Shown: positions 1 to 64,000 of the stretch, in pieces
Position numbering within the stretch: the stretch's first letter is position 1
How the letters are laid out: the number at the start of each line of letters is the position of its first letter
Assembly (NCBI GenBank): GCA_044892505.1
Contig: CM097883.1
Coordinates: 334,614,001 to 334,678,000 of the forward strand
DNA length: 64,000 bases
Source: Schmidtea nova
Lineage: Eukaryota
Direction of reading: 5' to 3'
Notes under the pieces: generated by a model
Told to the model about the DNA's origin: nothing
Database searches by the model: none
The model's input: the letters and a program-made list of their open reading frames with translations, nothing else
Made by a program: the position numbers and the translations under genes

Positions 1-742
1 CAAATCATAACACCCATACCATTCAATAACATCATTCATACTAATAACACAAGCAACATCTATTTAAATACAATACACACACCACACCGTATCACTCAAT
101 AACAGTCATTAGCAACATACACCCAAACAATTCATACAGAAAATCTACACAGTTATGTTAGTTAGCAACATACATCCAGGAAACTCCCCAAGCACTCAGT
201 ATATCCCTTTCATCAAACTACTTATTTAAGCTCAACAGTTCATCACAGGCAATCACACCAAACAGACATTCATAACAAATCGATAAGAGTATAGATACAT
301 ACAAACTTTCAATATTATACCTCATTCTTGCCCATTAACTCACCGGATCAAGGTAATCAACCACCCCTATCACTCATAGTAAATTTTACATCTATGTCAT
401 ATTTTGCATATCGTCTACTACATCCAAAAAATGAAGTTCCGAATATCGAAGTCAATTGGGAACAGTTACGACATCCAACGGCACACATGAATAGTAACTG
501 AAATTAGTAACCGAGACACCCATAACATGAAAGAGTATCTCGATCGCCTTCAATTAATAGTTGATGGGAGTACCTCGAGAACAATCAAATTTATCCTGAA
601 CAACGAATCTAGCCGTGAGTCGCTTACACAAAATAGATCGAAAAATTAGTAAAACAGCAGGTAGAAACGTAAACCGATCATTGACGTGCTCATAAGCTGG
701 CAGAACACATTTCAATCTTACGAGTCAACCAAATAAATTTTA

Positions 743-978
743 AAATAATGCATCGTCATCCACATTTAAAATTTATAATAATACATCGACATTAACATTT
801 AAAAATTTTTATTATTAAAATTTGAAAAATCGAAAAGAGCACTTTATAAAATCGTAATATAAATAATGCATCGTCATCCACATTTAAAATTTATAATAAT
901 ACATCGACATTAACATTTAAAAATTTTTATTATTAAAATTTGAAAAATCGAAAAGAGCACTATATAAAATCGTAATAT
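743..978. repeat. 118-bp tandem duplication
   Basis: aaataatgcatcgtcatccacattt...aaaatcgtaatat occurs at 743-860 and again at 861-978, nearly identical. Confidence 0.9.
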
Positions 979-2060
979 ACCAATAAAACACGCGTCATAA
1001 TAGTTCAACCGATCATGTAAAAATTCCAGACGTCGAGGGAGCCAGATGGCAAGTGGGCGAAAAATTCTAGACATTGGAGAAATTCCATTGAAATAGCAGA
1101 GTATCTCCACCTATTGGAATAATGAAGCATTGATTTGTGTTTCCATACGGCTAAATTGAATCGATCCAAATTTTGTGATGAAATTCGTTTGATGGGAATT
1201 TTGAATGAGTAAACGATGTATCACCTAGCGAAGCTAGTCACTGAGAGCCGTCTATATCCCAGAATATCGATCGAGGGAAGCAAGCTACAAATAAAAATCA
1301 AATCTTGAGATAAATTGTTAAAATAAAAGTTACCAATTCCAATGATAATTTCCAATGATTCCTAAGGGGATTCTCTTCTAAATATAAACAAGAAAAATCG
1401 ATAAATTTCTTAATATAAATAAAAGTTGTATAATATAAACCCACCAATTAAAACGCGTGAAATTTTGTTTCCCATTTATATAGTTTTCTTCTTTTACGGG
1501 GGAACAGCGTCGTTTTCAAGGGTGTCCTGATTCGATTTGAATTTCCTAAAATAAAATTAAATATAAAATTTGAAAATATAGGAAATATTTGGAATTAAGA
1601 GATATTAATAAAATCAAATTTACTTAATGTTTAGGCAGTTTATATTGATACCGTTGCCAATGTCTCGGTGAGAATTTATATGTAAATTTGTCAAAAAATT
1701 TAAAAAATAAAATTTATAAAAATTCCATAAGAATAGCAAGATAGACATTAGATATAGGGGATTAAAAAATTGTAAACTGAGTTTATAAAAGATAAAAATA
1801 CAGAAATTGAAATTTTGCAAACAATAATTATTTAGACAAAATTAATTACCATCAGGTACGTGTTGATAAAAGATTTTTCGATTCCCGAATTGAGATTTGA
1901 TAGACATATCCAGGGAAAACTCGCTATCAAATATGTGAGAACTCCTTAACTTATTGTAATAATAAATGAAATAATTGATTTTGTGTGTAATGATAATTTT
2001 TTTAATTGTTGTACATAAACCATTCTCGATATGTCTTAAAATGTTTGAACCCTTTTAGCA

Positions 2061-2585
2061 ATGAATCCAATGCAACAGTTAGAGGAAATGCACAAGCTAT
2101 TGCTCGAGAATGCAAAGCACAATAGGAAGGTCGGCGCACGTTTTGCCGATCTAGAAGCCAAAGGGTCGTCCAACACAGACGCGCTCCAGCTGATGACCAG
2201 CCGAATGGAGAAATTCCGGGCCCGCTGTCGAGAGATGGAAGCGACATGGTCCAACAAAGAAACAGTGGACCGGTTAAGAAAGCAAAATCAACTGCTCATC
2301 CAACAAGCCGCCCGAAACGCAATGAGATTGCGGGCGTGTCGAGTTTCAATGCGAGAGCAGGAGCTCTTGATTGAGAAATCGAGGGTAGACAGTGGCTTCA
2401 TTTCGGTCATACTACCGAAATCTCAGCATCCACCCCAGGAATTGTTCCCTGTGAGAGTGGAGGAAGAAATCGCATCCGTCGCAGCAGTTCCAACCAAGCC
2501 AAAACAATGGAGGCCCAGTAAAGGAGCCAGAGCTAGGAACAAGCGTCGCCAAGAAGCGCGATTGCTAGGCCAGTTAAGAGTGTAG
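2061..2585 (+). CDS. 174-aa coiled-coil protein with basic C-terminus; probable homologue of the LTR-encoded 199-aa ORF of the giant element
   Basis: ATG-to-stop ORF in a GC-richer island; shares TW-x-N-x-E-x-V (ATWSNKETVDRL vs TTWFNPERVKSI) and a basic GA-x-x-R-x-x-R...LG tail with ORF 29699-30298. Confidence 0.55.
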   Translation: MNPMQQLEEMHKLLLENAKHNRKVGARFADLEAKGSSNTDALQLMTSRMEKFRARCREMEATWSNKETVDRLRKQNQLLIQQAARNAMRLRACRVSMREQELLIEKSRVDSGFISVILPKSQHPPQELFPVRVEEEIASVAAVPTKPKQWRPSKGARARNKRRQEARLLGQLRV

Positions 2586-2845
2586 GCCTCGAAAATCATT
2601 AATTTTGACATTGATTTAACAAGTCCGCACATTTAATTTGATTCTGTATTGAATGTTGTTTTGAATTATGATTATAAGTTTTCTCTTATGTTGTTTTTAC
2701 TATTTGTTTTTTTGAATAAGGATACTGATAGAAATAAAAGAGATCAAATAAATTAAATAATTAATAAATGAATAACGGTTTAGCGAAAATATTCAAATGG
2801 AGATCTTGTATTGGAAATATACAGCGATAAAGCGTTTGATTTAGA

Positions 2846-3079
2846 GGGACAAAATGGGCATTAAACCTTCTATCGGTAGCCCTTGGACCCAGGAGATATT
2901 TGGTCAATCATAGTTTCGTATTGACGACGCTCATTGATTGCGAATACCCACCCATTTGTTGCATTACCAACGTTACTTAGTGACGGGCAACAAGATGGTT
3001 ATTTCAATGTTTTGTATGTTGAGTTGTTGATACGAGCCATAGTAACGTCAAGGTCATATTGACGATCGACAACCCACCA
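2846..3079. repeat. Dispersed repeat family A, copy 1
   Basis: Clearly alignable by eye to 19224-19456 (gggac..aatgggcattaaaccttctatcggtagcc ... gtcaaggtcatattgacgatc..caacccacca). Confidence 0.9.
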
Positions 3080-6000
3080 GAAATATGATACTCTCTTAAC
3101 ACATTTTCGCATTAACATTATATTCGTTTGGTTGATTTTTTTTATTGAAAAAATAGATTTTTAATTTAAATGGTTTCGTTTAACAGTGCGATCTAGCACA
3201 CACTCTCTTTCTCGGTAAGCGTTAGATCGGTGCATTTTTAAAATTTTAAACTATTTTTAGTTCTATAAATAATAATTATTTGTCATTTTAAAAGTATTTA
3301 AAAAACCAATTATTCTTACAATGTTGTAAGTAAATCAGCGAAATATTTCTTTAAAAAATAACGAATATTTTTAAAAGTTCAAAAATGAAATAATGTTTCA
3401 AAAACAAATTTAATTATTTTCTAATATACATTTACCTTTGTTTAAATAATCTATAACTTAATTGGCTATTTAAAAATGCAATATTTTTAATGACAATATT
3501 TGATTTTTTCCAAGATGTTCTCTAAGTGAATGTAATTATATAATTATATAATTGCAGTTTTTAACTAAATATCAAAACTTCAGCGAAATTCAGAAAGAAT
3601 TAGAAAATCATAAAAACAAACAGGTTTTATTTTCTAATTATAATTATAAATTTAAATTTTCTAATTTCTATGTAAAATAGTATTAATTAATTTTTCTAAT
3701 AAATATTTATATTTTGACAAATATAATAAATAAATGTATCAATGTAAAAAGGAAATTGGATGCATGATGATATCACTTGAATCACAATTTGGTGCGAGAT
3801 ATTTTATATAATTTAAAATGTGAATAAGATTACCATAAGAACCTTAAAAGTGGATAAATGTGTATATGAAAATTGTTATTTTTTTAGGTTAATTTCATAT
3901 TTTTCATTTGTACTTTAATTTTTTATAAATAAATAATAATATAAAATTTCATTATATATATTCATTTAATTTATCATGCATTATTAGAAATATACTAAAT
4001 GCAAATGTAATTAGTTAATAAAGCAATATACACCTATACAAAATTATAAAATATCAAGCAATTAAGTTCAGTTTATCTCACGCATTAAACATTTTCCTAT
4101 TTTACACCTGCTCAAAACATGAAGTCCAAATTAAAAATATATTCTTATCACAAAGGAAATACTTTTAATAAACTCAATAATTTTGTAATGATTTGAATTG
4201 TGTTCATATTTACAAATAAAATCGGAAATGTAAGAATCGAAAACGATATTTCGATAACACTGTCGATTATTGTTGCACAATTTTAATAGATTAAGTGTTT
4301 GCAAATGTTCAGTATTGTGAACTGTAGTTTACTACTTTAATTTATTTTTATTTTCACAACATTGCAGATCCTGAATATCCACATTTAAATTATTTAAACG
4401 ACTACCAAGAATTTATTAAAAATATAATTTATCTTACATCATATGAAAATTTTAATCGTGGAATCCGAATATTAGAACACCGCCAAATCATTGGTAGTTT
4501 GCGTTGAATTTGTCATCTCACTGTAGTCAGTTCTGTTAAAGCCTTTAAGAATAATTAATAAATAATCAAAACGGTTGAGAATATCTTCACCTTAACACAG
4601 GCCTGACTCCAAATTGTAATAATATAATTATAAATATAAGGAAGTGTTCGCTACAAAATATTTTATTTAAATTTAAATAAATATACAAGAGATTTAAAAA
4701 AATTTACAAAAAATGGTATTAAATACCACTAAAGATTGCCGTAAGATAGGACCGGTGGTGCTGATGCTCAAACCGTTTTTAACTATAAAGATGGGGAAGA
4801 TAGAGTCCTATTTTGGGGCTACCCTGGTGGATGCAACTAGTCAAATGGTTGACCCGCGTTGATTTTAAGATAAAGAATCAAAATTAATTACTTCATTCAT
4901 CTTAAGATAAAATAAACATGTAGTCTTCAAAAGGCTTGTAACAGCTTAACACTCCAAGAATTCTATAGTCTGGCAATTTATCGCGCTAACTTTCTTCTCT
5001 CGATTAGCTATGTTAAGTACTATTTATAATAGTTTCGATAGTCGTTGTTAAATCCTTTATTTATTAAGTTCAACACAAGTGATTACACTTGGTTATCAAA
5101 TTAAAATAAATATTTCTTGTTGAACTTATTTATATTAAAAATTTTACAGGCAATATTCAACTTAGTAATTTTAGATTACCATTTTTAATAATTAATATAA
5201 TATTTTCATTATTAGTATTTTTAAATTGTTTTAATATTTTTTTAGAGTAATTTTAAATTTCTATTTTTAGTATTATTTTACTATTTTAAAACTTTGTTAA
5301 GAATAACATAATTAAAACATAAGGTACATCCCTAACAGGACGTATAATTTTTTTCTGCGATATCCCACAGTTACTCATTATTCTAGCCAGGTCCAAAATT
5401 CTGTAGGCACACCACGGCCTATATTCTATAATTTTCTGGCTTAAGATTACTTTTTGTGACTTGGATGACCCAAATGACTTAATCCTGATGATAGTCTTTT
5501 TAGCTCGCCGCTGCGAGTCACATGGGCCATAATGAGGAAAACATACCATCAAAATTACTTATGACAGGAGTACTCTTGCAGGCTGCCTGTGACCTATGAA
5601 TTGGTTCTGCACTTCGTAGTCGAATTCTGTTTTATGAATTAAACTACCTTCGTCGAACTTTGCTCCCATAAACGGTTTGAGTGTATCTGCCATTGATAGA
5701 AGACTAGTATCCATTTCCTTCGTAAATAGCTTGGTTTTCTTGATTGGAAATATCCATTACCTTATCATTTTAATTAGAGTGAATTCAAATTACTAACTTG
5801 AAGACAATAAAAACGACTGCAATATTTTATTATACTATTTATTTGTGTATCTCCAATACAACACATTTAACTAGTTTCCTATGGATATCTCCATTCAGTA
5901 CACAGTTCGATGATATGTCTTGTATAACACGTATTCATCAATTTCAGTTGAGTTTCGAACTTGGACTGGCTTAGGCTTCCATTTGGTATCGCATTTCAAC

Positions 6001-7190
6001 GTCTGGAGATTTCAGTTGTGGTAAAGTGCATAATTGGTTTAATTCGCAAAGCTAGTTCTTTGTTTAAGTCATGTGTAAAGTTTCCTTGCAGTTTTGGAGT
6101 GCCAACTTTAGAGCATGCACTTCGTTCAGTGTCTCGGTTTTGGTGGGTTACATCACCCGTCGTTTTTCGTATAACATCTTGACATGATACAGTCGAAACC
6201 AGGTCGTTTCAAATTTATTCATATAGTATTTTAGTACGACCATCTCGTAACTGTCTTGCTCATCATTTAACATTGACACACTTACAAATAGAAATTCTTA
6301 CAAGGTGTCTGTTTTTTCCGAGATGGTTAGTGCTACTTTCATTGAGATTATTAGAAACTCCTAGAAAAATAATTTTAAAAGCTTCCAAATCAGCACAAAA
6401 ACAGGGATTTTGTTTGCTTATAATAATTTGAAAACTTAAAAAAATACTCTGTTCGTTATTTTATGTCATCTATACACATTACAATTGGAGAGCATAAATG
6501 AAAAAAATACATTCACTAATACACTCCACTGGTACAGCACTACTTTCAGGCATCCAAAGTCATGTCGAAATTAACTATTAAATAAAAGTATGTTTCCAAT
6601 GAAATTGGATACTGGAAGTTTCGCTTTTCGTAAAATAGTTGCACAATAGTAAGATGATATGTGGATGAACTGATAATCAATTAGATAATAAGAAATGTAT
6701 AAAACGATGATATAAATTAATATTAACTTTAAAGAATTGACTATATAAAATCAAAATATTGTGTTGGTGTATTGTACGTATTGGTGTATTGGTGTATTGG
6801 ATCTATTTACGTCCTTCCGATCTTCCCTTCCTCCCTGGGTTTAAAACAATCCGAACCTTTACTCGCTCGACTGCCTAGGGTTAAAATACACACATAAAAA
6901 CTCTTACTGCCTATGTATTCGTGAATTACCATAACGATTCACGTTGGAAATGTACATAGCAGCCGATCGCAAATCAGCAGATGAGCTCTTTTACAGAACT
7001 ACTCCTGATTTGTCGCATCGTTCGGGTTCTAACTGGCCTTATTACTCTACCTCCTCACCCAGTCGCAGATCTCTCCTTTAGGGTGATCCTATCCTTTCCA
7101 TAAGTTAATGACAACTCGTTAAATTTAAATTGTTAACACGAATACCAAGAAAATTATAATTGGGTAATATTGTTAAGATCAAAAAGATTG

Positions 7191-7631
7191 GGGTTGCTGA
7201 CCTTAACACAAATTGACTCCAATTAATAAAATAAGTAAATAAATAAATAAATGAATATATCTATATATATAAATATAAAGATATTAATGTGGTTGCGTGT
7301 ATTAGTTAATATAGATATAACCTGTAAAAGAAGAACCAACTTTGCTTTCAAATATTTTTATTTAAACAATTTACAAAAGATATTTTATCAATCAAATATT
7401 TATACAAAAGAACAATTAAGATTACGGATTGAATTAATCCTTGCTGTTTGTGGCAGTCTCCAAGAAATCGTTGGCTCCTATGTAGCAAAACGATCGCTAA
7501 GAGTTTTACCAAAAGATGGGCAAGCAAGAGGGTATGATTTTGGGGCACCCAGAGGATACTAAAGTAAGCTACGTTACTTTGTACCCGCTTGTTAATAAAA
7601 AAATATGTTAAAACTAAAAGGATAAATTTAT
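7191..7631. repeat. Dispersed repeat family B, copy 1
   Basis: Alignable to 58845-59286 (gggttgctgaccttaacacaaattgactcc ... gattttggggcacccagaggatactaaagtaagctacgttactttgta). Confidence 0.9.
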
Positions 7632-8457
7632 CCTTCACTAATTTCGAAACCTCAAAATTATTAATAACTTCACAATACAAATTTAGAATTTACCGTTTTC
7701 TTCTTTCAGCTGCAAAATTAATCTCCTTCTTGAAAATGCGATATGAGTATTTATATAAATCTCCCTGTCGCCAAACGCACTACAAAATTTCTTGCAATAA
7801 TTGAATTTTCTTCTAACTAAAAATTTCCAGCTTCAGTAATAATTTGCGATGGCGATCTATGCTTCGTTAATAATTAGATTTATTTAAATCAGATTTATTT
7901 ATCAATTCTGTCATGTTTATTATTTATTCTAGTATCAGATTTGTTTAATCAATTCTGCCAGTCGATTCCCCCGGTTGTTCAGGTAATTAATTTAGAAAAT
8001 TTTCGTTAAGTGGGTGAGGGCCACTTTAACACTAGAACGCCGGAAGTGGTCATTACCCCTTGAACGCCGAAAGGGGTCATCCATGACCACGTAATTAATT
8101 AAACTATAAATAGGAGCTTAAATAGTGCCTTAGAAGCAGTTTGTGCACTTTTTAATGAATTAAACGTCTAGGAAATACTTTGCGCATACAAAAATCATGT
8201 AGCTAAGCTCCCCTCCTCCACCCTCATACTAGAAAATATATGCAGGAATATCTCTGATTTTTTCCTTAACCCATTCAATGCCGGAAGGGGGTAGGGCCAG
8301 CTTTCACCTTTCAGGTGAAAGTCGATGAAAAGAAATCGAATGGCAGTGTCAGGTTTTGTCTAAAACGCTTCCTTAAATAGATATGGCAAAAGAGAAAATG
8401 TTTAACGACTCAAAACAGTTACTGGCAGAGAATATTCATGATAAACAACTATTTTTT

Positions 8458-9190
8458 TTACACTTGTGGGATACAATCGTTGCATTGAAATGTTTCTATT
8501 TGAGTGTGAAGTCCATGTTTGCCACAAAACGGTTTGTTGCAGTTGTCACACGCGTTGTACGTTTTGTTGTAACAGTTATTTTGGCAACATTTGAAACGCT
8601 TTTGCTTTGCCTTCACTTGTTGGATCATTCTCTCAGATCGTCGTTTCTGAGACTCATGAACGGGCTTACAAAGAGCTCTTGCTAGTTCCAACATAAATCG
8701 TTTTCTTGGGTATGTGAATAACTTCTTGGTATATAACATGTGCATTAATAAGAGCCTTTTCAAGTAAATCATAGAACACACAAACTGGCCATCGTCTTGA
8801 AGCAGCTTTCGTACTGTATACACGTAACATCTGGTCGAGGCAGCCTACTCCAGTCTTGGTTTTGTTGTAGGTTAAAACAATCTCTGGTTTCTTCTTGTTT
8901 GTATCTGGACAAATGCGTGGACTGCAGTGGAGCGTAGACATAAGGAACACATTATTTCTTGCTTTGCACTTGTAATTAACTAAGAGGATGTCGCCTGATT
9001 TGTGAAACATTGAATTATGTAGCTCTAAATTCATATTCTTAACCTCCGTGGGCAAGCTTTTCCCGTATCGCTTTTCCCCATTTGTTGAAACATACTCTAC
9101 CCCGACGATTTTCCGAAATTTTCCATGCCTCTCGCATGTCAAGTACACTCCTGTTCATAAATTTTTCAGCGCTGAGCGGTTTACTTGTCG
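8458..9190 (-). mobile_element. piggyBac-family transposase, 5'-truncated and frameshifted relic
   Basis: KPEIVLTYNKTKTGVGCLDQMLRVYS...RRWP..FYDLLEKALINA (piggyBac C-terminal catalytic region) followed in another frame by a Cys-rich tail CCQNNC..ACDNCNKPFCGKH; TTAA-led candidate ends at 8026 (ttaacactagaacgccggaag) and 8266 (ttaacccattcaatgccggaag). Confidence 0.85.
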
Positions 9191-10089
9191 TCACTACTAC
9201 TCGAAAAAATCTCTAGTGTGGTTTTTTTCACGCTGTGTTAATTAGGGTTTCGTGTTTCCCGGAATTCTCTTTCTCGTTCCGGTACGTGGTTGGATTTTAC
9301 TAAAACGAAACTAAGTACTTGAGACCACTTGGTGATTTAGTAAGGCCAAAATGGGTAAATTGGCGGGTAATCCTTTTGTTGTTGATTACAAAATTACTTA
9401 CGATTTTATTAGTGATACCGAGATTATTTGCTGGGAAAGTGGGTTAACGCTGAAATTGGATAGTTTTCTAGCGTTCCCTTACGCATTCGGGTTACGCATT
9501 TCCCTGATGTAGGGCATTAGATTTACCGAAAATTTCTATGAGTCTGCAACGCTTGGTTTCTATCTCATTATTCAATAAAAATTAAAATCGCCAGGACTCT
9601 GCGGCACTCATCTTCCTATTTCACTATACATTACAATTGTCGGGAATCTAATTGCTCAGTCTTCTGTATCTCAGTAGTATCGACTTCGTTGGAACTATAC
9701 AACTCTCGGCTTTTGTCATTCATCACTGTATGTTAAGTTTCACTATTTACAAAATAAATAAAAAGGTCTTCTACGGAGATATCTTTCTCCGCCCGTGCCG
9801 AAGCCCGAAACAGAGAGAGAAATCCCCGGAGAGCCGACAATCCCTCCATCGCCTGGACTCTCGCATTATATATATGTAAATAAACGAACAAAACTTGGAT
9901 ATTCATAATAAATTTTATTAAATAAAACAAACTACTTACAATCTTCTTCCCAGAAAAAGGCGATTAAAAAGTGTTCCTCCGTGTTGAAATGGATAATATT
10001 GAAAAATGATTTGTGGTTAATGCGAAAATTTGTAACTTGAGAGTATATAAATGGCATTGTGGGACTAACCTGAGCGCTTCCTTATATAC

Positions 10090-10427
10090 TAAATTCGGCG
10101 CTCAGGCAGCCAATCAGAATCAAGCTATCATTTTATTGGTCAAATGACCCGATCTCTATTATTTTATTTTATTATTTTGTTTTATTTGTTATTATTTTAT
10201 TAATTCCATTTTATTTCTTGTTTCTTTTTATTTTCCTAATTTCTGCTTAATTTCATACTTTTATCACTTTCCGATTTCCTTTTTGTTATAATGATATTCA
10301 TTTCTATACTGATTATTTCTTAAATTGTTTCTCACTTTAATTATTATTTTATTGTTTCTCGCTGACTCTGTCATTTTCTAATTAATTATCTAATTTGTAC
10401 CTTATTAATTTCTGTACTAACCCAACA
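10090..10427 (-). repeat. Candidate LTR 5' terminus of a related element (fragment)
   Basis: gcagccaatcagaatc..ttttattgg motif and terminus tgtactaacccaaca; same CCCAACA end and CCAATCAG motif as the giant-element LTR; alignable to 15995-16304. Confidence 0.45.
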
Positions 10428-11371
10428 ATTGTAAGTTAATCAAAATATCAAATAAATTTACGCAAATTTAAAGATTCCAAAAAAGAAATAATAAAGATTA
10501 ATATTGCTTATATATTGGAAATTATCAAACGAAATTATTGTCGCTAACCCTCTTCGCGTAATAAACCACTGACGACTAATAGTTACTATTGTAAAATAGT
10601 GGGTTGTGGATTATGTTGTGAATTAAAGTTGTCGATTTGTATTGTGTGGAGGACGTTTTTTGTGTGAGAGATTTGTAGAGGCCGAGAGAGTCTTCCAAAA
10701 ACTGTGTGGAGACACTCGGAGTGCTTGTTGTGTACGTGCTTGTGGATGTGAGTGCGAAATATTAAATACAACAATTAACAAAAAATAACTGTAAATTAAC
10801 ACAACTTTTATTAAAATTAAAAACTATAATAAGATTACTCATAGATTAGCCAATTCGTAGTGGGTTAACGGATAAATTGTCTTTTGGCGGTTTGTATAGC
10901 CTTTGGTGTGTTCGTAGAGGCTTTGATTTTGTTTAGTAATTATTTGTCAAGGTTTTCTATCGTAATTTGTCGTAGTTTGTCGTAATTTATCGTAATTTAT
11001 CGCAATTTATCGTAAAGGTAATTTATCGTAATTTATCGTAGGCCTTGGTGAATTTGTAGAGGCTTTAGTTTTCTTTAGTAATTATTTGCCAAGGTTTTCT
11101 GTCGTAATTTATTTTCCAAAGTTTTCTGTAGTATTTTAGTTTTCTTCTTGTATTAACGTTTATTTAATTTTTCTTCGGCATAAAATTTCATCTCTTATCA
11201 TTAAAAAATCAATTCTCTGTTTTTGTCTTAGCAATTTCTATAGTAAGCTCGTTTACTATAGAAATTGTTTAATCGATTTTTATTTAATTTTATTTGAATA
11301 TTTATTATTATCATTTTCATGTAATAATAAATATAATAAACAGGAGGGAAACCACACATAAGGGAACCAAA

Positions 11372-11548
11372 NNNNNNNNNNNNNNNNNNNNNNNNNNNNN
11401 NNNNNNNNNNNNNNNNNNNNNNNNNNNNNNNNNNNNNNNNNNNNNNNNNNNNNNNNNNNNNNNNNNNNNNNNNNNNNNNNNNNNNNNNNNNNNNNNNNNN
11501 NNNNNNNNNNNNNNNNNNNNNNNNNNNNNNNNNNNNNNNNNNNNNNNN
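11372..11548. other. Assembly gap (N run)
   Basis: Run of N. Confidence 1.
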
Positions 11549-12759
11549 AATAATTTCATTACCAACGTTGTTTATGACAGGTAAATAATAATTAAACAAT
11601 AGTTATATTGTTACCATAGCAATAGATCCTGTTATGGTACCAACATTATTTTGAATAAAAAAATTAAAAGTTTGGATCTCATGAATTTTGTTTTTATTGA
11701 AGGATTAACTTACTTTTATTTGAATGATAAAATCAATGATAATAAATCAATAATATTCTTTGATATTATTTGTATTCCCACCTCCCAAATTAACCAGACT
11801 TCCAAAATTCACTACAATACCAAAACTAATTGCGTAAAAATTATTTAATACTTTTCCAAATATATTATAAATCAATTAGGAATTTTTTAAAATATTAATT
11901 GAAACTACAAATAAAAAAACACAAAAATATATTAAATTATGATTTACTTCGACTTACATTTCTTTTGATTTGACAAAGTTGTCATAGGTGTCAGTTGTCA
12001 TTGTCACTTCAAAAACAATTGCTAAATGCTGAATTTCTGAATACGGAATTATTTCGTATGTCAAATTCGGATAATGTTGCCAGTTGTGTTAACATTTGCA
12101 ATAAAAAACGTACTAATTACAATTTACTATTGTACTTTATATGCACAAAATAATACTGACTTTTTGTAATAAAATTCTCGAGAATTTTTTTTTCCCGGGA
12201 AAAGAAAATTCTCGAAAGTTATTAAATCAAAATTCCCGAGAAACGAGTACATAGAAATTTATAAAATTCTCGAGAATTCTCGAGACGGGAATTGCAGGGA
12301 TAACTGTCCTTAATTTAGTGAGTACTTTTGTCACCGAATAACTACCCCGAATCGATTCGTAACGAAGTTGTTTAGGAGTGATTATTCATATAATTTAAGG
12401 TTGAAAATTGTTTAAATTAACATTATAACATTAAATAATATGGATCTCTTGTTATTTGCATAATATAGATGCTCTTGGTTAAATATTTTTAAAACTTTAA
12501 TGATTCACTGAATACTGTAGATGTAAATTGTCATATTTATTTTCTCTTATGAAGTAACATGATATGTTTATTTGCAAAAACTGAATTTTATTTCAAGAAA
12601 AACATTATCGCACATGGGTGTTTTTTATTAAACGTAAGATCAAAGAAAAATCAAAGTAAATAATTGGATAAGTTTAAAAAGCAAATCAACATTAAAAAAG
12701 CCTTAAAAAATTTATAAGCGAAAAACCTAAAATTTAAAATTAAAGAAAAAACAAAAAGC

Positions 12760-14041
12760 AATTGTCCACCGAAGATCTGATTTAGGTTGACATTATTCAA
12801 GCTCTGTTCACGTTTAAGAATCTGAAGGAATTTCCAGATATTTGGATGATGACAGGAAACTGTGGACTGCATCTTTCTATGCCAACCTTCCACAGCATTG
12901 TTTGTTCTGGGAAAACTGTTGGCAACACGTGAATGCACACTCCAAATGCTTGTTTCGAACACCGCTACTGCACCGCGATTACGACGGAGACGACCATTGT
13001 AGTTGTCCTCAAAATAATCCACGACAGTTGCAAAATCCTCTGACCAAGATTCCTTAAGTGTTTCGAACGATTCGATGACCTTTTCGATTGGAACGAATGC
13101 TAACACATCAATCATCCGAATTGACAATGCAAAATCTTCATCATGCTGGTATCGATCCTGTAGTCCAACAGATTGAACTTTTCTGAATATATTTTGTGCA
13201 AGATGGAAGAAGCAGCCATGTATTTCAACATTTGCAAAACATTCTGGCTGTATTAATTGCAGGCCTTTCGAAATCCGTAGTAATTATTGTCGGATGAACT
13301 TGAGGATGCAGCACTTTGATTTCTTCAAATAAACGACAATAAGTAATCTGTGTTTTGTTTGATAGGAGAACATACAAGCACGGAACAATTGATCCAGTTA
13401 CAAGAGCTTGTACTGTATATAATAGAAAAACAGTTCAGGTACCACCTTGAAAGTTCCATCCATGAACCAATGCTGTGAATCATTAATAAAATTTAGTGTG
13501 CTTTCTGTTCCAAAAATCAAGATTCTGTGGGGTCATCACATCCGCTGTCGTAAAGCAGAAACTTTTCTCCATCAAACAAACTTTTGTATTCTTCTGGAAT
13601 TTCAAATATGCGGTCGACTGGAAGGGGATGAACTGCATTCTTATTCTGTTTAACTCTTCTGATATTTCCCCGTATATGTCAAATTGGCAACATCTGAACA
13701 GCAGCTTGCTGGCTTGGTGGCTGTAGTTCTTGACCCAAAATTTGTTGCGGTGTTTCTTCAGTTTCCTCTGCTTTTCGTTTGATACTTGTCCGGACCTTCA
13801 AAACCTCGCAATGAAACGAATCAGCAGTATGAGTGTGCTCATACAGGTAACTAACTACTGGCAGATCTTCATTTAAGTTAACTTTTGCCCTACATTCACT
13901 TGTATTTTTCCCGGCACCTCGACGACGCTCACACTCATAACTTATAACATTGTTTGCTAAGCTTTTTTGTTTAACATAAACAAAACCATTTAACACAGCT
14001 TTATTTTTTCCTCGAATTCTCGCAACAGTTTCCAATTCCAT
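12760..14041 (-). mobile_element. Mutator-like (MULE) transposase pseudogene with N-terminal FLYWCH-type finger
   Basis: LNGFVYVK..YECERR..CRAK..HTH (FLYWCH-like); WFMDGTFKVVP; HGCFFHLAQNIFRKVQ; RTNNAVEGWH..HHPNIWKFL; split over frames; G-rich ggggaaa/gggagatgtcc repeats at about 14190-14275. Confidence 0.88.
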
Positions 14042-15994
14042 TTTATGGGTTTTACAAAAAATGTATTGGTTTAAATTGTTTGGAGTTTATATAGATACAG
14101 AACAAGTAAACATTAAATCTGACTAAAACATTTAATCTATATATAAATTACTTATATATATATAAATAAATTTAGTAAAAAGAATAAGGGGAAATGACTA
14201 TTTGATGGGGGAAAATTCCGAGTGGGAGATGTTGGAGGGAAAAATCCGGGGGGAGATGTCCTGATACTGGTGATGAGGCGGGTGCAAATACAAATCGCCC
14301 CATATTTAAGAATTCTTCCCACGATAATAAATTTGAAACCTTCCGGGTACATTAGTGGGAGTCTCAACAAAGTACTTGGGTAAGTTGGATGAATAGTGGC
14401 GGTCGACATTGATGGGCTATTCTTTGCTACCATGCCACACTATGGTATCGAGGCTGTCCCGGAATAGTCTAAATGGAGGGATGGCTCCAGTCCTCTCATA
14501 CTCTTCACGATGTTCGTCAAAGAACTCCTGGGCTAACTCCTTAGAAATATCCTTGAGCGGCATGGCTACTACTAGGTGAGTGTTATGACATTTATGATCG
14601 ATCTGAGGTCCGTTAATCGGGGTAAACTCTCCATTTGCGCCTCGAATTTGTAGACCAGTATAAAACATGTTTTCTAAATTAATTTAATCTCAAATATTAA
14701 AATCTAGATATTTATACGTTTCCTTTTAAATGTTATCCCACTTTATTTAGTAATTGATTCGGGAGGTATCGTTACCCTTGCCATTATAGATATTCAGAAC
14801 TTTAATTACGGTGCAACGTATGGATTTTTGTCTTCCTACAGGGGTAGTTTTAATTATCATTGTATTGTATCAGGGTGCAAAATATTTAAACGGACCACCT
14901 TGTGAATCTCCATTTATTTCTTGATTTATCGAATTACTCGGGAAGGAAATGCATTTTTTTAAACTTTATCTTTCCATTAATAAACCTCACAGAGTTTATT
15001 TGCGTAATAGTGATGGTTTATTAATGTCGATGTGAAACCCATCGGCAATTCATTCGACCCCACTCACCTCTCTTTACATCGTCAATTATCTCGATTACTA
15101 GACTAATTGGCCATCTATTATCTCGTGGTTAATTATCTCTCAGTCCCGGGCTCCTCCTAATACGGATGGATTCTATCACAAATTACCTATTGTCATCAGT
15201 AATTATTGTTAATCAACGCAATTACATTGAATTTCGATAATTATCCCTGGCGCTATACTCATCGCATGCCTCCTCGTCTTAACTTCCATCGCAAAATGAC
15301 TATAATCGGTGATGGGAGGGAACATTTAGATTTTATTTTCTTGATCGCTGTAATTACCCGAATCTTTCACTTTGTAGCCTTACTTTCACGGATGACTCGT
15401 ATGGATTCATTTGCACGACACACTACACTATTACGTAATACTCCATGAGACGCGCTTCATGGTATCGTCGGGAGCATGTTTGTCTCGATTTCAATAGAAT
15501 TTTTGGTCAGATTTTATTTATTCTATCCGGCGGAATTTGGTCTGGATATCAACCTCAGGGTATTAAAATCATCATCATTGACGTAAAAAATTTAAGAATC
15601 AAATATGGGCATTTCCAAGCCGACTAAAACTATTATGAAATTTTCTTTTAGGGTTTTTTAACGGTGAATTCGGTTCCAACATTTATTGGCATAATAATAA
15701 AATACTTATAAACTTGTTACAATTATTGCGATGCACGAAAGATGTCTATCCGAGTGATGTGTGATGGGTATTGATGTCTATCAACGGAAAACTTTGTTTC
15801 AAAGTTATCTGTTCTAACACAATGTTTTAAACAAATGCTGCAGTACAAATGCTGCAGTACTAGATGTACAAAACTGGAAAATTGCTTGCTTGGAAAATGG
15901 ATGATAATGATTGCACGATTGATATATCTATATCACTATGTTGTTTTTTGTTTGTGTTATCAGTGAGTTATTTTGCTGACTTGAGCGCCCCTTA

Positions 15995-16304
15995 TATATT
16001 CATTTCGACACTCAAGCAGCCAATCAGAATCGACCAAGCCTTTTATTGGCTAAATGGGCCGATTTCTAATTATTCGATTTTGTTTTTAATTATTTGTCTT
16101 TCGTGGTTATTATTTCATTAAATTCATTTAATTTCCATGTATTCTCTTTTTTTCTGTTTCTTTTGGATTTTCTTGTTTCTATTTTATTTTATTCATTTCT
16201 TTTGAATTGTCTCACTCTTTTATATTTTCTTTCGTATTTTCATTAAACATTTTTGTTTTGTTTTATTTAATGCGGTGAACTTTTGTGTATGTACTAACCC
16301 AACG
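15995..16304 (-). repeat. Candidate LTR 5' terminus of a related element (second fragment)
   Basis: gcagccaatcagaatcgaccaagccttttattggctaaatg and end gtactaacccaacg, alignable to 10090-10427. Confidence 0.45.
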
Positions 16305-19223
16305 CAAATGATTAAAAAGTTCACTCTTTACACACTAAACAGTCCGAAACTAGTTCTACATTAACCAACATCTAATTAGTCATCCAAATAATAACGGTCT
16401 TGATCAACCAATCATCTACTAACAAATATCTTGGTACATTTTTAAATAAAAAAAATTATTTAGTTAGTACTTAATAAAATGATAACAATTAAATATATTT
16501 TAAATTTAATTATCAATAAGAAAAACAATATTCAATTGTCAAAATCAAACAAAATTGGTTTACTCTGATACTATTATTTAATAGTAAAAATAAAATTAAA
16601 AAATGGGTAAGTTTTTTATGAAAGATCTCTTTAAGTTATTGACATTGTACAAAAATAATTAAAATTCAAATAAGTCATTAAAAAATTAAACAAAGGTAAT
16701 AAATTCGATTTAAAAGAGATCTACATTCAAAATAGAATATTTAATTTTTAAAATTCATAACCAGTTACAAAACAACTACCCATCAATCAACCAATACCAA
16801 ATAATTAAATAATAAACTAAAAATCAAATAACTAACAATCAATACCAACAAAGCAGCCAAGAAACTAACTAGATTATTGTTAAATTCAAGCAAATAGTTT
16901 CTTAATATGTGGGTATTAATACAAACTGGTACAAATTTTGATGTTCTTATATCATCACATAAGAAATATTATTAACTGGGTTCTACTATTAGATGGTGAA
17001 CATCAGTCAAAGTTTGTATTGGTTTTTGTTTTTAATAATAATAGAAAAAATCTTGAAGATATTTATATTTGACCTACTTGATATAATATTGGACCTTGCA
17101 CAAGAAAAATTGCATATTTGCAACCATAAAGTGGCTCAGAAAGAGAACAATGAAAAACTCTGACAATTATTAAAAGCCATACGAGAAGAATTTCGTTCAG
17201 TAAAGAATCTAGTGAGTATAAAGTGAACACGTCTACTGCGAAATAGCATGTTGAAAGCTCGTAAGTAACAAGAGAAATTAGATCGACTAATAACAGCATG
17301 CAATGGGCGGATATCAGTAACTTGGTAATTCAACGCACAGAAATCCCAACCGCATTCATTCTCAGACACTTTCAGGATTACAATTCATACGCGATCAATG
17401 GTATCTGAAGAATCATACTGGGAATTAGTTGTTTTGACCGGTAATGAAAGTGGTCCTTCTAAATGGTTGGCACGTAATTCATTGGCTGATTTTGATAGAT
17501 CAGGCCTAGAAAAAAAACAATTCAGAATGGAATAGTTAAAACGACAATTTACCCGATAAGCTCAATTATTCTGATAATGAAATAACCTTGACCCTGTAAC
17601 ATGTATTTTCTGAGAGCCTGGAAAAAACAGCGTTAAATTCCTAAAAAAAGTTTGTAGGATTTTTAAAATATGACAAGAAATGTTTCTCGAAAAATACTTA
17701 AAATGGATTGCATTTAACTTATTTATTTTTAACTAAAGACTATATAGGTCAAAATTGTTTTCATGAAGAATTTCGGGTCTATACAAATATATCAAAGGTG
17801 AGGAAAATAAAACAGGTAAATAAAGCTACACCTCAGTTACTTATGAAATATAAAATATAAATGTTCATTCATCTTCCATGGAGAAAATTGGCAATATAAA
17901 GCTTTGAAATCCTTCGCTGATGATATATTTGTATTTGTTATTGTTGGGCCAAAACTGAAAATTGTTTGAATGAAGCAGCAACATAAAAAGAAGAGAGCGC
18001 GCAAGATTCCAATTTAATCAAAACATCAAGTAAAACCGAAGTAGTTAAGTGAAATCACATCTAAATATTAAAGTGGACCAAAGTGTATTAACAAGTAGAG
18101 AGAGCGCAAGATTCTAATCTAAAGTCCTTTAACCAAAACATCAAGTAAAACCAAAAGTGCCCTAAAGAAACGTGTCTAAAAAGCTATAATAGACAAAAAA
18201 CACATTGAATATGCACATGGAGAACGCATTCATGATATAAAACCTCGGTTGTGGAAATTTAACATGTTTTCAGAAGTAAAATTGCGATTGTATCTCAAAA
18301 ATTCGTAAAAATATAAAATAAAATAATTTTGATCGAAAATGTAGCAAATTAAATCAAATTAGAAAAAACTTTAATTCAAAAGTAAAATTTTGGATTGAAA
18401 ATAAATTATTTAAAGTTTTATGAAAATTTGATGTAAAATTATTAATTTACTTTTGTGGAAAATTATTGAAATTAATTTCGAGAAAATTAGATACTCCTTC
18501 TAGAACGATTTGTTTTAATACCTCAGTGGAAATAAAAATGCAGAAAAATTTATATAAATACCGCCATCAAAATCGAGAGAATTAACATAAATGATATTTT
18601 GCAAAAGATTTGCGGGAGAATTTTGTTGCTAAAAATTTTGAGGTTTTTAGCAGGGAAATGTTAACAAAGAATCTCTTACTACTACTATACCAGTGTGACT
18701 ACCAGAATATTACGAAAGAAGATTATTTGTGGTCGTGAATCGAATTATTCGTAAGAAACTTGATTTTGTTTCCTAATTATAAAGCCCCGAGAGATCATGC
18801 CCTCGCTACCCGGCCTAGGTATTTTTCCTTATTTTAACCTTAGTCTATGTGTACTATATGATATTTTATGTATTCTTTTATGAAAATTATAATTTTTATT
18901 AAATCTCGTCACATTTTCTCATAAACTAATATCATTTTATTATTATTTATCATATATACATCTATATTTTTTATGTACTTTATTAAAACCACTTCCATAC
19001 ATTCTGACATCCGCCCGGCCTTGTGCTGTACGGATGAAAGTAGCCTCGGTGGATCGCTGTTCGGTTCGTAACTGGCCAGCCCATTTTTCCGCCTCTGGTG
19101 AAGCCCAAACATCCATAATCACTTCATCCCAACTGGGGAACAGTGGCTTGGCCAAGGGCAAGGTTTTTCATATTAATGATCATCAATTTATATTAATGTA
19201 TCTGCAGTTAAATCGTTGAAGAA

Positions 19224-19456
19224 GGGACGAAATGGGCATTAAACCTTCTATCGGTAGCCTTGAACCCAGGAGATATTCGGTCAATCAGAGTTTCGAATTT
19301 TCGACGCTCTCTGATTGTGAATACCCACCAATTTGTTGCATTATCAACGTTACATTGTGACGGGCAACAAGATGGTTAATCTAATGTTTTATGTGTTGAG
19401 TTGTTTATGTGAGCCATAGCAACGTCAAGGTCATATTGACGATCAACAACCCACCA
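19224..19456. repeat. Dispersed repeat family A, copy 2
   Basis: Alignable to 2846-3079. Confidence 0.9.
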
Positions 19457-19800
19457 TTATAAAGAAACAACAAAAGATATATTGAAAATTTTGAATTTAG
19501 AAATATAAATTATAAAAAAAATATTTCGATTTTGTAAATATACATTTATAAAAACAATAAAAATTAGTGAAAATTTAATTTTTAAAATCTAAATATAAAA
19601 AGTGTATAAAACGGTTAAAATTAATTTTAATTTTAAAAATATATAATAACAGCAACATTGTTATTATGTGTGTGATCGAAAAATAAAATTTTGAAACAAA
19701 AACAAAAAGTTCAAATTTTTTCAAATATATAGTTTTATACCTTTTATAAACAACAACATTGCAAGTTAACAAAGACATTTATATTTAGATGCAATTTAGT

Positions 19801-19843
<43 letters not shown>

Positions 19844-20079
19844 TCATAATTATCTTTTTTCACCTTTGATCTTTTTTTATTATTATTATCAATAATTCTC
19901 ATAATGACTATAGATCAAAATTTTTTTTTATAAACAATAACACAATATTTCGGCACAGCCTTTATCAAGTGTGTAATAATAATAATAATAATAAAAAGTA
20001 AAAGCAGAAAAAAAATCATAAAAAAGTTTTAAAATAATAATTATAATTACTTATAAATATAAAAGATCACTTTTCAAAA

Positions 20080-20083
<4 letters not shown>

Positions 20084-20149
<66 letters not shown>
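20084..20149. repeat. (TA)n microsatellite
   Basis: Direct reading. Confidence 0.98.
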
Positions 20150-20152
<3 letters not shown>

Positions 20153-21014
20153 AGTGTGTAAAAAGTTTAAAGGTAATTGTTATTTTTATGATGATGATTA
20201 TTGTCATTTTGGTATGAGGTTGTAAGCACCGTCATTGCTATGGACGGTGCCCTTGCGGTCACCAGGGACCCCCCCCCTTATTTTTTTATAATGTTGAATT
20301 TTATTATAAGATTAAAAATAATTAAAGAATTTAAATAAAATTTGAATTATAAAATTCAAATAGCTTACTATAGGAAACTATAGTAAGCTAAATACAGAAT
20401 TGAAAAAAATAATCAATTTAGAAATAATACTTACTAATAATTGTATGAAATTCATGGCAATAGCTTTTTGCTAATTATATATCTACAATAAAGAACTAAC
20501 GGATTTTTAGCTACCGAGATTACCAAAGAGAAAATTATCACTTAAAAATTACAAATACTAAAGAAGATTCGGAACCTGCTAATAATTATCAGAGAAAATC
20601 TGAAAATCTTTAACAACTGAAATTACTAAAGAGCTGATCAAAAATAAGAAATTTTCAAAAGATTGAAAGAAAAAGAAAAAGAAAAAGGAAAAATTACTAA
20701 TTAATTCTAAAAATAAATAAAGAATATTTTTCAACACTCCAAAGAAACGCTTTCAAGTCCAACTGATCACTCCGAACGTCTATAATAAAAATAAAGTAAC
20801 TGTTGTAAAATTGTGTTTAGTAACATTTGCGATAATAGTTTTAATAATTAATTTATCTCATTGTTGATTGTTTTATATTATCGCATAAACTCTATCAATA
20901 CAAAGCATACACCCCGAGTGTCGATACACTGTTAACTCCAGACTCTCTCGGGCCCTACAAATACTTCTAAGACATAGTTCACAAAATATATACTCTATTA
21001 CACCCCATATAGAC

Positions 21015-21017
<3 letters not shown>

Positions 21018-21090
<73 letters not shown>
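21018..21090. repeat. (TA)n microsatellite
   Basis: Direct reading. Confidence 0.98.
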
Positions 21091-21092
<2 letters not shown>

Positions 21093-21450
21093 CTAAGACA
21101 AAAAACAAACAAAATAGTTTCTCAGTTTTAATTGATTACACAATAATCATATAATCATCAATTGTGGTTCTAAAGAGGACCATTATTTCTTTCTCAATCT
21201 GTTTTCTGATTTCTTTTTTCCTTTTAATTCTGTTTTTTCTTTTGATTTCTTTTTTGCTAATCCCCTTAGCCCTTATACTCGCCTAGTCTTCCATCAAGCT
21301 ATAGCATTTCGATCGAATAAACACAAATTCTTTATACAATAGCTCTTTATTCTCGTCTTTGAACTTTACAATGAATTAATGAAGGTTTCTGCTGTATAAA
21401 GGATGTATTGGGTTATAATTGGAAGTGTCAACAAGCAATCATTTATCATA

Positions 21451-21561
21451 GCCGGTAAAAGAACGCCAAGTCTAGTTTTTTACCAAAAGAAAAAAGTAAT
21501 CAGTAATACTGATTACTTTTTTCTTTAGGTAAAAAACTAGACTTGGCGTTCTTTTACCGGC
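21451..21561. repeat. 111-bp near-perfect palindrome (55-bp arms, 1-nt centre)
   Basis: gccggtaaaagaacgccaagtctagttttttacc...cagta-a-tactg...aaaaaactagacttggcgttcttttaccggc; one mismatch between arms. Confidence 0.95.
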
Positions 21562-22633
21562 CGAACTTTGATTTGAACTTCGATTCGGACCTAAGTTCAA
21601 ACACTTCGGAAACTTCGGACTTCGGCAATAGACCCTGTACGATCCAAATAGTGAAATTTTGCTTGAGCGATAATAAATTATTATTGTTCCGTGATTATTT
21701 ACATTAAAATTAATGGCGACACGCAAACAATGAAAGTAAATAAAATCTTAGTTGTTGTTGTTCATTTTTCTTTACTATCGATTTTCCTTTCTACGGCTAT
21801 GTCATACGAACATTGACAAGTCTAGCCTAGCCGTGGCTGTATCGCTGTGTACACAATAGCCGTTCATGTTCATGCATCTCTATTCTCTACACTATAGCAG
21901 CCCTATACATCAATCTCCGACTACCCTTAGCATAATCTCGATTGATTCGAGCCACGATATGGGGGGGCAGGCGCTTGAATAGGCATGGCTTGCGAGGCTG
22001 AGGCTACTGTAATACCACAATTAATTACCGATCGCAATCTAATAGGCCTAATAATAATTTTACTCTGTCTGAAATTTATTGCTTGGGCACTATTAGACTT
22101 GAGTACTGTCAAGAGAGAAATACCACATAATCTACACATTTAAATTAATGTTGAGCACATTTAAATTTATTATGTCATCTATCGTCTCTGTATGTCGACT
22201 CTCCAATCTTATTGCATGCCTGATGGAAGCAGCACAAGATGCCACGCGCGTGTATGCAGTTCAACTGAGTGCATATGTCAATGTCATGCACGATGATGTT
22301 CGTATACCGTACCTATCGACTTTATCGACAATAATACTTATTATAAAATTATATAGAAATAATTGTGTCATTTTTCTGTCATAAAATTGTGTGTCATAAA
22401 TGAATGATTTATTCATTAGGTAAAATATTAGACTGAGCAGAACTGCCAGTTGAGCATCCGATTCACTTTCCACATCATCACATGCGAAAATCTCCATAGC
22501 TCCACACCCCTCCCCAGTGTACATAATATATATAAAAGCCCATCAAATTTGAAATCGAAAATTTTAAATATATTTCTTCAACAAAATTAATAAATTAGAT
22601 TTAAATATTAAAAATAAATGAAATTAAATAAAT

Positions 22634-24547
22634 ATGGCTAATGCTATGAGAAGTAAAATTTGGAATTTCTTTGAAATCAACGCTGTGGATGAATCTTTTG
22701 CTAACTATGGGACATGTAGAATGAAAATGAAACGTGGCGGCAAGGATCCAAGATCATACGGAACAACAACATTAATCAACCACCTACGTTCTAAACATCC
22801 GGACAAGTACAAAGAATATTCACAGGCGTGTGATTCTGCAAAGAAACGACAAGCTGAAGAGGAAGAAAATCAACTCAATGCCGCAGCTAAGAAGCCAAAG
22901 CTACAAACTCTGGATGCATGTATTGAACGTACACGTCCATTTGAATCGGGCCATCCTCGTCAGATCCTCATAACGAAACTAATTGGTGAGATGATAGCCT
23001 TGGATAGTCAGCCATTTTCGATTGTCAGTGACGAAGGATTCCGACGTGTTCTGCATCAATTGGAGTCCAGATACGTCATTCCAGACGAGACTTATTTCTC
23101 AAGAACAATCATACCGGACATGTTTGCTGCAGTGAAGTCGAAAGTCAAGAATCTCATCGGAGATGCCAAACTTCTGTGCTTCACGAGTGATGTGTGGACA
23201 ACCACCAACAGCCTAAATGGATTCCTCTCTTTGACAGCACACTGGATCGACAACAATTGGGAACGCAAATTTGTGGTGCTGGCATTTCGAGGAATCAATG
23301 GACATCACACCGGTAAGCTGATTGGAGATACCATATTGGAATTGTTGAATGAATGGGACATTGATGCAGGCAGACGTGGAACCTTCGTTCGCGATAACGG
23401 GTCAAGCATGGTGAAGGCCGCTAGTGTTGCAGGCTTATCAGATCTAGGCTGCTACATACACACGATTCAGTTAGTGGTGGGTGCAGGATTAAAGAAGACG
23501 CAAAAGGCTGTCATTGACGCAGTTGCAGTTTCCCGCAACATTGTAACTCACTTCCGGCATTCACCATTAGCCAATGATCGACTGGAAGAGATTCAAAAAT
23601 CTTTTCAGCCGGATGCTGCCGGCAACCCATATCCCGTCCACCGCCTGATACAAGATGTACAGACAAGGTGGAACTCCACGTTTTATATGTTGGAACGTTT
23701 GATCGAACAGAGAAAAGCAATATCTCTCTACAGCCAAGACAACGACGTCACCAATCTGACAAACAATCAGTGGAACTTAATCGAAAGGGTCGTGTCGACA
23801 TTGCGTCCATTTGAAGAGGAAACGCGGAATGCTAGTTTGTCAACTGCAACAAGCGGAATGATTATTCCAAGTGTGCGTGTACTTCAGGCAGTTTTGACGA
23901 GACCAGCAAAGGAGGGTGTCGACCCTCAGGGTGACGACCTCGGCATTCAAACAATGCGTGCTGAAATGCTTGCGGATCTCAGCCGCAGGTATGCTAACGT
24001 TGAAAATAATAAGCTGTGCGTGTTATCTACTGCTTTGGATCCAGTGTACAAGCTTCGTCTCTTTAACGCGGAAACTGCTGCCACTGCAAAACAATGGCTT
24101 CTGGATGCAATGAATGCTGTAACGTCGACGGACAACTCGCGTGATGAAGTGCCAGCAGGCCCAACACCTTCCACATCATCTTCATCAGCCACATCTGCTT
24201 TGGATAGCTACTACGACGACATGCTTGGAGCTACACAATCCAACTCTACAGATTCCGGTAATCTCCAACAACAGCTCGATGCATATTTAACGGAAGCGTG
24301 CAACCAACGACACTCGCCTCCAAAAGATCCAATAGAATATTGGAAATCAAGGCAATACACCTATCCTCAACTTGCACTGGTCGCCAAACAATTCTGTGCT
24401 TCTCCTCCTTCCAGCATGGATAGTGAAAGAACCTTCAGTTTGGCTGGTCTTATATGCGATGACCGTCGATCAAACTTAACACCAGCCAAAACTGAGATGC
24501 TTCTATTTTTAATGAAAAATCTCGATGTGGTCCGTTTTGACTACTAA
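22634..24547 (+). CDS. hAT-superfamily (Ac/ZBED-like) transposase, uninterrupted 637-aa ORF
   Basis: BED finger (IWNFF..TC..HLRSKH), FTSDVW (D), RDNG (D), CYIH (CxxH), TRWNS, SERTFS (E), C-terminal dimerisation motif YW..YP.LA..A. Confidence 0.95.
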   Translation: MANAMRSKIWNFFEINAVDESFANYGTCRMKMKRGGKDPRSYGTTTLINHLRSKHPDKYKEYSQACDSAKKRQAEEEENQLNAAAKKPKLQTLDACIERTRPFESGHPRQILITKLIGEMIALDSQPFSIVSDEGFRRVLHQLESRYVIPDETYFSRTIIPDMFAAVKSKVKNLIGDAKLLCFTSDVWTTTNSLNGFLSLTAHWIDNNWERKFVVLAFRGINGHHTGKLIGDTILELLNEWDIDAGRRGTFVRDNGSSMVKAASVAGLSDLGCYIHTIQLVVGAGLKKTQKAVIDAVAVSRNIVTHFRHSPLANDRLEEIQKSFQPDAAGNPYPVHRLIQDVQTRWNSTFYMLERLIEQRKAISLYSQDNDVTNLTNNQWNLIERVVSTLRPFEEETRNASLSTATSGMIIPSVRVLQAVLTRPAKEGVDPQGDDLGIQTMRAEMLADLSRRYANVENNKLCVLSTALDPVYKLRLFNAETAATAKQWLLDAMNAVTSTDNSRDEVPAGPTPSTSSSSATSALDSYYDDMLGATQSNSTDSGNLQQQLDAYLTEACNQRHSPPKDPIEYWKSRQYTYPQLALVAKQFCASPPSSMDSERTFSLAGLICDDRRSNLTPAKTEMLLFLMKNLDVVRFDY

Positions 24548-24899
24548 TAAACTAATGAATTCTATTAACTCATCGGACAAGATGTATATATTTATATAAA
24601 CACTTGTATTTTTTTATTTTTTCGTTTCACGTTACTTTGCTTGTTGCGAACAGATCTATGTTATATAATTTACATCCATGTTTCAAAAGACAACAAAATG
24701 AACACTTCTCAATATCTTGTATTATCACCCATTGTATAATTTTTTCAGTTTTATTGATATGATTCATTTGATTAATTATTAATAAAAATAATATCAAAAT
24801 TATCAATAATGTTACATTTTTTAAATAACTGTTGATAATAAAAGGTAGTTATTACAATTTATTATAATTTTGGTTAGCGTTGATTCCTTTCTTGGTATA

Positions 24900-26960
24900 A
24901 TATGCGTCTTGAATCGCCGTAGGTCATTGCAGTAGGTACAGGTCCTTAAATTATTTTCGCGCACCAGACATTTGATTCAACTTCAGCCCAACCATATAAA
25001 TTATTTATATCAATATATAGTAATACGGTATCCGGGCCTGTTTTGACATCATGTTTATTGACAAACGTTAGCCCGCCACGGATACCGTCCTCTAAAAAGT
25101 TATGCATGTCCATATCGGTAAGGAGCTCAATTGGAGAGTTTAAAGTTAATAATGCGGAATTCCATGACATGCCGCGAATTCCTAAAAATGTTAATGACTG
25201 AAGCCTGTTATCTTTAATTGATCTTACCCGAACTTGCTGAAAATAATCAGCCAAAAGTAAGAGCTTTAAATAATCAAAAAGTGAATTACATGATGTTTCA
25301 ATCCAAATTCGTTAAGCTGCTGCGTATTCTACTGGCGTAACATGTTTCCAGATAGGAGGTAAGAATAAAGTCGATCTTAAAACTTCCAAAGAAGTAGCTA
25401 CATCATAAGGAAAGATACTTTTGGCTGTTATTATTGTGCCGCGAAATTCTGATTAAGTTAAAGGTAATGAAGTCAGAGTTTTGACAGCATTATTTAAAGA
25501 CTCGCTGACAAATTGATTCGAGTCAATAAACTAAACTGTTACGGTGTCAATATAAGCAAAAAGACTTCAAAACTTTTCGCTAGTTAACCTGTTAACCGGG
25601 CTGGACGTATAATTACGTTCAAGCAAAAGACATGTCTTAAGGCCTTAAATTTTCGCAAATACAAAATTTAGCAAGTCTATTTCTTTGCATCAGACCACCA
25701 AAAAGATATTTATAGGAAAAAATATGAATATGCATATATAATTAAACAATTTGAAAATTAAGAGTTTATTATTATTCGTAATTATACGTCCAGCCCGGTT
25801 AACAGGTTAAGGGAATACAACTTATATTCCAAGAATTATATTTGGAAAGATCATGTTTTAAAATATGGTGTAGATCATAACCCTTTAAATTATGAAAGAT
25901 GACAGGAAGTATATGTCTAATTTGTCTGGATTTATTGCAAGAAGAACTAGCAGCTCCAAGAAATTTACCGGAAAAATAGTCATGATCCCGAACACTGTTA
26001 TTTAATAATTTTTTGCACAAGTAACAAGTTGAGCTGTTGTCAAAAGATAATTGTTGGGTGGCTGTAATAATCATTTTCTTTTGATTATTTTAAAAAAAAT
26101 ATGGCGTCACTATATATTTTCTTATAGATTCAATTTCATTAAAAAATTGATCGACGCAATCTAAAACGAAGAAAGATTTATAAATTTTAACTCCAGTAAA
26201 ATTATTAATAAGAAGGAGACCGGCCGAAATAGGTAAATGCTTCTGAAAGTGCCTTGTGTCTCTAGGTAAGATAGCTTCAAAGTCATCGTAAATAACAAAA
26301 GGAGGAGTGACTGTTTTTACCAGTCCGTAAATTCAAGAAAATTAATTTTGGGAAATGTATATAAGGTGGTACCCAACTGATTTTTATTACAAAGACCCAT
26401 ATGTCTATTAAAAGCCTCATCATTCCTAAAATCGTTTAAGCATTGAGGACACCACTGACTACAAATCCTAACTGGTGTAATTGAGCTATTTCTACAATTT
26501 AGAAAATCTATTTAAATATGTAATGGTAAGATAATGATAATTGTTCTTATTTTCTAAAAGTTGTAAATTTATAGGTATTCCTCCAACTACCTTACTACGG
26601 TAAATGATATTTATAAAGTGATGTTTCATAACTACATCATCAGAAATATCTATCAATGCCTTTTCATCATAGGTAAGAATTTTAATACTATAGCCAGTGC
26701 TTTGTCGCTCAAATTTACTTATATTAACCAGTTTCATGGGCGTTTCATTTGGCCCATAATTAATTTGTGTAAGATCATATGAAGTAGGACAATTTTTATA
26801 TTGTCTGTCTATAGTGTCATATTTTACAATAGATAAAAAACTATAAAGAAAACAAAAGTCGCCATTATTAACTACATTTACAGGACAACTTAAATTTTTT
26901 AAAGATTTTGGGGTTTCGATAAAACTAATGCCTTCTTATTTTGGAAAATTTAGTAAGAAC
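24900..26960 (-). pseudogene. Polinton/Maverick-type protein-primed family B DNA polymerase with EndoVII-like finger, degraded
   Basis: Fragments in the expected order: N-terminal NNGDFCFLYS, PFVIYDDFE, CYLC..VRDH..GKFLGAA..CN, PVIFHNLKGYD, FIDS, IFPY, SWNSAL..ELLTDMDM..GIRGG, LYIDINNLYG; multiple stops and frameshifts. Confidence 0.85.
25588..25806. mobile_element. 219-bp piggyBac-type MITE inserted in the polB relic
   Basis: Perfect 30-bp TIRs (cctgttaaccgggctggacgtataattacg at 25588-25617; inverse at 25777-25806), TTAA on both sides (25584-25587, 25807-25810). Confidence 0.95.
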
Positions 26961-27111
26961 AAAGCTTGTCTACTCTATCTTACTTATTGTCCAATTGCTC
27001 CCTTTCTCATTTATTTTAACTATTTTCTCATTTAAATTAGCAATACCTTTATCAATGAAGGTATCGCTCCAAACTCTGGCAGAATTTGAGATGAGGTAAG
27101 ATTGTAATTCA

Positions 27112-27459
27112 TGCTGCTGTGTTGGTTTGATGTACAACTGAGATCATTAAGATTTTATACGTTAGGGTGATCTCGCCAACATAAAAACATTCCCCCGCTG
27201 ACACCCATGATGTATCCCTAACTACTCATCATGTTGGTGCTGTGTCAACGTTGTGAAATGACAAGGCAGGTGAGCAACCTTTCGGCTACTATTCCCTTGT
27301 TTATTCACGGGTCCACCACTACCGATAGAAGGTGTCTGTGGATTTCTTTCGGTCCCACTTATGCTCTTTTCCATTGTTCTAGGGTGATCTACTCTTAGCG
27401 CATCTGCAGTTTAAATGAATCCGGGTTTTAGTTACATTCGATTCTCAGACATTCCACAA
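27112..27459 (-). repeat. Terminal 348-bp LTR stub (third copy of the LTR 3' end)
   Basis: Matches 29313-29660 and 55436-55783 (one mismatch seen, at 27117); forms the outer end next to the TSD. Confidence 0.92.
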
Positions 27460-28305
27460 GTCAATTAATGAGAACTCTGCTCCCTACGAGATTTATTTTT
27501 ACGGACGAGAACTATGCTCACTATGATGTTGCGTTTTATGACGAGACCTATGCTCACTAGGATGTTATTTTTATGACGAGACCTATGCTCACTATGAGAC
27601 CTATGCTCACGAACGAAAACTCGAAATATCATCTCTCAGTGGTTGCATGTGTTGCTTCGAGATGTTCCTCTCATTGGTCACTTATGCTTCTTCGGAGAAT
27701 CTATTGTCGTGTTTCGTTAAGTCCTATCTTTCAAGAACTATGGGCAAATCCTTTCTCTTTAGGACCCCTTTTATCATTTCCTTTCTTTCAAGGAATTCAT
27801 TTAACCTCGAGTTTTCCCTTTACTCGGCTCATCTACTACACCCCTTTATTCTGGTATCTATTTATCGACTTCTCTACTTGATTTTACTTTATGCGAGCTG
27901 ATTACGTGCCTTTCATCATCTACCACATTTCTCTACTCATCTTACTCATTTCATTGCTTTCGGTCTTTACTGATCAGTTTATCCTCCTATTTTTATAGTT
28001 TTTCTGCGCGCGCCTAAACCTCGTTGAGTTGTCCCTACCTTTCACCCCAACCAAAATATATAAAAAGATCGCATTGGTCCACTGATGCACGATGTGGTGA
28101 TCAGTCACATCACAAGAGTTTTCCAATATCCGCGATTGGATCCCTTTCTACACATCTCGGGTGAGTTGATCAGTTGGTTCCCCCCAATGGGTGCTTATCG
28201 GACTACTCGTGAGTAGCTCATAATTACTTAGGTCATTTTTACCAAATCATTGTTAAACCCTCATAATTTCAACAACAACTGCACTTGTTCAAAACTTTAT
28301 TTCTA

Positions 28306-28764
28306 TTACAAGTACACTGTTATTTTCTCGGATACGGGAAGGTTGCACATAGGACATCGTTCATTTATTTTACATTCATTACAGAATCGAAAATGCCCAC
28401 ACGGCAACAACATTATCTGTATCTTATTCATTTCACAGATATAACACGTCAGATATTGTCTCGTATGTTCGGTTGTTAGTCTTATCCATTCATCGTGTTT
28501 TGTTGTTAACTGTTGCTCTAGCCTGTGGCATTCGATATTCATTTCAGGGTTGTTTAATCTTTCTCTGTACCATTGATATCGTGTTGCGGTATCCACTGGG
28601 TTCTTATTCTCGCTTATGCTCATTATCATTTCGGCTCTTTCTGTGTTGTTTGTCGGCTCGTGATATCCTCCTACCTCGAGTCGTTTTAGCTTTCTCATTA
28701 TTATCTCCGTTGTCTCGTTGTTTGTTTCGAAAAACGTTTGCATTTCTTTTATTTTGTTCTCCAT
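28306..28764 (-). CDS. 152-aa protein with C-terminal IAP-type C3HC4 RING (copy in duplicated leader)
   Basis: CYIC..IMLLPCGHFRFCNEC..RCPMC..ITVYL; identical translation to 54429-54887. Confidence 0.88.
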   Translation of the reverse strand: MENKIKEMQTFFETNNETTEIIMRKLKRLEVGGYHEPTNNTERAEMIMSISENKNPVDTATRYQWYRERLNNPEMNIECHRLEQQLTTKHDEWIRLTTEHTRQYLTCYICEMNKIQIMLLPCGHFRFCNECKINERCPMCNLPVSEKITVYL

Positions 28765-29288
28765 CCCATGAATGAATTCTCATTAATTTTGTTATCGATT
28801 TTTATTTATTTATTTATCATTCCTATTCTATGGTAGCCCTACTGTTCGGTTTTTGCTGTTCTATTTCGCGCCACTGCGTATCCCCCCGTGTTCTTGAATG
28901 TCGCCCCGACATGATCATTGTTAGTTGCTCACACTCATACCATTTTCATGCACACTTTTCAGCATACTTTTACCTTACGTCATGCATACTTTTCCTCACT
29001 CTCATGCTGTTACTCCACATACTATTCATCATACTTCATTTATCCACATATTTTCACATTCACACTTTCATTCTCATGCATACTTTTATCATGCTCATCA
29101 TTTACTTATTTCACACTCATACTTTTATTTATTATTTTCCAACCCGATTCATTCTTGCTTCAGGACCCTCAAACCCTCTGTTATTCTTTACTTTACTTTT
29201 CCTCGCTAAATTCAATTCATCCCGGTTCATGCGCTCTAAGACTATCCGCCGATATCGAATTCACTTTTTCCCACAAAGATCGATTTAA

Positions 29289-29306
29289 TTCCCGGCTGAG
29301 CCCCCA
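29289..29306 (-). promoter_or_regulatory. Second primer-binding site (tRNA-Pro type) behind the 3' LTR
   Basis: Minus strand TGGGGGCTCAGCCGGGAA, 6 nt after the LTR CA end. Confidence 0.8.
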
Positions 29307-29698
29307 AATTTATGCTGGTGTGTTGGTTTGATGTACAACTGAGATCATTAAGATTTTATACGTTAGGGTGATCTCGCCAACATAAAAACATTCCCCCGCT
29401 GACACCCATGATGTATCCCTAACTACTCATCATGTTGGTGCTGTGTCAACGTTGTGAAATGACAAGGCAGGTGAGCAACCTTTCGGCTACTATTCCCTTG
29501 TTTATTCACGGGTCCACCACTACCGATAGAAGGTGTCTGTGGATTTCTTTCGGTCCCACTTATGCTCTTTTCCATTGTTCTAGGGTGATCTACTCTTAGC
29601 GCATCTGCAGTTTAAATGAATCCGGGTTTTAGTTACATTCGATTCTCAGACATTCCACAATCAAACAAGACAAGTCAAATCATTCGTTTACAATACAT

Positions 29699-30298
29699 TT
29701 ATTTACAATTTAATAACACCGAGGGTCTAATCACATTTAGGAGTTCTTGTTCAGATAGACCACTGAGTAAGTCTACTTCTATTCCTAGGCGATCGGCATA
29801 TGCACGTCGCTCTCTCCGCTTTTTCGCTCCTAAGCGATTCCTTCTCTTTGTTCGTTTTGAGCCTGCTGGAATTGTAGCTGTCACTGCAGTAGCTGTAGCT
29901 ATGGTCGATGCATTCTCCGTTTGGGTGCTCGTAGTCACCGCTATCGTGTCTACCCATCGATTAAAGGTGCTTGCTCTGATCCCGGGGCGCAATTGCTCGG
30001 TGATGAAATCTTGGGTCGACACCTTTAAGTAATTGGCCAGCTCTAATTTCAAGGCTGCAACCTCTCTGGCATATTCATCAGCTACTCGTTCCGCCCTGTA
30101 TCTAGCTTGCAGGATGGACTTAACTCTCTCTGGGTTAAACCATGTCGTCTTGATCCTCTGGTGCTCATCATTCAGCTGTCTTAACCGACTCTCCAGAACT
30201 CGTGAACGCGCCTTATGTTCTCGCGCCTCTTGCTTGAAATCTCTGTCCTTGGTTTCAGTCATGTCTGTAAATATATCATTAATTGTGGTATATGTCAT
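29699..30298 (-). CDS. LTR-encoded 199-aa coiled-coil protein with basic tail
   Basis: Intact sense ORF, identical in both LTRs; similar to ORF 2061-2585. Confidence 0.7.
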   Translation of the reverse strand: MTYTTINDIFTDMTETKDRDFKQEAREHKARSRVLESRLRQLNDEHQRIKTTWFNPERVKSILQARYRAERVADEYAREVAALKLELANYLKVSTQDFITEQLRPGIRASTFNRWVDTIAVTTSTQTENASTIATATAVTATIPAGSKRTKRRNRLGAKKRRERRAYADRLGIEVDLLSGLSEQELLNVIRPSVLLNCK

Positions 30299-30450
30299 TT
30301 GTCTGATCTCTCGGTCATCCTGTCGCCATTAAACAACTCCACCTTATCATCATGCTATTCTTATACACTCGAAAACAAAACAAGACCGTTCTCACACAAA
30401 TACATATATTTTTATATCTACGACAATCATTCTAGTTCGGGTTGTGTTGA

Positions 30451-31086
30451 TCAACTGAATGCTCTCAATTCCTGATCCGCAGTATGTTCATCGCGACGAA
30501 TTCCATTCTCCCAATACATTTCCGGGGCTGGGTTCCAACTCAGTTTATCTTTGTAGATAAACACCTCCCAGAGGCGAAGCTCCTCGAGCTCGGGGTGTTG
30601 TTCTAATGACACGCTTCCTGGCGCGTTGGAGTAGGCGAAGACTTCCTCAGTGTAGCGACACCGAGGCCTGTCTAACAGCGTGTATCCTAATCGATGAAGA
30701 GCCCTTCCCGTCATCATTTCATTACTCAATAACCAACGGGGTCGTTGCTGTCCATCGAGGAATTGATAGAACCATCGGTCGGTTCTTGGTTCGGCAGGGT
30801 CCAAGGTGGACATCCAATCGGGGTCTCCTTCCCATCGTAATTGTATCGTGAAGGCGCAAGCCGGAATATCGGCGGCTGCACTCATATGATGTCTTATCCA
30901 CCGGCGTAGGTGTCGACGTGCAATTTCGCTAATTCGGCGGGGAGCTTCTGTTTCTCCCTCGATGGTAGGGTTCCTCTTTGGCCGGATGATGGAACGGGTA
31001 CGTCGTTTTCTCTGGATGACATAATCCTCCACGTTCATATGTCGAGAGTCGATCAGATCCGTTTGGTATCCTTCTGTCTTTATCAT
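30451..31086 (-). CDS. LTR-encoded protein of unknown function (about 211 aa from the likely ATG at 31086; ORF track calls it from 31236)
   Basis: Intact sense ORF in both LTRs; ATG preceded by CTAAC...TTATCTTCAG|CCACATG. Confidence 0.7.
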   Translation of the reverse strand: MIKTEGYQTDLIDSRHMNVEDYVIQRKRRTRSIIRPKRNPTIEGETEAPRRISEIARRHLRRWIRHHMSAAADIPACAFTIQLRWEGDPDWMSTLDPAEPRTDRWFYQFLDGQQRPRWLLSNEMMTGRALHRLGYTLLDRPRCRYTEEVFAYSNAPGSVSLEQHPELEELRLWEVFIYKDKLSWNPAPEMYWENGIRRDEHTADQELRAFS

Positions 31087-32715
31087 GTGGCTGAAGATAA
31101 GAATTTTGTTAGTGTGATAGATTTGTCGGGTGAGCACAATTATTTGTACCCGTCGACCTACTCGACTTAAGGGTGAAACTCTGTAGGCTTCAGTCGGTGG
31201 TTCAGTGTTAAACCGGCCCGATGTTCGAGATACCATGTAGGTCGTATTTTATTATCATTGGTGGTGAATGCATTTATTCTATTGAGTATACTAGTTGGCC
31301 ACGCATAATTCATCGTGCCGTTTATGATAATTTATTTTTCATCTACGATGATCACTTGACCATTTATTATGTTTGAATGTTATTATCTGCGAGACATTTT
31401 TCGTTTCTATTCACAACAATCATGCTCAATCACTCCTCAGGTTTTATCTCCAAACATCATCCTCAACTACCAATGATCATCTTATCCGGGGAACACGCTC
31501 AATCCCTTACTCATACTAATTTGAGACTGGTCATACTATCGTCTCTTATTATGGGTGTTTACCTCTCATACCTTTCGAGGATTGCAAACGGGTGTTGAAA
31601 AAACATTGTGATTTATTATTAACCTCCGACACTGGTACTATTCGTCTCTTAACTTGTGTTACTTATGGCTCGCATGACCCTACTCTCGTCGTCATCAATG
31701 TCCCTGGTTACATATACCTACCGCTCGTTACGGTATTGCTACGACGTATATCGTTCGGGCTCAATTATCTTTACCTTTCTAGATATCCTATGTGCATTTA
31801 ACCCCTTTCCGTTTACTAAGTATTTAGTAAACCTATGGTCCCGCCGCATCAGCACCTCACATGGAAATGTGTTGTGCTGAGAGGCCCAAGAATCCGTCAG
31901 GCTGTTAGGCCTCCGGAAAACCTTATTGATTTTAATATGATTATAAAATTATGAGGGTTTAAACACATCAATAACATAACTCCAAATTACCTTTTATTTC
32001 CAATTCGGTTTTACAATGTCTTCCGTAAAAGTGACTGTTGTACTGATTTACCTTCAGTAAAAATGGCATTGTCAAATACTGATTTGACTTCAGTATTTAT
32101 ACTCAACCGGTGTTGTTGGTTAGCCAATCAGCATCGAGTATGTGTGTATGTTTGCTTCATTTTTTCATGTTGTCGGCTTTTTGCTGCCTAACTTAACTCA
32201 CCGATTTATTTGGTTAATCATGCGGTAAGTTTATTTTTTGTATGATTTAATTTTTATTTGATTTTGCTTTAGCTCTTCGGTGACATCCGCCCACGCGCTG
32301 TCATATTCAGATTTTATCTGCTTCGCATGAGTGAGTTCTTGAGTTTTATTTTGTTTTGGTTAATACTTTATTTCTTTTAGATGTTGCCGCTCATTTTGTT
32401 ACGCTTTGGTGTTGGTAATTTATTTTGTTGTTATTCTGTTGTAAATTTATTTTATTGATTGTATATTATTTTCAGATGCTGCTCGATTTGGCTGGCCCAA
32501 CATCACTCGGGGTCCCCTAAAATTGCGTCCCGCAATTACATGCATATACCTACATCAACATACATAAAAAGTTCGTGACAGAACTTACATGCAAAACCGC
32601 ATAAGGTGGTAGCTTTCATACGCATTTATACAAAGTCACACATTGTCATTGTCATGTTGATATTGTTTTTAGTTTATACACAGTTCAATGTTTCTGGCTC
32701 ATAGGGGTTCGATTC

Positions 32716-33240
32716 TCAGGTCCTTTCACTGGTTGACTGCATTTCGTATCGGGCTTGGATTTGTCGTAGATGGCTTCTCATTCTTTGTTGGGTTTTTGCT
32801 TCTCTTTTGGCGCATCTACACATTATCATTTGTTGTTGTTTGAGGCTTCTGATTCGGTACAGGGTATAGGTAATCACGATGATCAGGATGATTGTCAATA
32901 TTGTCATTGTGACTATTCCGACGATGATCCATCTGTTTCGGATTTCGGATTCGATTTGGGTTTGACCTTTGATTGGCTTTAGATGATCTTGAAATGTTCT
33001 ATGGACTTCTCGGATCTTCTCGATTTGATTGAATAGGGTTTGTAAGGGCTTGCGATGATCATGACTGATCCGCATTTGTCGGATTAATTGTTTCAAGTCT
33101 TCTCTGACTTCATTTAATTGTTTTTCAATCTCTTGGGATATCTCGTTCGACAGGGCTCTTTGTATTTCGGTTGTTGAACAGTTCATTATTGTTGTAGTTA
33201 ACATAATCGTTAGGATTGGTAGGGTTTTGAGCCAGTTCAT
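32716..33240 (-). CDS. 174-aa predicted type I membrane protein (signal peptide, helical ectodomain, TM, basic tail)
   Basis: MNWLKTLPILTIMLTTTIM N-terminus; WIIVGIVTMTILTIILIIVITYTLY hydrophobic segment; basic C-terminus with CRC. Confidence 0.8.
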   Translation of the reverse strand: MNWLKTLPILTIMLTTTIMNCSTTEIQRALSNEISQEIEKQLNEVREDLKQLIRQMRISHDHRKPLQTLFNQIEKIREVHRTFQDHLKPIKGQTQIESEIRNRWIIVGIVTMTILTIILIIVITYTLYRIRSLKQQQMIMCRCAKREAKTQQRMRSHLRQIQARYEMQSTSERT

Positions 33241-33314
33241 TTCTGATTATTCTACTGATTAATACCTGTTACATCGATTTGTACATTTCTTACACACGGA
33301 TTTTTCGCCTCTTT

Positions 33315-34475
33315 TTACACGCCCGTTTCCTCTGGTTCATGGAACCCTTCATCTTGGAGCTCCATTGGTGGTGGTGGTATAAACGGTAACCACACCACTC
33401 TACTTCTCCACATTGCGATTTCATCTTGATACGTTCGAGAGATTTGTATCTCTTCATCTAGCAGATACTCCATATAGTCTGATTGTTCGCTCAGAGTTTC
33501 AATTTGTCTTTCCATCTCCTCCACTTTTCTCTTCAGGGCTTCTACTTCTGTAGGTTCGGTTTCTACTTCTATGGTTTCCTTCTCTGCTTTCAGGGTTATT
33601 ATCTGCTGTTTCAGCTCCTCATTTTCTTTCGTCAAATTCGTTATGTTTTCCTCATAAGCTCGGTTTGATTCCGCATGTCTTTCTTTCACTGCTTTCAACT
33701 CCATTTTCTTTTTGGTCACTACTCCTTGGTAGCCATTTACGTCTCTTTCCAGACTTTCTTTTTCCCTGATCAACTTTTGTCTTTCCGCTTCCTCTTTCTG
33801 TCTAATACCTCGCATTTCTCCATTTATCATCTGTATTTGCCATTGCGTTTTCTTTAGTTCCTTTGCCTGTTCTCGAATAAATCGCTGTCGTTTTCGACTC
33901 CATTCTTTGTTTGCTTGTTCTTGTCGCTTTCTCTGTTCCAATTCCTCTTTCAATTCGTCTATCTCTTGATACAATTTCCAATCTTCGCTGTGTGCTGTCC
34001 TTCTGATTATCTCTTTGGCTTCTTTATACACTCGTTTCGACTCCATCTTCCAATGTCTCGCTTGAGCCTTGATTGCTAGTATTTTTACCTCCATCTTTTC
34101 CTCTTGTTTCTCCCTCTCTTCTCTTCGCGTTTTCATCATATTTTTATAATGTTCTGCTTGTTTCCTCATCAACTGATAGACCTCTTCTATCTTCTGTCGA
34201 CTTCGTACATTCGTTCCTTTTAGCTTCTCTATTTGTGTTGTCAGTTGTATCATCTCTTTATTCACTTCCTCGAGTTCTAGTTGATATAGCTCCATTCGTC
34301 TTTCGCATTTCAGTTTCTCGTAGAAATTGTTTGTCATCACTTCGTGTAATTCTCTGGTTCTTTGTTCTACTTCCACTTTATATCTCTTTTCGATTTCTCT
34401 TTCTATTGCTTCTCGTTCGTTCGCCATCTCGTTTCTCGTTTCATCTTCGATTACATGTTCATTTGCGTTTTCCAT
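33315..34475 (-). CDS. 386-aa long coiled-coil protein
   Basis: Intact ORF, E/K/R/Q-rich heptad character, no recognisable catalytic motif. Confidence 0.8.
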   Translation of the reverse strand: MENANEHVIEDETRNEMANEREAIEREIEKRYKVEVEQRTRELHEVMTNNFYEKLKCERRMELYQLELEEVNKEMIQLTTQIEKLKGTNVRSRQKIEEVYQLMRKQAEHYKNMMKTRREEREKQEEKMEVKILAIKAQARHWKMESKRVYKEAKEIIRRTAHSEDWKLYQEIDELKEELEQRKRQEQANKEWSRKRQRFIREQAKELKKTQWQIQMINGEMRGIRQKEEAERQKLIREKESLERDVNGYQGVVTKKKMELKAVKERHAESNRAYEENITNLTKENEELKQQIITLKAEKETIEVETEPTEVEALKRKVEEMERQIETLSEQSDYMEYLLDEEIQISRTYQDEIAMWRSRVVWLPFIPPPPMELQDEGFHEPEETGV

Positions 34476-34564
34476 TCTGTAATTTACAAATTTACACTTG
34501 TTATACTATATGTTTATTGTTGTTGTCGATTTTTATACTTTATTTACAGGGTCGTTCACTCTGA

Positions 34565-35977
34565 CTACTCTAACAATCCTTTCGTTGACTTCGTGTTCAT
34601 CACTGTTGTACTTGTTTTCTTTTCGATCTCCAACTCTACATATAAGTTGTCGTCGTACAACATTTCCCACATTGTTTGGTGTGGTATGAATTTTGGTTCT
34701 CCCGTCGCTAATGAACATTCTGTGGTTGGTCTTTTGTAAGCTTCGTGCTTACCATCAATTTTGAATACTCTCGCTATTGTTTCTTTCGAGTTTTTCACTC
34801 TCATTATAGCCTTTGTTTCTAGTGGCCATTCTAATATGTCGTCGTAACCACCTTTACACAACGCAAAGAATAATGACACATGCGTTTCCTTTCCTGATCC
34901 ATCTCCATTTGGATAAATTCTCATCCGGACTTTGTATCCGTTTTTCCACAGATAGAATGGTGGACTTGTTACCGACACTTGACTTCCTGCTTTTGCTGCT
35001 GTGAACTTTTCGTTGAAGTTCTTGATTTTCCATATATATGGTGCAACAGGTAAACTCTCGATATCCTCCGCATCTCGTATCCACATTTGATGTCGCACGT
35101 TTACTTCTTTTACCAATGTCTCTATGACTTTGATTTTCTCCATCATTTTCTCTCTGGTGAGCTCGAATTGCTCTCTCGTTTCCAGTAATAACTCCGTCAT
35201 TATCCTCTGAGATTCAATTTCTTTTCCCAGTTTCTGTATGGTTTGCTCCATTCCGTTCAAATTTTCTGTTAACATCTCGGCGTGTTGTACCGTTTCCGTT
35301 TCCAAATGCTCTTTCATCTCTTTGCTCGTTTTCTTTACTGCACATCCTTGTTTACTCCATACGCACTTTCTTGGTCTTGATTCGCATTGTTCCCAATGTT
35401 CTCTCAACATCACTTTTTCTCCGGTTCCACAATTACTTGGACAAATTCCTCTGAATTTTCCGCACACTTTCTCTTCTGCTACGTTGAGATGTTCTGTTTC
35501 GATTACTTCTCTCGTCTCTCTTTGTTCGCAGTATTGACACTCTATTATCTCTGCTTTGCACTCCTCCTTGTGATTTTTCGACTGCTTGATGGTTATCATC
35601 TGTTGACACTTTTCACATATCACTTTCTTGTTTTCGCATTTTCCCAGATGTTGTCTTAGCTCGATTATTTGTCCTTTCCACTCGCATGGTTGGTTTATAC
35701 ACTCTGTTTTTATCTTCCAGATCTCCTTTTGTATTGCTTTGTCTGGTTTAGTCTCGTTGATTAGTAGTTTATCGTCACACTCTGGACACTTTCTTGTCTC
35801 ACTTTCACTGATTATTTGTAATATACACTTGGTGCACATCCTGCATCCACATTCCGTTTGCCTCGGTTTTAACAGTAGATTTTTACACTTTACACACGTC
35901 ACATTTACTCCCCATTGTCGATTTTCTCTTCTTAGAATCTCGATCGTTTGGTAATCCGCTTCGCTTTCTGCTCTCAT
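34565..35977 (-). CDS. Full-length intronless TRAF-family protein (RING, TRAF zinc fingers, coiled coil, MATH/TRAF-C)
   Basis: CVKC..LLKPRQTECGCRMCTKC..CPEC; CEWKG..HLGKC; YIWKIKNF..SPPFY..GYKVRMRIYPNGDGSGKETHVSLFF..YDDILEWP. Confidence 0.96.
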   Translation of the reverse strand: MRAESEADYQTIEILRRENRQWGVNVTCVKCKNLLLKPRQTECGCRMCTKCILQIISESETRKCPECDDKLLINETKPDKAIQKEIWKIKTECINQPCEWKGQIIELRQHLGKCENKKVICEKCQQMITIKQSKNHKEECKAEIIECQYCEQRETREVIETEHLNVAEEKVCGKFRGICPSNCGTGEKVMLREHWEQCESRPRKCVWSKQGCAVKKTSKEMKEHLETETVQHAEMLTENLNGMEQTIQKLGKEIESQRIMTELLLETREQFELTREKMMEKIKVIETLVKEVNVRHQMWIRDAEDIESLPVAPYIWKIKNFNEKFTAAKAGSQVSVTSPPFYLWKNGYKVRMRIYPNGDGSGKETHVSLFFALCKGGYDDILEWPLETKAIMRVKNSKETIARVFKIDGKHEAYKRPTTECSLATGEPKFIPHQTMWEMLYDDNLYVELEIEKKTSTTVMNTKSTKGLLE

Positions 35978-36067
35978 TCTACAACAATATTTACATCAAT
36001 TTCCCCATATTTTTGATTTTTTCTGGTTCTTTATTTACACGTATTTACACAGTTTTCCGCTTATTCA

Positions 36068-36418
36068 CTATACATCCTCAGTTGAATCTGGCTCTGGATA
36101 CACGTCTATCTCATTTACAATCCAGCTCGTCCAACTATCCGGTATCTCTTCCTCTTCATGTCTCGTTAATCGGTCAATTTCCTCTGCTTGCCAGTTGTTT
36201 ACTTCATTTAATGTTCGATTCTCGTTCTGTAATTCGTTTATCTGTAGTTGTTGGATCTCGATTTTGTTCATTGCTTCGAAGTTACAGTTATAACTCTCGG
36301 TTAATAATTGCGTTTTGGCCGTCAACTGGCTCTGTAATTCATTTACTGTTCTGGCTAGCAGGTCACATTGTACTTTCCATCTTGTCATCATCGACATCTC
36401 TGTATTTTCTTGATTCAT
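36068..36418 (-). CDS. 116-aa short coiled-coil protein
   Basis: ATG-to-stop ORF co-oriented between pol and TRAF with short spacers. Confidence 0.65.
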   Translation of the reverse strand: MNQENTEMSMMTRWKVQCDLLARTVNELQSQLTAKTQLLTESYNCNFEAMNKIEIQQLQINELQNENRTLNEVNNWQAEEIDRLTRHEEEEIPDSWTSWIVNEIDVYPEPDSTEDV

Positions 36419-36541
36419 CGTTTTCCTAGATTATATACATCATTCTCTTTTTTCTGGTTTTATGTTTAATAATATTTATACCCATACGTATACGGTTATG
36501 CATTGGTTTTTACACTATTATTTACACTCATATTCCACCCT

Positions 36542-39500
36542 CTATACAATCACCACTGGTTTTCCTTCGTACAGTTCTTCGTCCTCGATCTGTACCCACA
36601 TCTCTTCGTGTTTTGATCGTCTTTTCAGTTCTTCTCGTACTGCTTTTGGTAGTTTTATGTTGTAGTTTGTGACCTTTACGTCCGGCCATTTTACTGCTAT
36701 GGTCTTATTCCTCATGCCATATCTCCAACAGACTATCATGATCGTTATCAGTGGTATACACCCTATGAATACCCCCATGCTGATTAATCCCATTATTGTT
36801 TTTCCAATGTTCATCTTCGGAGTTTCACTTTGGTTTATCATCACGCCATATTGACCTTTCCATTCCGCTTCCCATTGTTCGTATTGTTGTTGTCTCCGTC
36901 TGACTTCTTCGATCACTTTCTCTGGTTCCCATCTTTCTTGGCGGTTTGGTATTGTTTCTTCCGTCTCGGTTTGTTCTCTCTTCACACTCAATTCTCGGAA
37001 TTCTAACTTTCTGATTCTCCTCGTTATCGTTGTGTTCCTTGGCGTGTAATAGGTGTCGCACCTTTCCTGTGGATTTCCTTGTGCGTCCACTTCTTCGATT
37101 GCACACACTTCGTATTCTGCGTTTGTTTTCAACTTCCTCATTTCTACCTCGATTATTTCTCCTTTATCATTTGATGTCTTTTGACAGTTTCGTGGGGACT
37201 TTCCCATACTGTTTGGCATTAATGTCCAACAGATTTCTAGGACCTTTTTATGGATCTTCCATATTATCAGAGTCGTTGATTCTGGTTCGTTTTCTATTGT
37301 CGTCCCTTCTGTTGTTGTCTGTTGAACTCTCTGACTGTTGGTTGTCGTGGTCCTTCTTGACTTTCTTTTCCTCTGTCGACTTCCTCCCATTTCAATCGTT
37401 CTCGTACCGTTAATTTGCTCTGGCGTCTTGTACAGTTTGCACTCCAGGCTTCTTTGTATTATTTCTCTTATTCTTCGGATTACGCAAATTTCGTAGGCTT
37501 GTCCGACTTCGAATCCATTTAGTTGAAACGGGATTCCTCGTTCTCTCGTTTTGCATTGCGGTAGTACGTGACTGGTCGATGCTCCGATGTATTTTCTCCA
37601 ACACATCCCAATTGTTCTCCGACCAATGTTTTTTATCTCTACGGTTACTACTTCATTCGCAATCGTTTCTTGATCTTGTTTCTTTCTTTTTGGGAATTCA
37701 ATTATCTCCTTTGCTTGGAACACTTTACACTCGCTTGTGCCTGGTCTGTTTCCGTTTGCTGCTTTTTCCATGAGGCATAGTTCACATGTTTTCTCTGTTT
37801 CCATTTCAGTTATCTCGATTTCCTCGTTTGTCTCTGCCTCTCGACTTTCTCTTGTTTCGCTGATTCCAATTACTTCATTGTTTCGTCCCCAACATCTTCC
37901 ATTCGTTGTTCGTTGGTCTTGGACATTTACTAACGTCATCACGCTGATATCTATGTCTTCCATGATTCTCTTAATGAGGATTAATATTAATGCTACACAT
38001 ATCAATTCTGGTTGGAATGTTAATTTTCTCGCTGGATTTTTGGTTATTCTTTCTTTCTCTGTTCGGTTTCTGATTCCTTCTTCTGCTTCGGTTTGATTCT
38101 TCCCTTTCTCTGATTCCACTTCTGTTCTTCCCGTTGTCTCTTCGCTTCTTTTCCCAATCCATTTCTGTATTTTCAGCGCTTCTGTTGCTTTATATAATTG
38201 ACATGCAGTTACTTGAGGTGCTTTTGGTTCTCCTCTCTGCTTTATTGCGCATATTATGTATGACTTTTCTTTCTCCAACCCTTTGATTGGGATGACGTCT
38301 CGCTTCAAATCTGACAATATACACTTCAGCGTATCGTTTTTCCTCAGGTTTTCTTTCCAGCATATTCTTTCGTATACTTCGTTTCCTCTGATTATTTCCA
38401 GCGTGACGTATTGTTTCTTGGCTTCTCCTTGTCCGATGATTGTTATCAATATCGCAATACACAACATTTCTGGTCTCAAAAGTAGACTTCCTGTTCGTTT
38501 TCCATAGTTCGTACTTTCGTCTTTTGTTCCACTGTTTTCTCGTTCTTCGGCTTCTTCTTTTTTGTCGTTTTTCGTTGGCTTCGGTTCTTCTTGTCTTTCT
38601 TTTTCATTATTCTCTGTTCTTTTGTTGTCATTGTCTTCGTTGTTCTTTTCGTTGTTACTTTTGTCGTTGAAGTCTCTGTAACCACCCCCTGGTCCTTTGA
38701 AAATGTCGTCCTCGACATTAATTTCTTCAATCAATCTTTCATACGCTTGGACCGCGAGTGTGCTAGACTCGAATTCCCGTATTTCCATGTCTTTTGATGG
38801 TTCTATGTCTTTTAGTCTACTTTGCTTGATCGCTTCTTTGGCATTTGCCCATTCATTCACATATTTTCTGAACAAGTCTTTCCATCTTCCCATTCGTTCC
38901 TGTTCCTTTGAGTTGTTCGTAAATTTCAAATCTCTTCTCTTCAAGAATTCTTCTACTATCTCTGGCTTTTTGTGTCTTAATAACGCGCTTCTGATACACC
39001 AATTCTGATTCTGTTCCATATGGTCATTGATCTTGAACACTGGTTCCTTGGTTATCGGATTCGCCCATGTTAGTAATGCTCTTGTTTTCTCTATGTCGTG
39101 TATCATTACTGTTAGACTGAAGTTCTTTACGTTATTCGCCAGGTATTCGATATCGTCTTGTTTCTTGATGGACTTTATGAACTTGATCATCTCGAAGTTG
39201 TTCCACTGTATTGCGATGTCTATGATGGAATTATTCTTTCCATTTTTCCCTTCGATTTTTGTTCCTGCTTCGTATAACTCGTTTAGCACTTTGCAGTTCG
39301 TCTTCTTCCTCGCTGCGATTATCATGATTGTATCTCCGTTATCATCAACCGTGTTCATGTCTGCTTCGCATTTGACCATCGCTTTCGTTATTTCCAGCAC
39401 TTCGTTTTCTTTCTTTCGACGTAATGCCCAGTGTATCGGCAATCTCCCATCCTTTGATAATAGGAATGCTACTGGCATTTGATTTTTGATCGTTTCTATG

Positions 39501-42500
39501 TCACTCTCGTTATAATCTCCTTGTGCGTATCTGTGTAATTTCTCTGTAATTGCTCCTAGTATCTCCAACGAGTTTTTATTCTCTTTGAATTCCGATAATC
39601 TTTCTTGCGCTTTTGCTACGATTGCGTCTAATCTCTCTTGATAATCGGCTTTTGCATTGAACAACACTGCTTTGCTTCTTATTTGCGTTTGCATCTGTTT
39701 CATTCGTTGGTCTTGATACACTGCTTGTCTGAAGAACTGTCCATATTTCAATGCTTCTATCAGCTCTTTATATCGCTTGCTTATTTCTTTGTGCTGCGTT
39801 TGGATGTCATAGAAATGTTCGAAGCTCATATCCGGATTCCATTGTTTATCACACCATCTCTTGATTAATCCGATTAATTCTTTTTTTCTGTCTTCCAACT
39901 TGTATTCTCTTGGGTTTTCGCTAACCCGTAACGTATCTCTCGCTATCAACACTGCAAGTGTTTTTGGATCGTATGTTACCTCTAGTAGATGTTTCAGTAA
40001 CGCATTTTCTCCCCTTGTGAATACTTCATTACAATCTATGACCCATGAATCTCTTTCTGGTCGTTTCCACTTTAACAGTATTCTCCAGGTTTTACTGTTT
40101 CTTACTCCGATTGCTTGTTTCATGATTGATCCTCTGGTTATTTCATCGATTTCCCACGTGGCATTTTCCGTGATATACTTCAGTATTCGGTGATTCGCTC
40201 TGTCAATTGCATGATTCAAGAATGTTCGTCCTTCTTTATCTTTTGTCATCCAACTTGATCTGGTGTTTCCGAATAGTTTGACTATTTCATCATCTCTTCC
40301 ATGAATCGTCATCATCATGAGTGGAGTGATTCCTTCCCAATTCACTTTGTCAATTTCTCCTCCACCTTCGAGTATCATCTCTACGATCTCTTTCACTTTT
40401 TCGTTTCCACTGTGCTTGATTGCATTGTGCAACGCTGTGTTACCGTCTTTGTCTTGTAGATTCAATGTTTGAGGGATTTCCTCTAGCAGCGTTCTTGTTA
40501 TTGGATGCGCTGATCTGTCTTTTGCATACTCCATTACATTTTTCCGCACTTCTGCCAATATATTGAAATCGAGCCACCATTTCCATTCTGGTATAAGTTC
40601 TCTGGTCTTCTTTGCCAGTTCTTTGATATCTATTGCTTCTCTTCGGTTGTCTTCTAGACTTGTTAGCGGCTTTTGTTGTACTCGCAACATACTGATTCTC
40701 GCCGTCTGTGATCTTGTCATCACCCGTTTCTCTGGTGATAGAGTTGCTGTCTTTGGTATTTTTCTGCATCTACATGCATTCACGTATATTGGTCTTACCA
40801 CTGGATTGTTCACCAATCGTACTCTCACATTATTTTCGTTTACTGTTGTTATTTCGTATGGCCCTTTGCCTGGTCGTTGGAGTTTCTTGACTGTACCGGG
40901 TATTATCTCTGGTGTCTCGATGATCACCCAATTTCCAACTTTTAAATCATGTGCTTTCACATTCTTTTTCTGATCATGTAGATCCTTGTAACTCTCTTGA
41001 TAGAACTTGATGTTCAGTTCCGCCGTTTTCCAGATTTCTTGCATTCTTTCTTTGAACTTCGTCACGTAATCGTCAACCTCCATGTACTGTGATAATGGTG
41101 GTTGATATTCTAAATCAATCGGTAAGTTGCAATCTCTTCCGTACATCAGTTGGAATGGACTTAGCTTTGTTGCCGCATGTATTGACATTCTATATGCCAT
41201 TAAACACAGGTTTATATATTCGTCCCAGTCAGTCTGATGTTTGCTGACGTAATTTGACAACATGCGTATTAGCGTTCCATTGAATCTTTCTGTTTGACCG
41301 TTCGTTTGTGGATGGTATGGGGATGTCCGTAATTTCGCAATTCGGAAGTAATTCGTAACTTCGTCCAATATTTCACTCATGAAATTTGTTCCTTGATCCG
41401 TTAGGATTTTCTTTGGTGTTCCGTATCTGCAGCATATCTCTTCCACCAATATTCTCGCGACTGTTTTCGCTTTTTGATCCGGTATTGCGAACGCTTCTGG
41501 GAACTTTGTTAGGTAGTCCGTGACTACTAATATGTACTGATTTCCTTTTAAACTTTCTGGCAATGGTCCAACTACATCCATTGCTATCGTCGCCATTGGT
41601 TCTGCAGGTATTGGCATAGGTTTTAGTGGTGTTTTCCACTTCGTTCCGACGTTCTTTCTTGTTGCACAGGTTAAGCAGTTCTTTATCCATTCTTTCACAT
41701 CATCTTCCATGGTTGGCCAAAAATACTTTTGTCTCAATCTCCCGATTGTCTTTTTCGCTGACATATGTCCGCCTAATTTTCCGTCATGATATTGAGTCAT
41801 GATTTCCTTTCGCCTATTCGCAGGTAAGCACATCAATCTTCGTTCTCCATCTTGTATCAATAACCATCCTTTTTCCATCACATATCTATGTTGATATTTC
41901 TGCATATGTTCGCGCAACGTTTGGTTCTTGCCGAATATTTCTATTTCCCTTTCTTTCAAATACTTGCTGATCAATCCCAACTCCTCGTCTTCGAGTTGAT
42001 CTTTCCTTAATTCGCTGAAATCCAAATCCTCCGCTATTAATGCACATATTTTCAGAGCGTTTAGGTTCACCAATTCTGGGAATGTAAATCTTGACATGCA
42101 ATCTGCGTTTGCATTTGCTTTTCCTGCTTTAAACTTTATGAATGGCGAGTATTCCTGTAACTGCATCGCCCAACGCATCAATCTACTTGACGATTCTTTA
42201 TGTTGGCCTAACCATACCAATGGTTGATGATCCGTCGTGATATATATTTCATGACCCCACAGTAGGTATTTGAAATGCTTGATTGCCAATATTATCGCAT
42301 AGGCTTCTCTTTCCGTGACTGAGTAATTCCTTTCATGTTTCCTGAATGTTCGACTGTAGTACCCAATTACTCTTTCCTTGCCTTCTTCATCGAATTGGCC
42401 TAGTACTGCTCCTGCTGCGTATCCACTTGCATCTGTTGCCAACAAAAATGGCTTCTTAAAATCTGGATGGACCAATATTGGTGCTGTAATCAGTTTGTCT

Positions 42501-45500
42501 CGTAATGTCTCAAATGCTGCTTGTTGTTCTTTTCCCCATATAAACGACACATCTTGTCTTACCAATTCTTGCATTGGCTTTGATATTCCTGCATAGTCCT
42601 TGATAAACTTTCGATAATATCCACACAATCCCAAAAATTCTTGTATTTGCGTCACTGTCTTTGGTGGTGGACATTCTTTGACTTTTTCGATATTCCTTGG
42701 ATCTGGTTCTTTTCCTTTTGCTGATACAATGTGACCTAAGAATGTCACTTTCTCTTTTGCCCAATCGCACTTTGACGGCTTCAATTTCAGTTTCCACTGT
42801 CTCAATTTCACGAACACATTTCTGATATCTTGCAGGTGATCTTCGAATGTTGCGGAGTAGATCAATAGATCGTCAATATACACCATGCATTGTTTTATGC
42901 CATGTGTTACGAAATTCATGCATCTCTGGAATGATGCTGGCGCGTTTGTTAACCCAAACGGCATTTTCTTGAATTGGTACAGATCTCGTCCGATTGTAAA
43001 TGCTGTCTTCTCTTTATCCTCGTCTTTCATTTTGATCTGCCAATATCCGCTTTTTAAATCCAGTGACGTGAAATAGGCTGCTCCTTGTAACGTCAACAAC
43101 ATTTCGTTTATGTCTGGCAGTGGGTACGTATCTCTTTTCGTAACTGCGTTCAACCGTCTGTAATCGATACAGAATCTCTGAGTTCCATCCTTCTTTTTCA
43201 CCATCACCACCGGGAATTGCCAGGGTGAGCAACTGGGTTCGATGACCTCTGCATCTAACATCTTTTGTACCTCTTCTTCTGCCACTGCTTTTTGAGCTTC
43301 TGCCAATTTATATGGTCGTAATGCGATTGGCGTTTCGTCCGTCAACGGTATCGTATGTAATGTTACATCACATGTTCCCAAATCCAAATCTGATGCTGCG
43401 AATATATCTTTATATTCCATCAACAGTTTCTGTAACTGTTCTTTTTGTCGTTCGTCTAACAACACACTGTCGATTTTCCATGGTGATTCGCCTTTGCTTT
43501 TCTCATTCTTGTCTGGTATTTCGATTTCGGACATGGGTGTTAATTTACCCAATCTCTCATTCTCGTATATTATCTTGTCCTCTTCGTCGAAATTTACCAT
43601 ATTAATTGGTATCTCACCTTCTTGGTTTATGGTGACCAGTTCTCTTGCCATTGGTAATTCTATCTTTGCTTCGAACTTTTTACTTGGTTCGAATATCATA
43701 TCCCCCTTTATTGTTGAATCGATCTTGACATAGCACATCATTTCGTGCCTCGCTGGTACTACTATTTGTTCTGCACTTGCCACTTTAACTTTCATTCTGC
43801 AAATTTTTCCTGTTCTATCTTTTAATTTCATTGCTCCTAGATCGATTACGATCTCCTTGAACAGGTCTGGCATCAGGTCAGTTCCAATAATACATGGTAC
43901 ACTCAGCGATGGTATTACAGCGATGTACGTGTTGATTTCTGCACCTCGATGCTTAATTTTTACAAACCATCTTCCGGCTACTTCTACTGTCTCCTGACTG
44001 CACGCGATTACATGTACGTTTGTCTTTTCTATTTCTCTTTGGTTTTTCTCTGGTATATAGTTGATGTCGATCGCCGAAATATTCGCGCCTGTATCGATCA
44101 TGGCTTCAATTTCTCTTCCGTTTATTTCTACGGCTGTTGTTAAAATCGGTCCCATATTTGTGGACATAACTGCTATCGTGTGCGTGTCTTCCAACGAGTC
44201 TACACTTCCACCTCGTTTTACTTTGCATCCTTCTGGAATTATCGGGTATATACTGGTCATCGGCATCATCTGCATCATATTCGGCTTCGCTTTGTATATC
44301 GGTTCGTTATACATTGACTGAGGTGGAGCGCTGTATCTCCAATTCTCAACTGCACTCTTTTCGTTATACTGTAGAATCTGGTTTATATTCGCTTGTCCTC
44401 CTTGATCGTCATCGTCATCCTCATTGCTTGAGTCATCCTGTGTTCGATATCCCCTCACTCTTTCCCATAATCCTTTCCTTTCTTTCTTTAGTTGTCGTCT
44501 TGCTTGCTCGTCTTGCATTATCTTTTTGAATTTCCTTCCAACATCTTCATTTGTTCCTTTCATTTTCGCAAGTATCTTCAACAATCTTTTTATTCGATGA
44601 ATGTCTTTTGAGTGTCCATGCAACACCATCGTTTTCGCAAGGAATGGTAAGAATCCTACTACCATTTTCCAATTCACTTTCTTTTCTCTCTTGTAGATGT
44701 CGAAACACGCTAACATTTGCGTTATTATCACTCTGACGATTTGTATTATCAATATAACACCCAGTATTTCAGCCATCATTTGTCCGAATATCAGGAATCT
44801 TCCCCACATTGCCTTCATCATATTTTCCGTGGCTTTCTTGAAATGTGCCGGTGACAACAGCAGTTCGTAATTCGGTCCTTCTCGATAATTCGTTCCTCCC
44901 GTTATCGTTACGATATTTGACAGTAATGCTTCTCTTCTTGCCGGGAATAATATATTCTGCCTTGCCGCTTCTAAATCTTTTGGACTATAGATTCCGTTGT
45001 TTGAGACATCTACGTCGCTGAACTGTCTATCTTTCGATAACTGCATCAGTTCAAATTCTCTTGGTGCTAATACTTCGGTTCTTCCTGGGAACATAACCCA
45101 TTTGCCATCTGGTTTCTGATAAAGCGGTCCGTACGCATTACTACAGTTGAACGGATTTGGTTCAAACCCTGGTGGATTGATGATTCTCGTCACCGGTTGA
45201 ACATATCGTACTTTTCCTTTGTAATCGATTTCTAGTTCGTTTGTACATTGTCCAGGTTTCAACTGCGTTGTTGCTGCTAGCGATGCGTGTGTCTTTTCGC
45301 AAATGTATACATACATTGCTTCTCCAACCACTCTTCCGAAATGTCCTTCTCTCAGTGGTAATAACGGCATCGCGCTATCTGGATTCGTAATCGCTACGGC
45401 CAACTTTGTCTTTAATATTTCCCGATTCAGTATACAATCGTTGTTTATCAGATCGTAGTACACTTTTTGCAATGAGGCTTGACCTCTATGGAATAAGAAA

Positions 45501-46774
45501 TCCATTTTATTATTCACATACAAGTGTAGCTTGATATCCATTGTGTCGATCTTGGGTTTCGCATTCGGTACTTCTTGCTTTGACTCATATATTCCTGGAT
45601 AGTTTGTTTCGTATACTGTTGTACTGCACTTAAGGGTTGCTTTCCCTTTTATGAATCTCATGCCCACATCCTGATTTGTGGTTATCAACACTGTTGGTGT
45701 GGTTCTCATCTCTATCCGTTTTTCTCTATGATCCGGTTTCAGTTGTCTTTTGTTCTCTAAAGCCTCTTTGAGATGTTTTGCTCTAGCTTTGTCGTCATCG
45801 TCCTCTTCTCGGAACGTTTTTCCTTGGATTTCGTCGAACTTTGCTCCTTGTAGTAGTTGTAATTGACATTCGTTCACTTTCGGTTTGTATACCAATGTTG
45901 ACATTCCCGTTTGACACATACTCCTGTCAATTTTACACATGGATAACGTTTTCATTTCTCCTGTGGTCGGTTCGAAGAATGCTTCGTAGCTTTTCAGTTC
46001 GACTATGTACGTATCCATTACCACTAAGTTGGTTGCAGGTACTCCGAATATTGGGTAGGTTTCTCCTTGACAATATCCTTCTCCTCCCGTAATCCGTCCT
46101 GCTACATAATACGTCTGCTGCAACATCATTCCTGGCTTTCCTTTTATCTTGATTTTATCTCTTGTTGTTACTTCTCCATGTTTAAATAATGCTTCGCAGT
46201 CTTCTCCTTGTAACACGATTGGTTCTCTTTCGGTTCCTGGCATGACAATTGCTGAATAATGTCCTCTCCCACAATAGAATGCGAATCTCGTCTTCTGCAC
46301 CTTGCATTCATTCACCATTGTCTTTATTAGTTCTGCCTCTTGATACACGTGGTACCATTGTTCCTTTTTAATCTCTCTCAATTCTACTGGGGTTGCATCT
46401 TTGCATTGCTCCGTACCTCTCAATGAATACTTTTCTCCCAATTTCATTTGATCACAATCAAATACTTCGAACGTTGTTACACCTTCTGTGCTTAACAACC
46501 ATACTAACATCATCATGATTATCGAGTTTAGATTCAACGTTGATCTTCCGTTTCCTTGCATCGTTTGTCTATTCTCCATTTCTCTCAATACTCCTTCAAG
46601 TTTCTTTCTCATCACGTTTGAACCCTCTTTTGTCTGGTTCTCTTTTATGAACTTTTCCCATCCTCCTTTTCTGAGGATATATGGTTCAATTTCCTTCTCG
46701 ATAATCATCGCCGTATTTTTAATATGTCTTCCCATCGGACTTGACTTCGGACTCCCTCGGCTTAGCGTTAGCAA
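36542..46774 (-). CDS. pol: 3410-codon polyprotein: Bcl-2-like tail / Env glycoprotein / PR / RT / RNase H / IN / ankyrin repeats / four Fn3-like modules / TM
   Basis: DTG at 44087-44095; YIDD at 42869-42880; TDASG RNase H; H..GH..C..C plus D,D,E integrase (MDVVG, TDQG, TERFN); DGNTALH and DGRLPIH ankyrins; first ATG at 46735, track start is TTG. Confidence 0.97.
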   Translation of the reverse strand: MLTLSRGSPKSSPMGRHIKNTAMIIEKEIEPYILRKGGWEKFIKENQTKEGSNVMRKKLEGVLREMENRQTMQGNGRSTLNLNSIIMMMLVWLLSTEGVTTFEVFDCDQMKLGEKYSLRGTEQCKDATPVELREIKKEQWYHVYQEAELIKTMVNECKVQKTRFAFYCGRGHYSAIVMPGTEREPIVLQGEDCEALFKHGEVTTRDKIKIKGKPGMMLQQTYYVAGRITGGEGYCQGETYPIFGVPATNLVVMDTYIVELKSYEAFFEPTTGEMKTLSMCKIDRSMCQTGMSTLVYKPKVNECQLQLLQGAKFDEIQGKTFREEDDDDKARAKHLKEALENKRQLKPDHREKRIEMRTTPTVLITTNQDVGMRFIKGKATLKCSTTVYETNYPGIYESKQEVPNAKPKIDTMDIKLHLYVNNKMDFLFHRGQASLQKVYYDLINNDCILNREILKTKLAVAITNPDSAMPLLPLREGHFGRVVGEAMYVYICEKTHASLAATTQLKPGQCTNELEIDYKGKVRYVQPVTRIINPPGFEPNPFNCSNAYGPLYQKPDGKWVMFPGRTEVLAPREFELMQLSKDRQFSDVDVSNNGIYSPKDLEAARQNILFPARREALLSNIVTITGGTNYREGPNYELLLSPAHFKKATENMMKAMWGRFLIFGQMMAEILGVILIIQIVRVIITQMLACFDIYKREKKVNWKMVVGFLPFLAKTMVLHGHSKDIHRIKRLLKILAKMKGTNEDVGRKFKKIMQDEQARRQLKKERKGLWERVRGYRTQDDSSNEDDDDDQGGQANINQILQYNEKSAVENWRYSAPPQSMYNEPIYKAKPNMMQMMPMTSIYPIIPEGCKVKRGGSVDSLEDTHTIAVMSTNMGPILTTAVEINGREIEAMIDTGANISAIDINYIPEKNQREIEKTNVHVIACSQETVEVAGRWFVKIKHRGAEINTYIAVIPSLSVPCIIGTDLMPDLFKEIVIDLGAMKLKDRTGKICRMKVKVASAEQIVVPARHEMMCYVKIDSTIKGDMIFEPSKKFEAKIELPMARELVTINQEGEIPINMVNFDEEDKIIYENERLGKLTPMSEIEIPDKNEKSKGESPWKIDSVLLDERQKEQLQKLLMEYKDIFAASDLDLGTCDVTLHTIPLTDETPIALRPYKLAEAQKAVAEEEVQKMLDAEVIEPSCSPWQFPVVMVKKKDGTQRFCIDYRRLNAVTKRDTYPLPDINEMLLTLQGAAYFTSLDLKSGYWQIKMKDEDKEKTAFTIGRDLYQFKKMPFGLTNAPASFQRCMNFVTHGIKQCMVYIDDLLIYSATFEDHLQDIRNVFVKLRQWKLKLKPSKCDWAKEKVTFLGHIVSAKGKEPDPRNIEKVKECPPPKTVTQIQEFLGLCGYYRKFIKDYAGISKPMQELVRQDVSFIWGKEQQAAFETLRDKLITAPILVHPDFKKPFLLATDASGYAAGAVLGQFDEEGKERVIGYYSRTFRKHERNYSVTEREAYAIILAIKHFKYLLWGHEIYITTDHQPLVWLGQHKESSSRLMRWAMQLQEYSPFIKFKAGKANANADCMSRFTFPELVNLNALKICALIAEDLDFSELRKDQLEDEELGLISKYLKEREIEIFGKNQTLREHMQKYQHRYVMEKGWLLIQDGERRLMCLPANRRKEIMTQYHDGKLGGHMSAKKTIGRLRQKYFWPTMEDDVKEWIKNCLTCATRKNVGTKWKTPLKPMPIPAEPMATIAMDVVGPLPESLKGNQYILVVTDYLTKFPEAFAIPDQKAKTVARILVEEICCRYGTPKKILTDQGTNFMSEILDEVTNYFRIAKLRTSPYHPQTNGQTERFNGTLIRMLSNYVSKHQTDWDEYINLCLMAYRMSIHAATKLSPFQLMYGRDCNLPIDLEYQPPLSQYMEVDDYVTKFKERMQEIWKTAELNIKFYQESYKDLHDQKKNVKAHDLKVGNWVIIETPEIIPGTVKKLQRPGKGPYEITTVNENNVRVRLVNNPVVRPIYVNACRCRKIPKTATLSPEKRVMTRSQTARISMLRVQQKPLTSLEDNRREAIDIKELAKKTRELIPEWKWWLDFNILAEVRKNVMEYAKDRSAHPITRTLLEEIPQTLNLQDKDGNTALHNAIKHSGNEKVKEIVEMILEGGGEIDKVNWEGITPLMMMTIHGRDDEIVKLFGNTRSSWMTKDKEGRTFLNHAIDRANHRILKYITENATWEIDEITRGSIMKQAIGVRNSKTWRILLKWKRPERDSWVIDCNEVFTRGENALLKHLLEVTYDPKTLAVLIARDTLRVSENPREYKLEDRKKELIGLIKRWCDKQWNPDMSFEHFYDIQTQHKEISKRYKELIEALKYGQFFRQAVYQDQRMKQMQTQIRSKAVLFNAKADYQERLDAIVAKAQERLSEFKENKNSLEILGAITEKLHRYAQGDYNESDIETIKNQMPVAFLLSKDGRLPIHWALRRKKENEVLEITKAMVKCEADMNTVDDNGDTIMIIAARKKTNCKVLNELYEAGTKIEGKNGKNNSIIDIAIQWNNFEMIKFIKSIKKQDDIEYLANNVKNFSLTVMIHDIEKTRALLTWANPITKEPVFKINDHMEQNQNWCIRSALLRHKKPEIVEEFLKRRDLKFTNNSKEQERMGRWKDLFRKYVNEWANAKEAIKQSRLKDIEPSKDMEIREFESSTLAVQAYERLIEEINVEDDIFKGPGGGYRDFNDKSNNEKNNEDNDNKRTENNEKERQEEPKPTKNDKKEEAEERENSGTKDESTNYGKRTGSLLLRPEMLCIAILITIIGQGEAKKQYVTLEIIRGNEVYERICWKENLRKNDTLKCILSDLKRDVIPIKGLEKEKSYIICAIKQRGEPKAPQVTACQLYKATEALKIQKWIGKRSEETTGRTEVESEKGKNQTEAEEGIRNRTEKERITKNPARKLTFQPELICVALILILIKRIMEDIDISVMTLVNVQDQRTTNGRCWGRNNEVIGISETRESREAETNEEIEITEMETEKTCELCLMEKAANGNRPGTSECKVFQAKEIIEFPKRKKQDQETIANEVVTVEIKNIGRRTIGMCWRKYIGASTSHVLPQCKTRERGIPFQLNGFEVGQAYEICVIRRIREIIQRSLECKLYKTPEQINGTRTIEMGGSRQRKRKSRRTTTTNSQRVQQTTTEGTTIENEPESTTLIIWKIHKKVLEICWTLMPNSMGKSPRNCQKTSNDKGEIIEVEMRKLKTNAEYEVCAIEEVDAQGNPQERCDTYYTPRNTTITRRIRKLEFRELSVKREQTETEETIPNRQERWEPEKVIEEVRRRQQQYEQWEAEWKGQYGVMINQSETPKMNIGKTIMGLISMGVFIGCIPLITIMIVCWRYGMRNKTIAVKWPDVKVTNYNIKLPKAVREELKRRSKHEEMWVQIEDEELYEGKPVVIV
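44600..46525 (-). other. env: Env-like glycoprotein region within the polyprotein (chuvirus G / class III gB-like)
   Basis: Signal-like SIIMMMLVWLLSTEG then FEVFDC..YSL..C, FYCGRGHYS, CILNREIL, GEAMYVYIC, CTNELEI..QPVTRII, CS..YGPLY..W and a TM at about 44720-44800; Cys pattern recalled from chuvirus-type glycoproteins. Confidence 0.78.
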
Positions 46775-47195
46775 ATTGTATATCGTATACGAGATTGCTA
46801 CCAGATATTTGCTGTCCGTCTGCTCCGTTAAGTAGTCTTTTTATTAACATCGTGGTTCCTTGCCAATCCAGATGATTCGATTTTGTTTTGGCTTTTATCA
46901 ATTCTGGCATAATCGGTGCTATTGCATTGTGTAGCATCCTTGCCTTTGTACTAGGTTCGTTTATCCTCCACAAATTCTTTAATTCCGGGTCGATTATCGC
47001 CAACACATCCATTATCGTTTTGGTGAGCCATTCTTCTCCTTGACAGACTTGATTCTCCTCTTTTCCTCTGATTTCTGCGATTTTATCCAGTTTCTTCAAG
47101 CAAATCTCCCATTGCTCTTGTCTCCTTTCTTCCCTTGTCTTTGGGATTGTTGTTGCTGGATCTATCTTTGGTCTTCCTCTTGGTCGTTTCTCCAT
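46719..47195 (-). CDS. 158-aa ORF with AT-hook (KRPRGRPK) and N-terminal half of a Bcl-2-like domain; +1 shift joins it to the polyprotein
   Basis: Overlaps the polyprotein frame; removing one A from the A5 run (plus strand T 46838-46842) fuses the two. Confidence 0.6.
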   Translation of the reverse strand: MEKRPRGRPKIDPATTIPKTREERRQEQWEICLKKLDKIAEIRGKEENQVCQGEEWLTKTIMDVLAIIDPELKNLWRINEPSTKARMLHNAIAPIMPELIKAKTKSNHLDWQGTTMLIKRLLNGADGQQISGSNLVYDIQFANAKPRESEVKSDGKTY

Positions 47196-47256
47196 TCCAG
47201 TTCCGGTTTCTACAAATCTCGTTGCTCTTCCTGTTTCTTCTGTAACATCTCTTCCT

Positions 47257-48459
47257 TTATTTCGCTCGTTGTTCTAACCATCTTTCCATTTCTTGGGTAA
47301 ACTGTGGTTGTTCTTGCTCATCTTCCGAATCGTTCACCATTTCTATGACTACCTCCTGTTCCACTCCTTGATCGTCGATTTCTGCTGGTGACGTTATTGG
47401 CATCTCTATTATTCTGTCAAAAATATTCGCCGTTGGTTTTTGAGTCAACTTCGTTAATTCTTCTATCGCTTCGTCACTGTCTGTTAATATCTCATCCACA
47501 TCATACGCTTCTGGCGGTGTTCTCTCTCTCGTTTTGATTGGTGTTGTCCTTGCTTGTCCCGAACTTGTTCCTGGGGTCATTGTTGACTTCATCGGACTTG
47601 GTGTACTCATGCTTCCTTTCGTTTTCTTTTCCTCTTTAAACTTCAGTGGTTGACCCACTATTTGTGCCACTGTTAACGTATTCATTAGATCCAATTGCAC
47701 TGGTGTCAGCCAGATTTCCAAATTATTATCCAACGATCGTCCTTGATGTTGCAGGTGGAATGGTAGTTCGTACATCAGTTTCTCTTTAATACTTTTCACT
47801 TTCTCTGTTAGCATCACCCAAAACTCTTCTTTTCTTTGATTCGGATACATTATCCTCAAATGTATTTTCTGTGGCGTTTCCTCCGTGAATTCTCTGTTTC
47901 TCCACTTTTTTATTACATCGTCTAGTTGCTCTGGACACCACTCATTAACTCTCTTGTATTCTGCTATCGCTTTGGCTACTTTTCTCAAGTTCGTTATGTC
48001 TTCTCCATTTGAGATTATGAATTGTGCTAAGCCTTTTATTGTTTGTCTTTTTCCCCGAGTATTTCCTCTCAACAGCTCGATCAATTCACTCGTTTTCTGT
48101 TTCTCCAATTCTGCCCATATTACTGCAGTTTCTGGTCCGTCTAAGTCCGTTGGTAGTAACCTCCTTGTTACCATACATATCCGTTTCGTATTCGGTTCAT
48201 ATCTGTCTTCTCCTTCTGGATCTTCTTCATACACGCCTCTTTTCACTTTCCAACATTTCTCTTTGTTATCCCATTGTTTTTCTACTGGCGTCAGTCGTCG
48301 TCTGTTAAGATCCAATTCTCCCAATATGGTCTCCCATTCTGGCTTCATCTGCCAGTTCCGATAGATTTCTACTATCTGTCTCAACTTGCGCATAACGTCC
48401 TCTTGTCGTTGCTTTCTCCCTTCTTCATCTCTTGGTGTTGTTCTTTGCACATCATCCAT
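47257..48459 (-). CDS. 400-aa ORF containing a ubiquitin/SUMO-like domain and an S/T/P-rich tail
   Basis: KIHLRIMYPNQRKEEFWV..KVKSIKEKL..LQHQGRSLDNN..TLTVAQIVG at about 47654-47869; in frame with the upstream ORF across one TAA. Confidence 0.7.
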   Translation of the reverse strand: MDDVQRTTPRDEEGRKQRQEDVMRKLRQIVEIYRNWQMKPEWETILGELDLNRRRLTPVEKQWDNKEKCWKVKRGVYEEDPEGEDRYEPNTKRICMVTRRLLPTDLDGPETAVIWAELEKQKTSELIELLRGNTRGKRQTIKGLAQFIISNGEDITNLRKVAKAIAEYKRVNEWCPEQLDDVIKKWRNREFTEETPQKIHLRIMYPNQRKEEFWVMLTEKVKSIKEKLMYELPFHLQHQGRSLDNNLEIWLTPVQLDLMNTLTVAQIVGQPLKFKEEKKTKGSMSTPSPMKSTMTPGTSSGQARTTPIKTRERTPPEAYDVDEILTDSDEAIEELTKLTQKPTANIFDRIIEMPITSPAEIDDQGVEQEVVIEMVNDSEDEQEQPQFTQEMERWLEQRAK

Positions 48460-48525
48460 TCTGATGACATGTATTGTCTGATAATTATCCCATATGCCGA
48501 TTTTATACGCTCGTCTTTTGTCACG

Positions 48526-49275
48526 TTAATTCAGTAGATGTTCTTTGTATTTTATAGCGATGTCATCCTCGAATTCATCTTCCCGTTCTCGTTGTAATAT
48601 CGTCTCATTGATGACATCTACTATTTCTCCCACTTTACTATCTGGTATTACCTCAATTTGTCTTGTCTCTTCGTTCGGTAATCTCACAGTAATCTTCAGA
48701 TCTGATACCTCTCCTCGTTTAAACATTTCTTTTCCCATCTTTGCAATTAGCTTGTCCGTTTTGAAATTCGAATGCCTCGTTTGACTTGTATCTCGTATGT
48801 TCTCGATACACTGTTTCAAATTCTCATACTCGCTTTTCGTCAATTCCTTTCGATGTTTCTTGATTTGTTGGATGATCTGTTCTATCATCGTATTCAAATT
48901 CTCTGCTAAGATTCTTTCCTTTGCCTCTAGCAACTGAGGTTTTATTCTCATCTCATAACACGTATTCGCTTCTTTGACGATTCCTTGTAAGTTCTCTTCC
49001 TTCTTGGTGTTGCATATAGATAACGTTGTTATTTCTCCTGGCCAGATGCCTGTATCTATCATATGCGTTCTTTTTCTTACCAATCCGTTTTCTGAGTATA
49101 TGAATTTGTCTTTGTACGAGCTTCCCAATCTGTCCTCAACCCATCGATATATTCCATCCGTCATTGGGTTCTTTATCCAGATTCTCGGTGAACACTCGTT
49201 TATCCATATTTGTATTACGTATTCGTTCAGTGGTTCTTTCAATAACTTCTCTATGAACTCTTGTATTACTCTCAC
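48526..49275 (-). CDS. 249-codon ORF after gag; ubiquitin-like domain runs across its stop codon
   Basis: LKITVRLPNEETRQIEVIPDSKVGEI..IKYKEHLLN*RDKRRAYKIGIWDNYQTIHVIR; GTG start overlaps the gag TGA. Confidence 0.65.
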   Translation of the reverse strand: MRVIQEFIEKLLKEPLNEYVIQIWINECSPRIWIKNPMTDGIYRWVEDRLGSSYKDKFIYSENGLVRKRTHMIDTGIWPGEITTLSICNTKKEENLQGIVKEANTCYEMRIKPQLLEAKERILAENLNTMIEQIIQQIKKHRKELTKSEYENLKQCIENIRDTSQTRHSNFKTDKLIAKMGKEMFKRGEVSDLKITVRLPNEETRQIEVIPDSKVGEIVDVINETILQREREDEFEDDIAIKYKEHLLN

Positions 49276-51704
49276 TTCTCTTTCTTGTAACCCTCTTTAT
49301 ACTTCATTTGCCATACTGCTCGTATAAACTTTCGGTATCGTTTCTTGTCGATAAACTCTTCGTTGTGGATTACTTCTAACGCGTTATCCATCAGCTTCTG
49401 AATTTCGTCTTCCCTTACTGACACTGTTTCTATTGTCTCGACTACTTCCATCTTTTTATCCTCGTTTTCCGGTTCCTTTAGCATGTCTCCTGCCAGACTG
49501 CTAACTTCGCTGTCGTCTTCTTCATCTGACAACTCTTGTCTTGGGTGTCTCAGCATCCCAATATGTGCGATTGGTCTCGCTTCGTTTTTGCTAACTTCCT
49601 GTATTAGTTCATTCTCGTTTCCCGTTATTTCAGCTTTTCCCATTCTTTTCTCCAATTCGTCTATTTCTTCCAACCGTCTTCGTCTTATTTTTCCCTTGAA
49701 TATTCGACTGATCCGAGTTTGATGTTTCACTGGTGGTGGGATTTTCTCCGGTTCCACCTCTCTGATGATCATCACGTTTATTTTCGTCTCTGTTACTCCC
49801 ATATCTTCCCATATATCAGTCATCTTTAACTTCACTTCCGGTAAATCTTCTGTTTGTAGGAATGCTTCTCTGGGCAGTTTCGTTACTCCCGGAATCATCT
49901 CATTTACTTTATTGAACAATCTTCCCACTTCTTCTTTTACATCGTATTTGAATCGCCACACGTGATCATTCGGCATGATCACCAACATTCCTCTTTGTTT
50001 GATTCTCACTTCCTCTTCTTGATTCGTTTCTTTTTCTATTTCTTTTTCTGTTTCTGTTTCTTTTTCTACTTCTTCCACTTTTTGATTCTGCTCTGCGGCT
50101 TCTACTTCCTGATTCACTTCTTCTTGTTTCTGCTCTTCGTTTCTTTTCTCTTTAATTTCTAACTCGTCTGACTCATCCTGCTGCTTCTCTTCCATCATTG
50201 CTCGCATCATGTTGATCCTTGGATTTCCCTTTTTTAACTGTTGTAATCGTTGTTGCCTGACTTGTTCTTCTTCTCGTCGTACTCTAGTCCATTCTTGATT
50301 ATGTTTCTGTTGGCTTTCTCTATTTTCTCTTTCGGCCTCAGCTTCTATTAGCTGGATCATGTTTATCTTTGGTTGAGCAGCTTGCTGGCTTCCCTTTGCC
50401 ATGCTTTCGATTATCTCGTGTAATCTGGATACTTCCTGTCTCAACTTGGCTTCTTTTATACTGGCTTCATTTGCACTGCCATTTGGGTTGTTCCGTTGTT
50501 GACCCTGATTCCCATAGCTTGGTCGATTTCCGTAATTCTGTCTATTTCCACTGTTTGACCAACTTCTCTGTTGATTACAGTCTCTTGACATGTGTCCGGT
50601 TTTTCCACATGTGTAACACGTTTTCCCATAACATCGATTTTCTGAGTGACCCTTTTGTCCACACAGTTTGCAGGCTACATTCTGAAAACAATCTTGTTGC
50701 CAATGTCCGTTTTTCCCACACGTCTGACATTGCCTATTCTGCCTGTCATTGTAACTATTTCCTCCATTCGTGTTTACTGTGATATATCCGTTATTCTTCC
50801 TCGCTGGCGGTTCTTTGAACAATCTCTGCGAATGGGGAATACTTTGATTCATGTTTCTTTTTCCTTGTTCTTCGTCTTCTGTCGTTTTTCCCATTACCGC
50901 CGTAATTCTCATGTCATTCATTGCCATATGCAATTCGAATAGGTTGGCTGCTTCCAACGCTTCATCTACTGTTTTACATCCTTTGCATCCCACTTGTGCT
51001 CTGATGTCAGGTCTCCTGAGACCTCGTACGAATAACGCTGTCATCAATTCTTCGTCTACTGGGCTTCCTCTATTGAATGCCAGTTTCGCCAACTTTCTTA
51101 ATTCACTTGCGTACACCGCATTTGACTCATTTCTCCTCTGTTTTCTTGCTGAGAACTCATCGAATGCTTCATTCAGCACTTTGTTTATCCCAAACGTCTG
51201 TTGGAAGAACTCCTTGATCGCTTCCCACGTTCTGGGTGGACTACTTCCAGATCTCTTTTCGATATACAGGTCCAATGCGCTATCTTTCAAGTATAGCGGG
51301 ATTCGATTTGCCAACGTTTCTGCACTCCATCCGCATATATCTACGAATATGCCAAATTCCTTCAGAAACGTGTCCAATCTACTGGCGTCTCCATTGAATG
51401 GTTCGCCCTTGAATTTTACTCTTAGATCCTCTCTGTGGTCACTCATCCCGATTCCACTGTCTTGGAATACTGTACTAGTTTTCTTTGCTTCTGTTTCACC
51501 ACTTGTTTCTGGATTCAACTCCTCTTCTTCACTACTCTCTGTTTCGTTATCTCTTGACTCGCTTCTTGTTCTGTTTTCACTGACTAGTTCACTGTCAATC
51601 GTTTCTACTTCGTTTCGTACTTCTGGATCCTCTGGGGTTTCTTCTTGATTCTCTTTATTACTCGAATTGTCGCTGATTTCTGCTTGTTTGTTCTTTTGTT
51701 GCAC
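49272..51704 (-). CDS. gag: Gag with capsid domain, three CCHC zinc knuckles and long acidic C-terminal extension
   Basis: PFNGD..FL..F..W..LKDSAL..W..F..RKQ..ES..Y..L..FVRGL; CQTCGKNGHWQQDC, CKLCGQKGHSENRC, CYTCGKTGHMSRDC; first ATG at 51446; frame stays open upstream to an in-frame TGA at 51894-51896. Confidence 0.95.
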   Translation of the reverse strand: MQQKNKQAEISDNSSNKENQEETPEDPEVRNEVETIDSELVSENRTRSESRDNETESSEEEELNPETSGETEAKKTSTVFQDSGIGMSDHREDLRVKFKGEPFNGDASRLDTFLKEFGIFVDICGWSAETLANRIPLYLKDSALDLYIEKRSGSSPPRTWEAIKEFFQQTFGINKVLNEAFDEFSARKQRRNESNAVYASELRKLAKLAFNRGSPVDEELMTALFVRGLRRPDIRAQVGCKGCKTVDEALEAANLFELHMAMNDMRITAVMGKTTEDEEQGKRNMNQSIPHSQRLFKEPPARKNNGYITVNTNGGNSYNDRQNRQCQTCGKNGHWQQDCFQNVACKLCGQKGHSENRCYGKTCYTCGKTGHMSRDCNQQRSWSNSGNRQNYGNRPSYGNQGQQRNNPNGSANEASIKEAKLRQEVSRLHEIIESMAKGSQQAAQPKINMIQLIEAEAERENRESQQKHNQEWTRVRREEEQVRQQRLQQLKKGNPRINMMRAMMEEKQQDESDELEIKEKRNEEQKQEEVNQEVEAAEQNQKVEEVEKETETEKEIEKETNQEEEVRIKQRGMLVIMPNDHVWRFKYDVKEEVGRLFNKVNEMIPGVTKLPREAFLQTEDLPEVKLKMTDIWEDMGVTETKINVMIIREVEPEKIPPPVKHQTRISRIFKGKIRRRRLEEIDELEKRMGKAEITGNENELIQEVSKNEARPIAHIGMLRHPRQELSDEEDDSEVSSLAGDMLKEPENEDKKMEVVETIETVSVREDEIQKLMDNALEVIHNEEFIDKKRYRKFIRAVWQMKYKEGYKKEK

Positions 51705-52408
51705 TGTTTTACTTCCTGGTCTTGTCCTCTTCGCTGTTTTTCTTTCTTCTTCTGTTAGGATAGGTTCTGTATCGACCTTTTGTTGCGCTAATTTAGCTGC
51801 TGCTTTTGCCTTTTTTGTTGCTTTTCTTTCTGCTTCTGTTAGGATTGGTATTGTACCTGCCCTTGTTTCGCGTTCCGCAATTTTGTCTATTCCTCAACTT
51901 CTTATATTCTCAACTGATTTTCTACTTCGCTTTTGCTTTGCTTCTTCTTTGATTTGTTTCCTTGGAATTGCTCTGACTGCTAGATTGCTTTGAATTGCTT
52001 GATTGATTTGTTTCCTTAAAACAAATAATCACTTACACGATACGTCCCCGTTATCGTGTTTCTCGTCCCTCTCACGGGTGTAGTCATAATTCATGAAGAT
52101 CCCCATTTTTCCCATTTCCCTTGATTTTAAGTCTATTTAAATTATCTATGCAGTCGTATCAATTATCTATTCTTTATCAAATACACCAATTACTTTTCCC
52201 CAGTTTCCCAATTACTTTGTCGCTCAGCGCTCTTATTATCCCCTTTACTTTTCTCAGGCTTCTCTGGCTCTGAGTTCAAATTTCCCCTTATCTGCCGACT
52301 ACTCTGTTTCTCAACTATTCGCTTTATTTCTTATTCACACTGCGTTTACTACTTCATTTCGATTCTCATCTCTACTCATCTTTAATTCTACTGACATTTC
52401 TCGTTGGC

Positions 52409-52867
52409 CTGCTGGGTTTTCCAGTCAGCGCTTTTAATCTCACCTTTTATCTCGAGCTCTGTTCTCTCAACTTCACTCATTATCTCATTAGCCTGCTGGG
52501 TTTTCCAGTCAGCGCTTTTAATCTCACCTTTTACTGTTATCTCGTTATTCTCGACCACGACTGTCGTTTCATTAGCCTGCTGGGTTTTCCAGTCAGCGCT
52601 TTATTACTCTCCATTTATCTCTTTACTATCGACTTTTAACTGCTCTTTATTTCGATGATCATCGCCTTTGACCTGCTGGGTTATCCAGTCAGCGTCCTCA
52701 GTTTCACCACTTTGTTATTACTCACTTTTATTCTCTCGATCTTTCCTGATCGTTATCATTGACCTGCTGGGTTTTCCAGACAGCGTCTTTACCACTTTAC
52801 TGTCTTAACAAACCGGTTTCATTTTATTCCCATCGAATCTCATGGTCTGCTGGGTTTTCCAGTCAGC
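52409..52867 (-). promoter_or_regulatory. Array of six conserved 21-nt hairpins in the 5' leader
   Basis: ctgctgggttttccagtcagc at 52409, 52493, 52577, 52673, 52764, 52847; spacing 83-96 nt. Confidence 0.75.
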
Positions 52868-53195
52868 ACCCTTCACTTACTCACTTTACTTTACTACTCC
52901 TCTGTATGCATACTTTATCGTCGTTAGGCCACATAATCAGCTTTACTCGCATTTATCAATACCCAGGTGCGCACCTTCAACTCTCTCGTTATTAATTCGG
53001 TTTCTTTCAACCCTTATTCCTCATTATTCGCTATTCATTTTCACTATTCATCATTTATCCTCATTATCACTTATTCATCTCCATTATCGCTTATTGATCT
53101 TCACTATCCGGATAGTTTTATACTTTATTTAGTCCTCATCTGCCTCACTTCGTCGTCTTTCTCGTGGGCTTTTTACTCACTATCTTATTTCAAAC

Positions 53196-53735
53196 GAGAA
53201 CTATGCTCACAGCTGAGAACTATGCTCACTAACGAGAACTATGCTCAATGACGAGAGCTATGCTCAATGACGAGAACTATGCTCACTAACGAGAACTATG
53301 CTCAATGACGAGAACTATGCTCAATGACGAGAACTATGCTCACTGACGAGAACTATGCTCACTGTGGAGAACTATGCTCACTGGCAAAACATGGTTGTTA
53401 TGAGGGTTTTGCTTACTGATGGAAACTCTTTGCTCCGGGGACTATGTTCCCCGATGAGAACTATGCTCACTGATGGTGACTACAGGAATTATGTTTCCTG
53501 ATGAGAACTAAGCTCACTACGATGACTATGTTTATTGATGAGAACTACGCTCACTGATGAGGACTATGTTCGCTGGTCTTGTGTTTATTAATGAGAACTC
53601 TGCTCCCTACGAGATTTATTTTTACGGACGAGAACTATGCTCACTATGATGTTGCGTTTTATGACGAGACCTATGCTCACTAGGATGTTATTTTTATGAC
53701 GAGACCTATGCTCACTATGAGACCTATGCTCACGA
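53196..53735. repeat. 19-bp tandem array (gagaactatgctca + 5 variable nt) with dispersed degenerate copies
   Basis: Ten head-to-tail units 53196-53385, then about eight spaced variants to about 53735. Confidence 0.92.
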
Positions 53736-54428
53736 ACGAAAACTCGAAATATCATCTCTCAGTGATTGCATGTGTTGCTTCGAGATGTTCCTCTCATTGG
53801 TCACTTATGCTTCTTCGGAGAATCTATTGTCGTGTTTCGTTAAGTCCTATCTTTCAAGAACTATGGGCAAATCCTTTCTCTTTAGGACCCCTTTTATCAT
53901 TTCCTTTCTTTCAAGGAATTCATTTAACCTCGAGTTTTCCCTTTACTCGGCTCATCTACTACACCCCTTTATTCTGGTATCTATTTATCGACTTCTCTAC
54001 TTGATTTTACTTTATGCGAGCTGATTACGTGCCTTTCATCATCTACCACATTTCTCTACTCATCTTACTCATTTCATTGCTTTCGGTCTTTACTGATCAG
54101 TTTATCCTCCTATTTTTATAGTTTTTCTGCGCGCGCCTAAACCTCGTTGAGTTGTCCCTACCTTTCACCCCAACCAAAATATATAAAAAGATCGCATTGG
54201 TCCACTGATGCACGATGTGGTGATCAGTCACATCACAAGAGTTTTCCAATATCCGCGATTGGATCCCTTTCTACACATCTCGGGTGAGTTGATCAGTTGG
54301 TTCCCCCCAATGGGTGCTTATCGGACTACTCGTGAGTAGCTCATAATTACTTAGGTCATTTTTACCAAATCATTGTTAAACCCTCATAATTTCAACAACA
54401 ACTGCACTTGTTCAAAACTTTATTTCTA

Positions 54429-54887
54429 TTACAAGTACACTGTTATTTTCTCGGATACGGGAAGGTTGCACATAGGACATCGTTCATTTATTTTACATTC
54501 ATTACAGAATCGAAAATGCCCACACGGCAACAACATTATCTGTATCTTATTCATTTCACAGATATAACACGTCAGATATTGTCTCGTATGTTCGGTTGTT
54601 AGTCTTATCCATTCATCGTGTTTTGTTGTTAACTGTTGCTCTAGCCTGTGGCATTCGATATTCATTTCAGGGTTGTTTAATCTTTCTCTGTACCATTGAT
54701 ATCGTGTTGCGGTATCCACTGGGTTCTTATTCTCGCTTATGCTCATTATCATTTCGGCTCTTTCTGTGTTGTTTGTCGGCTCGTGATATCCTCCTACCTC
54801 GAGTCGTTTTAGCTTTCTCATTATTATCTCCGTTGTCTCGTTGTTTGTTTCGAAAAACGTTTGCATTTCTTTTATTTTGTTCTCCAT
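54429..54887 (-). CDS. 152-aa protein with C-terminal IAP-type C3HC4 RING, in the 5' leader
   Basis: CxxC..PCGH..CxxC..CPxC at the extreme C-terminus; no BIR motif seen. Confidence 0.88.
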   Translation of the reverse strand: MENKIKEMQTFFETNNETTEIIMRKLKRLEVGGYHEPTNNTERAEMIMSISENKNPVDTATRYQWYRERLNNPEMNIECHRLEQQLTTKHDEWIRLTTEHTRQYLTCYICEMNKIQIMLLPCGHFRFCNECKINERCPMCNLPVSEKITVYL

Positions 54888-55411
54888 CCCCTGAATGAAT
54901 TCTCATTAATTTTGTTATCGATTTTTATTTATTTATTTATCATTCCTATTCTATGGTAGCCCTACTGTTCGGTTTTTGCTGTTCTATTTCGCGCCACTGC
55001 GTATCCCCCCGTGTTCTTGAATGTCGCCCCGACATGATCATTGTTAGTTGCTCACACTCATACCATTTTCATGCACACTTTTCAGCATACTTTTACCTTA
55101 CGTCATGCATACTTTTCCTCACTCTCATGCTGTTACTCCACATACTATTCATCATACTTCATTTATCCACATATTTTCACATTCACACTTTCATTCTCAT
55201 GCATACTTTTATCATGCTCATCATTTACTTATTTCACACTCATACTTTTATTTATTATTTTCCAACCCGATTCATTCTTGCTTCAGGACCCTCAAACCCT
55301 CTGTTATTCTTTACTTTACTTTTCCTCGCTAAATTCAATTCATCCCGGTTCATGCGCTCTAAGACTATCCGCCGATATCGAATTCACTTTTTCCCACAAA
55401 GATCGATTTAA

Positions 55412-55429
55412 TTCCCGGCTGAGCCCCCA
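55412..55429 (-). promoter_or_regulatory. Primer-binding site, tRNA-Pro type
   Basis: TGGGGGCTCAGCCGGGAA matches the canonical tRNA-Pro PBS TGGGGGCTCGTCCGGGAT at 15/18 positions; 6 nt after the 5' LTR. Confidence 0.82.
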
Positions 55430-55821
55430 AATTTATGCTGGTGTGTTGGTTTGATGTACAACTGAGATCATTAAGATTTTATACGTTAGGGTGATCTCGC
55501 CAACATAAAAACATTCCCCCGCTGACACCCATGATGTATCCCTAACTACTCATCATGTTGGTGCTGTGTCAACGTTGTGAAATGACAAGGCAGGTGAGCA
55601 ACCTTTCGGCTACTATTCCCTTGTTTATTCACGGGTCCACCACTACCGATAGAAGGTGTCTGTGGATTTCTTTCGGTCCCACTTATGCTCTTTTCCATTG
55701 TTCTAGGGTGATCTACTCTTAGCGCATCTGCAGTTTAAATGAATCCGGGTTTTAGTTACATTCGATTCTCAGACATTCCACAATCAAACAAGACAAGTCA
55801 AATCATTCGTTTACAATACAT

Positions 55822-56421
55822 TTATTTACAATTTAATAACACCGAGGGTCTAATCACATTTAGGAGTTCTTGTTCAGATAGACCACTGAGTAAGTCTACT
55901 TCTATTCCTAGGCGATCGGCATATGCACGTCGCTCTCTCCGCTTTTTCGCTCCTAAGCGATTCCTTCTCTTTGTTCGTTTTGAGCCTGCTGGAATTGTAG
56001 CTGTCACTGCAGTAGCTGTAGCTATGGTCGATGCATTCTCCGTTTGGGTGCTCGTAGTCACCGCTATCGTGTCTACCCATCGATTAAAGGTGCTTGCTCT
56101 GATCCCGGGGCGCAATTGCTCGGTGATGAAATCTTGGGTCGACACCTTTAAGTAATTGGCCAGCTCTAATTTCAAGGCTGCAACCTCTCTGGCATATTCA
56201 TCAGCTACTCGTTCCGCCCTGTATCTAGCTTGCAGGATGGACTTAACTCTCTCTGGGTTAAACCATGTCGTCTTGATCCTCTGGTGCTCATCATTCAGCT
56301 GTCTTAACCGACTCTCCAGAACTCGTGAACGCGCCTTATGTTCTCGCGCCTCTTGCTTGAAATCTCTGTCCTTGGTTTCAGTCATGTCTGTAAATATATC
56401 ATTAATTGTGGTATATGTCAT
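55822..56421 (-). CDS. LTR-encoded 199-aa coiled-coil protein (5' LTR copy)
   Basis: Identical translation to 29699-30298. Confidence 0.7.
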   Translation of the reverse strand: MTYTTINDIFTDMTETKDRDFKQEAREHKARSRVLESRLRQLNDEHQRIKTTWFNPERVKSILQARYRAERVADEYAREVAALKLELANYLKVSTQDFITEQLRPGIRASTFNRWVDTIAVTTSTQTENASTIATATAVTATIPAGSKRTKRRNRLGAKKRRERRAYADRLGIEVDLLSGLSEQELLNVIRPSVLLNCK

Positions 56422-56573
56422 TTGTCTGATCTCTCGGTCATCCTGTCGCCATTAAACAACTCCACCTTATCATCATGCTATTCTTATACACTCGAAAACA
56501 AAACAAGACCGTTCTCACACAAATACATATATTTTTATATCTACGACAATCATTCTAGTTCGGGTTGTGTTGA

Positions 56574-57209
56574 TCAACTGAATGCTCTCAATTCCTGATC
56601 CGCAGTATGTTCATCGCGACGAATTCCATTCTCCCAATACATTTCCGGGGCTGGGTTCCAACTCAGTTTATCTTTGTAGATAAACACCTCCCAGAGGCGA
56701 AGCTCCTCGAGCTCGGGGTGTTGTTCTAATGACACGCTTCCTGGCGCGTTGGAGTAGGCGAAGACTTCCTCAGTGTAGCGACACCGAGGCCTGTCTAACA
56801 GCGTGTATCCTAATCGATGAAGAGCCCTTCCCGTCATCATTTCATTACTCAATAACCAACGGGGTCGTTGCTGTCCATCGAGGAATTGATAGAACCATCG
56901 GTCGGTTCTTGGTTCGGCAGGGTCCAAGGTGGACATCCAATCGGGGTCTCCTTCCCATCGTAATTGTATCGTGAAGGCGCAAGCCGGAATATCGGCGGCT
57001 GCACTCATATGATGTCTTATCCACCGGCGTAGGTGTCGACGTGCAATTTCGCTAATTCGGCGGGGAGCTTCTGTTTCTCCCTCGATGGTAGGGTTCCTCT
57101 TTGGCCGGATGATGGAACGGGTACGTCGTTTTCTCTGGATGACATAATCCTCCACGTTCATATGTCGAGAGTCGATCAGATCCGTTTGGTATCCTTCTGT
57201 CTTTATCAT
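56574..57209 (-). CDS. LTR-encoded protein of unknown function (5' LTR copy)
   Basis: Identical translation to the 3' LTR copy. Confidence 0.7.
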   Translation of the reverse strand: MIKTEGYQTDLIDSRHMNVEDYVIQRKRRTRSIIRPKRNPTIEGETEAPRRISEIARRHLRRWIRHHMSAAADIPACAFTIQLRWEGDPDWMSTLDPAEPRTDRWFYQFLDGQQRPRWLLSNEMMTGRALHRLGYTLLDRPRCRYTEEVFAYSNAPGSVSLEQHPELEELRLWEVFIYKDKLSWNPAPEMYWENGIRRDEHTADQELRAFS

Positions 57210-58115
57210 GTGGCTGAAGATAAGAATTTTGTTAGTGTGATAGATTTGTCGGGTGAGCACAATTATTTGTACCCGTCGACCTACTCGACTTAAGGGTGAA
57301 ACTCTGTATGCTTCAGTCGGTGGTTCAGTGTTAAACCGGCCCGATGTTCGAGATACCATGTAGGTCGTATTTTATTATCATTGGTGGTGAATGCATTTAT
57401 TCTATTGAGTATACTAGTTGGCCACGCATAATTCATCGTGCCGTTTATGATAATTTATTTTTCATCTACGATGATCACTTGACCATTTATTATGTTTGAA
57501 TGTTATTATCTGCGAGACATTTTTCGTTTCTATTCACAACAATCATGCTCAATCACTCCTCAGGTTTTATCTCCAAACATCATCCTCAACTACCAATGAT
57601 CATCTTATCCGGGGAACACGCTCAATCCCTTACTCATACTAATTTGAGACTGGTCATACTATCGTCTCTTATTATGGGTGTTTACCTCTCATACCTTTCG
57701 AGGATTGCAAACGGGTGTTGAAAAAACATTGTGATTTATTATTAACCTCCGACACTGGTACTATTCGTCTCTTAACTTGTGTTACTTATGGCTCGCATGA
57801 CCCTACTCTCGTCGTCATCAATGTCCCTGGTTACATATACCTACCGCTCGTTACGGTATTGCTACGACGTATATCGTTCGGGCTCAATTATCTTTACCTT
57901 TCTAGATATCCTATGTGCATTTAACCCCTTTCCGTTTACTAAGTATTTAGTAAACCTATGGTCCCGCCGCATCAGCACCTCACATGGAAATGTGTTGTGC
58001 TGAGAGGCCCAAGAATCCGTCAGGCTGTTAGGCCTCCGGAAAACCTTATTGATTTTAATATGATTATAAAATTATGAGGGTTTAAACACATCAATAACAT
58101 AACTCCAAATTACCT

Positions 58116-58251
58116 TTTATTTCCAATTCGGTTTTACAATGTCTTCCGTAAAAGTGACTGTTGTACTGATTTACCTTCAGTAAAAATGACATTGTCAAAT
58201 ACTGATTTGACTTCAGTATTTATACTCAACCGGTGTTGTTGGTTAGCCAAT
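58116..58251 (-). promoter_or_regulatory. Candidate LTR promoter and poly(A) region
   Basis: CCAAT (plus strand 58247-58251), minus-strand TATAAATAC (58224-58216), donor-like AAG|GTAAAT (58175/58174), AATAAA (58121-58116). Confidence 0.45.
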
Positions 58252-58668
58252 CAGCATCGAGTATGTGTGTATGTTTGCTTCATTTTTTCATATTGTCGGC
58301 TTTTTGCTGCCTAACTTAACTCACCGATTTATTTGGTTAATCATGCGGTAAGTTTATTTTTTGTATGATTTAATTTTTATTTGATTTTGCTTTAGCTCTT
58401 CGGTGACATCCGCCCACGCGCTGTCATATTCAGATTTTATCTGCTTCGCATGAGTGAGTTCTTGAGTTTTATTTTGTTTTGGTTAATACTTTATTTCTTT
58501 TAGATGTTGCCGCTCATTTTGTTACGCTTTGGTGTTGGTAATTTATTTTGTTGTTATTCTGTTGTAAATTTAGTTTATTGATTGTATATTATTTTCAGAT
58601 GCTGCTCGATTTGGCTGGCCCAACATTCATCATCCTTCTCAATTTCTACCTTAAGGCAAAATTGTATT

Positions 58669-58844
58669 NNNNNNNNNNNNNNNNNNNNNNNNNNNNNNNN
58701 NNNNNNNNNNNNNNNNNNNNNNNNNNNNNNNNNNNNNNNNNNNNNNNNNNNNNNNNNNNNNNNNNNNNNNNNNNNNNNNNNNNNNNNNNNNNNNNNNNNN
58801 NNNNNNNNNNNNNNNNNNNNNNNNNNNNNNNNNNNNNNNNNNNN
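58669..58844. other. Assembly gap (N run)
   Basis: Run of N. Confidence 1.
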
Positions 58845-59286
58845 GGGTTGCTGACCTTAACACAAATTGACTCCTATTAATAAGATATGTAATAAATAAA
58901 TGAATATATCTATAAATATAACGATATTAATGTGGTTGCGTGTATTAGTTATTATAGATATAATCTATAAAAGAAAAACCAACTTTACTTTCAAATTTTA
59001 TTTAAACAATTTACAAAATGGTATTCAAGCGTTTATACAAAAAGATTTCTTGTAGAAAGAACAATAAAGACTGTGGATTAAACTAATCCCTGCTGTTTGT
59101 GGCAGCCTGCAAGAAATCGTTGGCACCTCAGTAGCACAACGATCGCTAAGAATTTTTACACAAGAATGGACAAGCAAGAGGGAATGATTTTGGGGCACCC
59201 AGAGGATACTAAAGTAAGCTACGTTACTTTGTATCCGCTTAAAAACTAAAAAAAAAATATTTTAAAACTAAAAAGATAAATTTATC
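58845..59286. repeat. Dispersed repeat family B, copy 2
   Basis: Alignable to 7191-7631. Confidence 0.9.
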
Positions 59287-59656
59287 TACAGAAAGATTCT
59301 ACAGAAAGTATTTTTTTATAATAATAATAATAATATATTTTCCCCTTTTTTGGATTCTTGTATCCCGTCATCCCACGTTTATTAAACTATAAGTAAAAAT
59401 TTCATTATCATCTTTATTCTCCTCACAAATGTAGAGTAATGATATTAAAATGGAAGCAATGACATAATACCGACGGAAATGCTATCTGGTTAAAGAGGAT
59501 CGTTTGAATATGCTCTATTTGAATAAGCACTGAAACCGATCGAAGCAGAGAAATAATATTTCAACAGCAATCGATAAATCTTATCCAAAATATAATTTGG
59601 TATGAATTCAGCTAAATTTCCCTTTATTTGAGTAAATTTTATTACCAATATATTGT

Positions 59657-59899
59657 NNNNNNNNNNNNNNNNNNNNNNNNNNNNNNNNNNNNNNNNNNNN
59701 NNNNNNNNNNNNNNNNNNNNNNNNNNNNNNNNNNNNNNNNNNNNNNNNNNNNNNNNNNNNNNNNNNNNNNNNNNNNNNNNNNNNNNNNNNNNNNNNNNNN
59801 NNNNNNNNNNNNNNNNNNNNNNNNNNNNNNNNNNNNNNNNNNNNNNNNNNNNNNNNNNNNNNNNNNNNNNNNNNNNNNNNNNNNNNNNNNNNNNNNNNN
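59657..59899. other. Assembly gap (N run)
   Basis: Run of N. Confidence 1.
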
Positions 59900-60849
59900 A
59901 AACCATAATAAAAATAATAATAATAATAATAGTTGTGATACTTTTTAATTTATGATTCCAGTTTTCAGTGGTATTTGGTTTTTAAAACGAATTATATGCA
60001 GAGCTCCAATTAATAATGCGTGATTTGTTGTTGGTCGCCAAATGTTGATTTTAAAATTGCCTCTATATTTATAACAATGCACATGGATGTTAAATTCACC
60101 TCAACCAAACTCACTGAGCAAATAATTATTGGCAAAGCAGTTCTATTATTTTCAAATTTTCCTAAAAATCTCATATTGTTTGTCTTTATTTATTTATTCT
60201 CATAATTAAAACATTTTATTCATTTTCTCTATATTTATTTTTGATGATATATAAATATAATAATACATTAATAATAATAACCATAATACTGGAGGTAATA
60301 ATATTAACCATAATAATACTATTAGTAATAACAGTAATGATAATTATATTATAATGATAGTTATAATGATAATAACTATTATTTCTCTAATGATAATAAC
60401 AACAATAGTTATTGTTGGGGTATTATAATGTTTTATTTAATAATAGTGCTGAAATTTATTTATGTTGAAGTTTGGTAGCTTGTTAATTACTTTAGGAAAC
60501 TGTAGAGCCCAGCAGAGTCACCGATAAAAAAACTGTCTTGGGACAGCTGGGATGCGTGTTATTTTGTTTTGAATGTATGTATACTTGTGTGCTTGTGTAT
60601 TTATTAAGTGTTGATACAATATTATACAGATAAAATATTACAACGACAAAAATAACGTTTCGAAAACAAACTTTTATTGAATAAAATGAAATAATCTATA
60701 ACCAGTACTCACGTAAATTCGTTAATTTTTAATTGTGTTCGCCTTCTTATTTATTATTGTCGCTGTAGTTGTTTCTTTAGTTGTGAATTTCAATTGTTAA
60801 TTTTTTATTCAATTTTCTGATTGCCTCTCTAGTTTTCCCAATCCAACAC

Positions 60850-61330
60850 TAAATACGACAACTTTCAAATTTCTAATCAAGCTATTTTATAGAAATTTAA
60901 ATTTAGTATATACTTTATTACAATGAAAACTCAATAAAGTTATATTATCTAGATGAAAAATGCAAAAATTAATTACAAAACACGTCTACATTACAAACAT
61001 ACCAATAAACCAATTTTCTAAACAAGCCATTTTATAGGAAATTAAATTTTACCTATACTTTATTACAATGAAAAATACGTAAAGCTACTTTATATTGTTG
61101 AAAAATTGAAAATTCTAAAAATATACCTGTACATCACAAAATACGACAACTTTCAGATTTCTAATCAGGCCATTTTAGAGGAAATTAAATTTTACCTATA
61201 CTTTATTACAATGAAAGCTTAAAAAATGTTATTTTAATTAGGTGAAATATACAAATTTTATGACAAAACACGTATGCACAACAATATACACAACATTTTG
61301 AATTTTTAATCAAGCCATCTTGTAAACAAT
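60850..61330. repeat. Degenerate tandem repeat, about 145-bp period, about 3 copies
   Basis: Recurrent tttctaatcaagc.attttata..aaattaaattt..ctatactttattacaatgaaa. Confidence 0.7.
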
Positions 61331-64000
61331 AAAATTCTGTCTATCTATTGTTTTACTAAAAACTCGATCATGCCGGTTAATCGACTCTAAAAGGCGTTTG
61401 AAATTTTGTATATATACAGTAATATTTGAATATATACAGTAATATTATAAGTTTAAACTTTAATTTTCTATTAAAAGGTTTGATACAAAATTTAAAGGTT
61501 GTCGTACTTTATGTTGCACACTTGTTTGTTTAGAATTGGCTGAATTGTTTGAATTTTTATAACATCTTTGCAAAAATTATGGTGATTTGGAATACTTTTT
61601 CATATGAATATTGGATACATTTCTGTATGAATTTATTGAACAGAGAATATTTTGAGTTCGGAATATATTATTTTTAACTACTTTGTTAATAATTTCTGGT
61701 TATTTTATACGTTTTTAATAAAATTATTAAATATTGACTTATTTTTTAACAGTTTATTAAAGAATATTAAGTGTGAAATATATTTTTTAATTAAACTTTA
61801 CTATTTGATTACGTTTTGTTTAAAAGTCTTGAGTGTATAATATATTTTTTATTAAAATTTACCGGTCGACTAAATTTTATTATTTTGAAATATAATTTGA
61901 ATAAATATTTTGAGTGTTGGTTTAATTTTATAATTAAAACTTTATTGAATTTATAAAACTATTGGTTAATTTTATTTTCAATGACTATTTTCAGTGTTGA
62001 ATTAAATATTTAATGAATTTTAATTAATTTAATTTTTAATATTGGTAGTGCTTTTTAACTCAAATTAATGGACACAATGTATTTTAACAGTTTGATACAT
62101 TTTAAATAAATATTTTCAATAAACATTCTGAGTCAGGAATTATATTGGTAATGAACTTTAATTAATTTAAGATTACTTTTATTAAATCTCTTTGTCTTTG
62201 ATACAACCGCTTTAAAATCAGTTAATTATAAGAAATTAATAATCTTATTAAATTAATTTTAGGCAAGAGATCGAATTTAAATAATGAAAATTTTATTTTA
62301 TTTAGAATTTATTGACTATATGTTAATTTAAAATAATAATAGTTCTCGAATCATGACGAATATTAAAAAATAATTTACCTAATTTTATAATAATTTAAAT
62401 CACCTTATAATTTTAAAAGCTTATTTTAGGCAGAGATTTTATTTAAATCTCTTTTTTTGTTATTATAATTAAACATCCTTAGTTTAAATGTCATTTATTT
62501 TAAATATTTTAAGATAAAATTTTAATCATTTCAAAAGAAATATAAATATAATCAATAATTTTAATTATTTCAGCAAATATTTTATTTTAATAATCATTTT
62601 ATAAATATATATTTACATTTATATTTACAATTATTTTAAACAGACTATTTTAGTCATAACATTATGTAATTTAATTAATTTTTCTTCTCTTATTTTAATA
62701 AATTTAAATTAAAGTTTAGAAAATATTTTTAAATTTTCGCATTTCAACAGAAACAAATAATTTAAACAAATTAATTTAATAATAATTTTAGATAATAAAT
62801 TAATTTTTCTTTTTTGTAATTAATTAATTTAAATTTTAGATTTTAATTTTTGAATAATCGAATTTTAAGAGAAATAATTTATTTAAACAAATTAGTTTAT
62901 TAATTTGGAATAATTTTAATAAATAAATTTGAAATAGAATATATTTTAATTATTTATTTATCAAATTTATATTAAATTTTTATTATGATTTACATGATAA
63001 TTACTTTAAATTTTATATTAATTATATAAAATTAATAAAATTCTAATTTCTAGGCGAATTTATGAAAATACACAATTTTATTGCTAATATGCGAGTGACT
63101 TTATTTGATGTTCCATTTGACTAAACGTATTGTTAACGTAATTTTAAGATAATTTTATTTCAGTATAATATAATGTATTGCTAGTAAATATTGAAATAAT
63201 ATTTTCACTATCTAAAGTAAAATTGTGATATATTTAAAAGATATTAAACCAAAATGAAGATGAATAGATGAAATAAAAATATATATAAAATCTATTTTTG
63301 TGATTCGGAAATTTATGTTACAGTTCAGTCAGTAATAAATATTTAGTATAATTTAAATGTTATAAACTTTTTCTAGATAAATTTATATTGTCGTTATTTT
63401 CGTGGATTCAAATTTTTATAATTAAGTTGCATGTGTATTAGTGAACACAATAAAAATGTGTAAATTATCGATAAACTTTGTTATAGATTGATGCTAAAAT
63501 ATGAAGAATCATCAGTACTTGAAAGAAATTCAATAAGTTTTTAACAATTAATTAGGATAATAAAACAATTTACTTTTGCGTAATTATTATTTTGATGAGA
63601 TTTATTGTTACTTACTACAATGTCTTTAGAAGACAATGTAAAGTATTCAATATATTCTGCTAAAACTTTAGTAATGAATGTTTATGAATTTGTAATATAA
63701 AATTAATATCACAGGAGATTTTGATGTTTTCTTTGCAGTTTTAACTATATGTTAATCCATTATTACATTTTTGTCAGTAAAATATTTTGGAAATTATATT
63801 AAAGATTGAAAAACTATCAACTTTTAAATAATTATTTCTTTTATTTAGAATAATTTATGAAAGAATACTTATAATTTGGTATGAATTGATCATTTAATAA
63901 AGAAATTTAAGTAAAGATTTTATAAAATTTTATATTTTAACATAATTAATTTATAATAACAATTACATGGTATTTTAGAAGCCAGAATATAGTAAAATGC

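Follow-up and report, generated by a model that had tools for sequence, protein, structure and literature searches.

The closest described counterparts of the element analysed here are the giant Burro elements of planarians. According to section 7 of PMC6431247, Burro/GYPSM1 carries MATH_TRAF_C, BIR, ankyrin, BCL2-like and Ubi2/SUMO-like domains with an in-frame env, and that section already proposes that Burro cargo meddles in apoptosis and ubiquitination. BURRO1 is reported to be transcribed in piRNA-depleted differentiated cells, and the smedwi-2 phenotype was not rescued by BURRO1 RNAi or RT inhibitors (PMC8532177). The GAG-ENV-POL HSV/gB-type errantiviruses of Platyhelminthes, Nematoda and Bryozoa likewise have a class III chuvirus/gB-like env ahead of a Ty3/gypsy pol and are present in multiple recent copies; that survey retained elements whose LTRs lie 5–14 kb apart, and none of the terms Burro, ankyrin, fibronectin, Bcl, TRAF or accessory appears in its main text (PMC13524379).

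We analysed a stretch of 64,000 nucleotides from Schmidtea nova (the window) and compared the element in it with these systems. Like Burro1–4/GYPSM1 of Schmidtea mediterranea and the Burro-like element of Dugesia tigrina, it has a size near 30 kb, tandem repeats, many young copies, ankyrin repeats, TRAF/MATH and one ORF of ~5,000 aa in which gag (three CCHC), Ubl, putative BCL2-like and env domains precede PR-RT-RH-IN. Judged by this layout against the published description, it most likely belongs to a Burro-type giant Ty3/gypsy family. The same genome carries a sister family with MATH inside a frame of 4,992–5,006 codons, the Burro1 layout, and protein P0008, which has the Burro1 layout, shows 31–37% identity. 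MATH lies in the polyprotein of Burro1 and in an upstream ORF in D. tigrina, whereas here it sits in a complete downstream RING-Zf-MATH gene; a BIR is reported for GYPSM1, whereas here an IAP-type RING stands without one; and there are four Ubl units, in contrast to Burro as given in section 7. That section contains no selection analysis and does not mention the FN3-TM tail or the further accessory ORFs; the tail is also absent from the main text of PMC13524379. The initial annotation had placed novelty in the cargo set, which section 7 of PMC6431247 anticipates. The element is not of a new kind, and what we add is selection on cargo and env, the FN3-TM tail and the full-length downstream TRAF. 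The cargo idea is already in print as a list of domain names; the selection result makes of it a claim that every part is of use to the element.

Limits of the element and damage in this copy

The element spans positions 27112–58625 on the minus strand, as do all features below unless stated, and is 31.5 kb long. Its limits, TG..CA ends and 4-bp TSD (TTCA, read from the sequence at 27108–27111 and 58626–58629) bear out the one young element first proposed. By eye, a 4-bp TSD also flanks all nine siblings in which both LTRs are present. The six substitutions noted earlier over a terminal duplication of ~5 kb are exact in 5,040 bp, but a 5-kb LTR is rejected: the true LTR has 3,190 bp (3.19 kb), the rest being leader, RING ORF and a 353-bp LTR end. 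The 5' LTR (55436–58625, TG..CA) and the 3' LTR (29313–32502) differ by four substitutions, and sibling LTRs measure 3.13–3.31 kb. The PBS (55413–55429), 6 nt inside the LTR end, is complementary to the 3' end of host tRNA-Pro(UGG); the complementary word is present in tandem host tRNA genes, and ARAGORN calls tRNA-Pro in four of the five genes of L060. The internal region is 22.9 kb, against up to 25 kb in Burro/GYPSM1, and a normal copy is ~29.3 kb; the leader contains tandem repeats with 84-, 19- and 35-bp units (52399–53717, no strand assigned). Together with PR-RT-RH-IN order and a CCHC gag, the LTR ends, PBS and TSD identify a Ty3/gypsy element.

Two ORFs with no assigned function lie in the 5' LTR, of 261 aa (57359–56574) and 199 aa (56421–55822). 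Their dN/dS of 0.27 and 0.11 comes from a rough alignment, and the final run omitted them because DNA alignment at ~80% identity is unreliable. LTR ORF B gave only matches below 0.9 in Atlas.

At its 3' end the copy carries a specific extension (27112–29312) made of a second PBS, leader, RING ORF and LTR end. The part from 29312 to 27465, with the second PBS, leader and RING ORF, shows two substitutions and is fused to the last 353 bp of the LTR. The extension (~2.2 kb) was found in none of the 10 sibling copies and its junction is unique in the genome, which rejects a replicating subfamily with a long 3' end; splicing was rejected as the origin of the junction, with no GT..AG seen by eye. The polyprotein frame is broken by three frameshifts (~49.3k, ~47.3k and ~46.8k), evident against 9/10, 9/10 and 10/10 siblings, and by a stop (~48.5k). 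The stop falls within a ubiquitin-like unit and the ~46.8k frameshift within the Bcl-2-like domain. These breaks are private to the window copy, so both programmed frameshifts and separate gag, Ubl and Bcl-2 genes were rejected. Extension and the four lesions are read from the assembly, and contigs of four runs over 26700–27800 bridge neither the flank nor the extension junction. As read, this copy is unable to make an intact polyprotein, and its lesions and extension most probably date from its own reverse transcription or later.

Polyprotein, accessory genes and selection

The ankyrin, gag, env and pol genes of the initial annotation are all present, not as separate genes but, with the Ubl and Bcl-2-like domains, as parts of one polyprotein of ~5,000–5,100 codons spanning 15.35 kb. 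In six of ten siblings a single open frame runs from gag to env, and in one of ten both stretches are open. In the window copy, piece 1 (49272–51893), which ends at a private frameshift, holds the gag capsid (51446–50922; dN/dS 0.034 over 10 rows after the coverage and identity filter, 0.16 with one misaligned copy), three CCHC knuckles (50729–50577) followed by a coiled coil, and ubiquitin-fold unit 1 (49997–49755). Piece 2 (48526–49296; dN/dS 0.09 and 0.06) ends at the premature stop and holds unit 2 (49227–49006) and the first part of unit 3 (48705–48532), which continues in piece 3 (47257–48525; dN/dS 0.09). Piece 3 contains unit 4 (47874–47650) and ends at a frameshift. Thus the ubiquitin-like domains first counted as two number four, all profile-supported and lying between gag and the Bcl-2-like domain (dN/dS 0.06–0.11). 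A profile built from element copies alone matches ubiquitin over its full length (E 5e–4), with Atg8 and Npl4 next; single units fall under the Pfam cut-offs. No Gly-Gly was found in the region, which rejects a viral-ubiquitin reading and implies no conjugatable ubiquitin.

An AT-hook-like motif (47189–47166) is followed by the Bcl-2-like helical domain (47132–46646), which the ~46.8k frameshift divides in the window copy; its halves have dN/dS of 0.026 and 0.045. In the window element's family, Pfam and single-sequence PDB searches gave no Bcl-2 match, the BH1 consensus is not recognisable, and hhalign profile-profile comparison with four host Bcl-2-like ORFs returned a probability of 1.4%. 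The structural model (pLDDT 54) has BFL1 as its best Foldseek match (E 0.48). A VIA search with this low-confidence model placed two viral Bcl-2 proteins at ranks 33 and 41 amid unrelated helical folds. A comparison of the model with a viral fold library yielded no significant match, and Atlas gave no usable match to the segment. However, the homologous segment of a ~3,060-codon family (C) in the same genome matches Pfam Bcl-2 in 5 of 10 members of A1 (best E 5e–8), and A–C blastp of the segment scores 25 bits, which 0 of 100 shuffles reached. The segment lies immediately ahead of env in all three families examined. The Bcl-2-like call of the initial annotation is therefore recovered indirectly only, and for the window element's family the assignment is a weak one.

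The in-frame env (44708–46531) comprises a short hydrophobic signal-like segment, a class III fusion ectodomain of Monjiviricetes/chuvirus type (Pfam PF24664, E 1.6e–66) and a TM helix; its dN/dS is 0.022 (0.012–0.035; 11 copies). Protease, RT, RNase H and integrase follow (41138–44143; dN/dS 0.003 for RT and 0.014 for IN), with a spacer between PR and RT, where Burro has a dUTPase-like segment, in which Pfam finds no match, and then two clusters of ankyrin repeats (39161–40468; Ank_2 E 5e–21, dN/dS 0.084). The last part (36722–38419; dN/dS 0.19 and 0.15) is a predicted surface protein, with four FN3-fold repeats sharing three invariant cysteines (38419–37037) and a C-terminal TM helix (36787–36722). 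One repeat was modelled (pLDDT 85) and the other three were assigned via alignment; Foldseek and VIA top rows for the model are FN3 (VIA Z 8.1, rmsd 2.8 Å, 74 residues). These repeats and the TM segment form the end of the polyprotein.

Upstream, a leader ORF of 152 aa (54429–54887; dN/dS 0.17) encodes a coiled coil and a C3HC4 RING (Pfam zf-C3HC4_3, E 3e–9) whose best PDB relatives are the cIAP/XIAP/ML-IAP RINGs (E 3.5e–6). The IAP-type RING of the initial annotation stands, but a BIR is missing both as a Pfam match and as a motif in six frames, which rejects a BIR/IAP reading and argues against an IAP mimic. The co-oriented TRAF noted earlier proved to be a full-length, intronless, separate downstream gene of 470 aa (34565–35977) ordered RING–Zf-TRAF–coiled coil–MATH (MATH E 9e–27), open in 10/10 siblings, with dN/dS 0.105 (0.077–0.148). 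Its nearest database TRAFs are 25–30% identical. The TRAF RING has Cys where His is usual. Three further accessory ORFs encode a 116-aa coiled coil of no family (36068–36418; open in 10/10 siblings, dN/dS 0.07), a 386-aa protein with a long coiled coil (33315–34475; dN/dS 0.12) and a 174-aa protein with a signal-like N-terminus, coiled coil and TM helix (32716–33240; dN/dS 0.15).

Sibling copies retain the cargo ORFs in open form, neither absent nor decayed. With codon bootstrap over up to 11 copies, all cargo gives dN/dS of ~0.03–0.19, far below 1 and indicative of purifying selection, versus 0.66–12 in shifted-frame controls; since best matches were taken, the sample leans towards intact copies, and pairs are non-independent. 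RING, gag_CA, Ubl1 and Ubl3 each lost one copy to the coverage and identity filter. Copies diverge from one another by 4–6% (55 pairs), whereas the two LTRs within a copy are 99.67–100% identical in all nine siblings where this could be measured. An env under purifying selection is an accepted sign of spread by reinfection, as put in PMC3128044. Cargo and env are thus maintained by selection and likely help the element to multiply, perhaps also to pass between cells. Such selection means usefulness to the element and is not proof of an anti-apoptotic role.

Readings of the cargo and envelope

The genes with which poxviruses, herpesviruses and baculoviruses modulate their hosts include those for viral Bcl-2, RING E3s, IAPs, v-ubiquitin and ankyrin proteins. 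The window element places the same broad domain classes on a selfish replicon, an analogy only; unlike those viruses it has neither a BIR nor a conjugatable ubiquitin, and its TRAF and FN3 parts are nearest to animal proteins. From the domain names we infer that the cargo may act on cell death or TNF/NF-kB signalling. Overall, we lean towards a damaged young Burro-type insertion whose env and host-like cargo are selected, likely for replication of the element: the producing cell would be kept alive and quiet, and enveloped particles likely reach other cells.

We regard as rather doubtful the proposal that the cargo of the same Burro-type element serves particle biology and not host signalling. 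Assembly, budding, trafficking and quality control of the polyprotein would then draw on Ubl, coiled coils, RING/TRAF and ankyrins for scaffolding or as ubiquitin handles, and the Bcl-2-like helices would form a membrane-facing linker before env. Ubl, Bcl-2-like, ankyrin and FN3 domains are indeed in frame with gag/env/pol, the Bcl-2-like segment keeps its place before env in all three families under env-like constraint, and the unrecognisable BH1 and missing BIR agree with it. However, TRAF is retained as a complete RING-Zf-MATH gene of its own, and MATH is in frame in some families and in an accessory gene in others, as would suit a diffusible signalling adaptor. The Pfam Bcl-2 similarity retained in family C also speaks against a mere linker. 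Still less probable is copying solely inside cells, with env kept for membrane budding or neighbour-cell transfer within one animal, and with close relatives missing through polymorphic parents outside the assembly, recombination or LTR homogenisation. The many equal-scoring copies of the sister family are what in-genome bursts predict, and relatives were scored among the best 40 of 721–838 candidates. Against this stand an env as constrained as integrase or protease and a copy with identical LTRs that has no relative above 97% among those best 40; for two young copies tested, none exceeded 98% there. We consider it very improbable that the cargo represents host DNA picked up passively, or that selection on the host maintains it. 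The domains are of host type and planarian transcriptomes hold >121 MATH/TRAF transcripts (PMC7586133), yet the cargo is intronless, shares 25–30% identity with its nearest database TRAFs, and is open in 10/10 dispersed young copies under purifying selection between unrelated loci; by dN/dS this account appears largely refuted.

A bolder form of the favoured replication reading is possible, and we offer it tentatively: Burro elements may be the proviral form of a flatworm Ty3/gypsy virus of 29 kb, living and infectious, with a large-DNA-virus-style accessory set (TRAF, RING, Bcl-2 mimic, ankyrins, FN3 surface protein). Copies with near-identical LTRs would then differ by 3–6%, mostly silently, because the source of young insertions would be a varied circulating pool and not parents in the genome, and some planarian TRAF/MATH transcripts would be viral. 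More generally, planarian TRAF/MATH, Bcl-2-like and RING transcripts may derive from Burro-type elements. With env so constrained, infectious spread becomes a testable idea, and in an animal that is tractable and rich in stem cells.

In the replication reading, tRNA-Pro-primed genomic RNA would encode one gag-Ubl-Bcl2-env-pol-ankyrin-FN3 polyprotein of ~5,000 aa, to be cleaved by the element protease and host signal peptidase. The TRAF and RING proteins, together with the Bcl-2-like, Ubl and ankyrin products, would dampen death and innate signalling, and particles would pass between cells via env. The RING, TRAF and other accessory genes would be expressed from spliced messages. A T-rich YAG lies ≤8 nt from the ATG in 5 of 5 non-LTR accessory ORFs versus 6 of 118 internal Met codons, at a splice-site threshold chosen after the sites were seen. 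It is absent from one of the two LTR ORFs, and at the accessory ORFs it is conserved at 49 of 49 sibling sites.

Coding anatomy and selection across copies

The Burro-type giant Ty3/gypsy LTR element at 27112–58625 (minus strand) carries gag knuckles, ankyrin repeats, a full TRAF and a C3HC4 RING detectable with Pfam, and a Monjiviricetes-type fusion protein lies in frame upstream of PR-RT-RH-IN. The solved structures closest to the RING are those of cIAP, ML-IAP and XIAP; a BIR is absent from the element. The family has a large number of members: the best 40 of 721 TRAF candidates were scored, all being 96–100% identical, and ten siblings (other copies of the family in the same genome) were chosen among the candidates for good matches. 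The polyprotein spans 15.35 kb (about 5,100 codons). In the window copy it is broken by three frameshifts, relative to 9/10, 9/10 and 10/10 siblings, and by one stop; one break falls inside a ubiquitin-like unit and one inside the Bcl-2-like domain. The separate ORFs reported in the initial annotation are products of these lesions. The gag-into-env frame is open in six of ten siblings and both polyprotein stretches in one. All ten keep the four downstream accessory ORFs open, and the leader RING ORF is open in 9/9 siblings that include the leader, with its ATG lost in one.

Selection was estimated as pairwise dN/dS (Nei-Gojobori, 10–11 copies, codon bootstrap). Ratios were lowest in pol (RT 0.003, IN 0.014), followed by env (0.022), the two halves of the Bcl-2-like domain (0.026 and 0.045), the ubiquitin-like (Ubl) units (0.06–0.11), ankyrin (0.084), TRAF (0.105), the remaining accessory ORFs (0.07–0.15), RING (0.17) and FN3 (0.19). 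All upper bounds are below 0.30 for this sample of best-match copies with non-independent pairs, and shifted-frame controls gave 0.66–12. The selection test proposed in the initial annotation thus came out in favour of constraint (0.003–0.19). We found no report of selection on such cargo in open-access text. In vertebrate ERVs, env with low dN/dS is taken as spread by reinfection (PMC3128044, partial text). Pol-ankyrin identity among copies is 94.4–95.9% (55 pairs), despite LTR pairs that are nearly identical within copies. Among the 40 best-scored matches, no relative above 98% turned up for the window copy or for one copy whose two LTRs are identical. The sister family, which has the Burro1 layout, includes many copies with equal scores; these, and parents that may be missing from one assembly, argue against generalising from the two young copies.

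Every non-LTR accessory ATG (5/5) has a T-rich YAG no more than 8 nt away, versus 6/118 internal Met codons (threshold chosen after viewing the sites), and the YAG is kept in 49/49 sibling sites. Of the ORFs inside the LTR, one lacks the YAG and the other has a T-poor site. A candidate cut site, the repeated word (R/K/H)-I-x-(M/A/V)-hydrophobic, occurs in both families behind gag, ahead of PR, and behind both RH and IN.

Ubiquitin-like, FN3-like and Bcl-2-like parts

A profile built from element sequences only (four ubiquitin-like repeats of the window family, three of the sister family) matched ubiquitin over positions 4–78 of 80 (E = 5e–4), with Atg8 and Npl4 next. Single units score below Pfam cut-offs, and the region lacks Gly-Gly. 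The two ubiquitin-like domains of the initial annotation are upheld in fold and revised in number, to four units. The C-terminal part of the polyprotein holds four repeats with three invariant cysteines, common to the sister family, with a TM helix after them. Their profile matched FN3 domains of Tie2 and fibronectin, and one repeat, modelled at pLDDT 85, has FN3 domains as top structural matches (Z 8.1, rmsd 2.8 Å, 74 residues). No FN3 tail of such elements was found in open-access text.

The window family likely, if not provably, carries a Bcl-2-like domain. It gave no direct Bcl-2 match. A genome-wide Pfam scan for Bcl-2 gave 141 matches among 150 scored, many in the ~3,060-codon frames of a compact related family, whose Bcl-2 domain occupies the homologous position ahead of env. 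Core segments of the two families align at 25 bits, with 0/100 shuffles equally high. An element-only profile of this domain returned Bcl-xL, Mcl-1 and Bcl-2 in nearly all 60 rows, with E of at least 0.16, its matches being driven by a BH2-like motif. The structure model is poor (pLDDT 54); with it, Foldseek placed BFL1 on top (E = 0.48), and neither a viral structure library nor a wide VIA search singled out Bcl-2. Alignment by hhalign to four host Bcl-2-like ORFs gave a probability of 1.4%. Four intronless Bcl-2-family ORFs (L056–L059, open frames of 173–315 aa) score above the Pfam cut-off and are either host genes or other mobile cargo. Copies of the compact family (L045–L048, L052–L055) measure about 14 kb, with identical LTRs of 1,045 bp, a ~3,060-codon gag-Bcl2-env-pol frame and, downstream of it, a pair of ORFs (242 and 584 aa) that match no Pfam family.

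Element ends and the 3' extension

Self-comparison of the window revealed a 5,040-bp duplication (27464–32503 versus 53587–58626; 6 substitutions, 0 gaps) and an additional 359-bp repeat at the left end of the element. On the minus strand, the 5' terminus at 58625 begins TGTTGGGC and the 3' terminus at 27112 reads CAGCA; TTCA flanks either side. The ends and six-substitution count of the initial annotation were thereby confirmed. The true LTR is 3,190 bp only, with its CA end at 55436, and a PBS complementary to host tRNA-Pro lies 6 nt beyond. The same gap (55430–55435) recurs in the window copy and siblings; LTR-PBS spacing is usually 0–3 nt, and the gap may reflect unusual end processing. 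A long tandem tRNA-Pro(UGG) gene array (308-bp period) occupies G000:C1:459.61–459.66 Mb (L060–L062), its pattern having 1,105 matches genome-wide. Two ORFs of about 180–260 aa, without family match, are kept open within the LTR (55436–58625) and sibling LTRs; the part holding them is just 77–89% identical among copies.

The 3' end of the window copy runs through LTR, PBS, leader and RING ORF, then jumps to the final 353 bp of an LTR. Four substitutions lie in the LTR and two in the repeated leader, indicating the same age, so that the extension likely formed at insertion, via template switching or a tandem intermediate. Its junction occurs once in the genome, and all ten siblings have normal 3' ends. 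None of the contigs from four runs spans the junction, so an assembly error may account for the extension. LTR pairs are 99.67–100% identical in the nine of ten siblings with both LTRs in the fetched stretches.

Relation to known elements and neighbouring features

The insertion is real and young, and this copy is a broken representative of an element type already described. The host manipulation that the initial annotation ascribed to its cargo is plausible, poxviruses and baculoviruses being the comparison systems. The cargo set, put forward there as the novelty, is already published: Burro/GYPSM1 elements exceed 30 kb, with an ORF1 of 4,873–5,140 aa comprising gag, Ubi2/SUMO-like, MATH_TRAF_C, BCL2-like, in-frame env before pol, ankyrin, BIR and Smc domains; accessory ORFs may occur as polyprotein subdomains, and the elements were proposed to be integrated proviruses whose cargo meddles with apoptosis and ubiquitination (PMC6431247 section 7). 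That layout, with MATH in frame, is shared by P0008, a database protein and the sole match among 1.84 billion representatives, and by the sister family. The architecture suggests a planarian host. The present analysis adds selection on every cargo part and env, the FN3-TM tail, the full downstream TRAF, the four Ubl units, and young copies that lack close parents. Sister-family copies (L041–L044, L049–L051) hold MATH within a ~5,000-codon polyprotein, one ankyrin cluster, four FN3-like repeats and LTRs of about 4.4 kb.

Flatworms have GAG-ENV-POL errantiviruses; the words Burro, ankyrin, fibronectin, Bcl and TRAF are absent from the available main text (PMC13524379). BURRO1 RNA appears in differentiated cells upon smedwi-2 knock-down, and BURRO1 RNAi gave no rescue (PMC8532177, partial text). 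Over 121 planarian MATH/TRAF transcripts were counted in a source whose available part leaves transposons unmentioned (PMC7586133), and Burro is mentioned once in the available part of PMC11410931.

The element has a strong strand bias, its sense strand being rich in A and G, with a plus-strand AT skew to –0.5 (27000–58000). Elsewhere in the window lie an open 637-aa ORF for a hAT transposase that combines a BED finger with a dimerisation domain (22634–24547, plus strand), a near-perfect (98%) 55-bp palindrome with a 1-nt loop (21451–21561), and two copies (85–91%) of a short dispersed repeat (7222–7603 and 58879–59253), one of them just past the right flank of the element, adjoining an N stretch.

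Follow-up and report, generated by a model that had tools for sequence, protein, structure and literature searches.

The window (the whole 64-kb stretch of DNA that was analysed) contains a 31,514-bp Burro-like LTR element on the minus strand (27112-58625), with a 3,190-bp LTR at either end. The 5' end of the element is normal. Outside the 3' LTR lie 1,849 bp of the element's own PBS and leader, with the RING gene intact, followed by the last ~350 bp of the LTR again. This extra sequence amounts to 2,201 bases in a unit whose normal size is 29.3 kb. No N occurs anywhere in the element, and no tRNA gene was found within the 64-kb window; the PBS is presumably of the proline type. In element sense, the features are as follows.

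58626..58629, plus strand: TTCA, right copy of the target-site duplication (TSD)
55436..58625, minus strand: 5' LTR, 3,190 bp, TG...CA, from self-alignment and family termini
53587..55435, minus strand: original 6-nt spacer, PBS and leader (its first 1,849 bp), donor of the extra copy
54429-54887, minus strand: original RING ORF, 152 aa, in the donor leader
32503..55435, minus strand: internal region, 22,933 bp, with further ORFs besides the three that follow
49272-51446, minus strand: Gag-like ORF with CCHC knuckles
36542-46735, minus strand: 3,397-aa ORF, fusion glycoprotein-PR-RT-RNase H-IN-ankyrin
34565-35977, minus strand: RING/zf-TRAF/MATH ORF
End of the internal region, minus strand: conserved block at the PPT position, immediately ahead of the 3' LTR
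29313..32502, minus strand: 3' (now middle) LTR, 3,190 bp, with four differences from the 5' LTR and ORFs of 261 aa and 199 aa without Pfam match
27464..29312, minus strand: extra spacer, PBS and leader copy, 1,849 bp, two differences from the donor
28306..28764, minus strand: second 152-aa C3HC4 RING ORF, intact, protein identical to the first copy
27460..27463, minus strand: junction, unique in the genome
27112..27459, minus strand: LTR stub, last 348 bp, one private difference at 27117, its CA being the integrated end
27108..27111, plus strand: TTCA, left copy of the TSD

Limits of the LTR and of the insertion

The 5,039-bp alignment of 27464-32502 to 53587-58625 is gapless and contains six differences, two in the leader part (at 27642 and 28768 in 1,849 bp) and four in the LTR part (at 31186, 32066, 32169 and 32450 in 3,190 bp), the same counts as in an earlier note on this DNA. 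The stub is equivalent to 29313-29660 and 55436-55783, gtca (27460-27463) separates it from the leader copy, and that copy ends 6 nt past a 35-bp tandem array (27470-27594). Together with the family termini, this alignment bears out the three-LTR-end architecture and the true LTR length of 3.19 kb proposed in the note. The 1,849 bp that it called leader are correct in length and include the 6-nt spacer and the PBS; its 348-bp stub also stands, with a single difference of its own that had been overlooked. The stub contains the conserved last-250-nt block of the LTR. A depth peak at 27163-27366, considered as open chromatin at a promoter, falls on these same 250 nt, which show the highest conservation within the LTR (0.92-1.0) and occur in sister families too; no conclusion was drawn from it.

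Across the family, LTRs are 3.0-3.4 kb long. They start with the same TG at 30/30 LTR-start loci and terminate with the same CA at 30/30 LTR-end loci, where either the same spacer and PBS or unrelated host DNA comes next. The 5,039-bp repeat terminates in AT, not CA, and motif-checking tools would therefore likely reject it as an LTR, although the note expected automated tools to report LTRs of this length. A 4-bp TSD is present in 9/9 full copies and 6/7 solo LTRs, and the chance of a 4-mer match at the flanks is about 0.007. As a proxy for the empty site, paralogues of the host repeat were compared, and 27/29 of them join both flanks directly. TTCA is therefore a true target-site duplication, as the note had supposed, and the locus represents one insertion with its TSD intact and without loss of host DNA.

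A unique junction with a donor in cis

The 28-mer spanning the junction occurs once in the 1.25-Gb genome with up to 2 mismatches allowed. The extra leader is 99.9% identical to the element's own leader, and the next-best copy reaches 95% (40 of 606 candidates scored). Because the junction is unique, the next-best leader is so much less similar and family LTRs measure 3.0-3.4 kb, the extension is a single-locus duplication from the same element. Judged from these identities, the donor can confidently be placed in cis. The four junction letters, whose position the note gave correctly, are readable from adjacent LTR sequence: they match a 9-mer with a single occurrence in the LTR, 14-18 nt ahead of the point where the stub begins. 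In one reading the LTR is followed from -366 and slips by 13 nt between two TTGT repeats; in another it is followed from -352 and one base is added. The junction microhomology is 1 nt. By its letters, then, the join is neighbouring LTR sequence and not random filler.

We considered whether the 2.2 kb might be an assembly echo of the 5' end in what is truly a normal allele. No contig piece crosses 27459/27464 among the 32 listed of 2,470, which is no evidence either way, and an identical leader copy in a sister family ends at an N stretch. However, each leader copy here carries one substitution that none of the family rows shows (34 and 44 rows), new letters templated by the LTR are present at the junction, and the element is free of N. 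One contig (X1, 27065-27147) also joins host to stub without a difference, although it may be the assembly's own source and its span does not reach the inner junction. Misassembly is thus highly improbable.

Recombination between two neighbouring insertions, or a family trait in the form of a 5-kb LTR with an inner PBS, is extremely improbable. In plants, recombinant complexes outnumber other three-LTR types (PMC1950507), but the TSD is intact with no host loss, and other copies fall well short of the donor's identity. Neither a PBS-like 18-mer nor leader sequence was found inside any of 37 whole family LTRs (0/37), and this and the unique junction rule out both a family trait and an amplified mini-unit. 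One 5,768-bp "LTR" in the LTR survey is explained, from its coordinates, by a separately deleted copy at C2:66.42-66.45 Mb, where two PPT junctions belong to that copy and a full one. The note had also inferred an LTR-PBS-RING-LTR mini-unit, which is not supported as a mobile one, and had suggested looking for inner PBSs in the LTRs of other copies and for independent LTR-RING-LTR insertions; neither turned up, in the 37 whole LTRs and in the genome-wide junction search respectively. Ahead of the stub only 2/25 bases match the family PPT-position block, the stub begins with TT and not TG, and its junction is present once.

Extended 3' ends elsewhere in the genome

At 2/100 other PPT-LTR junctions (100 listed of 139 exact PPT junctions; on the PBS side, 100 of 126 exact PBS junctions), the LTR end runs on into PBS and leader. 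The leader at both loci breaks off within 1.2-1.5 kb (1,451 and 1,182 bp, counted from the end of the LTR); no intact dimer is present at either. At C1:497.79-497.82 Mb, the 1,451-bp leader copy has 0 differences and is joined by 1 nt of microhomology to 1,266 bp that exactly repeat host DNA lying 28 kb upstream of the element. Copied upstream host DNA is beyond reverse transcription; the sequence reads as serial template switching on the chromosome. A stub is absent there, and a candidate TSD after the copied tract was not supported (one paralogue compared). The third extended locus, cut at both ends, is unexplained. These features of the two loci count against the copy-and-return origin proposed below for the present one. 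A sister-family case at C1:160.71-160.74 Mb, with 3,984 bp of leader without differences and six differences between its LTRs (p 0.008), was left out of the counts as a possible assembly artefact, since it runs into a stretch of 500 N.

Among 52 distinct LTR ends, a full LTR lies upstream in 48, the stub of this element in 1 and diverged relatives in 3. What looked like a second stub at C1:544.31 Mb proved to be a diverged relative with only the conserved end in common, and three LTR starts at C1:224.36-224.37 Mb are one solo LTR multiplied in a 2.1-kb satellite. The internal region is 22-23.5 kb long in 51/74 family copies and shorter than 22 kb in 13/74, meaning that large deletions are common.

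Origin of the extra sequence

We favour, as a fairly probable explanation, that the 2,201 extra bases postdate the insertion and stem from a single copy-and-return event on the chromosome, that is, one-sided strand invasion or a fork switch into the 5' LTR followed by end joining. Where the 3' LTR had broken or a fork had stalled in it, the proximal end would pair with the homologous 5' LTR, on the same chromatid, the sister or the homologue. The new strand would then extend across the end of the LTR, the PBS and 1,849 nt of leader and halt next to the tandem array. What was left of the original 3' LTR (~350 bp) would be rejoined to it by end joining of the microhomology type, the junction being templated locally. 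The overall route would be SDSA plus end joining, or its replication equivalent, with no deletion required. SDSA followed by end joining with templated junctions has been shown at induced breaks in Drosophila, according to the accessible part of the report by Chan, Yu and McVey 2010 (PMC2895639). Both of its marks, a tract from a homologous template and a microhomology or locally templated junction, are found here.

The genuine TSD, complete host DNA, cis donor, unique junction, templated junction letters and normal 5' end all speak for copy-and-return, as do the two other extended 3' LTRs with their short leader tracts and, at C1:497.8 Mb, a further template switch. A further point concerns age. 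No significant age difference exists between the parts without a post-hoc boundary (p 0.71-1), so the similar age that the note claimed for the two duplications is compatible with the counts (2/1849 vs 4/3190; p=1 by Fisher's test). All four LTR differences nevertheless fall in the first 1,317 nt of the LTR (p 0.03-0.05), a weak hint that the extra copy is younger than the insertion. Against copy-and-return, LTR nt 1318-2842 are without differences (p 0.046); a break exactly at the stub start predicts some there, so copy-and-return requires either a long tract of conversion or a switch at an earlier point.

The note had proposed a deleted tandem dimer or an aberrant strand transfer, which we retain as rivals; it had not considered a single chromosomal copy-and-return event, which fits best. 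For the dimer, unequal 3'/5' LTR exchange (or recombining in of circular cDNA) would produce LTR-int-LTR-int-LTR within the same TSD, and a later 23.9-kb deletion would remove most of the second unit. Since this yields the same sequence product as copy-and-return, with the TSD kept, the window alone cannot tell them apart. A crossover anywhere beyond nt 1317 would account for the 5' clustering of LTR differences. LTR-LTR recombination looks frequent in this genome (537 LTR starts vs 139 PPT and 126 PBS junctions; solo LTRs), deletions are common, and three-LTR complexes (PMC1950507) and, in the accessible parts of two further papers, multi-LTR complexes (PMC7215508, PMC4079214) are known. However, two rare events are required, and intact dimers number 0 among the 100 PPT junctions listed of 139 vs 3 truncated cases, although their lack may be an assembly effect (26-kb units). 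All three truncated cases end in the first 1.85 kb of the 22.9-kb region (5e-4 if uniform, a rough figure), and the C1:497.8 Mb case requires template switching anyway. A deleted dimer is thus a serious rival, though a less likely origin.

Normal reverse transcription does not yield leader past the 3' LTR, as the note correctly stated. An error of reverse transcription, in which minus-strand strong-stop DNA jumps to leader position 1,849, is copied to the RNA 5' end and makes a second, normal jump before one-step integration, would leave the TSD intact and the three parts statistically similar in age, as observed. Template-switch complexes with TSDs have been described (PMC1950507). The stub start also lies 25-43 nt past an AATAAA kept in 49/50 LTR ends, in a GU-rich stretch near a possible R/U5 border, but a second AATAAA (-194, 46/50), within the block of highest conservation, would serve equally well as a poly(A) signal. 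The simple form of this route should extend both ends, whereas the 5' end is normal; moreover, no other stub at this position exists among the 52 distinct LTR ends, and the C1:497.8 Mb extension copies upstream host DNA. We therefore regard this route as doubtful.

Consequences for the element and its family

The structure amounts to a scar at a single locus rather than an element of a new kind, and neither a new replication mode nor a new mobile unit is shown. It is likely a dead end. Normal transcription would still terminate in the middle LTR and yield copies with the usual 3.2-kb LTRs, the only gain being a second RING gene behind a full LTR.

It is quite improbable that the locus is a caught intermediate of giant-LTR growth and gene capture. 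The stub still has the final 250 nt of the LTR, a conserved block with the AATAAA at -194 (46/50 copies); if R lies within it, an RNA that reads through the middle LTR into the stub would carry R at either end as well as PBS and PPT. Daughters would then have LTRs of 5.39 kb that enclose a PBS and the RING gene, and 3' LTR extensions (~2% of copies) would be raw material for gene-bearing 3-5 kb LTRs. No daughter element was found (junction once in the genome), nor a relic PBS, LTR end or leader in any of 37 LTRs. The locus would matter more if extended ends were copied into daughters, which would explain gene-bearing giant LTRs.

More generally, repair or fork switching may use very long, young LTRs as templates and in this way add a copy of an element's start, including an intact gene, to its end. 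Since 2/100 other 3' LTRs listed of 139 have such extensions, automatic LTR lengths and ages of giant elements need a check for an inner CA plus PBS.

Comparison with known systems

Burro (GYPSM1) elements are giant Gypsy-like LTR retrotransposons of planarians, and the accessible part of their description (PMC6431247) gives a size of about 29-31 kb, with an internal region of up to 25 kb, that also applies here. Both share the PR-RT-RNase H-IN order in one ORF (RVP 868-957, RVT_1 1179-1337, RNase H 1400-1529, integrase 1638-1809), a fusion glycoprotein in frame ahead of PR (PF24664, 341-682, E 1.6e-66, same ORF), and ankyrin, MATH/TRAF, RING and CCHC Gag. In that account, however, Gag is the N-terminus of one ~4,900-aa polyprotein, whereas here it is a separate ORF. 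Burro also has BIR, BCL2, dUTPase and SUMO, for which the 11 ORFs here gave no Pfam hit (E<=0.01; Pfam is less sensitive than the HHpred of PMC6431247). Because the Gag ORF is separate and BIR, BCL2 and dUTPase hits are absent, we call the element Burro-like and not Burro1-4. The accessible Burro text describes no extended 3' end such as the present one. The literature search, mainly of open-access papers and not including the primary Burro paper, listed no structure of LTR, PBS, leader and stub.

Complex (three-LTR) elements comprise recombinant and template-switch types (Sabot and Schulman 2007, PMC1950507), and multi-LTR Cassandra (PMC4079214, PMC7215508) is grouped with them here. Like the template-switch type, this element has an inner LTR with a PPT before and a PBS after it, a flanking TSD and near-identical outer ends (stub 1/348 differences). 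That type, however, has two complete internal regions and three complete LTRs; here the second unit is only 1,849 bp plus 348 bp, a 1.85-kb leader without PPT and the end of a third LTR, at a single locus and not amplified. Recombinant complexes have no TSD and take their outer LTRs from separate insertions, which is not the case here.

TRIM and LARD mini-elements consist of LTR, PBS, a short internal part and LTR end, a form that the extension resembles. Absent here are a PPT, a complete second LTR, a TSD of its own and any independent insertion elsewhere. Both kinds of mini-element are named in PMC1950507 and PMC4079214.

The limited tract and the microhomology join with templated bases resemble products of repair or template switching. 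FoSTeS/MMBIR-type switching likewise copies a limited tract from a homologous template and joins by microhomology with locally templated bases. SDSA with end joining in flies does the same, going by the accessible part of PMC2895639, although there it acts at induced breaks, whereas here only the end product is available to suggest it, and the ectopic template would be the 5' LTR of the element itself.

Architecture of the element

When the window is compared with itself, a single long repeat emerges: 27464-32502 aligns to 53587-58625 without gaps and with 6 differences. A 348-bp piece at 27112-27459 (the stub) matches the end of both LTRs. The element is arranged as follows:

58625-55436, minus strand: 5' LTR, preceded by the TSD
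between the 5' LTR and the middle LTR, minus strand: spacer and PBS, leader, internal region (22,933 bp), then the block at the PPT position
32502-29313, minus strand: middle LTR (the original 3' LTR)
29312-27464, minus strand: second spacer, PBS and leader, 1,849 bp
end of the element past the second leader, minus strand: 4 nt, the last 348 bp of the LTR, then the TSD

The insertion measures 31,514 bp, a normal copy plus 2,201 bp. This architecture is real in the assembly and was correctly described in the earlier note, made from sequence alone, whose coordinates and counts all hold. The spacer separating the LTR end from the PBS (55430-55435 and 29307-29312) is 6 nt, longer than usual, and constant in the family. 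The block preceding the 3' LTR is not purine rich (14/25), and the leader contains tandem arrays with units of 84, 19, 35 and 37 bp (52399-52621, 53194-53717).

Coding content

In Pfam searches, one 3,397-aa ORF contains a fusion glycoprotein, protease, RT, RNase H, integrase and ankyrin repeats. Gag-like sequence with CCHC motifs lies in an ORF of its own, another ORF combines RING, zf-TRAF and MATH domains, and the leader carries a 152-aa RING ORF, of which both copies encode an identical protein. No BIR, BCL2, dUTPase or SUMO domain was found by Pfam in the 11 ORFs scanned. Three ORFs without clear Pfam match (212, 400 and 158 aa; 46719-49164) lie between the Gag and 3,397-aa ORFs, where Burro1 has one continuous polyprotein. 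Domain content agrees with the description of planarian Burro elements, except for the separate Gag and the lack of BIR, BCL2, dUTPase and SUMO hits in the 11 ORFs (PMC6431247). The element is classed as Burro-like.

Length and content of the family LTR

Genome-wide, the family's LTR start has 537 matches, while its exact PPT-LTR junctions number 139 and its exact LTR-PBS junctions 126. The terminal base was the same in 30/30 LTR-end loci examined, as was the first base in 30/30 LTR-start loci. In nine full copies the paired LTRs measure 3,158-3,321 bp and show 0-17 substitutions; 4-bp TSDs flank all nine, and 6/7 solo LTRs. Among 37 distinct whole LTRs, 36 measure 2,956-3,383 bp; PBS-like 18-mers, additional LTR ends and leader sequence are absent from all 37. 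Because LTR termini, pair lengths and whole LTRs show otherwise, the 5-kb repeat is not the family's LTR. This 5,039-bp repeat ends in AT, and the 4-mer that follows it is one base off the TSD.

Each LTR carries ORFs of 199 and 261 aa (29699-30298 and 30451-31236, plus the 5' LTR copies), neither with a Pfam match. The 199-aa ORF at 29699-30298 terminates on a conserved AATAAA at -391, kept in 49/50 LTR ends; a second AATAAA at -194 is present in 46/50. The last 250 nt (27112-27362 in the stub) show conservation of 0.92-1.0 over 50 copies, are common to sister families and contain TATAAA (-48, 45/50) and TCAGTT (-30, 49/50) besides the AATAAA at -194, making this extreme end of the LTR a possible promoter. 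Judged from match positions, some copies with normal internal length have LTRs of apparently only ~1.6 kb and appear to form a short-LTR subfamily, including three on C1, a sequence of the assembly searched (G000):

G000:C1:8930744-8932336
G000:C1:16559347-16560931
G000:C1:18912462-18914037

At G000:C1:224356000-224375000, a solo LTR with a 4-bp TSD lies within a 2.1-kb satellite and has been multiplied three times with the array.

Insertion site and source of the extra sequence

Host DNA at the insertion site is itself a repeat, of high copy number (1,601 candidates; 26900-27111 and 58630-58668). Of 40 paralogues scored, 29 were retrieved, and in 27 of these the two flanks adjoin directly with the 4-mer present once. 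TTCA is therefore a real TSD, as proposed previously, the stub's CA marks where the element was integrated, and the host lost no DNA. Recombination between two insertions is thereby excluded.

Allowing <=2 mismatches, the 28-mer spanning the junction has a single match in the genome. Since the best other leader, out of 40 scored from 606 candidates, is only 95% identical, the extra leader was copied from the same element. Relative to family copies (for the two leaders, 34 and 44 rows from overlapping loci), each leader has one private change, the 5' LTR three and the stub one, at 27117; the middle LTR has one change of its own, shared by 4/60 rows. Such private changes are not expected if the extra copy were an assembly echo. 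Among the read-data pieces listed (most pieces fall outside the listing), one spans the border of host and stub with no mismatch and none crosses 27459/27464, so these data speak neither for nor against the inner junction.

The LTR-PBS-RING-LTR mini-unit envisaged in the earlier note is not a TRIM- or LARD-like unit, because no PPT precedes the stub, the stub begins with TT and there is no second genomic copy.

Inner junction and mechanism

The four junction letters (27460-27463) are not foreign: together with those following, they form a 9-mer present once in the LTR, at -366. The junction can be read as leader, 1 nt of microhomology and LTR from -366 with slippage of 13 nt from one TTGT repeat to another; alternatively, it is LTR from -352 plus one added base. 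The leader tract ends 6 nt past a 35-bp tandem array. Polymerase-theta end joining typically leaves locally templated junctions, also after aborted SDSA (PMC2895639); reverse transcriptase slippage could also produce them.

We observe the product and infer every step that led to it. Somewhat favored is a copy-and-return event: after a break or stalled fork within the 3' LTR, its end would pair with the 5' LTR, synthesis would proceed into the leader, and the strand would be rejoined to the remaining LTR end. We lean this way because one event suffices, the TSD is kept, the 5' end is normal and short tracts elsewhere are alike. A dimer followed by a 23,926-bp deletion would give the same product and is a less probable route: deletions are common in the family (13/74 internal regions <22 kb) and assemblers may collapse intact dimers, but two events are needed, and uniform breakpoints would rarely place the ends of all three tracts within 1.85 kb of 22.9 kb (5e-4). 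More doubtful still is a reverse-transcription error, a strong-stop jump into the leader. The stub starts just after the conserved AATAAA at -391 (49/50), which lends some support; however, the simple form would extend both ends, and the other AATAAA at -194 (46/50) makes the R position only putative.

Leader and LTR differences (2/1849 vs 4/3190, p=1) indicate no difference in age, and do not contradict the previously suggested similar age of the two duplications; nor do copied and uncopied sequence differ (2/2197 vs 5/3190, p=0.71). None of the four LTR differences lies beyond nt 1,317 (p 0.029 if uniform, 0.052 on the family profile); with a boundary picked afterwards, the comparison is 5/1665 vs 2/3722 (p 0.033). 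This 5' clustering weakly favors an event that followed insertion and whose point of switching or conversion lay upstream of where the stub begins, and speaks weakly against a break exactly at -348.

Recurrence at other loci

The first 100 listed PPT junctions were compared with the first 100 listed PBS junctions, using exact matches only, over C1 and a second sequence of the assembly, C2, to 202.6 Mb, a range outside which the window lies. Two of the 100 PPT-LTRs continue into LTR end and PBS (95% interval 0.2-7%), and no intact dimer was seen among these 100. Three loci are relevant:

G000:C1:497793219-497815807: full element with internal deletion and extended 3' end
G000:C1:378126222-378132953: 6.7-kb permuted fragment without outer LTR ends, both ends cut
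G000:C1:160706467-160738802: sister-family element with extended 3' LTR

At C1:497.79-497.82 Mb, the 3' LTR is followed by 1,451 bp of the element's own PBS and leader without difference, then by a 1,266-bp exact copy of host DNA that lies 28 kb upstream of the element (C1:497765353), and finally by other sequence that matches C1:498.26 Mb over 246 bp in inverted orientation. Because upstream host DNA is inaccessible to reverse transcription, this multi-switch rearrangement arose on the chromosome, by serial switches; comparison with one paralogue gave no support for a candidate TSD. The fragment at C1:378.13 Mb runs from the end of the internal region through LTR and PBS to a 1,182-bp leader; it may derive from a one-LTR circle of which a piece was captured, or from a dimer cut twice. 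In the sister-family element, left out of the count, the 3' LTR runs into 3,984 bp of identical leader up to a 500-N stretch, reflecting either a real dimer or an assembly effect.

Relation to known three-LTR complexes

It is very improbable that the extended end represents a stage by which LTRs grow and capture genes. Plant three-LTR complexes are described as arising via recombination or template switching (PMC1950507), and such complexes in plant elements are also described in PMC7215508 and PMC4079214. Within the limited literature covered, no partial form like the window locus was found. The locus represents such a partial form of a three-LTR complex, with its TSD intact; the rearrangement is of a known kind, affects a single locus and is weakly recurrent.

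Follow-up and report, generated by a model that had tools for sequence, protein, structure and literature searches.

A Burro-like Gypsy element of Schmidtea nova with candidate splice acceptors ahead of its cargo genes

Burro elements are known for their size and for their apoptosis- and ubiquitin-related cargo. As described in excerpts of PMC6431247, the planarian Burro and GYPSM1 elements are about 30 kb long, with an env gene for a mononegavirus-like fusion protein (PF24664) that lies between gag and protease in the same frame, and with ankyrin repeats and MATH/TRAF and RING domains, all of which recur in the element described here, as does BIR in its sister family (family B). The mode of expression of the accessory ORFs goes unmentioned in those excerpts (PMC6431247), and the literature searched gave no account of how separate Burro cargo genes are expressed. 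Complex retroviruses, including the foamy viruses, use one LTR promoter, a short leader with the major donor, and one acceptor per accessory gene (PMC3694450, PMC4402516). Trans-splicing has been described in Schmidtea polychroa (PMC10899757), and in flatworm operons resolved by spliced-leader (SL) trans-splicing the same-strand genes lie about 100 nt apart behind UUNYAG-like acceptors (PMC8629364; PMC12582326), the spacing peaking at about 100 bp in Macrostomum (PMC8629364) and having a median of 99 bp in S. mansoni (PMC12582326). No retroelement was described in the literature searched as using the host spliced leader for a cargo operon. In the adenovirus major late unit, a single leader is spliced to a series of acceptors spread along about 25 kb, and each block has a proven poly(A) site. 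Finally, the Tor elements of Oikopleura, like the element below, are env-bearing and Gypsy-like, and their host is an animal that trans-splices; in Tor3a splicing starts from the LTR, but Tor elements have one downstream gene and Tor3b/4b an internal promoter (PMC4402516, in whose text "trans-splic" occurs 0 times).

The window, that is, the whole stretch of DNA analysed, comprises 64,000 nucleotides of Schmidtea nova (contig CM097883.1), and all the features discussed lie on its minus strand. An insertion spans 27113-58626, as delimited by self-blastn, the flanks, and LTR ends taken from 10 other copies; the flanks carry a 4-bp target-site duplication. It consists of a 29.3-kb element (58626-29313) and an adjoining partial tandem piece (29312-27113). 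The element is a Burro-like, env-bearing Gypsy LTR element of the planarian kind, compared with Burro1-4 by description, and belongs to a family (family A) of at least 39 copies (39 scored of 1077 candidates). Its 5' LTR, 3.19 kb long and bounded by TG...CA, occupies 55436-58626, where likeness to the 3' LTRs of 10/10 other copies stops at 55432-55436; a 5040-bp repeat was ruled out as the LTR. The 3' LTR (29313-32503) has its donor GT at 31990 and an acceptor ending at 31091, and a purine-rich tract lies ahead of it, at about 32520. Between the LTRs, Pfam matches define a gag-env-PR-RT-RH-IN-ankyrin reading frame (36542-51446), which is split into five ORFs in the window copy and is a single open frame there in 7/10 other copies. 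The env domain (PF24664, aa 341-682) lies in frame ahead of protease (868-957), RT (1179), RH and integrase (1712). The cargo domains matched by Pfam are MATH/TRAF, ankyrin and RING, and among 12 window proteins neither BIR nor BCL2-like domains were matched; BIR is present in family B, and at the level of Pfam matches the element differs from Burro in lacking BCL2 (PMC6431247). Rfam and tRNA searches gave 0 matches each.

The arrangement of the cargo differs from that described for Burro, in that four to seven genes lie downstream, with spacers ending in acceptor-like words, and two genes lie inside the LTR (PMC6431247). Furthermore, the TRAF protein is encoded here by a separate gene downstream of pol, whereas it is part of ORF1 in Burro1 and an upstream ORF in D. 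tigrina (PMC6431247). The first-pass annotation had reported spacers of 123, 90, 89 and 74 nt with four quoted ends, and these were borne out letter for letter. Spacer 1 (36419-36541) has TGTA at 36526, 36514 and 36439, ends in a TAG whose G is at 36426, and precedes cargo gene 1 (36068-36418; 116 aa, no confident family), which is open in 30/30 copies and 36% identical to its family B homologue. Spacer 2 (35978-36067) contains three TGTAAATA words and AATAAA, its TAG ending at 35979, and leads to the TRAF-like gene (34565-35977; 470 aa with RING, zinc fingers and MATH), open in 28/30 copies. Spacer 3 (34476-34564), with TGTAAATA, AATAAA and a CAG ending at 34477, precedes cargo gene 3 (33315-34475; 386 aa), which encodes a likely coiled coil for which a homologue search found none and is open in 26/30 copies. 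Spacer 4 (33241-33314) holds three TGTA words without AATAAA or ATTAAA, and its CAG (33243) is followed by cargo gene 4 (32716-33240; 174 aa, open in 30/30 copies), a likely membrane protein with two hydrophobic stretches. Across the 30 copies, variation is 0.017 in spacer columns, 0.006 in TGTA columns and 0.055-0.065 at third codon positions; the lower variation of the spacers, by a factor of about 3.5 relative to third codon positions, shows, at the level of aligned copies, that they are under selection.

In the window, a YAG lies 1-7 nt ahead of the ATG in 4/4 spacers (shuffle P 0.003, for a set chosen in the first-pass annotation). A single such case says little, because 105/427 coding ATGs also have a YAG within 7 nt; one example of this kind, a CAG-A-ATG ahead of a 400-aa ORF (48459), is part of the polyprotein frame in other copies and was discarded as chance. 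The YAG is kept in 30/30 family A copies at each spacer, and it recurs in family B, whose polyprotein is about 30% and TRAF 35% identical to those of the window family and in which blastn finds no match to family A in any spacer. There, 6/7 spacers place a YAG no more than 7 nt ahead of the ATG (P 9e-5), and these six are conserved throughout, in 17-20 of 17-20 copies depending on the gene; the last gene lacks one in 18/18 copies. The first ATG of gag has no YAG at this distance either. In LTR families C and D, no cargo array was found upstream in 20 and 20 stretches, with the exception of one locus (L130) whose LTR is unlike family B's own. The proposal that the AGs ahead of the ATGs are splice acceptors is well supported, since they recur in a distant family and an acceptor of the same design appears joined to the LTR donor in one genomic copy (below).

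The LTR carries the parts that such acceptors would need. A promoter and leader exon are predicted at 58114-58252, with a CCAAT box (58251), a TATA word (58224) and an initiator (A at 58203); the layout is the same in several LTR families, and the start site is a predicted one. The predicted leader is 90 nt long, ends in an AATAAA-containing word, and has an ATG at +11 in 23/25 copies. It is followed by the donor AG/GTA in 27/30 family A LTRs and in 65/72 promoter-like LTR heads over all loci (the 72 include repeated LTRs and probable false heads), while family B LTRs have a GTAAG donor in 8/8. At the sequence level, the predicted LTR promoter is followed by a short leader and a conserved 5' donor, as in retrovirus-type leader splicing. 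As in complex retroviruses, the donor lies beside a poly(A)-like hexamer in both LTRs, although the hexamer is just upstream of the donor here, whereas the foamy virus donor is upstream of the signal (PMC3694450). A 900-nt intron is predicted at 57214-58113, from the donor GT at 58113 to a CAG that ends at 57214, 4 nt ahead of the ATG of LTR gene 1 (56574-57209; 211 aa from this ATG, 261 aa from an upstream one; no Pfam family). This CAG is kept in 9/9 copies, whereas the 4-6 nt that separate it from the ATG vary. LTR gene 2 (55822-56421; 199 aa) has a CAG 4 nt ahead of its ATG, and a RING-finger gene (54429-54887; 152 aa, PF13920 on an identical second copy) has one at 3 nt, in a context that is the same in 10/10 copies having the gene.

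One genomic copy, L022, has the leader end fused straight to exon 2, the intron from the LTR donor to LTR gene 1 being precisely missing. In L213, which is 96% identical to L022, the equivalent intron measures 941 nt and CAG directly precedes the first base of exon 2. We infer that L022 came from a retrotransposed, cis-spliced RNA; the two copies indicate a donor joined in cis to the acceptor ahead of an ATG, as one event and for LTR gene 1 only. The L022 junction has a 2-nt AG overlap, which might equally have served a simple deletion, and the partner LTR was not found in the 19 kb where it was expected.

The reading that we prefer, at a probability of about 0.55, is that the YAG ahead of each cargo ATG receives the approximately 90-nt LTR leader by cis-splicing. 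The LTR promoter would start an RNA carrying the leader exon with its donor, the donor would be joined to the conserved YAG directly ahead of the next ATG, and each gene would thereby stand first among the reading frames of a separate message. The same donor would have to reach four cargo acceptors 22-25 kb away, and the unspliced RNA would serve as genome. Some features count against this reading: the donor must skip up to seven acceptors, the leader has its own ATG at +11, gag and the last family B gene lack the YAG, L022 represents a single event, and spacer 1 contains CCAAT and TATA-like words. Among genomic copies, patterns for leader-to-cargo junctions at the TRAF and 386-aa starts gave 1, 0 and 0 matches. 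The absence of such junctions carries little weight, as the RNAs concerned would lose the primer-binding site. The one match, L237, was rejected as a clean splice product because its 94-nt deletion retains the AG. No contig joint fell at any acceptor among the joints listed (15 of 109, and 9 in a second listing), and the four sequencing runs behind these joints look like DNA, judging from their uniform coverage and from a loose end that resembles an adapter.

Two routes of resolution had been offered at first, by splicing from an LTR leader exon or by SL trans-splicing; the former gains from L022, while the fit of the latter is circumstantial, coming from spacer length and acceptor motif. In the SL route, the LTR leader would serve the first gene or genes in cis, and the downstream cargo would be cut apart by 3'-end formation and host SL trans-splicing, which we regard as doubtful. 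It would avoid exon skipping over 25 kb, and the 11 spacers of the two families, at 74-282 nt between same-strand genes, fit flatworm operon spacing. Six of the 11 acceptors match the flatworm SL-acceptor motif UUNYAG (PMC12582326), but this is an ordinary acceptor motif as well, and flatworm acceptors are often common to cis- and trans-splicing (PMC12582326). Furthermore, there is no SL-like tail ahead of the two starts examined (TRAF and 386-aa), the sole junction found is a cis one, and the element, unlike flatworm SL operons, has a cis donor that is apparently in use. The terminal ATG of the flatworm leader would be out of frame at 9/11 sites, no better than random (offsets of 7, 1, 1, 2 and 2, 1, 5, 1, 3, 3, 17); this argument is weak because an ATG occurs in the LTR leader too, and it was set aside as not discriminating. 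The SL and cis-splicing readings do not exclude each other, and mixed use is possible.

The operon analogy finds no support in its poly(A) half, which needs a site in each spacer: over the 11 spacers of the two families, A[AT]TAAA in exact matches occurs 21 times against 22.9 expected, so that the apparent enrichment was dismissed as chance. The first-pass annotation had counted AATAAA or ATTAAA in three spacers, which is correct for the window copy. AATAAA is kept in spacers 2 and 3 of 30/30 copies, but only the window copy (1/30) has the ATTAAA in spacer 1 and spacer 4 has neither word in 30/30, leaving spacers 1 and 4 without a hexamer in nearly all copies. The likeness to the adenovirus major late unit stops at the same point, one leader and many acceptors being common to both, whereas poly(A) sites are not supported here. 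Shared message ends in the 3' LTR are slightly favoured over ends in each spacer.

The spacers are enriched in another word. TGTA occurs 13 times in the four window spacers against 5.4 expected, and TGTAAA 8 times against 1.3, values reached by 0/2000 shuffles. A wider count gives 41 TGTA against 6.4 expected and 5 reverse complements against 9.1, the enrichment being confined to the sense strand, and the first TGTA lies 14-20 nt past the stop in 10/11 spacers. The repeated TGTAAA(T/A) noted initially is therefore real as an enrichment but is missing from spacer 4, where the three TGTA words are of other kinds; likewise, the sequence said to be shared by two spacers, ACCAGAAAAAA, occurs twice in 1/30 copies only, and it is the shorter CAGAAAAA that occurs twice in 27/30. 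Among host TRAF-like genes, TGTA at 14-20 nt was seen in 1/19 and the octamer in 0/19. The TGTAAATA words, which by consensus fit Pumilio-type sites, probably act as RNA elements in the mature message, given their fixed distance past the stop and their restriction to the sense strand. They may protect messages that have long 3' tails against nonsense-mediated decay. The Rous sarcoma virus stability element also lies right behind a stop, binds protein and acts in a position-dependent manner, but it is about 400 nt long, pyrimidine-rich and PTBP1-bound, whereas the window spacers have short UGUA words, so that the comparison is an analogy only (PMC4764554). Poly(A) signals of S. mediterranea reportedly lack upstream UGUA, which disfavours a CFIm reading of the words (PMC5068929). 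A true operon, in which the host SL machinery would resolve the retrotransposon cargo (TRAF, IAP-like and membrane proteins) and the stop-anchored UGUA would mark each cut, seems unlikely.

The fixed distance between motif and stop suggests a tie to terminating ribosomes, which would suit one long, uncut RNA translated by re-initiation or internal entry, with the motifs as translation signals or the captured edges of host exons. Some host TRAF-like exons do start behind an acceptor near an ATG (e.g., L079 and L092). This explanation is very improbable, in view of the 0-5 extra ATGs in the spacers, the YAG kept in unrelated spacer sequences, and the L022 acceptor of the same design that appears joined to a donor.

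The TATAAA and TGTAAATA words might instead be TATA or Forkhead sites, giving a short message from each spacer or once from spacer 1. In spacer 1, CCAAT and a TATA-like word stand at LTR-like spacing, and such words occur there in 30/30 copies; two smaller env-bearing families (L061 and L064) have CCAAT, TATA, and donor-like and acceptor-like words in a post-pol spacer of about 400 nt; and the env of Oikopleura Tor3b/4b is transcribed from an internal promoter (PMC4402516). Internal promoters would leave the YAG ahead of each ATG unexplained, CCAAT is absent from spacers 2-4 of nearly all copies and was not seen in spacer 1 of family B, and the motif is restricted to one strand and linked to the preceding stop, all of which makes this an improbable source of the cargo messages.

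What the evidence suggests is a Gypsy element of about eight to ten genes whose splicing plan resembles that of complex retroviruses, and the analysis now gives exact coordinates for the predicted junctions. Unlike complex retroviruses, this is a Ty3/Gypsy-type element with up to about ten genes, for which the sequence evidence concerns only the first splice. The plan appears to persist between families that share no more than about 30% protein identity, and a non-autonomous family seems to retain it too. A candidate for a separate RNA element is the stop-anchored UGUA word, which differs from the usual poly(A) context of the host. If the SL outcome were true, the element would be a transposon exploiting the trans-splicing of its host.

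On the minus strand, the 3397-aa env-pol-ankyrin ORF is followed by cargo ORFs of 116, 470 (TRAF), 386, and 174 aa, and the spacers preceding these four genes (spacers 1-4; 123, 90, 89, and 74 nt) have the positions and the ends that the first-pass annotation assigned to them. A YAG word ends 7, 1, 1, and 2 nt before the respective ATGs, which is seldom matched by shuffled spacers (P = 0.003); because a YAG also lies within 7 nt upstream of 105 of 427 ATGs inside coding regions, an independent test was needed. Family A, the Burro-like Gypsy LTR family of the window element, yielded 1077 candidates, of which 39 copies were scored (94-100%); the 30 retrieved for alignment are the best-scoring ones and are related by descent, hence not independent. 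The acceptor AG proposed for each cargo gene stood up well in this sample, the YAG being kept in 30/30 copies at each spacer. Variation is 0.017 in spacer columns, 0.006 in TGTA columns, and 0.055-0.065 at third codon positions, and the cargo ORFs are open in 30, 28, 26, and 30 of the 30 copies. The same design occurs at the two ORFs inside the LTR (LTR gene 1, in 9/9 copies, and LTR gene 2), at the RING gene 3' of the 5' LTR, at the RING gene and first ORF of a distant sister family (family B), and at the downstream gene in each of two smaller families; an exception to the rule is the first gag ATG of family A. Spacer 4 also contains a donor-like GTAAG (33293-33289), ~50 nt before the acceptor, that could allow a mini-intron.

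Family B, reached through its divergent LTR genes, served as the independent test. Its proteins are 27-37% identical to those of family A, and similarity between the two DNAs is confined to short coding or polypurine patches, with none in any spacer. With the rule fixed on family A, a YAG was found within 7 nt of the ATG in six of the seven family B spacers (P = 9e-5); in the seventh it is 17 nt away, and this spacer fails in 18/18 copies. When a T-rich stretch was also demanded, 3/4 spacers of family A (expected 0.10) and 4/7 of family B (expected 0.25) passed. The spacer/acceptor design is a real, selected feature. In family B, with 2128 first-look candidates (L241-L248 together with L157-L176), seven cargo genes have stayed mostly open, a TRAF and a BIR-RING (IAP-like) gene among them. 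In the first ORF, of ~1000 aa, a protease-like and an ankyrin part were recognized, with no match to gag, env, RT, or integrase; the family appears to be non-autonomous in the copies seen.

The AATAAA or ATTAAA hexamers noted earlier in three of the spacers are present, but they are not enriched, with 21 against 22.9 expected over 11 spacers; the ATTAAA of spacer 1 occurs in the window copy only (1/30), and spacer 4 has no poly(A) hexamer in 30/30 copies. The repetition of TGTA was borne out (13 vs 5.4 expected, a count reached in 0/2000 shuffles), and its reverse complement is not enriched in the spacers. The first TGTA starts 14-20 nt past the stop in 10/11 spacers, the interval being taken from these same data; with the interval set on family A (15-20), 4/7 family B spacers conform (P = 3.5e-4), and the octamer TGTAHATA lies at 12-22 nt in 3/4 and 5/7 spacers of families A and B, respectively. 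Among host TRAF-like genes (30 loci, 11 of them left out because they were duplicates or had an early stop), the stop-anchored TGTA was found in 1/19 and the octamer in 0/19. Judged from sequence, the most fitting reading of the word, given its strand specificity and fixed spacing from the stop, is that of an RNA element, and it fits the Pumilio consensus. Since S. mediterranea poly(A) sites reportedly have no upstream UGUA (PMC5068929), a cleavage-factor reading is weak. By analogy to a Rous sarcoma virus element (PMC4764554), the word may counteract nonsense-mediated decay.

The element carrying these genes is of Gypsy type, and Pfam matches place a mononegavirus-like fusion domain upstream of protease, RT, RNase H, and integrase in the same frame, an arrangement that is the hallmark of planarian Burro elements (PMC6431247) and suggests a planarian host. 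Its 3.19-kb LTRs, with limits set from 10 other copies, lie at 58626-55436 and 32503-29313 on the minus strand, and the 5-kb self-repeat takes in a partial tandem piece, which lies within the 4-bp target-site duplication. This piece (27113-29312) ends the insertion; it comprises the first part of the internal region, RING gene included, and then an LTR end. At 99% identity to the main element, it reflects either a rearrangement that happened very recently or an artifact of assembly. A few bases behind the LTR, the stretch 55400-55430 is presumably the primer-binding site, resembling that for tRNA-Pro. The 5' internal region before gag contains tandem repeats of ~84-96 nt and 19 nt (52399-52887 and 53174-53420) and a conserved T-rich AAG acceptor-like word (52021-52010); the first gag ATG follows ~570 nt later, with the frame open for at least 121 codons ahead of it. 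The gag-side region, broken in the window copy, is a single open frame in 7/10 other copies; of the remaining three, one has a stop, one is present in part, and one is other sequence. Adjoining the element, an intact-looking 637-aa ORF (22634-24547) resembles, by eye, a hAT-family transposase.

In every LTR family, a promoter-like head is followed by a leader that is short and variable and by a fixed donor, which is AG|GTA in 27/30 copies of family A and GTAAG in 8/8 of family B. The leader between initiator and donor (58203-58114 in the window; L207-L216) is 72-102 nt long and much reshuffled, with both ends fixed. An AATAAA abuts the donor (58114-58121 and 31991-31998) in families A and C, not in B and D; it may be the poly(A) signal of the LTR, coupled to the donor, in which case U5 would be gene-bearing and ~2.7 kb long. 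The three exceptions in family A are L021, with a truncated leader and then other sequence, L023, with a variant donor, and L022, in which the leader end runs directly into the beginning of LTR gene 1. The second exon of L022 matches another copy, L213, at 96% from its first base, and in L213 the same base follows the CAG closing a 941-nt GT-AG segment. The LTR donor thus appears, from these genomic copies, to be used in splicing; L022 is a single event whose junction shows a 2-nt overlap (AG), and the partner LTR was not found in the 19 kb examined.

We propose, with a probability of roughly 0.55, that the LTR leader, a predicted ~90-nt first exon, would be cis-spliced to each cargo acceptor, a reading favored because all the parts it calls for are present and have in one case been seen joined. 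Among the contig joints listed (15 of 109, and 9 in a second set), none showed splicing at an acceptor, and a pattern search for changed sequence ahead of three gene starts yielded one match, L237 (at 1500-1510), whose 94-nt deletion takes out spacer 2 almost exactly; it was rejected as a spliced copy, as the loss keeps the AG and is not a clean splice. An RNA spliced at LTR gene 1 keeps the primer-binding site and so can be retrotransposed, whereas cargo-spliced RNAs would lose it, which would explain the absence of such copies from the genome. Resolution of the cargo messages by trans-splicing of the host spliced leader (SL) is a less probable route: the spacer lengths fit those of flatworm operons (PMC8629364, PMC12582326), and 6/11 acceptors match the flatworm SL motif described in the latter, but the poly(A) half of this explanation is unsupported, and the ATG that ends flatworm leaders would be out of frame at 9/11 sites. 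This frame argument does not decide between the two, since the LTR leader itself carries an ATG in 23/25 copies. Flatworm acceptors are often common to both processes (PMC12582326), so mixed use is possible. Internal promoters, an improbable explanation, gain genuine support from spacer 1 and from two related families; Oikopleura Tor is a precedent (PMC4402516). In these two families, both smaller and env-bearing, the post-pol spacer (L061:7540-7953 and L064:9194-9589) has CCAAT, TATA, and donor-like and acceptor-like words, and may, by its motifs, be an internal promoter with a separate leader intron.

The literature searches turned up no description of Burro expression or of retroelements using SL trans-splicing; Burro1 is reportedly the subject of a recent paper on planarian stem cells. 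The probable leader splicing resembles that of retroviruses and would be a new form of it in a giant retrotransposon already known; SL use, if true, would be a much greater surprise. Host TRAF-like genes form a large cluster at ~405-455 Mb of the genome contig G000:C2 (L079-L108), and most of the other MATH matches are supplied by the TRAF of the element, so that the element may inflate the number of TRAFs counted in such genomes.

Follow-up and report, generated by a model that had tools for sequence, protein, structure and literature searches.

A TRAF gene in the 3' cassette of a giant LTR element

The window analysed here, 64,000 nucleotides of the Schmidtea nova genome (GCA_044892505.1, contig CM097883.1, positions 334,614,001 to 334,678,000), contains a Burro-type Ty3/gypsy LTR element in which a whole TRAF gene follows the env-pol-ankyrin frame and precedes the 3' LTR. 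Strand-skewed sequence of 40% GC spans approximately 27 to 58.6 kb of the window and holds the following features, all on the minus strand:

27112..58625 (-): whole insertion, Burro-type Ty3/gypsy LTR element of 31,514 bp, delimited by copy comparison
58626..58629 (-): target-site duplication TGAA, right copy
55436..58625 (-): 5' LTR of 3,190 bp, TG...CA, ends set by six other copies
55412..55429 (-): primer-binding-site-like TGG tract, 6 nt past the 5' LTR
54429..54887 (-): leader ORF of 152 aa whose C-terminus holds an IAP-type RING but which has no BIR; it recurs at 28306-28764 in the extra tail
49272..51446 (-): Gag part of the polyprotein with CCHC knuckles, from domain search
46719..49164 (-): three frames (212, 400 and 158 aa) that form one continuous polyprotein segment in related copies
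36542..46735 (-): 3,397-aa frame with mononegavirus-type fusion protein (Env), protease, RT, RNase H, integrase and ankyrin repeats
36068..36418 (-): 116-aa accessory ORF that opens the 3' cassette and is conserved in every TRAF-bearing family
35978..35999 (-): conserved acceptor-like tract whose TTGTAG-A end abuts the TRAF ATG, a putative splice acceptor
34565..35977 (-): TRAF gene, 470 aa, with C4C4 RING (28-67), TRAF zinc fingers, coiled coil (approximately 229-306) and MATH domain (314-451)
33315..34475 (-): 386-aa coiled-coil accessory ORF
32716..33240 (-): 174-aa accessory ORF with a hydrophobic N-terminus and a membrane segment predicted from sequence
29313..32502 (-): 3' LTR, differing from the 5' LTR at 4 sites
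27112..29312 (-): extra 3' tail consisting of a second 1.85-kb leader and the closing 352 bp of an LTR
27108..27111 (-): target-site duplication TGAA, left copy

Read along the element strand, the LTR is followed by the leader ORF with its IAP-type RING, Gag, three segments of unknown nature, the Env-like part, protease, RT, RNase H, integrase and ankyrins, and the ankyrin end gives way to a 3' cassette of four ORFs (116 aa, TRAF, 386 aa and 174 aa) before the LTR. The TGG tract past the 5' LTR presumably matches a tRNA as a primer-binding site. LTRs of 5 kb were considered and rejected, as six other copies put the LTR end at 3.19 kb, and the IAP-type RING ORF therefore lies in the leader and not in the LTR. 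Two ORFs of no known family lie within the LTR (55822-56421 and 56574-57359, corresponding to 29699-30298 and 30451-31236 in the 3' LTR), the 199-aa one having homologues in other element families, and tandem arrays of 19-nt and approximately 84-96-nt units occupy the 5' leader (52399-53656). The extra 3' tail, which lies inside the target duplication, may be what is left of a second tandem unit, or else an aberrant product of reverse transcription. Elsewhere in the window, an intact 637-aa hAT transposase frame with BED finger and dimerisation domain (22634-24547, plus strand) is GC-richer than its surroundings and has a 55-bp perfect-arm hairpin nearby (21451-21561).

A preliminary description of the locus had placed the TRAF gene in a mobile retroelement. 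The LTR pair with its few differences and the TGAA duplication agree with this and indicate a young insertion, and 4-bp target duplications also flank all three other copies whose both ends were read. On the other side, the polyprotein of this copy is split: young as the copy is, the 5' third of the polyprotein is broken by three frame changes and one stop. A single frame of at least 5,076 aa is present in 26 of 113 relatives selected by their RT.

The element follows the plan of Burro/GYPSM1, the giant gypsy-like retrotransposons of planarians, which in the available excerpts of PMC6431247 exceeds 30 kb, has long LTRs, a CCHC Gag, a mononegavirus-like Env in frame before protease-RT-RNase H-integrase, ankyrin repeats, and both MATH_TRAF_C and IAP-type cargo. 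Burro elements with MATH_TRAF_C cargo, also in an accessory ORF, are thus already in print; one relative has a 5,140-aa ORF1 and MATH_TRAF_C in an accessory ORF called upstream (PMC6431247), and a 5,140-aa frame also occurs in one of the families described below (family B). However, those excerpts name the MATH_TRAF_C domain only, whereas the gene described here is a complete RING-finger-coiled coil-MATH TRAF, and it lies 3' of pol in a four-gene cassette, unlike the arrangement as printed.

That the gene encodes a complete TRAF, as first proposed from the letters alone, is borne out. It forms one frame without a stop across the whole of its 470 codons. Pfam places MATH at 314-451 (E 9e-27; MATH_2 at 94 bits against a cut-off of 32) and zf-TRAF at 170-224, at its cut-off, while the RING at 28-67 scores below the curated cut-offs (21.9 versus 26.9 bits). 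Sequence matches in the PDB comprise the MATH domains of TRAF5/3/1/2 and the RING-fingers of TRAF6/2/3. AlphaFold, given a 100-row alignment, predicts a MATH sandwich preceded by a long helix (229-306, pLDDT >95), the predicted coiled coil (TRAF-N), at an overall pLDDT of 91.9 and pTM of 0.54; folding from the single sequence gives a pLDDT of 40. Foldseek ranks TRAF1/2/3/5 domains top for the predicted structure, and a word-index protein search returned seven distant TRAFs only. The RING reads ECGCRMC, with Cys at the usual His position just as had been reported, making it a C4C4 variant; each of its eight zinc ligands is present in at least 52 of 53 element copies. All TRAF modules are retained in the element protein, and the RING is the most constrained of them.

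The MATH domain has diverged in a particular way. At 411-413 it reads HEA in place of the serine-rich stretch of host and vertebrate TRAFs, and it departs at two near-invariant columns as well (L386 and S422). The serine-rich stretch of TRAFs has a role in receptor binding. Because this stretch and the two columns have diverged, the element TRAF probably binds other ligands than host TRAFs do. The gene also resembles the element in base composition (A 0.42, G 0.25, T 0.18), matching pol and gag, unlike 13 host TRAF frames, in which T amounts to 0.26-0.34. Since its composition is that of the element and not of host genes, TRAF would seem to have long been resident there.

TRAF as selected cargo of six element families

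A genome search with TRAF yielded 90 scored matches of 3,270 candidates, nearly full length and all at 95% or more, five of them with a stop, and 1.5-kb element flanks are common to all 29 other copies that were fetched. When family copies were instead selected by RT, TRAF was found downstream in 106 of 113 (83 from the TRAF match list, 20 of 28 fetched and three from earlier loci) and was not seen in seven within the 5 kb fetched. Its dN/dS comes to 0.085 for the 30 TRAF matches that scored best, a sample biased low, and to 0.117 for 23 copies that were picked by RT and lie outside the top list, a sample biased high; over all 53 copies it is 0.104, with 0.053 for the RING. Such values tell that the protein matters, not what it does. 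TRAF is a fixed cargo under purifying selection in Burro-type elements.

The alternative raised in the preliminary description, a TRAF unique to this copy, does not hold: beyond the many copies of the window's family (family A), five further families (B, D, E, F and G) have the same cassette with a complete TRAF in it. Families B, D, E and F came to light through searches with RT and with the protein P0039; their TRAFs occupy the same place, with protein identities among the four of 46 to 52% (52, 51, 47 and 46%, in no order of family), and family G, with a TRAF at 35% protein identity, was met at a flanking locus. Exact genome matches to the RING motif of families A-F number 543, those to a MATH motif 511 and those to the family G RING motif 1,189, with no control match in any case; the RING motifs together give at least 1,732 matches, counts for which a sample of the matching places was inspected. 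Family C (L061-L064) carries a MATH domain only, between Gag and Env inside a 4,706-aa polyprotein as described for Burro1, so that a Burro1-like family coexists in the same genome with that of the window, which has no MATH inside the polyprotein and whose only IAP-type part is the BIR-less RING. A RING ORF is found in the leader of family C.

In family G, the most abundant, an IAP ORF with BIR and RING follows TRAF directly, approximately 0.3 kb downstream, in 19 of 20 copies, so that the majority of TRAF-bearing element copies would have an IAP gene next to it, and no match to gag, env, RT or integrase was found in any of five copies. Both genes are under selection, with a dN/dS of 0.195 for TRAF and 0.142 for the IAP, the latter biased low because the copies were picked by IAP similarity. 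Pfam recognises one BIR in this IAP, and a word-index protein search with it returned zero matches. The family (L220:7966-9420; L197:841-1920, on C2 of G000 near 264.44 Mb; L231-L265) is a non-autonomous derivative of Burro that retains remnants of protease and ankyrins, and its LTR pairs are more than 99% identical. In each of families E and F (L205 and L223), the one full-span copy inspected likewise lacks RT-RNase H-integrase and keeps TRAF, and its protease-to-ankyrin junction resembles that of family G.

On whose behalf does this selection act? Perhaps the animal uses the element TRAF for stem-cell survival or regeneration, so that host selection keeps it. Such a mutualism has a precedent in the B-IAP of Burro1, a BIR-RING protein reported to shield stem cells against apoptotic death (Lee et al. 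2026, Dev Cell, as cited in excerpts of PMC13465017), and would suit an RT-less family in which TRAF and IAP have stayed under selection across more than 1,100 copies. However, there is no sign that inserted copies are protected: TRAF is unbroken in 89 of 113 RT-selected copies (hand tally) against 87% expected from polyprotein decay, for which 26 of 113 copies unbroken over 5,085 aa were taken as the basis, although a few host-used copies would not show in such counts. Moreover, private TRAF variants are relaxed (ratio 0.34) relative to shared ones (0.12), as expected for selection on replicating lineages. We therefore regard host benefit as unlikely; as unbroken TRAFs are no commoner than polyprotein decay predicts, selection likely acts during element replication and not on inserted copies.

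Host TRAF genes and the origin of the element TRAF

Why planarians have an expanded TRAF family is unexplained in the accessible text of PMC6109357, PMC7586133 and PMC8807557, and the preliminary description had suggested that part of this expansion might consist of element-borne copies. Among the top 150 TRAF-MATH profile matches of 2,419 candidates, at least 73 are host loci, being not of element type by frame and place (a hand count, with the genomic context read for about half), and 63 of these lie at C2:405-455 Mb. This region (L031-L060 and L170-L177) is a large host TRAF/MATH cluster with many tandem arrays, and several of its TRAFs have their RING encoded 1-3 kb upstream, in an exon-like frame of its own. 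The suggestion is right insofar as at least 1,732 element matches, set against 73 host loci, could inflate gene counts. It does not account for the host expansion itself, which is real and, in our trees, phylogenetically separate, since the clade of element TRAF and MATH sequences contains none of the 24 host loci. Counts of TRAFs in genomes and transcripts, as well as RNAi designs, should accordingly split element copies from host genes, which the motifs and the tree allow.

In these MATH trees, the element TRAFs, the polyprotein MATH of family C and two unnamed proteins, P0039 and P0157, form one starred clade (98/93, 97/96), and Dugesia japonica TRAF-2A and Dendrocoelum lacteum TRAF-2, -4 and -5, four named planarian TRAFs, group with the host non-element genes; a full-length TRAF tree was computed in quick mode. 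Long branches and A-rich composition may help to group the element rows. Raw identity had favoured an origin of the polyprotein MATH from TRAF-2A (51-52% versus 42%), and two separate captures, with this MATH domain derived from the host TRAF-2A clade, were considered and rejected (AU p = 0.0085).

It had been proposed that the element TRAF, which is intronless, is a retro-captured host gene. Capture from the host TRAF family is supported by its triclad relatives. The nearest named full-length relatives are triclad TRAFs. This family, with D. japonica TRAF-2A, D. lacteum TRAF-2/-4/-5 and Smed-TRAF-2A/B among its members, has the same architecture, length, C4C4 RING and third-zinc-finger insert, and its host orthologues likewise form a single open frame. 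Intronlessness, by contrast, does not argue for retro-capture here: six host TRAFs outside elements are likewise complete within one frame (448-486 aa), and it was rejected as an element-specific sign. The His-to-Cys exchange in the RING was rejected in the same capacity: Cys occupies this position in all eight host RING-bearing TRAFs (13 frames aligned, five without RING) and in 18 of 156 database proteins (87 have His and 51 no matching RING there), the named ones being triclad TRAFs and three echinoderm TRAF3-like proteins. As far as the sequences go, single frame and Cys RING do not mark capture; they tie the element TRAF to the triclad family. From this family it nevertheless differs in its identity of approximately 30-34%, separate clade, element-like composition and diverged MATH binding stretch.

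The TRAF was thus likely captured once, long ago, from the planarian TRAF family. A donor gene was not found, the sister of the element clade among host TRAFs does not resolve, and no gene with more than 34% identity to the element TRAF exists among the host loci examined. Searching the genome with P0039 revealed no host orthologue (93 matches, of which 12 were examined, 11 being element-borne and one a known host gene), and a metagenome scan for P0039/P0157 DNA gave seven loci, none with a match to an element protein except TRAF. Could TRAF instead be a passive passenger, a recent retro-copy of a host mRNA without function for the element? Its lack of introns would fit, but the dN/dS of 0.10, together with selection on TRAF in family G, refutes this, as do the spread over six families down to 35% identity, the element-like composition and the distance from every host locus examined; we give this view practically no credence. 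Two host loci bear traces of elements: a 4.2-kb host tandem unit with a MATH exon contains an 80-codon env-like fragment with 33% identity to the element (L173), and a Burro LTR-like fragment lies between two convergent host TRAF genes (L073-L074).

Proposed role and route to expression

What might the element gain from a TRAF? We propose that TRAF, a fixed selected cargo likely captured once, is likely an adaptor and ubiquitin-ligase scaffold that damps death or innate-immune signalling together with IAP-type proteins in element-expressing cells, a reading to which we assign a probability of roughly 0.55. The element TRAF would form trimers, its RING would act as a ubiquitin ligase, and it would partner with the IAP-type proteins of the elements; damped death or immune signalling would then keep element-expressing cells alive, which would benefit element spread. 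We favour a role in survival or immune damping because the elements carry IAP cargo, because mammalian TRAF2 trimers recruit cIAP via BIR1 (excerpts of PMC6262405), because of the role of the Burro1 IAP, and because RNAi against host TRAF raises cell death (excerpts of PMC7586133). Family G encodes TRAF and BIR-RING IAP side by side, reminiscent of TRAF2 and cIAP1/2, and shares with Burro1 B-IAP a captured cell-death gene in a Burro element. The parallels have their limits: the element IAP has one Pfam BIR and the pairing is known from gene adjacency, and compared with B-IAP, TRAF is a second gene class, known here from sequence. A BIR-based partnership cannot apply in cis in the window's family, since the only IAP part there is the BIR-less RING.

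It is also conceivable that the element TRAF is a decoy that co-assembles with host TRAFs or out-competes them and so blocks anti-element immunity, with neither an IAP nor ligase activity of its own. The predicted structure still has the coiled coil and the MATH fold while the stretch presumed to bind receptors has diverged, mammalian TRAF heterotrimers exist (excerpts of PMC6262405), and family C keeps MATH alone inside the polyprotein. However, a pure decoy would not need a RING, the most constrained part of the protein and one kept in six families, and we therefore consider a decoy distinctly unlikely. Alternatively, TRAF may serve the life cycle of the element, in the ubiquitin-dependent processing, assembly or release of particles and not in signalling, given that the element also has genes for an Env-like fusion protein and for several accessory proteins and that MATH can sit within the polyprotein. 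Yet TRAF is kept in family G, where gag, env and RT matches are missing (although it could act in trans), and the IAP cargo points towards the control of cell death; the chance of such a role seems slim.

With this gene, what Burro elements are known to carry grows from a MATH domain to an entire signalling gene that is under selection and paired with an IAP, and the element TRAF opens a direct RNAi and biochemical test of how Burro elements handle cell death. The literature searched yielded no complete RING-bearing TRAF in these elements, nor any account of selection on it, of its occurrence in six families or of a pairing with an IAP, and PMC6431247, in the portions accessible, is the only source there linking TRAF/MATH to these elements; Lee 2026, Grohme 2018 and supplements, which possibly list Burro domains, were outside its scope.

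Because it lies behind a 15-kb frame, TRAF needs its own mRNA. The simplest reading of the tract before its ATG is that of a splice acceptor: the 22 nt are identical in 49 of the 50 copies where they could be located (53 examined), with synonymous sites differing by 17%, and families B, D, E and F, at approximately 50% protein identity, have a comparable tract ahead of TRAF. Moreover, a YAG lies within the 10 nt preceding all four cassette ATGs in family A and all four in family B (8/8), as opposed to 91 of 368 control ATGs, and the cassette spacers, of approximately 75-125 nt, carry a conserved YAG before each ATG, as read in DNA. Flatworms are known for spliced-leader trans-splicing and for operons with spacers of up to 300 nt (excerpts of PMC12582326). 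TRAF would thus be made from a sub-genomic mRNA whose splice junction lies at the AG immediately ahead of its ATG, formed either in cis or by spliced-leader trans-splicing. Going further, it is possible, though we hold this only tentatively, that the giant elements of planarians carry an anti-death ubiquitin module of TRAF and IAP, a counterpart of TRAF2-cIAP, in an operon-like, splice-processed cassette, one so valuable that an element lacking gag, RT and integrase could reach more than 1,100 copies with both genes still under selection, and that this module feeds stem-cell survival. The cassette spacers of the window copy (36542-36418, 36068-35977, 34565-34475 and 33315-33240) hold five of the element's seven TGTAAATA motifs, in an operon-like layout.

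Follow-up and report, generated by a model that had tools for sequence, protein, structure and literature searches.

A gB-fold envelope gene upstream of pol in a probable Burro-like giant Ty3/gypsy element of Schmidtea nova

The minus strand of a 64,000-nucleotide stretch of Schmidtea nova DNA (the window; all positions are numbered within it) encodes, at 44600-46525, an ectodomain with 14 cysteines, flanked by a signal peptide and a membrane anchor. We show by profile and structure comparisons that this envelope protein (env) has the gB fold of class III fusogens and belongs to the chuvirus/xinmovirus glycoprotein family. The explanation that we consider probable places this env in a Burro-like giant Ty3/gypsy gag-env-pol element, likened to Burro by architecture and not by sequence, whose fusogen would have been captured once, long ago, and is made as part of a membrane-tethered polyprotein.

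The envelope protein and its fold

Env is encoded in frame within a 3432-codon open reading frame (ORF 36542-46840, minus strand), upstream of protease, reverse transcriptase (RT), RNase H and integrase. The interval 44600-46525 corresponds to about aa 106-747 of this ORF and runs from the signal peptide to beyond the membrane anchor. Neither the in-frame fusion upstream of pol nor the 29-kb element around it was stated in the preliminary description of this DNA. The envelope features are as follows.

46475..46531, minus: env signal peptide (about aa 104-122), from a hydropathy peak at the same position in relatives; predicted cleavage site
44846..46474, minus: class III fusogen ectodomain (gB-like, chuvirus/xinmovirus family), from profile and structure matches and conserved cysteines
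44621..44821, minus: env membrane-proximal and transmembrane region, from hydropathy and a long model helix, kept in relatives; predicted single pass

The preliminary description had listed five motifs for this interval, and all of them are present on the minus strand: FDC..YSL..C (aa 127-146, nt 46462), YCGRGH for YCG-x-H (aa 189-194, nt 46276), CILNR for C-x-L-x-R (aa 469-473, nt 45436), GEAMYVYIC for GE..Y..C (aa 506-514, nt 45325) and CTNEL..PVTRI (aa 532-553, nt 45247). The five patterns, which were composed after the sequence had been seen, never occurred together in 20,000 shuffles. Taken one by one, they turned up at rates of 0.0004, 0.002, 0.29, 0.03 and 0.00005 in motif order, so that C-x-L-x-R is uninformative by itself. 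Each of the 14 ectodomain cysteines is invariant in close relatives, of which 15-16 cover any given column; among 99 more distant proteins, at least 92 carry it (columns covered by all 99). The ectodomain also carries one N-glycan sequon and a furin-like REKR site (aa 372-375); the latter is not conserved, being present in 0/16 close relatives and 1/99 others. Hydropathy peaks at aa 106-124 and 688-706 are kept in relatives, and the core hydrophobic segment of the anchor lies at 44723-44779; the predicted topology derives from hydropathy and one model.

Env matches the Pfam family Monjiviricetes_fusion (PF24664) with an E-value of 6e-71 (239.7 bits against a curated cut-off of 27). A single-sequence PDB search with env gave no fusogen match, and a profile of 123 sequences (of 132 initially aligned; also the alignment used for folding) matched herpesvirus gB, which made up 39 of 43 rows (best E 8e-4). 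The AlphaFold model (pLDDT 86.8) has a gB-type multi-domain fold with a long central helix at model residues 318-365. In it, the hairpin turns at aa 190-196 and 262-267, putative fusion loops, bear hydrophobic residues. All 37 Foldseek matches listed from the PDB are gB (best E 2e-13), with whole-chain TM-scores of only 0.33-0.41 in all but one match listed. In the VIA structure comparison, env aligned with gB over 398 residues (Z 10.8, rmsd 7.6 Å), and 49 of the best 50 rows were gB, the remaining one being a Dhori virus glycoprotein. The best matches in BFVD were glycoproteins of chu-, qin- and xinmo-like viruses (best E 8e-38). Profile and structure checks against class III fusogens were thus both significant, and the class III, gB-like, chuvirus-type glycoprotein proposed in the preliminary description is borne out. 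A specific assignment to Chuviridae is not, since qin-related and xinmo-like virus glycoproteins score similarly to those of chu-like viruses, at 15-20% identity to env.

Architecture of the element

The element spans 29,313 bp (~29.3 kb), with an internal region of 22,933 bp, or 31,514 bp including a tandem remnant. Its boundaries, leader and pol domains are as follows.

55436..58625, minus: 5' LTR, 3190 bp, TG...CA
55412..55429, minus: primer-binding site, tRNA-Pro-like, 6 nt past the LTR end
52399..52887, minus: six-copy hairpin array in the 5' leader
43865..44134, minus: aspartic protease (DTGA), in frame after env; Pfam RVP, E 8e-9
42149..43201, minus: reverse transcriptase (YIDD) and RNase H; Pfam RVT_1, E 2e-36, and RT_RNaseH, E 2e-38
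40751..41824, minus: integrase (HHCC, D-D35-E, GPY motif)
29313..32502, minus: 3' LTR, with 4 differences from the 5' LTR over 3190 bp
27112..29312, minus: tandem remnant, consisting of primer-binding site and 1849 bp of leader, then the final 352 bp of an LTR
27108..27111, plus: 4-bp target-site duplication TTCA (partner 58626-58629)

The protease-RT-RNase H-integrase order and the best PDB match of RT-RNase H, which is Ty3 RT (4ol8, E 2e-85), support assignment of the carrier to Ty3/gypsy (Metaviridae-like) LTR elements, as the preliminary description had held. Judged from the sequence, the insertion is young and env-pol is intact. The 5' LTR contains two ORFs, 55822-56451 and 56574-57371, without Pfam match, and the primer-binding site agrees at 11 of 12 nt with the tRNA-Pro site listed in supplementary file 1 of PMC13524379. 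A 5040-bp repeat was considered as the LTR and rejected; the TG...CA ends, primer-binding site and target duplication are accounted for by an LTR of 3190 bp together with a duplicated leader, and the leader in the remnant includes a second open RING ORF. A canonical polypurine tract was not visible upstream of the 3' LTR. The leader hairpin was predicted identically in all six copies (z -1.5 to -2.9), and its outer stem has changes on both sides with pairing retained; it is possibly a packaging or dimerisation signal. Rfam gave no match in the window, ARAGORN found no tRNA, and no host gene was recognised among the 11 flank ORFs scanned. The flanks are AT-rich and transposon-dense.

Gag and the interrupted gag-env spacer

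49272..51893, minus: Gag ORF, 873 codons, first Met near 51446, three CCHC knuckles; Pfam zf-CCHC, E 1e-10
46841..49296, minus: gag-env spacer with ORFs of 256, 422 and 184 codons

Gag, whose three knuckles were read from the translation, resembles the Gag regions of six relatives (P0001-P0004, P0012 and P0021). It is separated from env by four breaks: frame changes near 49290, 47265 and 46845 and an in-frame stop at 48526-48528. No slippery heptamer is present at any gag-env junction, and programmed frameshifting is therefore not supported. Possible ubiquitin-like domains in the spacer match weakly (E 0.12-0.14), with similarity to the relative P0024 (E 4e-6); a profile from two relatives' ubiquitin-like segments found no match in the window.

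The breaks raise a substantial possibility, somewhat short of an even chance, that this copy is defective or mis-assembled, in which case they would represent decay or sequence errors and the functional form would be one Gag-Env-Pol polyprotein. Consistent with this, gag and env share one ORF in the six relatives named above, a Bcl-2-like domain is interrupted at one break, and the window contains gaps in the assembly along with a rearranged 3' end. PMC6431247 also describes decayed Burro copies that contain stops and frameshifts. However, within 15.3 kb of coding sequence all four breaks are crowded into 2.4 kb (probability by chance 0.014), while env-pol remains open over 10.3 kb and gag over 2.6 kb, which suggests selection to keep gag and env-pol separately.

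Accessory modules

Further ORFs and domains of the Burro-like element surround gag, env and pol.

54429..54902, minus: accessory ORF, 157 codons, with C-terminal IAP-type RING finger; Pfam zf-C3HC4_3, E 3e-9
46622..46822, minus: Bcl-2-like domain, BH1-BH2 half, abutting the env signal peptide upstream
39173..40474, minus: ankyrin repeats; Pfam Ank_2, E 3e-18
36068..36430, minus: small accessory ORF, 120 codons, coiled-coil-like
34565..35977, minus: full-length TRAF-like gene in a single ORF (RING, TRAF zinc fingers, MATH); Pfam MATH_2, E 9e-27
33315..34475, minus: long coiled-coil ORF; weak coiled-coil Pfam match, E 0.008
32719..33246, minus: small ORF with signal-like start, coiled coil and transmembrane segment; weak Pfam matches

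The best PDB matches of the accessory RING are those of cIAP2, cIAP1, ML-IAP and XIAP (E 4e-6 to 2e-5). A BIR domain was not detected in the RING ORF, and neither BIR nor dUTPase had a Pfam match in the ORFs scanned. For the Bcl-2-like domain, a profile of five relatives matches aa 7-73 (E 2e-8, against E 0.2 for the next best of 1060 window ORFs), and a six-sequence profile matches Bcl-xL (E 6e-6); a search of the upstream ORF did not recover the N-terminal half of the domain. The TRAF-like ORF matches TRAF5, TRAF3, TRAF1 and TRAF2 in the PDB (E 2e-27 to 4e-25) and is 24-30% identical to animal TRAFs. The long coiled-coil ORF is possibly the 'Smc' motif reported for Burro.

The IAP-type RING, Bcl-2-like domain and TRAF also fit another view of the element, namely that env no longer yields infectious particles. 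The element would then persist by intracellular retrotransposition or through host tolerance mediated by its anti-apoptotic modules, and env would be kept for cell-cell contact, interference or nothing. The Burro1 IAP-like region is reported, as relayed in PMC13465017, to protect planarian stem cells, and the discussion in PMC13524379 calls transmission unknown for most such elements. We regard this view as unlikely, though worth weighing; the 14 cysteines, the two putative fusion-loop hairpins and the anchor are kept in relatives that are only 27-40% identical, which argues for selection on the fusogen fold.

A second membrane protein after integrase

36542..38491, minus: second predicted membrane protein at the end of the polyprotein

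This protein comprises signal-like segments, four cysteine-bearing FN3-like repeats (37043-38416), a transmembrane segment (36731-36787) and a short tail. In structure comparison the top rows for the repeats are FN3 domains (Z about 8, rmsd 2.5-3 Å, 71-74 of 81 residues), while the repeats had no PDB sequence match and Foldseek gave E 0.06 or weaker. A signal, FN3-motif and anchor layout is also found in five of the six relatives with sequence beyond integrase. A profile of the relatives' FN3-like units missed the repeats of the window, with a profile-profile probability of 1%; what the relatives have in common with it is therefore the layout alone. The second surface protein seems to be an addition in this copy; its role is apparently unstudied, though the literature may already show the protein.

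A more speculative reading, and a doubtful one, is that the lineage is a complex infectious enveloped metavirus in which the fusogen and a type I FN3 surface protein are cut from one polyprotein, with the FN3 protein acting as an attachment partner or TRAF-wired immune decoy and with gag uncoupled from env-pol. If the FN3 protein does partner the fusogen, this would address a question raised in PMC13524379, that of how gB-type retroelement envs mediate entry without herpesvirus-style helper glycoproteins.

Origin and age of the envelope gene

When env by itself was the query of a word-indexed homolog search, none of 5647 candidates was recovered, the relatives being long polyproteins; a later search found 5 of 5555. 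In an env tree of 116 rows (39 of 155 sequences, covering fewer than 430 profile positions or spanning at least 800 residues, were left out), the window and 16 relatives fall on one side of a branch with SH-aLRT 99, a grouping partly picked from top search matches. Fourteen of these 16 relatives carry protease or pol downstream of env in the same ORF, and pol similarity is present in 1 of the 99 others. RT and env identities correlate over nine elements (Spearman 0.78, Mantel p 0.003), a correlation that owes much to two near-identical elements and a single deep split. The window is placed differently in the RT and env trees, and support in the RT tree is weak.

The preliminary description had taken the env to be an independent capture by a Gypsy lineage. 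That this element captured a chuvirus glycoprotein recently and in its own lineage would accord with an intact env in a young insertion and with chu-like virus glycoproteins as the best structural matches. We nevertheless find it very improbable: env is 35-40% identical to the envs of other env-pol retroelements as against 15-28% to stand-alone glycoproteins, and the retroelement envs form one clade that tracks RT. On these sequence comparisons the capture is old and already known, neither new nor recent, since env is common to the gag-env-pol clade, diverges in step with RT and occurs in an arrangement already published. What does stand of the independent capture is its separateness from BEL/Pao. 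Acquisition of env second-hand from an Anakin-type BEL/Pao element is likewise very improbable, for although the Pfam family is the same and arthropod chuvirus-type envs adjoin both Pao and gypsy pol genes, P0068, the only row demonstrably BEL/Pao, lies deep among stand-alone glycoproteins, and its union with the env-pol clade, chosen for testing after the first tree had been seen, is rejected (p-AU 7e-6, 48 rows). An origin separate from the BEL/Pao capture is thus supported, on a thin sampling of a single BEL/Pao-marked row.

Proposed mechanism

In the polyprotein-tether model, an internal signal peptide would direct the env ectodomain into the ER, with the anchor presumably stopping transfer. 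Protease, RT, RNase H, integrase and ankyrin repeats would stay cytosolic, tethered to the env tail until the element's protease frees them; in this way pol would reach the site of particle budding. From a second internal signal the FN3-repeat membrane protein would arise as a product of its own. Enveloped particles bearing env trimers may then fuse with target-cell membranes, and the element would most likely spread between cells of one animal, while the Bcl-2-like, IAP-RING, TRAF and ankyrin modules could damp apoptosis and innate signalling. Because the four breaks sever gag from env-pol, env-pol would need a start of its own (the Met at 46735 or one in the signal peptide) or intact sibling copies. 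The env itself would derive from a single ancient acquisition, its donor a negative-strand RNA virus with a glycoprotein of this family, and this event would be separate from the capture by mosquito BEL/Pao elements.

Comparison with known systems

Planarian Burro/GYPSM1 elements are described in PMC6431247 as giant gypsy elements of about 30 kb with an internal region of up to 25 kb. The element reported here resembles that account in its Gag with three CCHC knuckles, in the in-frame order of Bcl-2-like domain, env and protease, in an env related to fusion glycoproteins of negative-strand RNA viruses, and in its ankyrin repeats, TRAF/MATH, long coiled coil, IAP-type RING and ~30-kb size. It differs in several respects. 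Burro1 has a single Gag-Env-Pol ORF (~5000 aa) in place of the four gag/env breaks found here, which may be copy-specific, and TRAF is here a separate full-length ORF downstream of pol instead of an ORF1 domain or an upstream ORF. BIR and dUTPase lack the Pfam match here, the published Burro dUTPase call having come from HHpred, and the ubiquitin/SUMO-like domain before BCL2 and the Smc-like coiled coil of Burro have weak matches. An FN3-repeat membrane protein after integrase is not mentioned in the PMC6431247 section on Burro. A virus-type membrane-fusion protein in a Burro-type giant element is a combination already described. A 2019 review had not settled to which fusogen class the Burro env belongs; our model-based structure test shows the present Burro-like env to be class III, and the value of the env itself is one of confirmation. 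Any wider importance may lie in the element taken as a whole: the 29-kb insertion is young, its env-pol is intact, and its apoptosis and signalling modules recall those of a complex virus.

PMC13524379 surveys gB-type gag-env-pol gypsy elements ('errantiviruses') of nematodes, bryozoans and flatworms. The present element shares with them a Ty3/gypsy pol, a gB-type env with signal peptide and anchor placed before pol, LTRs, a tRNA primer site and a cysteine frame conserved despite low sequence identity. It fits the operational class of GAG-ENV-POL gB-type errantiviruses used there, with gag, env and pol open and in order and the breaks in the spacer. At 29 kb it is much larger than the flatworm, bryozoan and nematode regions of 11-18 kb among the rows listed, and it has many accessory genes.

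The mosquito Anakin elements (bioRxiv 10.1101/2020.02.15.950899) are BEL/Pao elements that likewise hold a chuvirus glycoprotein of the same family within an LTR element. In contrast to Anakin, the present element has a Ty3-like RT, belongs to another retrotransposon superfamily and carries an env whose clade lies apart from the one BEL/Pao-marked row, P0068. With the glycoproteins of chuviruses, xinmoviruses and qin-related viruses (PF24664) and with herpesvirus gB, the env shares its cysteine frame and fold; unlike these viral glycoproteins, it is encoded in a retroelement polyprotein, and its identity is 15-20% with the best viral models and 10-14% with gB.

The env is a class III fusogen of the chuvirus-type glycoprotein family

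The env interval (44600-46525, minus strand) lies within a single 3432-codon ORF (36542-46840, minus strand), in which all five motifs of the series reported for env were located, at amino acids 127, 189, 469, 506 and 532. These patterns, composed post hoc from the known sequence, co-occurred in 0 of 20,000 shuffles; C-x-L-x-R on its own was present in 29% of them. The protein is organized as follows.

about amino acids 104-122, minus strand: signal peptide, at the start of the env interval
between signal peptide and anchor, minus strand: ectodomain with 14 cysteines
amino acids 688-706, minus strand: predicted hydrophobic anchor

All 14 ectodomain cysteines are invariant in close relatives (database proteins, mostly retroelement polyproteins, with a related env) and near-invariant across 99 more distant proteins; in the same comparison, an REKR furin-like site is private to the present copy.

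Pfam assigned env to Monjiviricetes_fusion (E 6e-71). As a single-sequence query against the PDB, env retrieved no fusogen; a 123-sequence env profile matched herpesvirus gB (best E 8e-4), which made up 39 of 43 rows. An AlphaFold model of amino acids 121-745 had a mean pLDDT of 86.8, and every one of the 37 PDB rows that Foldseek listed for it was gB (best E 2e-13); apart from one listed row, the whole-chain TM-score lay between 0.33 and 0.41. VIA-align aligned 398 residues of the model with gB (Z 10.8, rmsd 7.6 Å), and its 50 rows comprised 49 of gB and one of the Dhori virus glycoprotein. In BFVD, chu-like, qin-related and xinmo-like viruses supplied the top-ranking glycoproteins (E 8e-38 to 3e-30, 15-20% identity). 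According to a preprint, chuvirus glycoproteins also match class III fusogens (bioRxiv 10.64898/2026.08.30.748148). Taken together, env is a class III fusogen of the chuvirus-type glycoprotein family. The gB-like, class III assignment of the preliminary description is thus upheld, and its attribution to the chuvirus-type family stands; derivation from a chuvirus specifically is too narrow, since glycoproteins of all three virus groups rank best in BFVD.

Env is fused to pol in a 29.3-kb gypsy element

Env is followed in frame by protease, RT, RNase H, integrase and ankyrin repeats, with the catalytic motifs present. The closest match of RT-RNase H is Ty3 RT (E 2e-85), as expected of the Gypsy carrier proposed earlier. 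The element totals 29,313 bp, and its other features and surroundings are listed below.

Features of the element and its flanks
55436-58625 and 29313-32502, minus strand: LTR pair, 3190 bp each, differing at 4 sites
55822-57371 and 29699-31248, minus strand: two LTR-internal ORFs (209 and 265 codons), one pair per LTR
54429-54902 and 28306-28779, minus strand: IAP-type RING ORF between primer-binding site and gag, both copies open
53194-53383 and 53490-53717: 5' leader repeats: ten tandem copies of a 19-bp unit, with related repeats of 35-37 bp
52399-52887, minus strand: six-copy hairpin array, outer stem varying on both sides with pairing kept
49272-51893, minus strand: Gag with three CCHC knuckles
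just upstream of the env signal peptide, minus strand: Bcl-2-like half domain (profile match)
34565-35977, minus strand: full-length TRAF-like gene within the element, single ORF
minus strand: coiled-coil ORF, an accessory gene
32719-33246, minus strand: small membrane ORF shortly before the 3' LTR, combining a signal-like start with a coiled coil and a transmembrane segment
27112-29312: tandem remnant (leader and LTR end) beyond the 3' LTR, within the target duplication
22628-24547, plus strand: hAT transposase with BED finger, 42% GC in AT-rich surroundings
12651-14086, minus strand: FLYWCH/Mutator-like pieces
8666-9154, minus strand: DDE_Tnp_1_7 (piggyBac-type) fragment

Beyond the LTR lies an 18-nt primer site, matching the tRNA-Pro site of PMC13524379 (supplementary file 1) at 11 of 12 nt. 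No canonical polypurine tract was found upstream of the 3' LTR (32503-32560, minus strand), where short palindromes occur, and Pfam returned no match for either LTR-internal ORF. The whole insertion, remnant included, is bounded by a 4-bp duplication, TTCA. All four LTR differences fall within the first 1.3 kb and none within the last 1.9 kb, a confinement that fits unequal crossing-over and later deletion. We infer that the remnant, to which the second copy of the RING ORF is due, arose in this way; an assembly error is a possible alternative.

The Bcl-2-like half domain scored E 2e-8 with a relatives-only profile (relatives picked by a shared motif) and E 6e-6 against Bcl-xL; the TRAF-like ORF is only 24-30% identical to the animal TRAFs retrieved. 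The hairpin array is possibly a packaging signal. Four frame breaks are clustered inside 2.4 kb of the gag-env stretch (chance of such clustering 0.014), with no slippery heptamer at any junction; six relatives carry gag and env in one ORF.

The flanks (32% and 21% GC) are transposon-dense. Left of the insertion, fragmented ORFs (24946-26935, minus strand) resemble by eye the DNA polymerase region of a Polinton-type element; their only match in Pfam was a weak one, to endonuclease VII (E 0.004).

Env shares its ancestry with other env-pol elements

A scan of 1.84 billion representatives yielded 897 env homologs at E 0.001 or better, the best 150 being listed; among these, the closest envs are 35-40% identical and lie inside retroelement polyproteins. 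An unrooted tree was built from 116 near-complete envs out of 155 sequences; one of its branches (SH-aLRT 99) separates the window, together with 16 relatives, from all other rows. Protease or pol follows env in 14 of these 16, one by a weak match, and pol similarity was found in 1 of the remaining 99 rows. A single row, far from the env-pol clade, carries DUF5641, which we take to be a BEL/Pao mark. Its forced union with the clade, picked after the first tree, was rejected on 48 rows (p-AU 7e-6), which supports, for this one BEL/Pao-marked row, the proposed origin apart from the BEL/Pao capture.

Across nine elements, RT and env identities are correlated (Spearman 0.78, Mantel p 0.003). The RT and env trees share their deepest split and differ in the placement of the window. 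The window RT is 45-56% identical to the compared relatives, indicating a distinct branch. These data establish that env has a common ancestry with those of other env-pol elements. As separate observations, relatives P0001, P0006-P0009, P0013 and P0018 have at least two aspartic-protease-like domains each, some of them beyond integrase, and P0005, which bears the label of a bacterial MAG protein, probably stems from mis-binned eukaryotic DNA.

A second predicted membrane protein and a proposed mechanism

The polyprotein continues 3' of the ankyrin repeats with two signal-like segments, four Cys-bearing repeats and a strong transmembrane segment (36542-38491, minus strand). A single-repeat model (pLDDT 78) resembled fibronectin III (FN3) domains at Z about 8, middling on the tool's own scale; Foldseek gave no significant match for the modelled repeat. 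Five of the six relatives extending past integrase share this position with a signal, an anchor and an FN3-type motif (C..L.P.T.Y-type) of their own; their FN3-like units as queries did not detect the window's repeats, and no sequence homology to these was seen. Our literature search found no FN3 membrane or envelope protein in gypsy LTR retrotransposons, and paper figures may show one; section 7 of PMC6431247 does not mention such a protein after integrase in Burro. It seems rather unlikely that the element is an infectious metavirus with two glycoproteins, the env fusogen and this FN3 protein.

The env fold and family, its fusion to pol and the element boundaries are established by the analyses above. 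As to mechanism, we propose that the signal peptide would bring env into the ER and the single anchor would put pol back in the cytosol, where the element's own protease may release it. Env trimers might then stand on budding particles, and cell-to-cell spread could be aided by the anti-apoptotic and signalling modules.

Comparison with published elements

Gypsy elements with gB-type envs are reported across animals and are ordered GAG-ENV-POL in nematodes, bryozoans and flatworms; the gB-type envs are argued to be ancient (PMC13524379); in mosquitoes, a chuvirus-type env was captured by BEL/Pao (bioRxiv 10.1101/2020.02.15.950899). Planarian genomes exceed 70% AT (PMC11410931); the AT-rich flanks of the insertion, crowded with transposons, would be compatible with a planarian host. 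The planarian Burro/GYPSM1 elements are over 30 kb long, encode a Gag with CCHC knuckles and ubiquitin-like, BCL2, MATH/TRAF, BIR, ankyrin and Smc motifs, and carry in frame between BCL2 and protease an env that matches mononegavirus fusion glycoproteins; decayed copies are present in Dugesia japonica (PMC6431247). An anti-apoptotic role of Burro1 is cited second-hand (PMC13465017), and Burro1 expression is described upon PIWI loss (PMC8532177). Burro has a single giant ORF, however, which the present element lacks; for this reason, and because Burro was compared by description only, we class the element not as a Burro member but among the GAG-ENV-POL gB-type gypsy elements, resembling Burro in the way it works.

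Follow-up and report, generated by a model that had tools for sequence, protein, structure and literature searches.

Among planarian LTR retrotransposons, Burro1-4/GYPSM1 of Schmidtea mediterranea and a Burro-like element of Dugesia tigrina are about 30 kb long, with LTRs and an ORF1 of about 5,000 aa (PMC6431247). Burro ORF1 is a single frame of 4,873-5,140 aa in which env lies between gag and pol; a Ubi2/SUMO-like motif has been reported for Burro, and the same account notes degenerate copies bearing stops and frameshifts (PMC6431247). GAG-ENV-POL errantiviruses with an HSV/gB-type env, from Nematoda, Bryozoa and Platyhelminthes, likewise have the Ty3/gypsy pol order, a class III fusion gene between gag and pol and many recent copies per genome; the available part of that description gives the ORF order and is silent on Burro, on ankyrins and on a single fused frame (PMC13524379). 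Among retrotransposons with a recoding step, Ty1-Ty4 use a +1 frameshift and Tca2 a stop codon, while Ty5 has a single ORF (PMC7175516, available part).

The window considered here, a stretch of 64,000 nt from Schmidtea nova (GCA_044892505.1, contig CM097883.1, positions 334,614,001 to 334,678,000), carries a 31.5-kb LTR retrotransposon of the Ty3/gypsy class on its minus strand, with the PR-RT-RH-IN order, TG...CA LTRs and a target-site duplication all present (Table 1). It matches the planarian Burro/GYPSM1 architecture already in print (PMC6431247), the likeness being to the published description and not to the Burro1 sequence. Held in common with the Burro elements are an N-terminal gag with CCHC knuckles, followed by what may be a ubiquitin/SUMO-like and then by a probable BCL-2-like region; an env that lies in frame after gag and before pol and gives mononegavirus-type fusion matches; PR-RT-RH-IN; ankyrin repeats; and a TRAF/MATH domain (PMC6431247). 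The family has 3.19-kb LTRs and 593 candidate places, and in eight of 25 sister copies a single ORF1 runs unbroken from the Met corresponding to 51446 to the terminal stop (~4,970 codons, gag-linker-env-pol). The TRAF-like gene, which here has an ORF of its own downstream of ORF1, lies within ORF1 in S. mediterranea and is an upstream ORF in D. tigrina (PMC6431247). Unlike in Burro, no BIR/IAP domain was matched by Pfam in the 10 element ORFs scanned, and the copy in the window has four breaks in its long frame, an extra leader and an extra LTR end piece.

The gag ORF spans 51893-49272 (-), with its first Met at 51446. Within the long env-pol ORF the fusion protein is of class III (Monjiviricetes-type; PF24664, E=1.7e-66) and lies upstream of RVP; the other Pfam matches are RVT_1, RT_RNaseH, Integrase_H2C2, rve and Ank_2 (E=3e-18). 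For the dUTPase-like segment of Burro-like elements, Pfam gave no match at E<=0.1 in the interval from PR to RT, a span of 220 residues.

Table 1. Features of the element, in order along its minus strand (window coordinates; a dot marks unstranded features).
Feature	Position	Strand	Evidence or remark
Target-site duplication, 4 bp, 5' side	58626..58629	.	Identical bases at 27108-27111
5' LTR, 3.19 kb, TG...CA	55436..58625	-	Limits set from junction sequences and comparison with sisters
gag: capsid-like region, CCHC zinc knuckles, acidic tail; ends prematurely in this copy	49272..51446	-	Pfam zf-CCHC E=9.6e-11; continues into linker in sisters
Break 1: frameshift at gag/linker border	49288..49296	-	Differs in 29/29 copies; other matches of different length 39/39
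Linker piece 1, 256 aa: helical region and start of probable ubiquitin-like domain	48526..49296	-	ORF
Probable ubiquitin/SUMO-like domain, severed by stop	48457..48702	-	Pfam Ubiquitin_4 E=0.039 in sister-subfamily equivalent only
Break 2: premature TAA	48526..48528	-	Sense codon in 25/25 copies; no ORF end there in 29/29
Linker piece 2, 422 aa: helical region, possible second ubiquitin-like repeat, Ser/Thr/acidic stretch	47257..48525	-	ORF and alignment
Break 3: frameshift and adjacent substitutions	47255..47265	-	Differs in 29/29 copies; not simple run-length change in 26/26 scored
Putative BCL-2-like domain, severed by break 4	46610..47135	-	Foldseek on low-confidence model; Pfam in relative
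Break 4: frameshift	46815..46825	-	Differs in 29/29 copies; other matches of different length 39/39
Open 3,432-aa remainder: fusion protein, protease, RT, RNase H, integrase, ankyrin repeats, C-terminal hydrophobic segment	36542..46840	-	Pfam
Accessory TRAF-like ORF: RING, zinc fingers, MATH	34565..35995	-	Pfam MATH_2 E=9.3e-27, zf-TRAF, TRAF3_RING
3' LTR	29313..32502	-	4 mismatches vs 5' LTR
Additional leader copy downstream of 3' LTR	27464..29312	-	2 mismatches vs 53587-55435
Additional LTR end piece, 348 nt, closing the element	27112..27459	-	Sister-copy and junction comparison
Target-site duplication, 4 bp, 3' side	27108..27111	.	Matches 58626-58629

The 3' end of this copy is abnormal. 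In sister copies the 3' LTR passes straight into the flank, and the second leader is peculiar to the copy in the window. An earlier sequence-only reading had described the LTRs as nearly identical, which is correct for the LTR pair (0.12% apart); the near-identical repeat of 5,040 nt (six mismatches, no gaps) is partly leader duplicate, however, and the LTR itself only 3.19 kb. Unequal crossing-over that masks an older LTR age was considered, three of the six repeat differences lying within the first 450 nt; against this, the third LTR piece of 348 nt carries one substitution and one indel only.

The ORFs between gag and env, suspected in that reading of being one recoded or broken frame, are fragments of one reading frame, which in 25 of 29 sister copies is open through the entire linker and in 22 of 29 across 5.8 kb. 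The pieces at 49296-48526 and 48525-47257 are in the same phase with one TAA (48526-48528) between them, followed by C, and the ORFs at 47273-46719 (-) (184 aa) and 46840-36542 (-) (3,432 aa) are out of register with their upstream neighbours by the offsets first described. Three interruptions do fall inside 1.7 kb, as had been noticed, but a fourth, at ~49292, was overlooked, so that the gag-linker-env-pol frame of this copy has four breaks (~49292, 48526-48528, ~47260 and ~46820); the 10.3 kb of the env-pol ORF is without a frameshift, as stated. The repaired frame was expected to exceed 4200 codons, and it does, but gag belongs within it as well, the family frame being ~4,970 codons.

None of the 29 sister copies examined, taken from the best 30 among the 40 scored out of 593 candidate places, has any of the four breaks. 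Four 64-nt searches, one centred on each break, found no exact match beyond the broken copy among the 40 places scored in each; taking the best matches biases the set towards young copies, and with 40 of 135-593 candidates scored per search a rare sibling could escape. A sister subfamily with 66% protein identity also keeps a single frame, open at all four equivalent places, and 33 of 150 listed copies lie within open frames of at least 5,600 codons. The stretch is thus read as the gag-to-env linker of one Burro-like element, and its four copy-specific breaks are most likely real inactivating mutations; of the lesion or error first offered as alternatives, the copy-specific lesion fits best.

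Across 25 sister copies the linker has an omega of ~0.4 (N 95, S 96), which indicates that it is under purifying selection; together with the open frame of the sister subfamily at 66% protein identity, this speaks against the suggestion that the linker is dispensable cargo. Changes private to the broken copy in the linker are three amino-acid-changing and seven silent, so its ancestors would still have been under selection there. Its private substitutions are ordinary in number (76, range 34-120), while small private indels are in excess, with five in 19 kb compared to 16 in 25 other copies combined. The breaks of other copies each fall at a different place, and they become more numerous as the LTRs diverge (Spearman 0.62, P=0.002, n=22). 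Young copies (LTRs <0.2% apart) have a mean of 0.6 breaks (16 copies), which gives a Poisson P=0.004 for at least four, and the placement of all four breaks inside 2.5 kb of a 14.9-kb frame has P=0.016. Such a load in so short a stretch is unusual for a copy this young, and ordinary decay after insertion does not explain it, although given hundreds of candidate places (593) and selection for oddness the copy is a mild outlier. The linker as a hot spot of the family, mutational or relaxed, was rejected (6 of 35 breaks there, 17% expected, P=0.82), and its import from an older decayed copy is not supported (2-4 private substitutions per kb there compared to 4.0 per kb overall).

Most of the breaks may instead stem from error-prone copying at or shortly before insertion, leaving the copy "dead on arrival"; this is suggested, less surely, by the LTRs only 0.12% apart, by three of the four breaks, which have other changes beside them or differ from run-length slips, and by the abnormal 3' end. 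Translation of the broken copy would stop at the end of gag, and it would move further only with another copy's help. Intact copies would make one polyprotein of ~4,970 residues, processed by the aspartic protease of the element together with host signal peptidase, so that recoding would not be needed.

The rival that survives best, though it is unlikely, is that the true copy is uninterrupted and that sequencing, consensus building or polishing went wrong locally. Small private indels are in excess and substitutions are not, the LTRs are near-identical, and none of the breaks was found in any second copy among the 40 places scored per search. In four public runs from one study, none of those listed being RNA, all contig depth at ~47260 is of a form unlike the broken copy, but the runs are possibly from other individuals and contigs lose rare variants; the insertion junction of the broken copy is not bridged in the contig pieces listed, and its presence in those samples is not inferable from them. 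A change in homopolymer length is the typical long-read error. Two of the three indels, at 49292 and ~47260, are not of this kind (in 29 of 29 and 26 of 26 copies, respectively), while the difference at ~46820 is readable as a run-length change in eight of 29 copies; the remaining break is a substitution. The two LTR-containing repeats of the broken copy, in addition, align gap-free over 5,040 nt, and the adjoining 10.3 kb has no frameshift, which also argues against error.

Considerably less probable is a variant lineage, still mobile, in which gag and Env-Pol are made separately (for instance through splicing or by internal initiation at Met 46735) and the linker is decaying. None of the breaks touches the gag core or the env-pol frame, hence the clustering above, and the LTRs point to a recent insertion, but no sibling insertion among the places scored has any of the breaks. 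Private changes show neither relaxation of the linker (N 3, S 7) nor stronger constraint on env and pol (N 10, S 5), on small numbers. It is very doubtful that a single-ORF giant retroelement is caught here on the way to separate gag and env-pol genes, in a lineage that inserted recently in spite of having dropped its ubiquitin-like/BCL-2-like linker and that gives Env-Pol its own start or spliced RNA.

Programmed readthrough and frameshifting that set the dose of Env-Pol relative to Gag, another of the original suggestions, is rejected as next to impossible since the sister copies examined and the sister subfamily are without the breaks, the outcome named beforehand as its refutation, even though one break falls at the end of gag, a place of recoding in other retrotransposons (PMC7175516, available part), and the stop at 48526-48528 has C next to it. 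No in-frame X XXY YYZ slippery heptamer occurs in any of the three overlaps (+1-type motifs were inspected by eye only), none of 31 other loci has a slippery site near the end of gag able to yield Gag alone, and folding without pseudoknots of the 80 nt after each of the four sites gave no signal of a stimulatory RNA structure (z -0.02 to +1.18). Two of the breaks lie within probable folded domains, and four inefficient steps in series would leave almost no Pol. The need for Gag in excess of Pol is common to Ty1-Ty4, Tca2 and the present family, which like Ty5 has one frame; recoding in Ty1-Ty4 and Tca2 relies on one fixed, family-wide gag-pol signal (PMC7175516, available part), whereas the four breaks here are private to one copy and signal-less.

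Breaks 2 and 4 cut what are probably a ubiquitin-like and a BCL-2-like domain. The first of these, already proposed around the TAA, is suggested by the Ubiquitin_4 match, which falls below the cut-off and was obtained with one of four pieces scanned (Pfam); no informative fold match came from its low-confidence AlphaFold model (pLDDT 39). A possible second ubiquitin-like repeat at ~47647-47868 was seen by eye only and is without a Pfam match. The putative BCL-2-like motif immediately ahead of env is weak but consistent: all 41 Foldseek matches listed are BCL-2-family chains (best E=0.032), with an AlphaFold model at pLDDT 47; both models were built from two-sequence alignments and are poor. 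The homologue search with the linker gave one match among 1.84 billion representatives, and this sole relative, P0001, has a Pfam Bcl-2 match (E=7.7e-05) and then the start of a fusion protein. A screen of 6,805 candidates (440-1,400 aa in length) gave no linker homologue, an Atlas search with the BCL-2-like region no usable match, and PDB sequence searches with the linker nothing significant.

The broken copy itself matters little, as one damaged member among hundreds in an architecture already known. Its relatives provide natural, not reconstructed, evidence from two subfamilies in one genome that gag, env and pol lie in single frames of ~4,970 and ~5,650 codons. A literature search thin on subscription journals found no paper that answers how Gag dosing or Pol release is managed in Burro elements. 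These single-frame subfamilies sharpen the question of how, if there is no recoding, Gag is dosed above Pol and cytosolic Pol is freed from the membrane-spanning Env that precedes it.

The giant Burro-like Ty3/gypsy element in the window is read as five minus-strand frames in series, from 51893 down to 36542. The sequence-only reading raised the possibility that the ORFs between gag and env (here, the linker) are a single recoded or broken frame with three interruptions. All three are present, and a fourth, at ~49292, separates gag from the first small ORF. The first two small ORFs are indeed in one phase, separated by a single TAA (48526-48528), and the ORF phases agree with the offsets proposed for the remaining frames, with frameshifts at ~47260 and ~46820. 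The observation of broken frames is confirmed and extended.

Features of the element and its surroundings (positions in the window)
Feature	Position	Strand	Remarks
gag frame	51893-49272	minus	ORF
First small ORF	49296-48526	minus	ORF
Second small ORF	48525-47257	minus	ORF
Third small ORF	47273-46719	minus	ORF
env-pol frame	46840-36542	minus	ORF, 3,432 aa
Second ubiquitin-like-looking repeat	47647-47868	minus	by eye in linker alignment; no Pfam support
Accessory ORFs past ORF1 (three)	32716-35995	minus	TRAF-like, 476 aa; coiled-coil, 396 aa; small protein, 176 aa, two hydrophobic segments
Deletion	~33822-35634		common to 2/25 sister copies
Abnormal 3' end	27112-32502	minus	all within single 4-bp target-site duplication
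LTR-internal ORFs	29699-30328, 30451-31248 (also 55822-57371)		209 and 265 aa; no significant Pfam match
Leader tandem arrays	52399-52887, 53174-53660		~84-96-nt units and 19-nt units
LTR end	27158-27345		contig depth 20-50x internal region, 4/4 public runs
hAT transposase ORF	22628-24547	plus	intact-looking; Pfam zf-BED, hAT dimerisation
Palindrome, 55 nt	21451-21561		accompanies the hAT ORF

The element spans 58625 to 27112 (31.5 kb) and is flanked by a 4-bp target-site duplication. Pfam matches include CCHC knuckles in gag and a TRAF-like accessory ORF. The 3,432-aa frame matches a fusion glycoprotein of Monjiviricetes type (E=1.7e-66), as well as protease, RT, RNase H, integrase, and ankyrin repeats. 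By this architecture the element is probably of the Burro type, and it works like one. Arkhipova and Yushenova (PMC6431247) describe planarian Burro/GYPSM1 as longer than 30 kb with a single ORF of 4,873-5,140 aa, comprising gag with CCHC knuckles, Ubi2/SUMO-like, BCL-2-like, and dUTPase-like parts, ankyrins, and MATH/TRAF, with env in frame between gag on one side and pol on the other; decaying copies with stops and frameshifts are also on record there. GAG-ENV-POL elements with a gB-type env are reported from flatworms, nematodes, and bryozoans by Chary and Hayashi (PMC13524379), and a role of a Burro1 IAP in regeneration is cited in PMC13465017.

The LTRs had been described as a near-identical 5-kb repeat; the pair is near-identical, but the repeat includes a 1.85-kb leader duplicate, and the LTR proper is only 3.19 kb. 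At the 3' end the LTR is followed by the leader duplicate and then by a 348-nt piece, the last part of an LTR, beginning ~40 nt past the AATAAA at 29703; an inner variant of this piece is present in 3 of 25 other copies. This arrangement may reflect strong-stop cDNA mis-transferred from a co-packaged RNA; alternatively, it may be a tandem that has collapsed. The LTR part holding the 209- and 265-aa ORFs is 72-90% like sister-copy LTRs, against ~95% for the internal region. The contig depth at 27158-27345 suggests that this sequence also occurs in a very abundant short repeat.

When the genome was searched with 46600-49400, 593 candidate places came up; 40 were scored, and the top 30, one of them the window itself, were retrieved for comparison. 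At each of the three frameshift sites the window's sequence is shared by none of the 29 other copies, and none of these has the stop at 48526. In these best-matching copies the linker is uninterrupted in 25 of 29, and the whole 5.8 kb is open in 22 of 29. Twenty-five were followed along the element (one on a short contig and three others were omitted). Eight of them have an unbroken frame of ~4,970 codons that starts at Met 51446 and reaches the terminal stop; in the remainder it is interrupted by stops, frameshifts, or deletions peculiar to each copy, every one at a different place. Searches with a 64-nt query centred on each break, with 40 places scored per search, found no exact match to any of the four outside the window, and at the three frameshifts the other matches differ in length (39/39).

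A more distant sister subfamily in the same genome, with a linker protein 66% identical, is open at the equivalents of all four breaks. By eye count, 33 of 150 listed copies hold stop-free frames of at least 5,600 codons; the open frames run to ~5,650 codons. At loci L042 (5102-9901) and L131 (G000:C1:293.64 Mb) this subfamily is nested inside another copy. Its env start is identical to the window's over 24 aligned residues, and by eye the match continues further into env, suggesting that env has been exchanged between the two subfamilies.

The linker had also been considered as possibly dispensable cargo. This was not borne out: private changes there in 25 sister copies (N 95, S 96) give an omega of ~0.4, in line with values elsewhere in the frame (0.23-0.67 depending on region), and the linker was not found to be enriched for breaks in other copies (6/35, P=0.82). 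The ubiquitin-like domain said to be cut by the TAA is a weaker call than a BCL-2-like one, with a sub-threshold Pfam match in one of four pieces and no fold support from a structure model and fold search. The segment across 46820 was poorly modelled (pLDDT 47), with BCL-2-family chains making up all 41 matches listed by Foldseek (best E=0.032). In the one relative found among 1.84 billion representatives, a Pfam Bcl-2 match is followed by the fusion-protein start.

The breaks are best read, with good confidence, as lesions of this one copy. The two members of the window's repeat pair show 6 differences over 5,040 sites (0.12%), near the 0.11% median of 22 copies. Copies with more divergent LTRs have more breaks (rho 0.62); among the 16 below 0.2% the mean is 0.6 breaks, so that four has P=0.004; for their clustering, P=0.016. 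Given hundreds of copies, and a window picked for its oddness, this is a mild outlier. Private substitutions are ordinary in number (76), while there are five private small indels versus 16 in the 25 others. Two of the window's, at ~51966 and ~33305, are outside ORF1, the former adjoining a private substitution, as at the breaks. The four breaks would be real, clustered mutations from an error-prone copying event around insertion time; the abnormal 3' end would be consistent with a fault in reverse transcription.

Assembly error is an unlikely source of the breaks. At ~47260 four public contig sets, all from one study, have only the non-window form, but those individuals may be without the window insertion, and two of the three frameshift indels are not homopolymer-length changes. 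A lineage split into separate gag and Env-Pol is much less probable again: the window's private changes, in small numbers, are mostly silent in the linker (3 amino-acid-changing to 7 silent) and not in env plus pol (10 to 5), the opposite of what a split would predict.

Programmed readthrough, or frameshifting as in Ty1-Ty4 (Ty5 has a single ORF; PMC7175516), is refuted by the sister copies, the open sister subfamily, and the lack of recoding signals: an in-frame X XXY YYZ heptamer is absent from all three overlaps, pseudoknot-free folding of the 80 nt past each of the four sites is no better than for shuffled sequence (z -0.02 to +1.18), and at the gag end of intact copies a slippery site able to give Gag alone is present in none of 31 loci. 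Potential +1 motifs were checked by eye. Since the sister copies lack the breaks and the sister subfamily is open, a single frame is, as judged from the copies compared, the normal and old state of the family.
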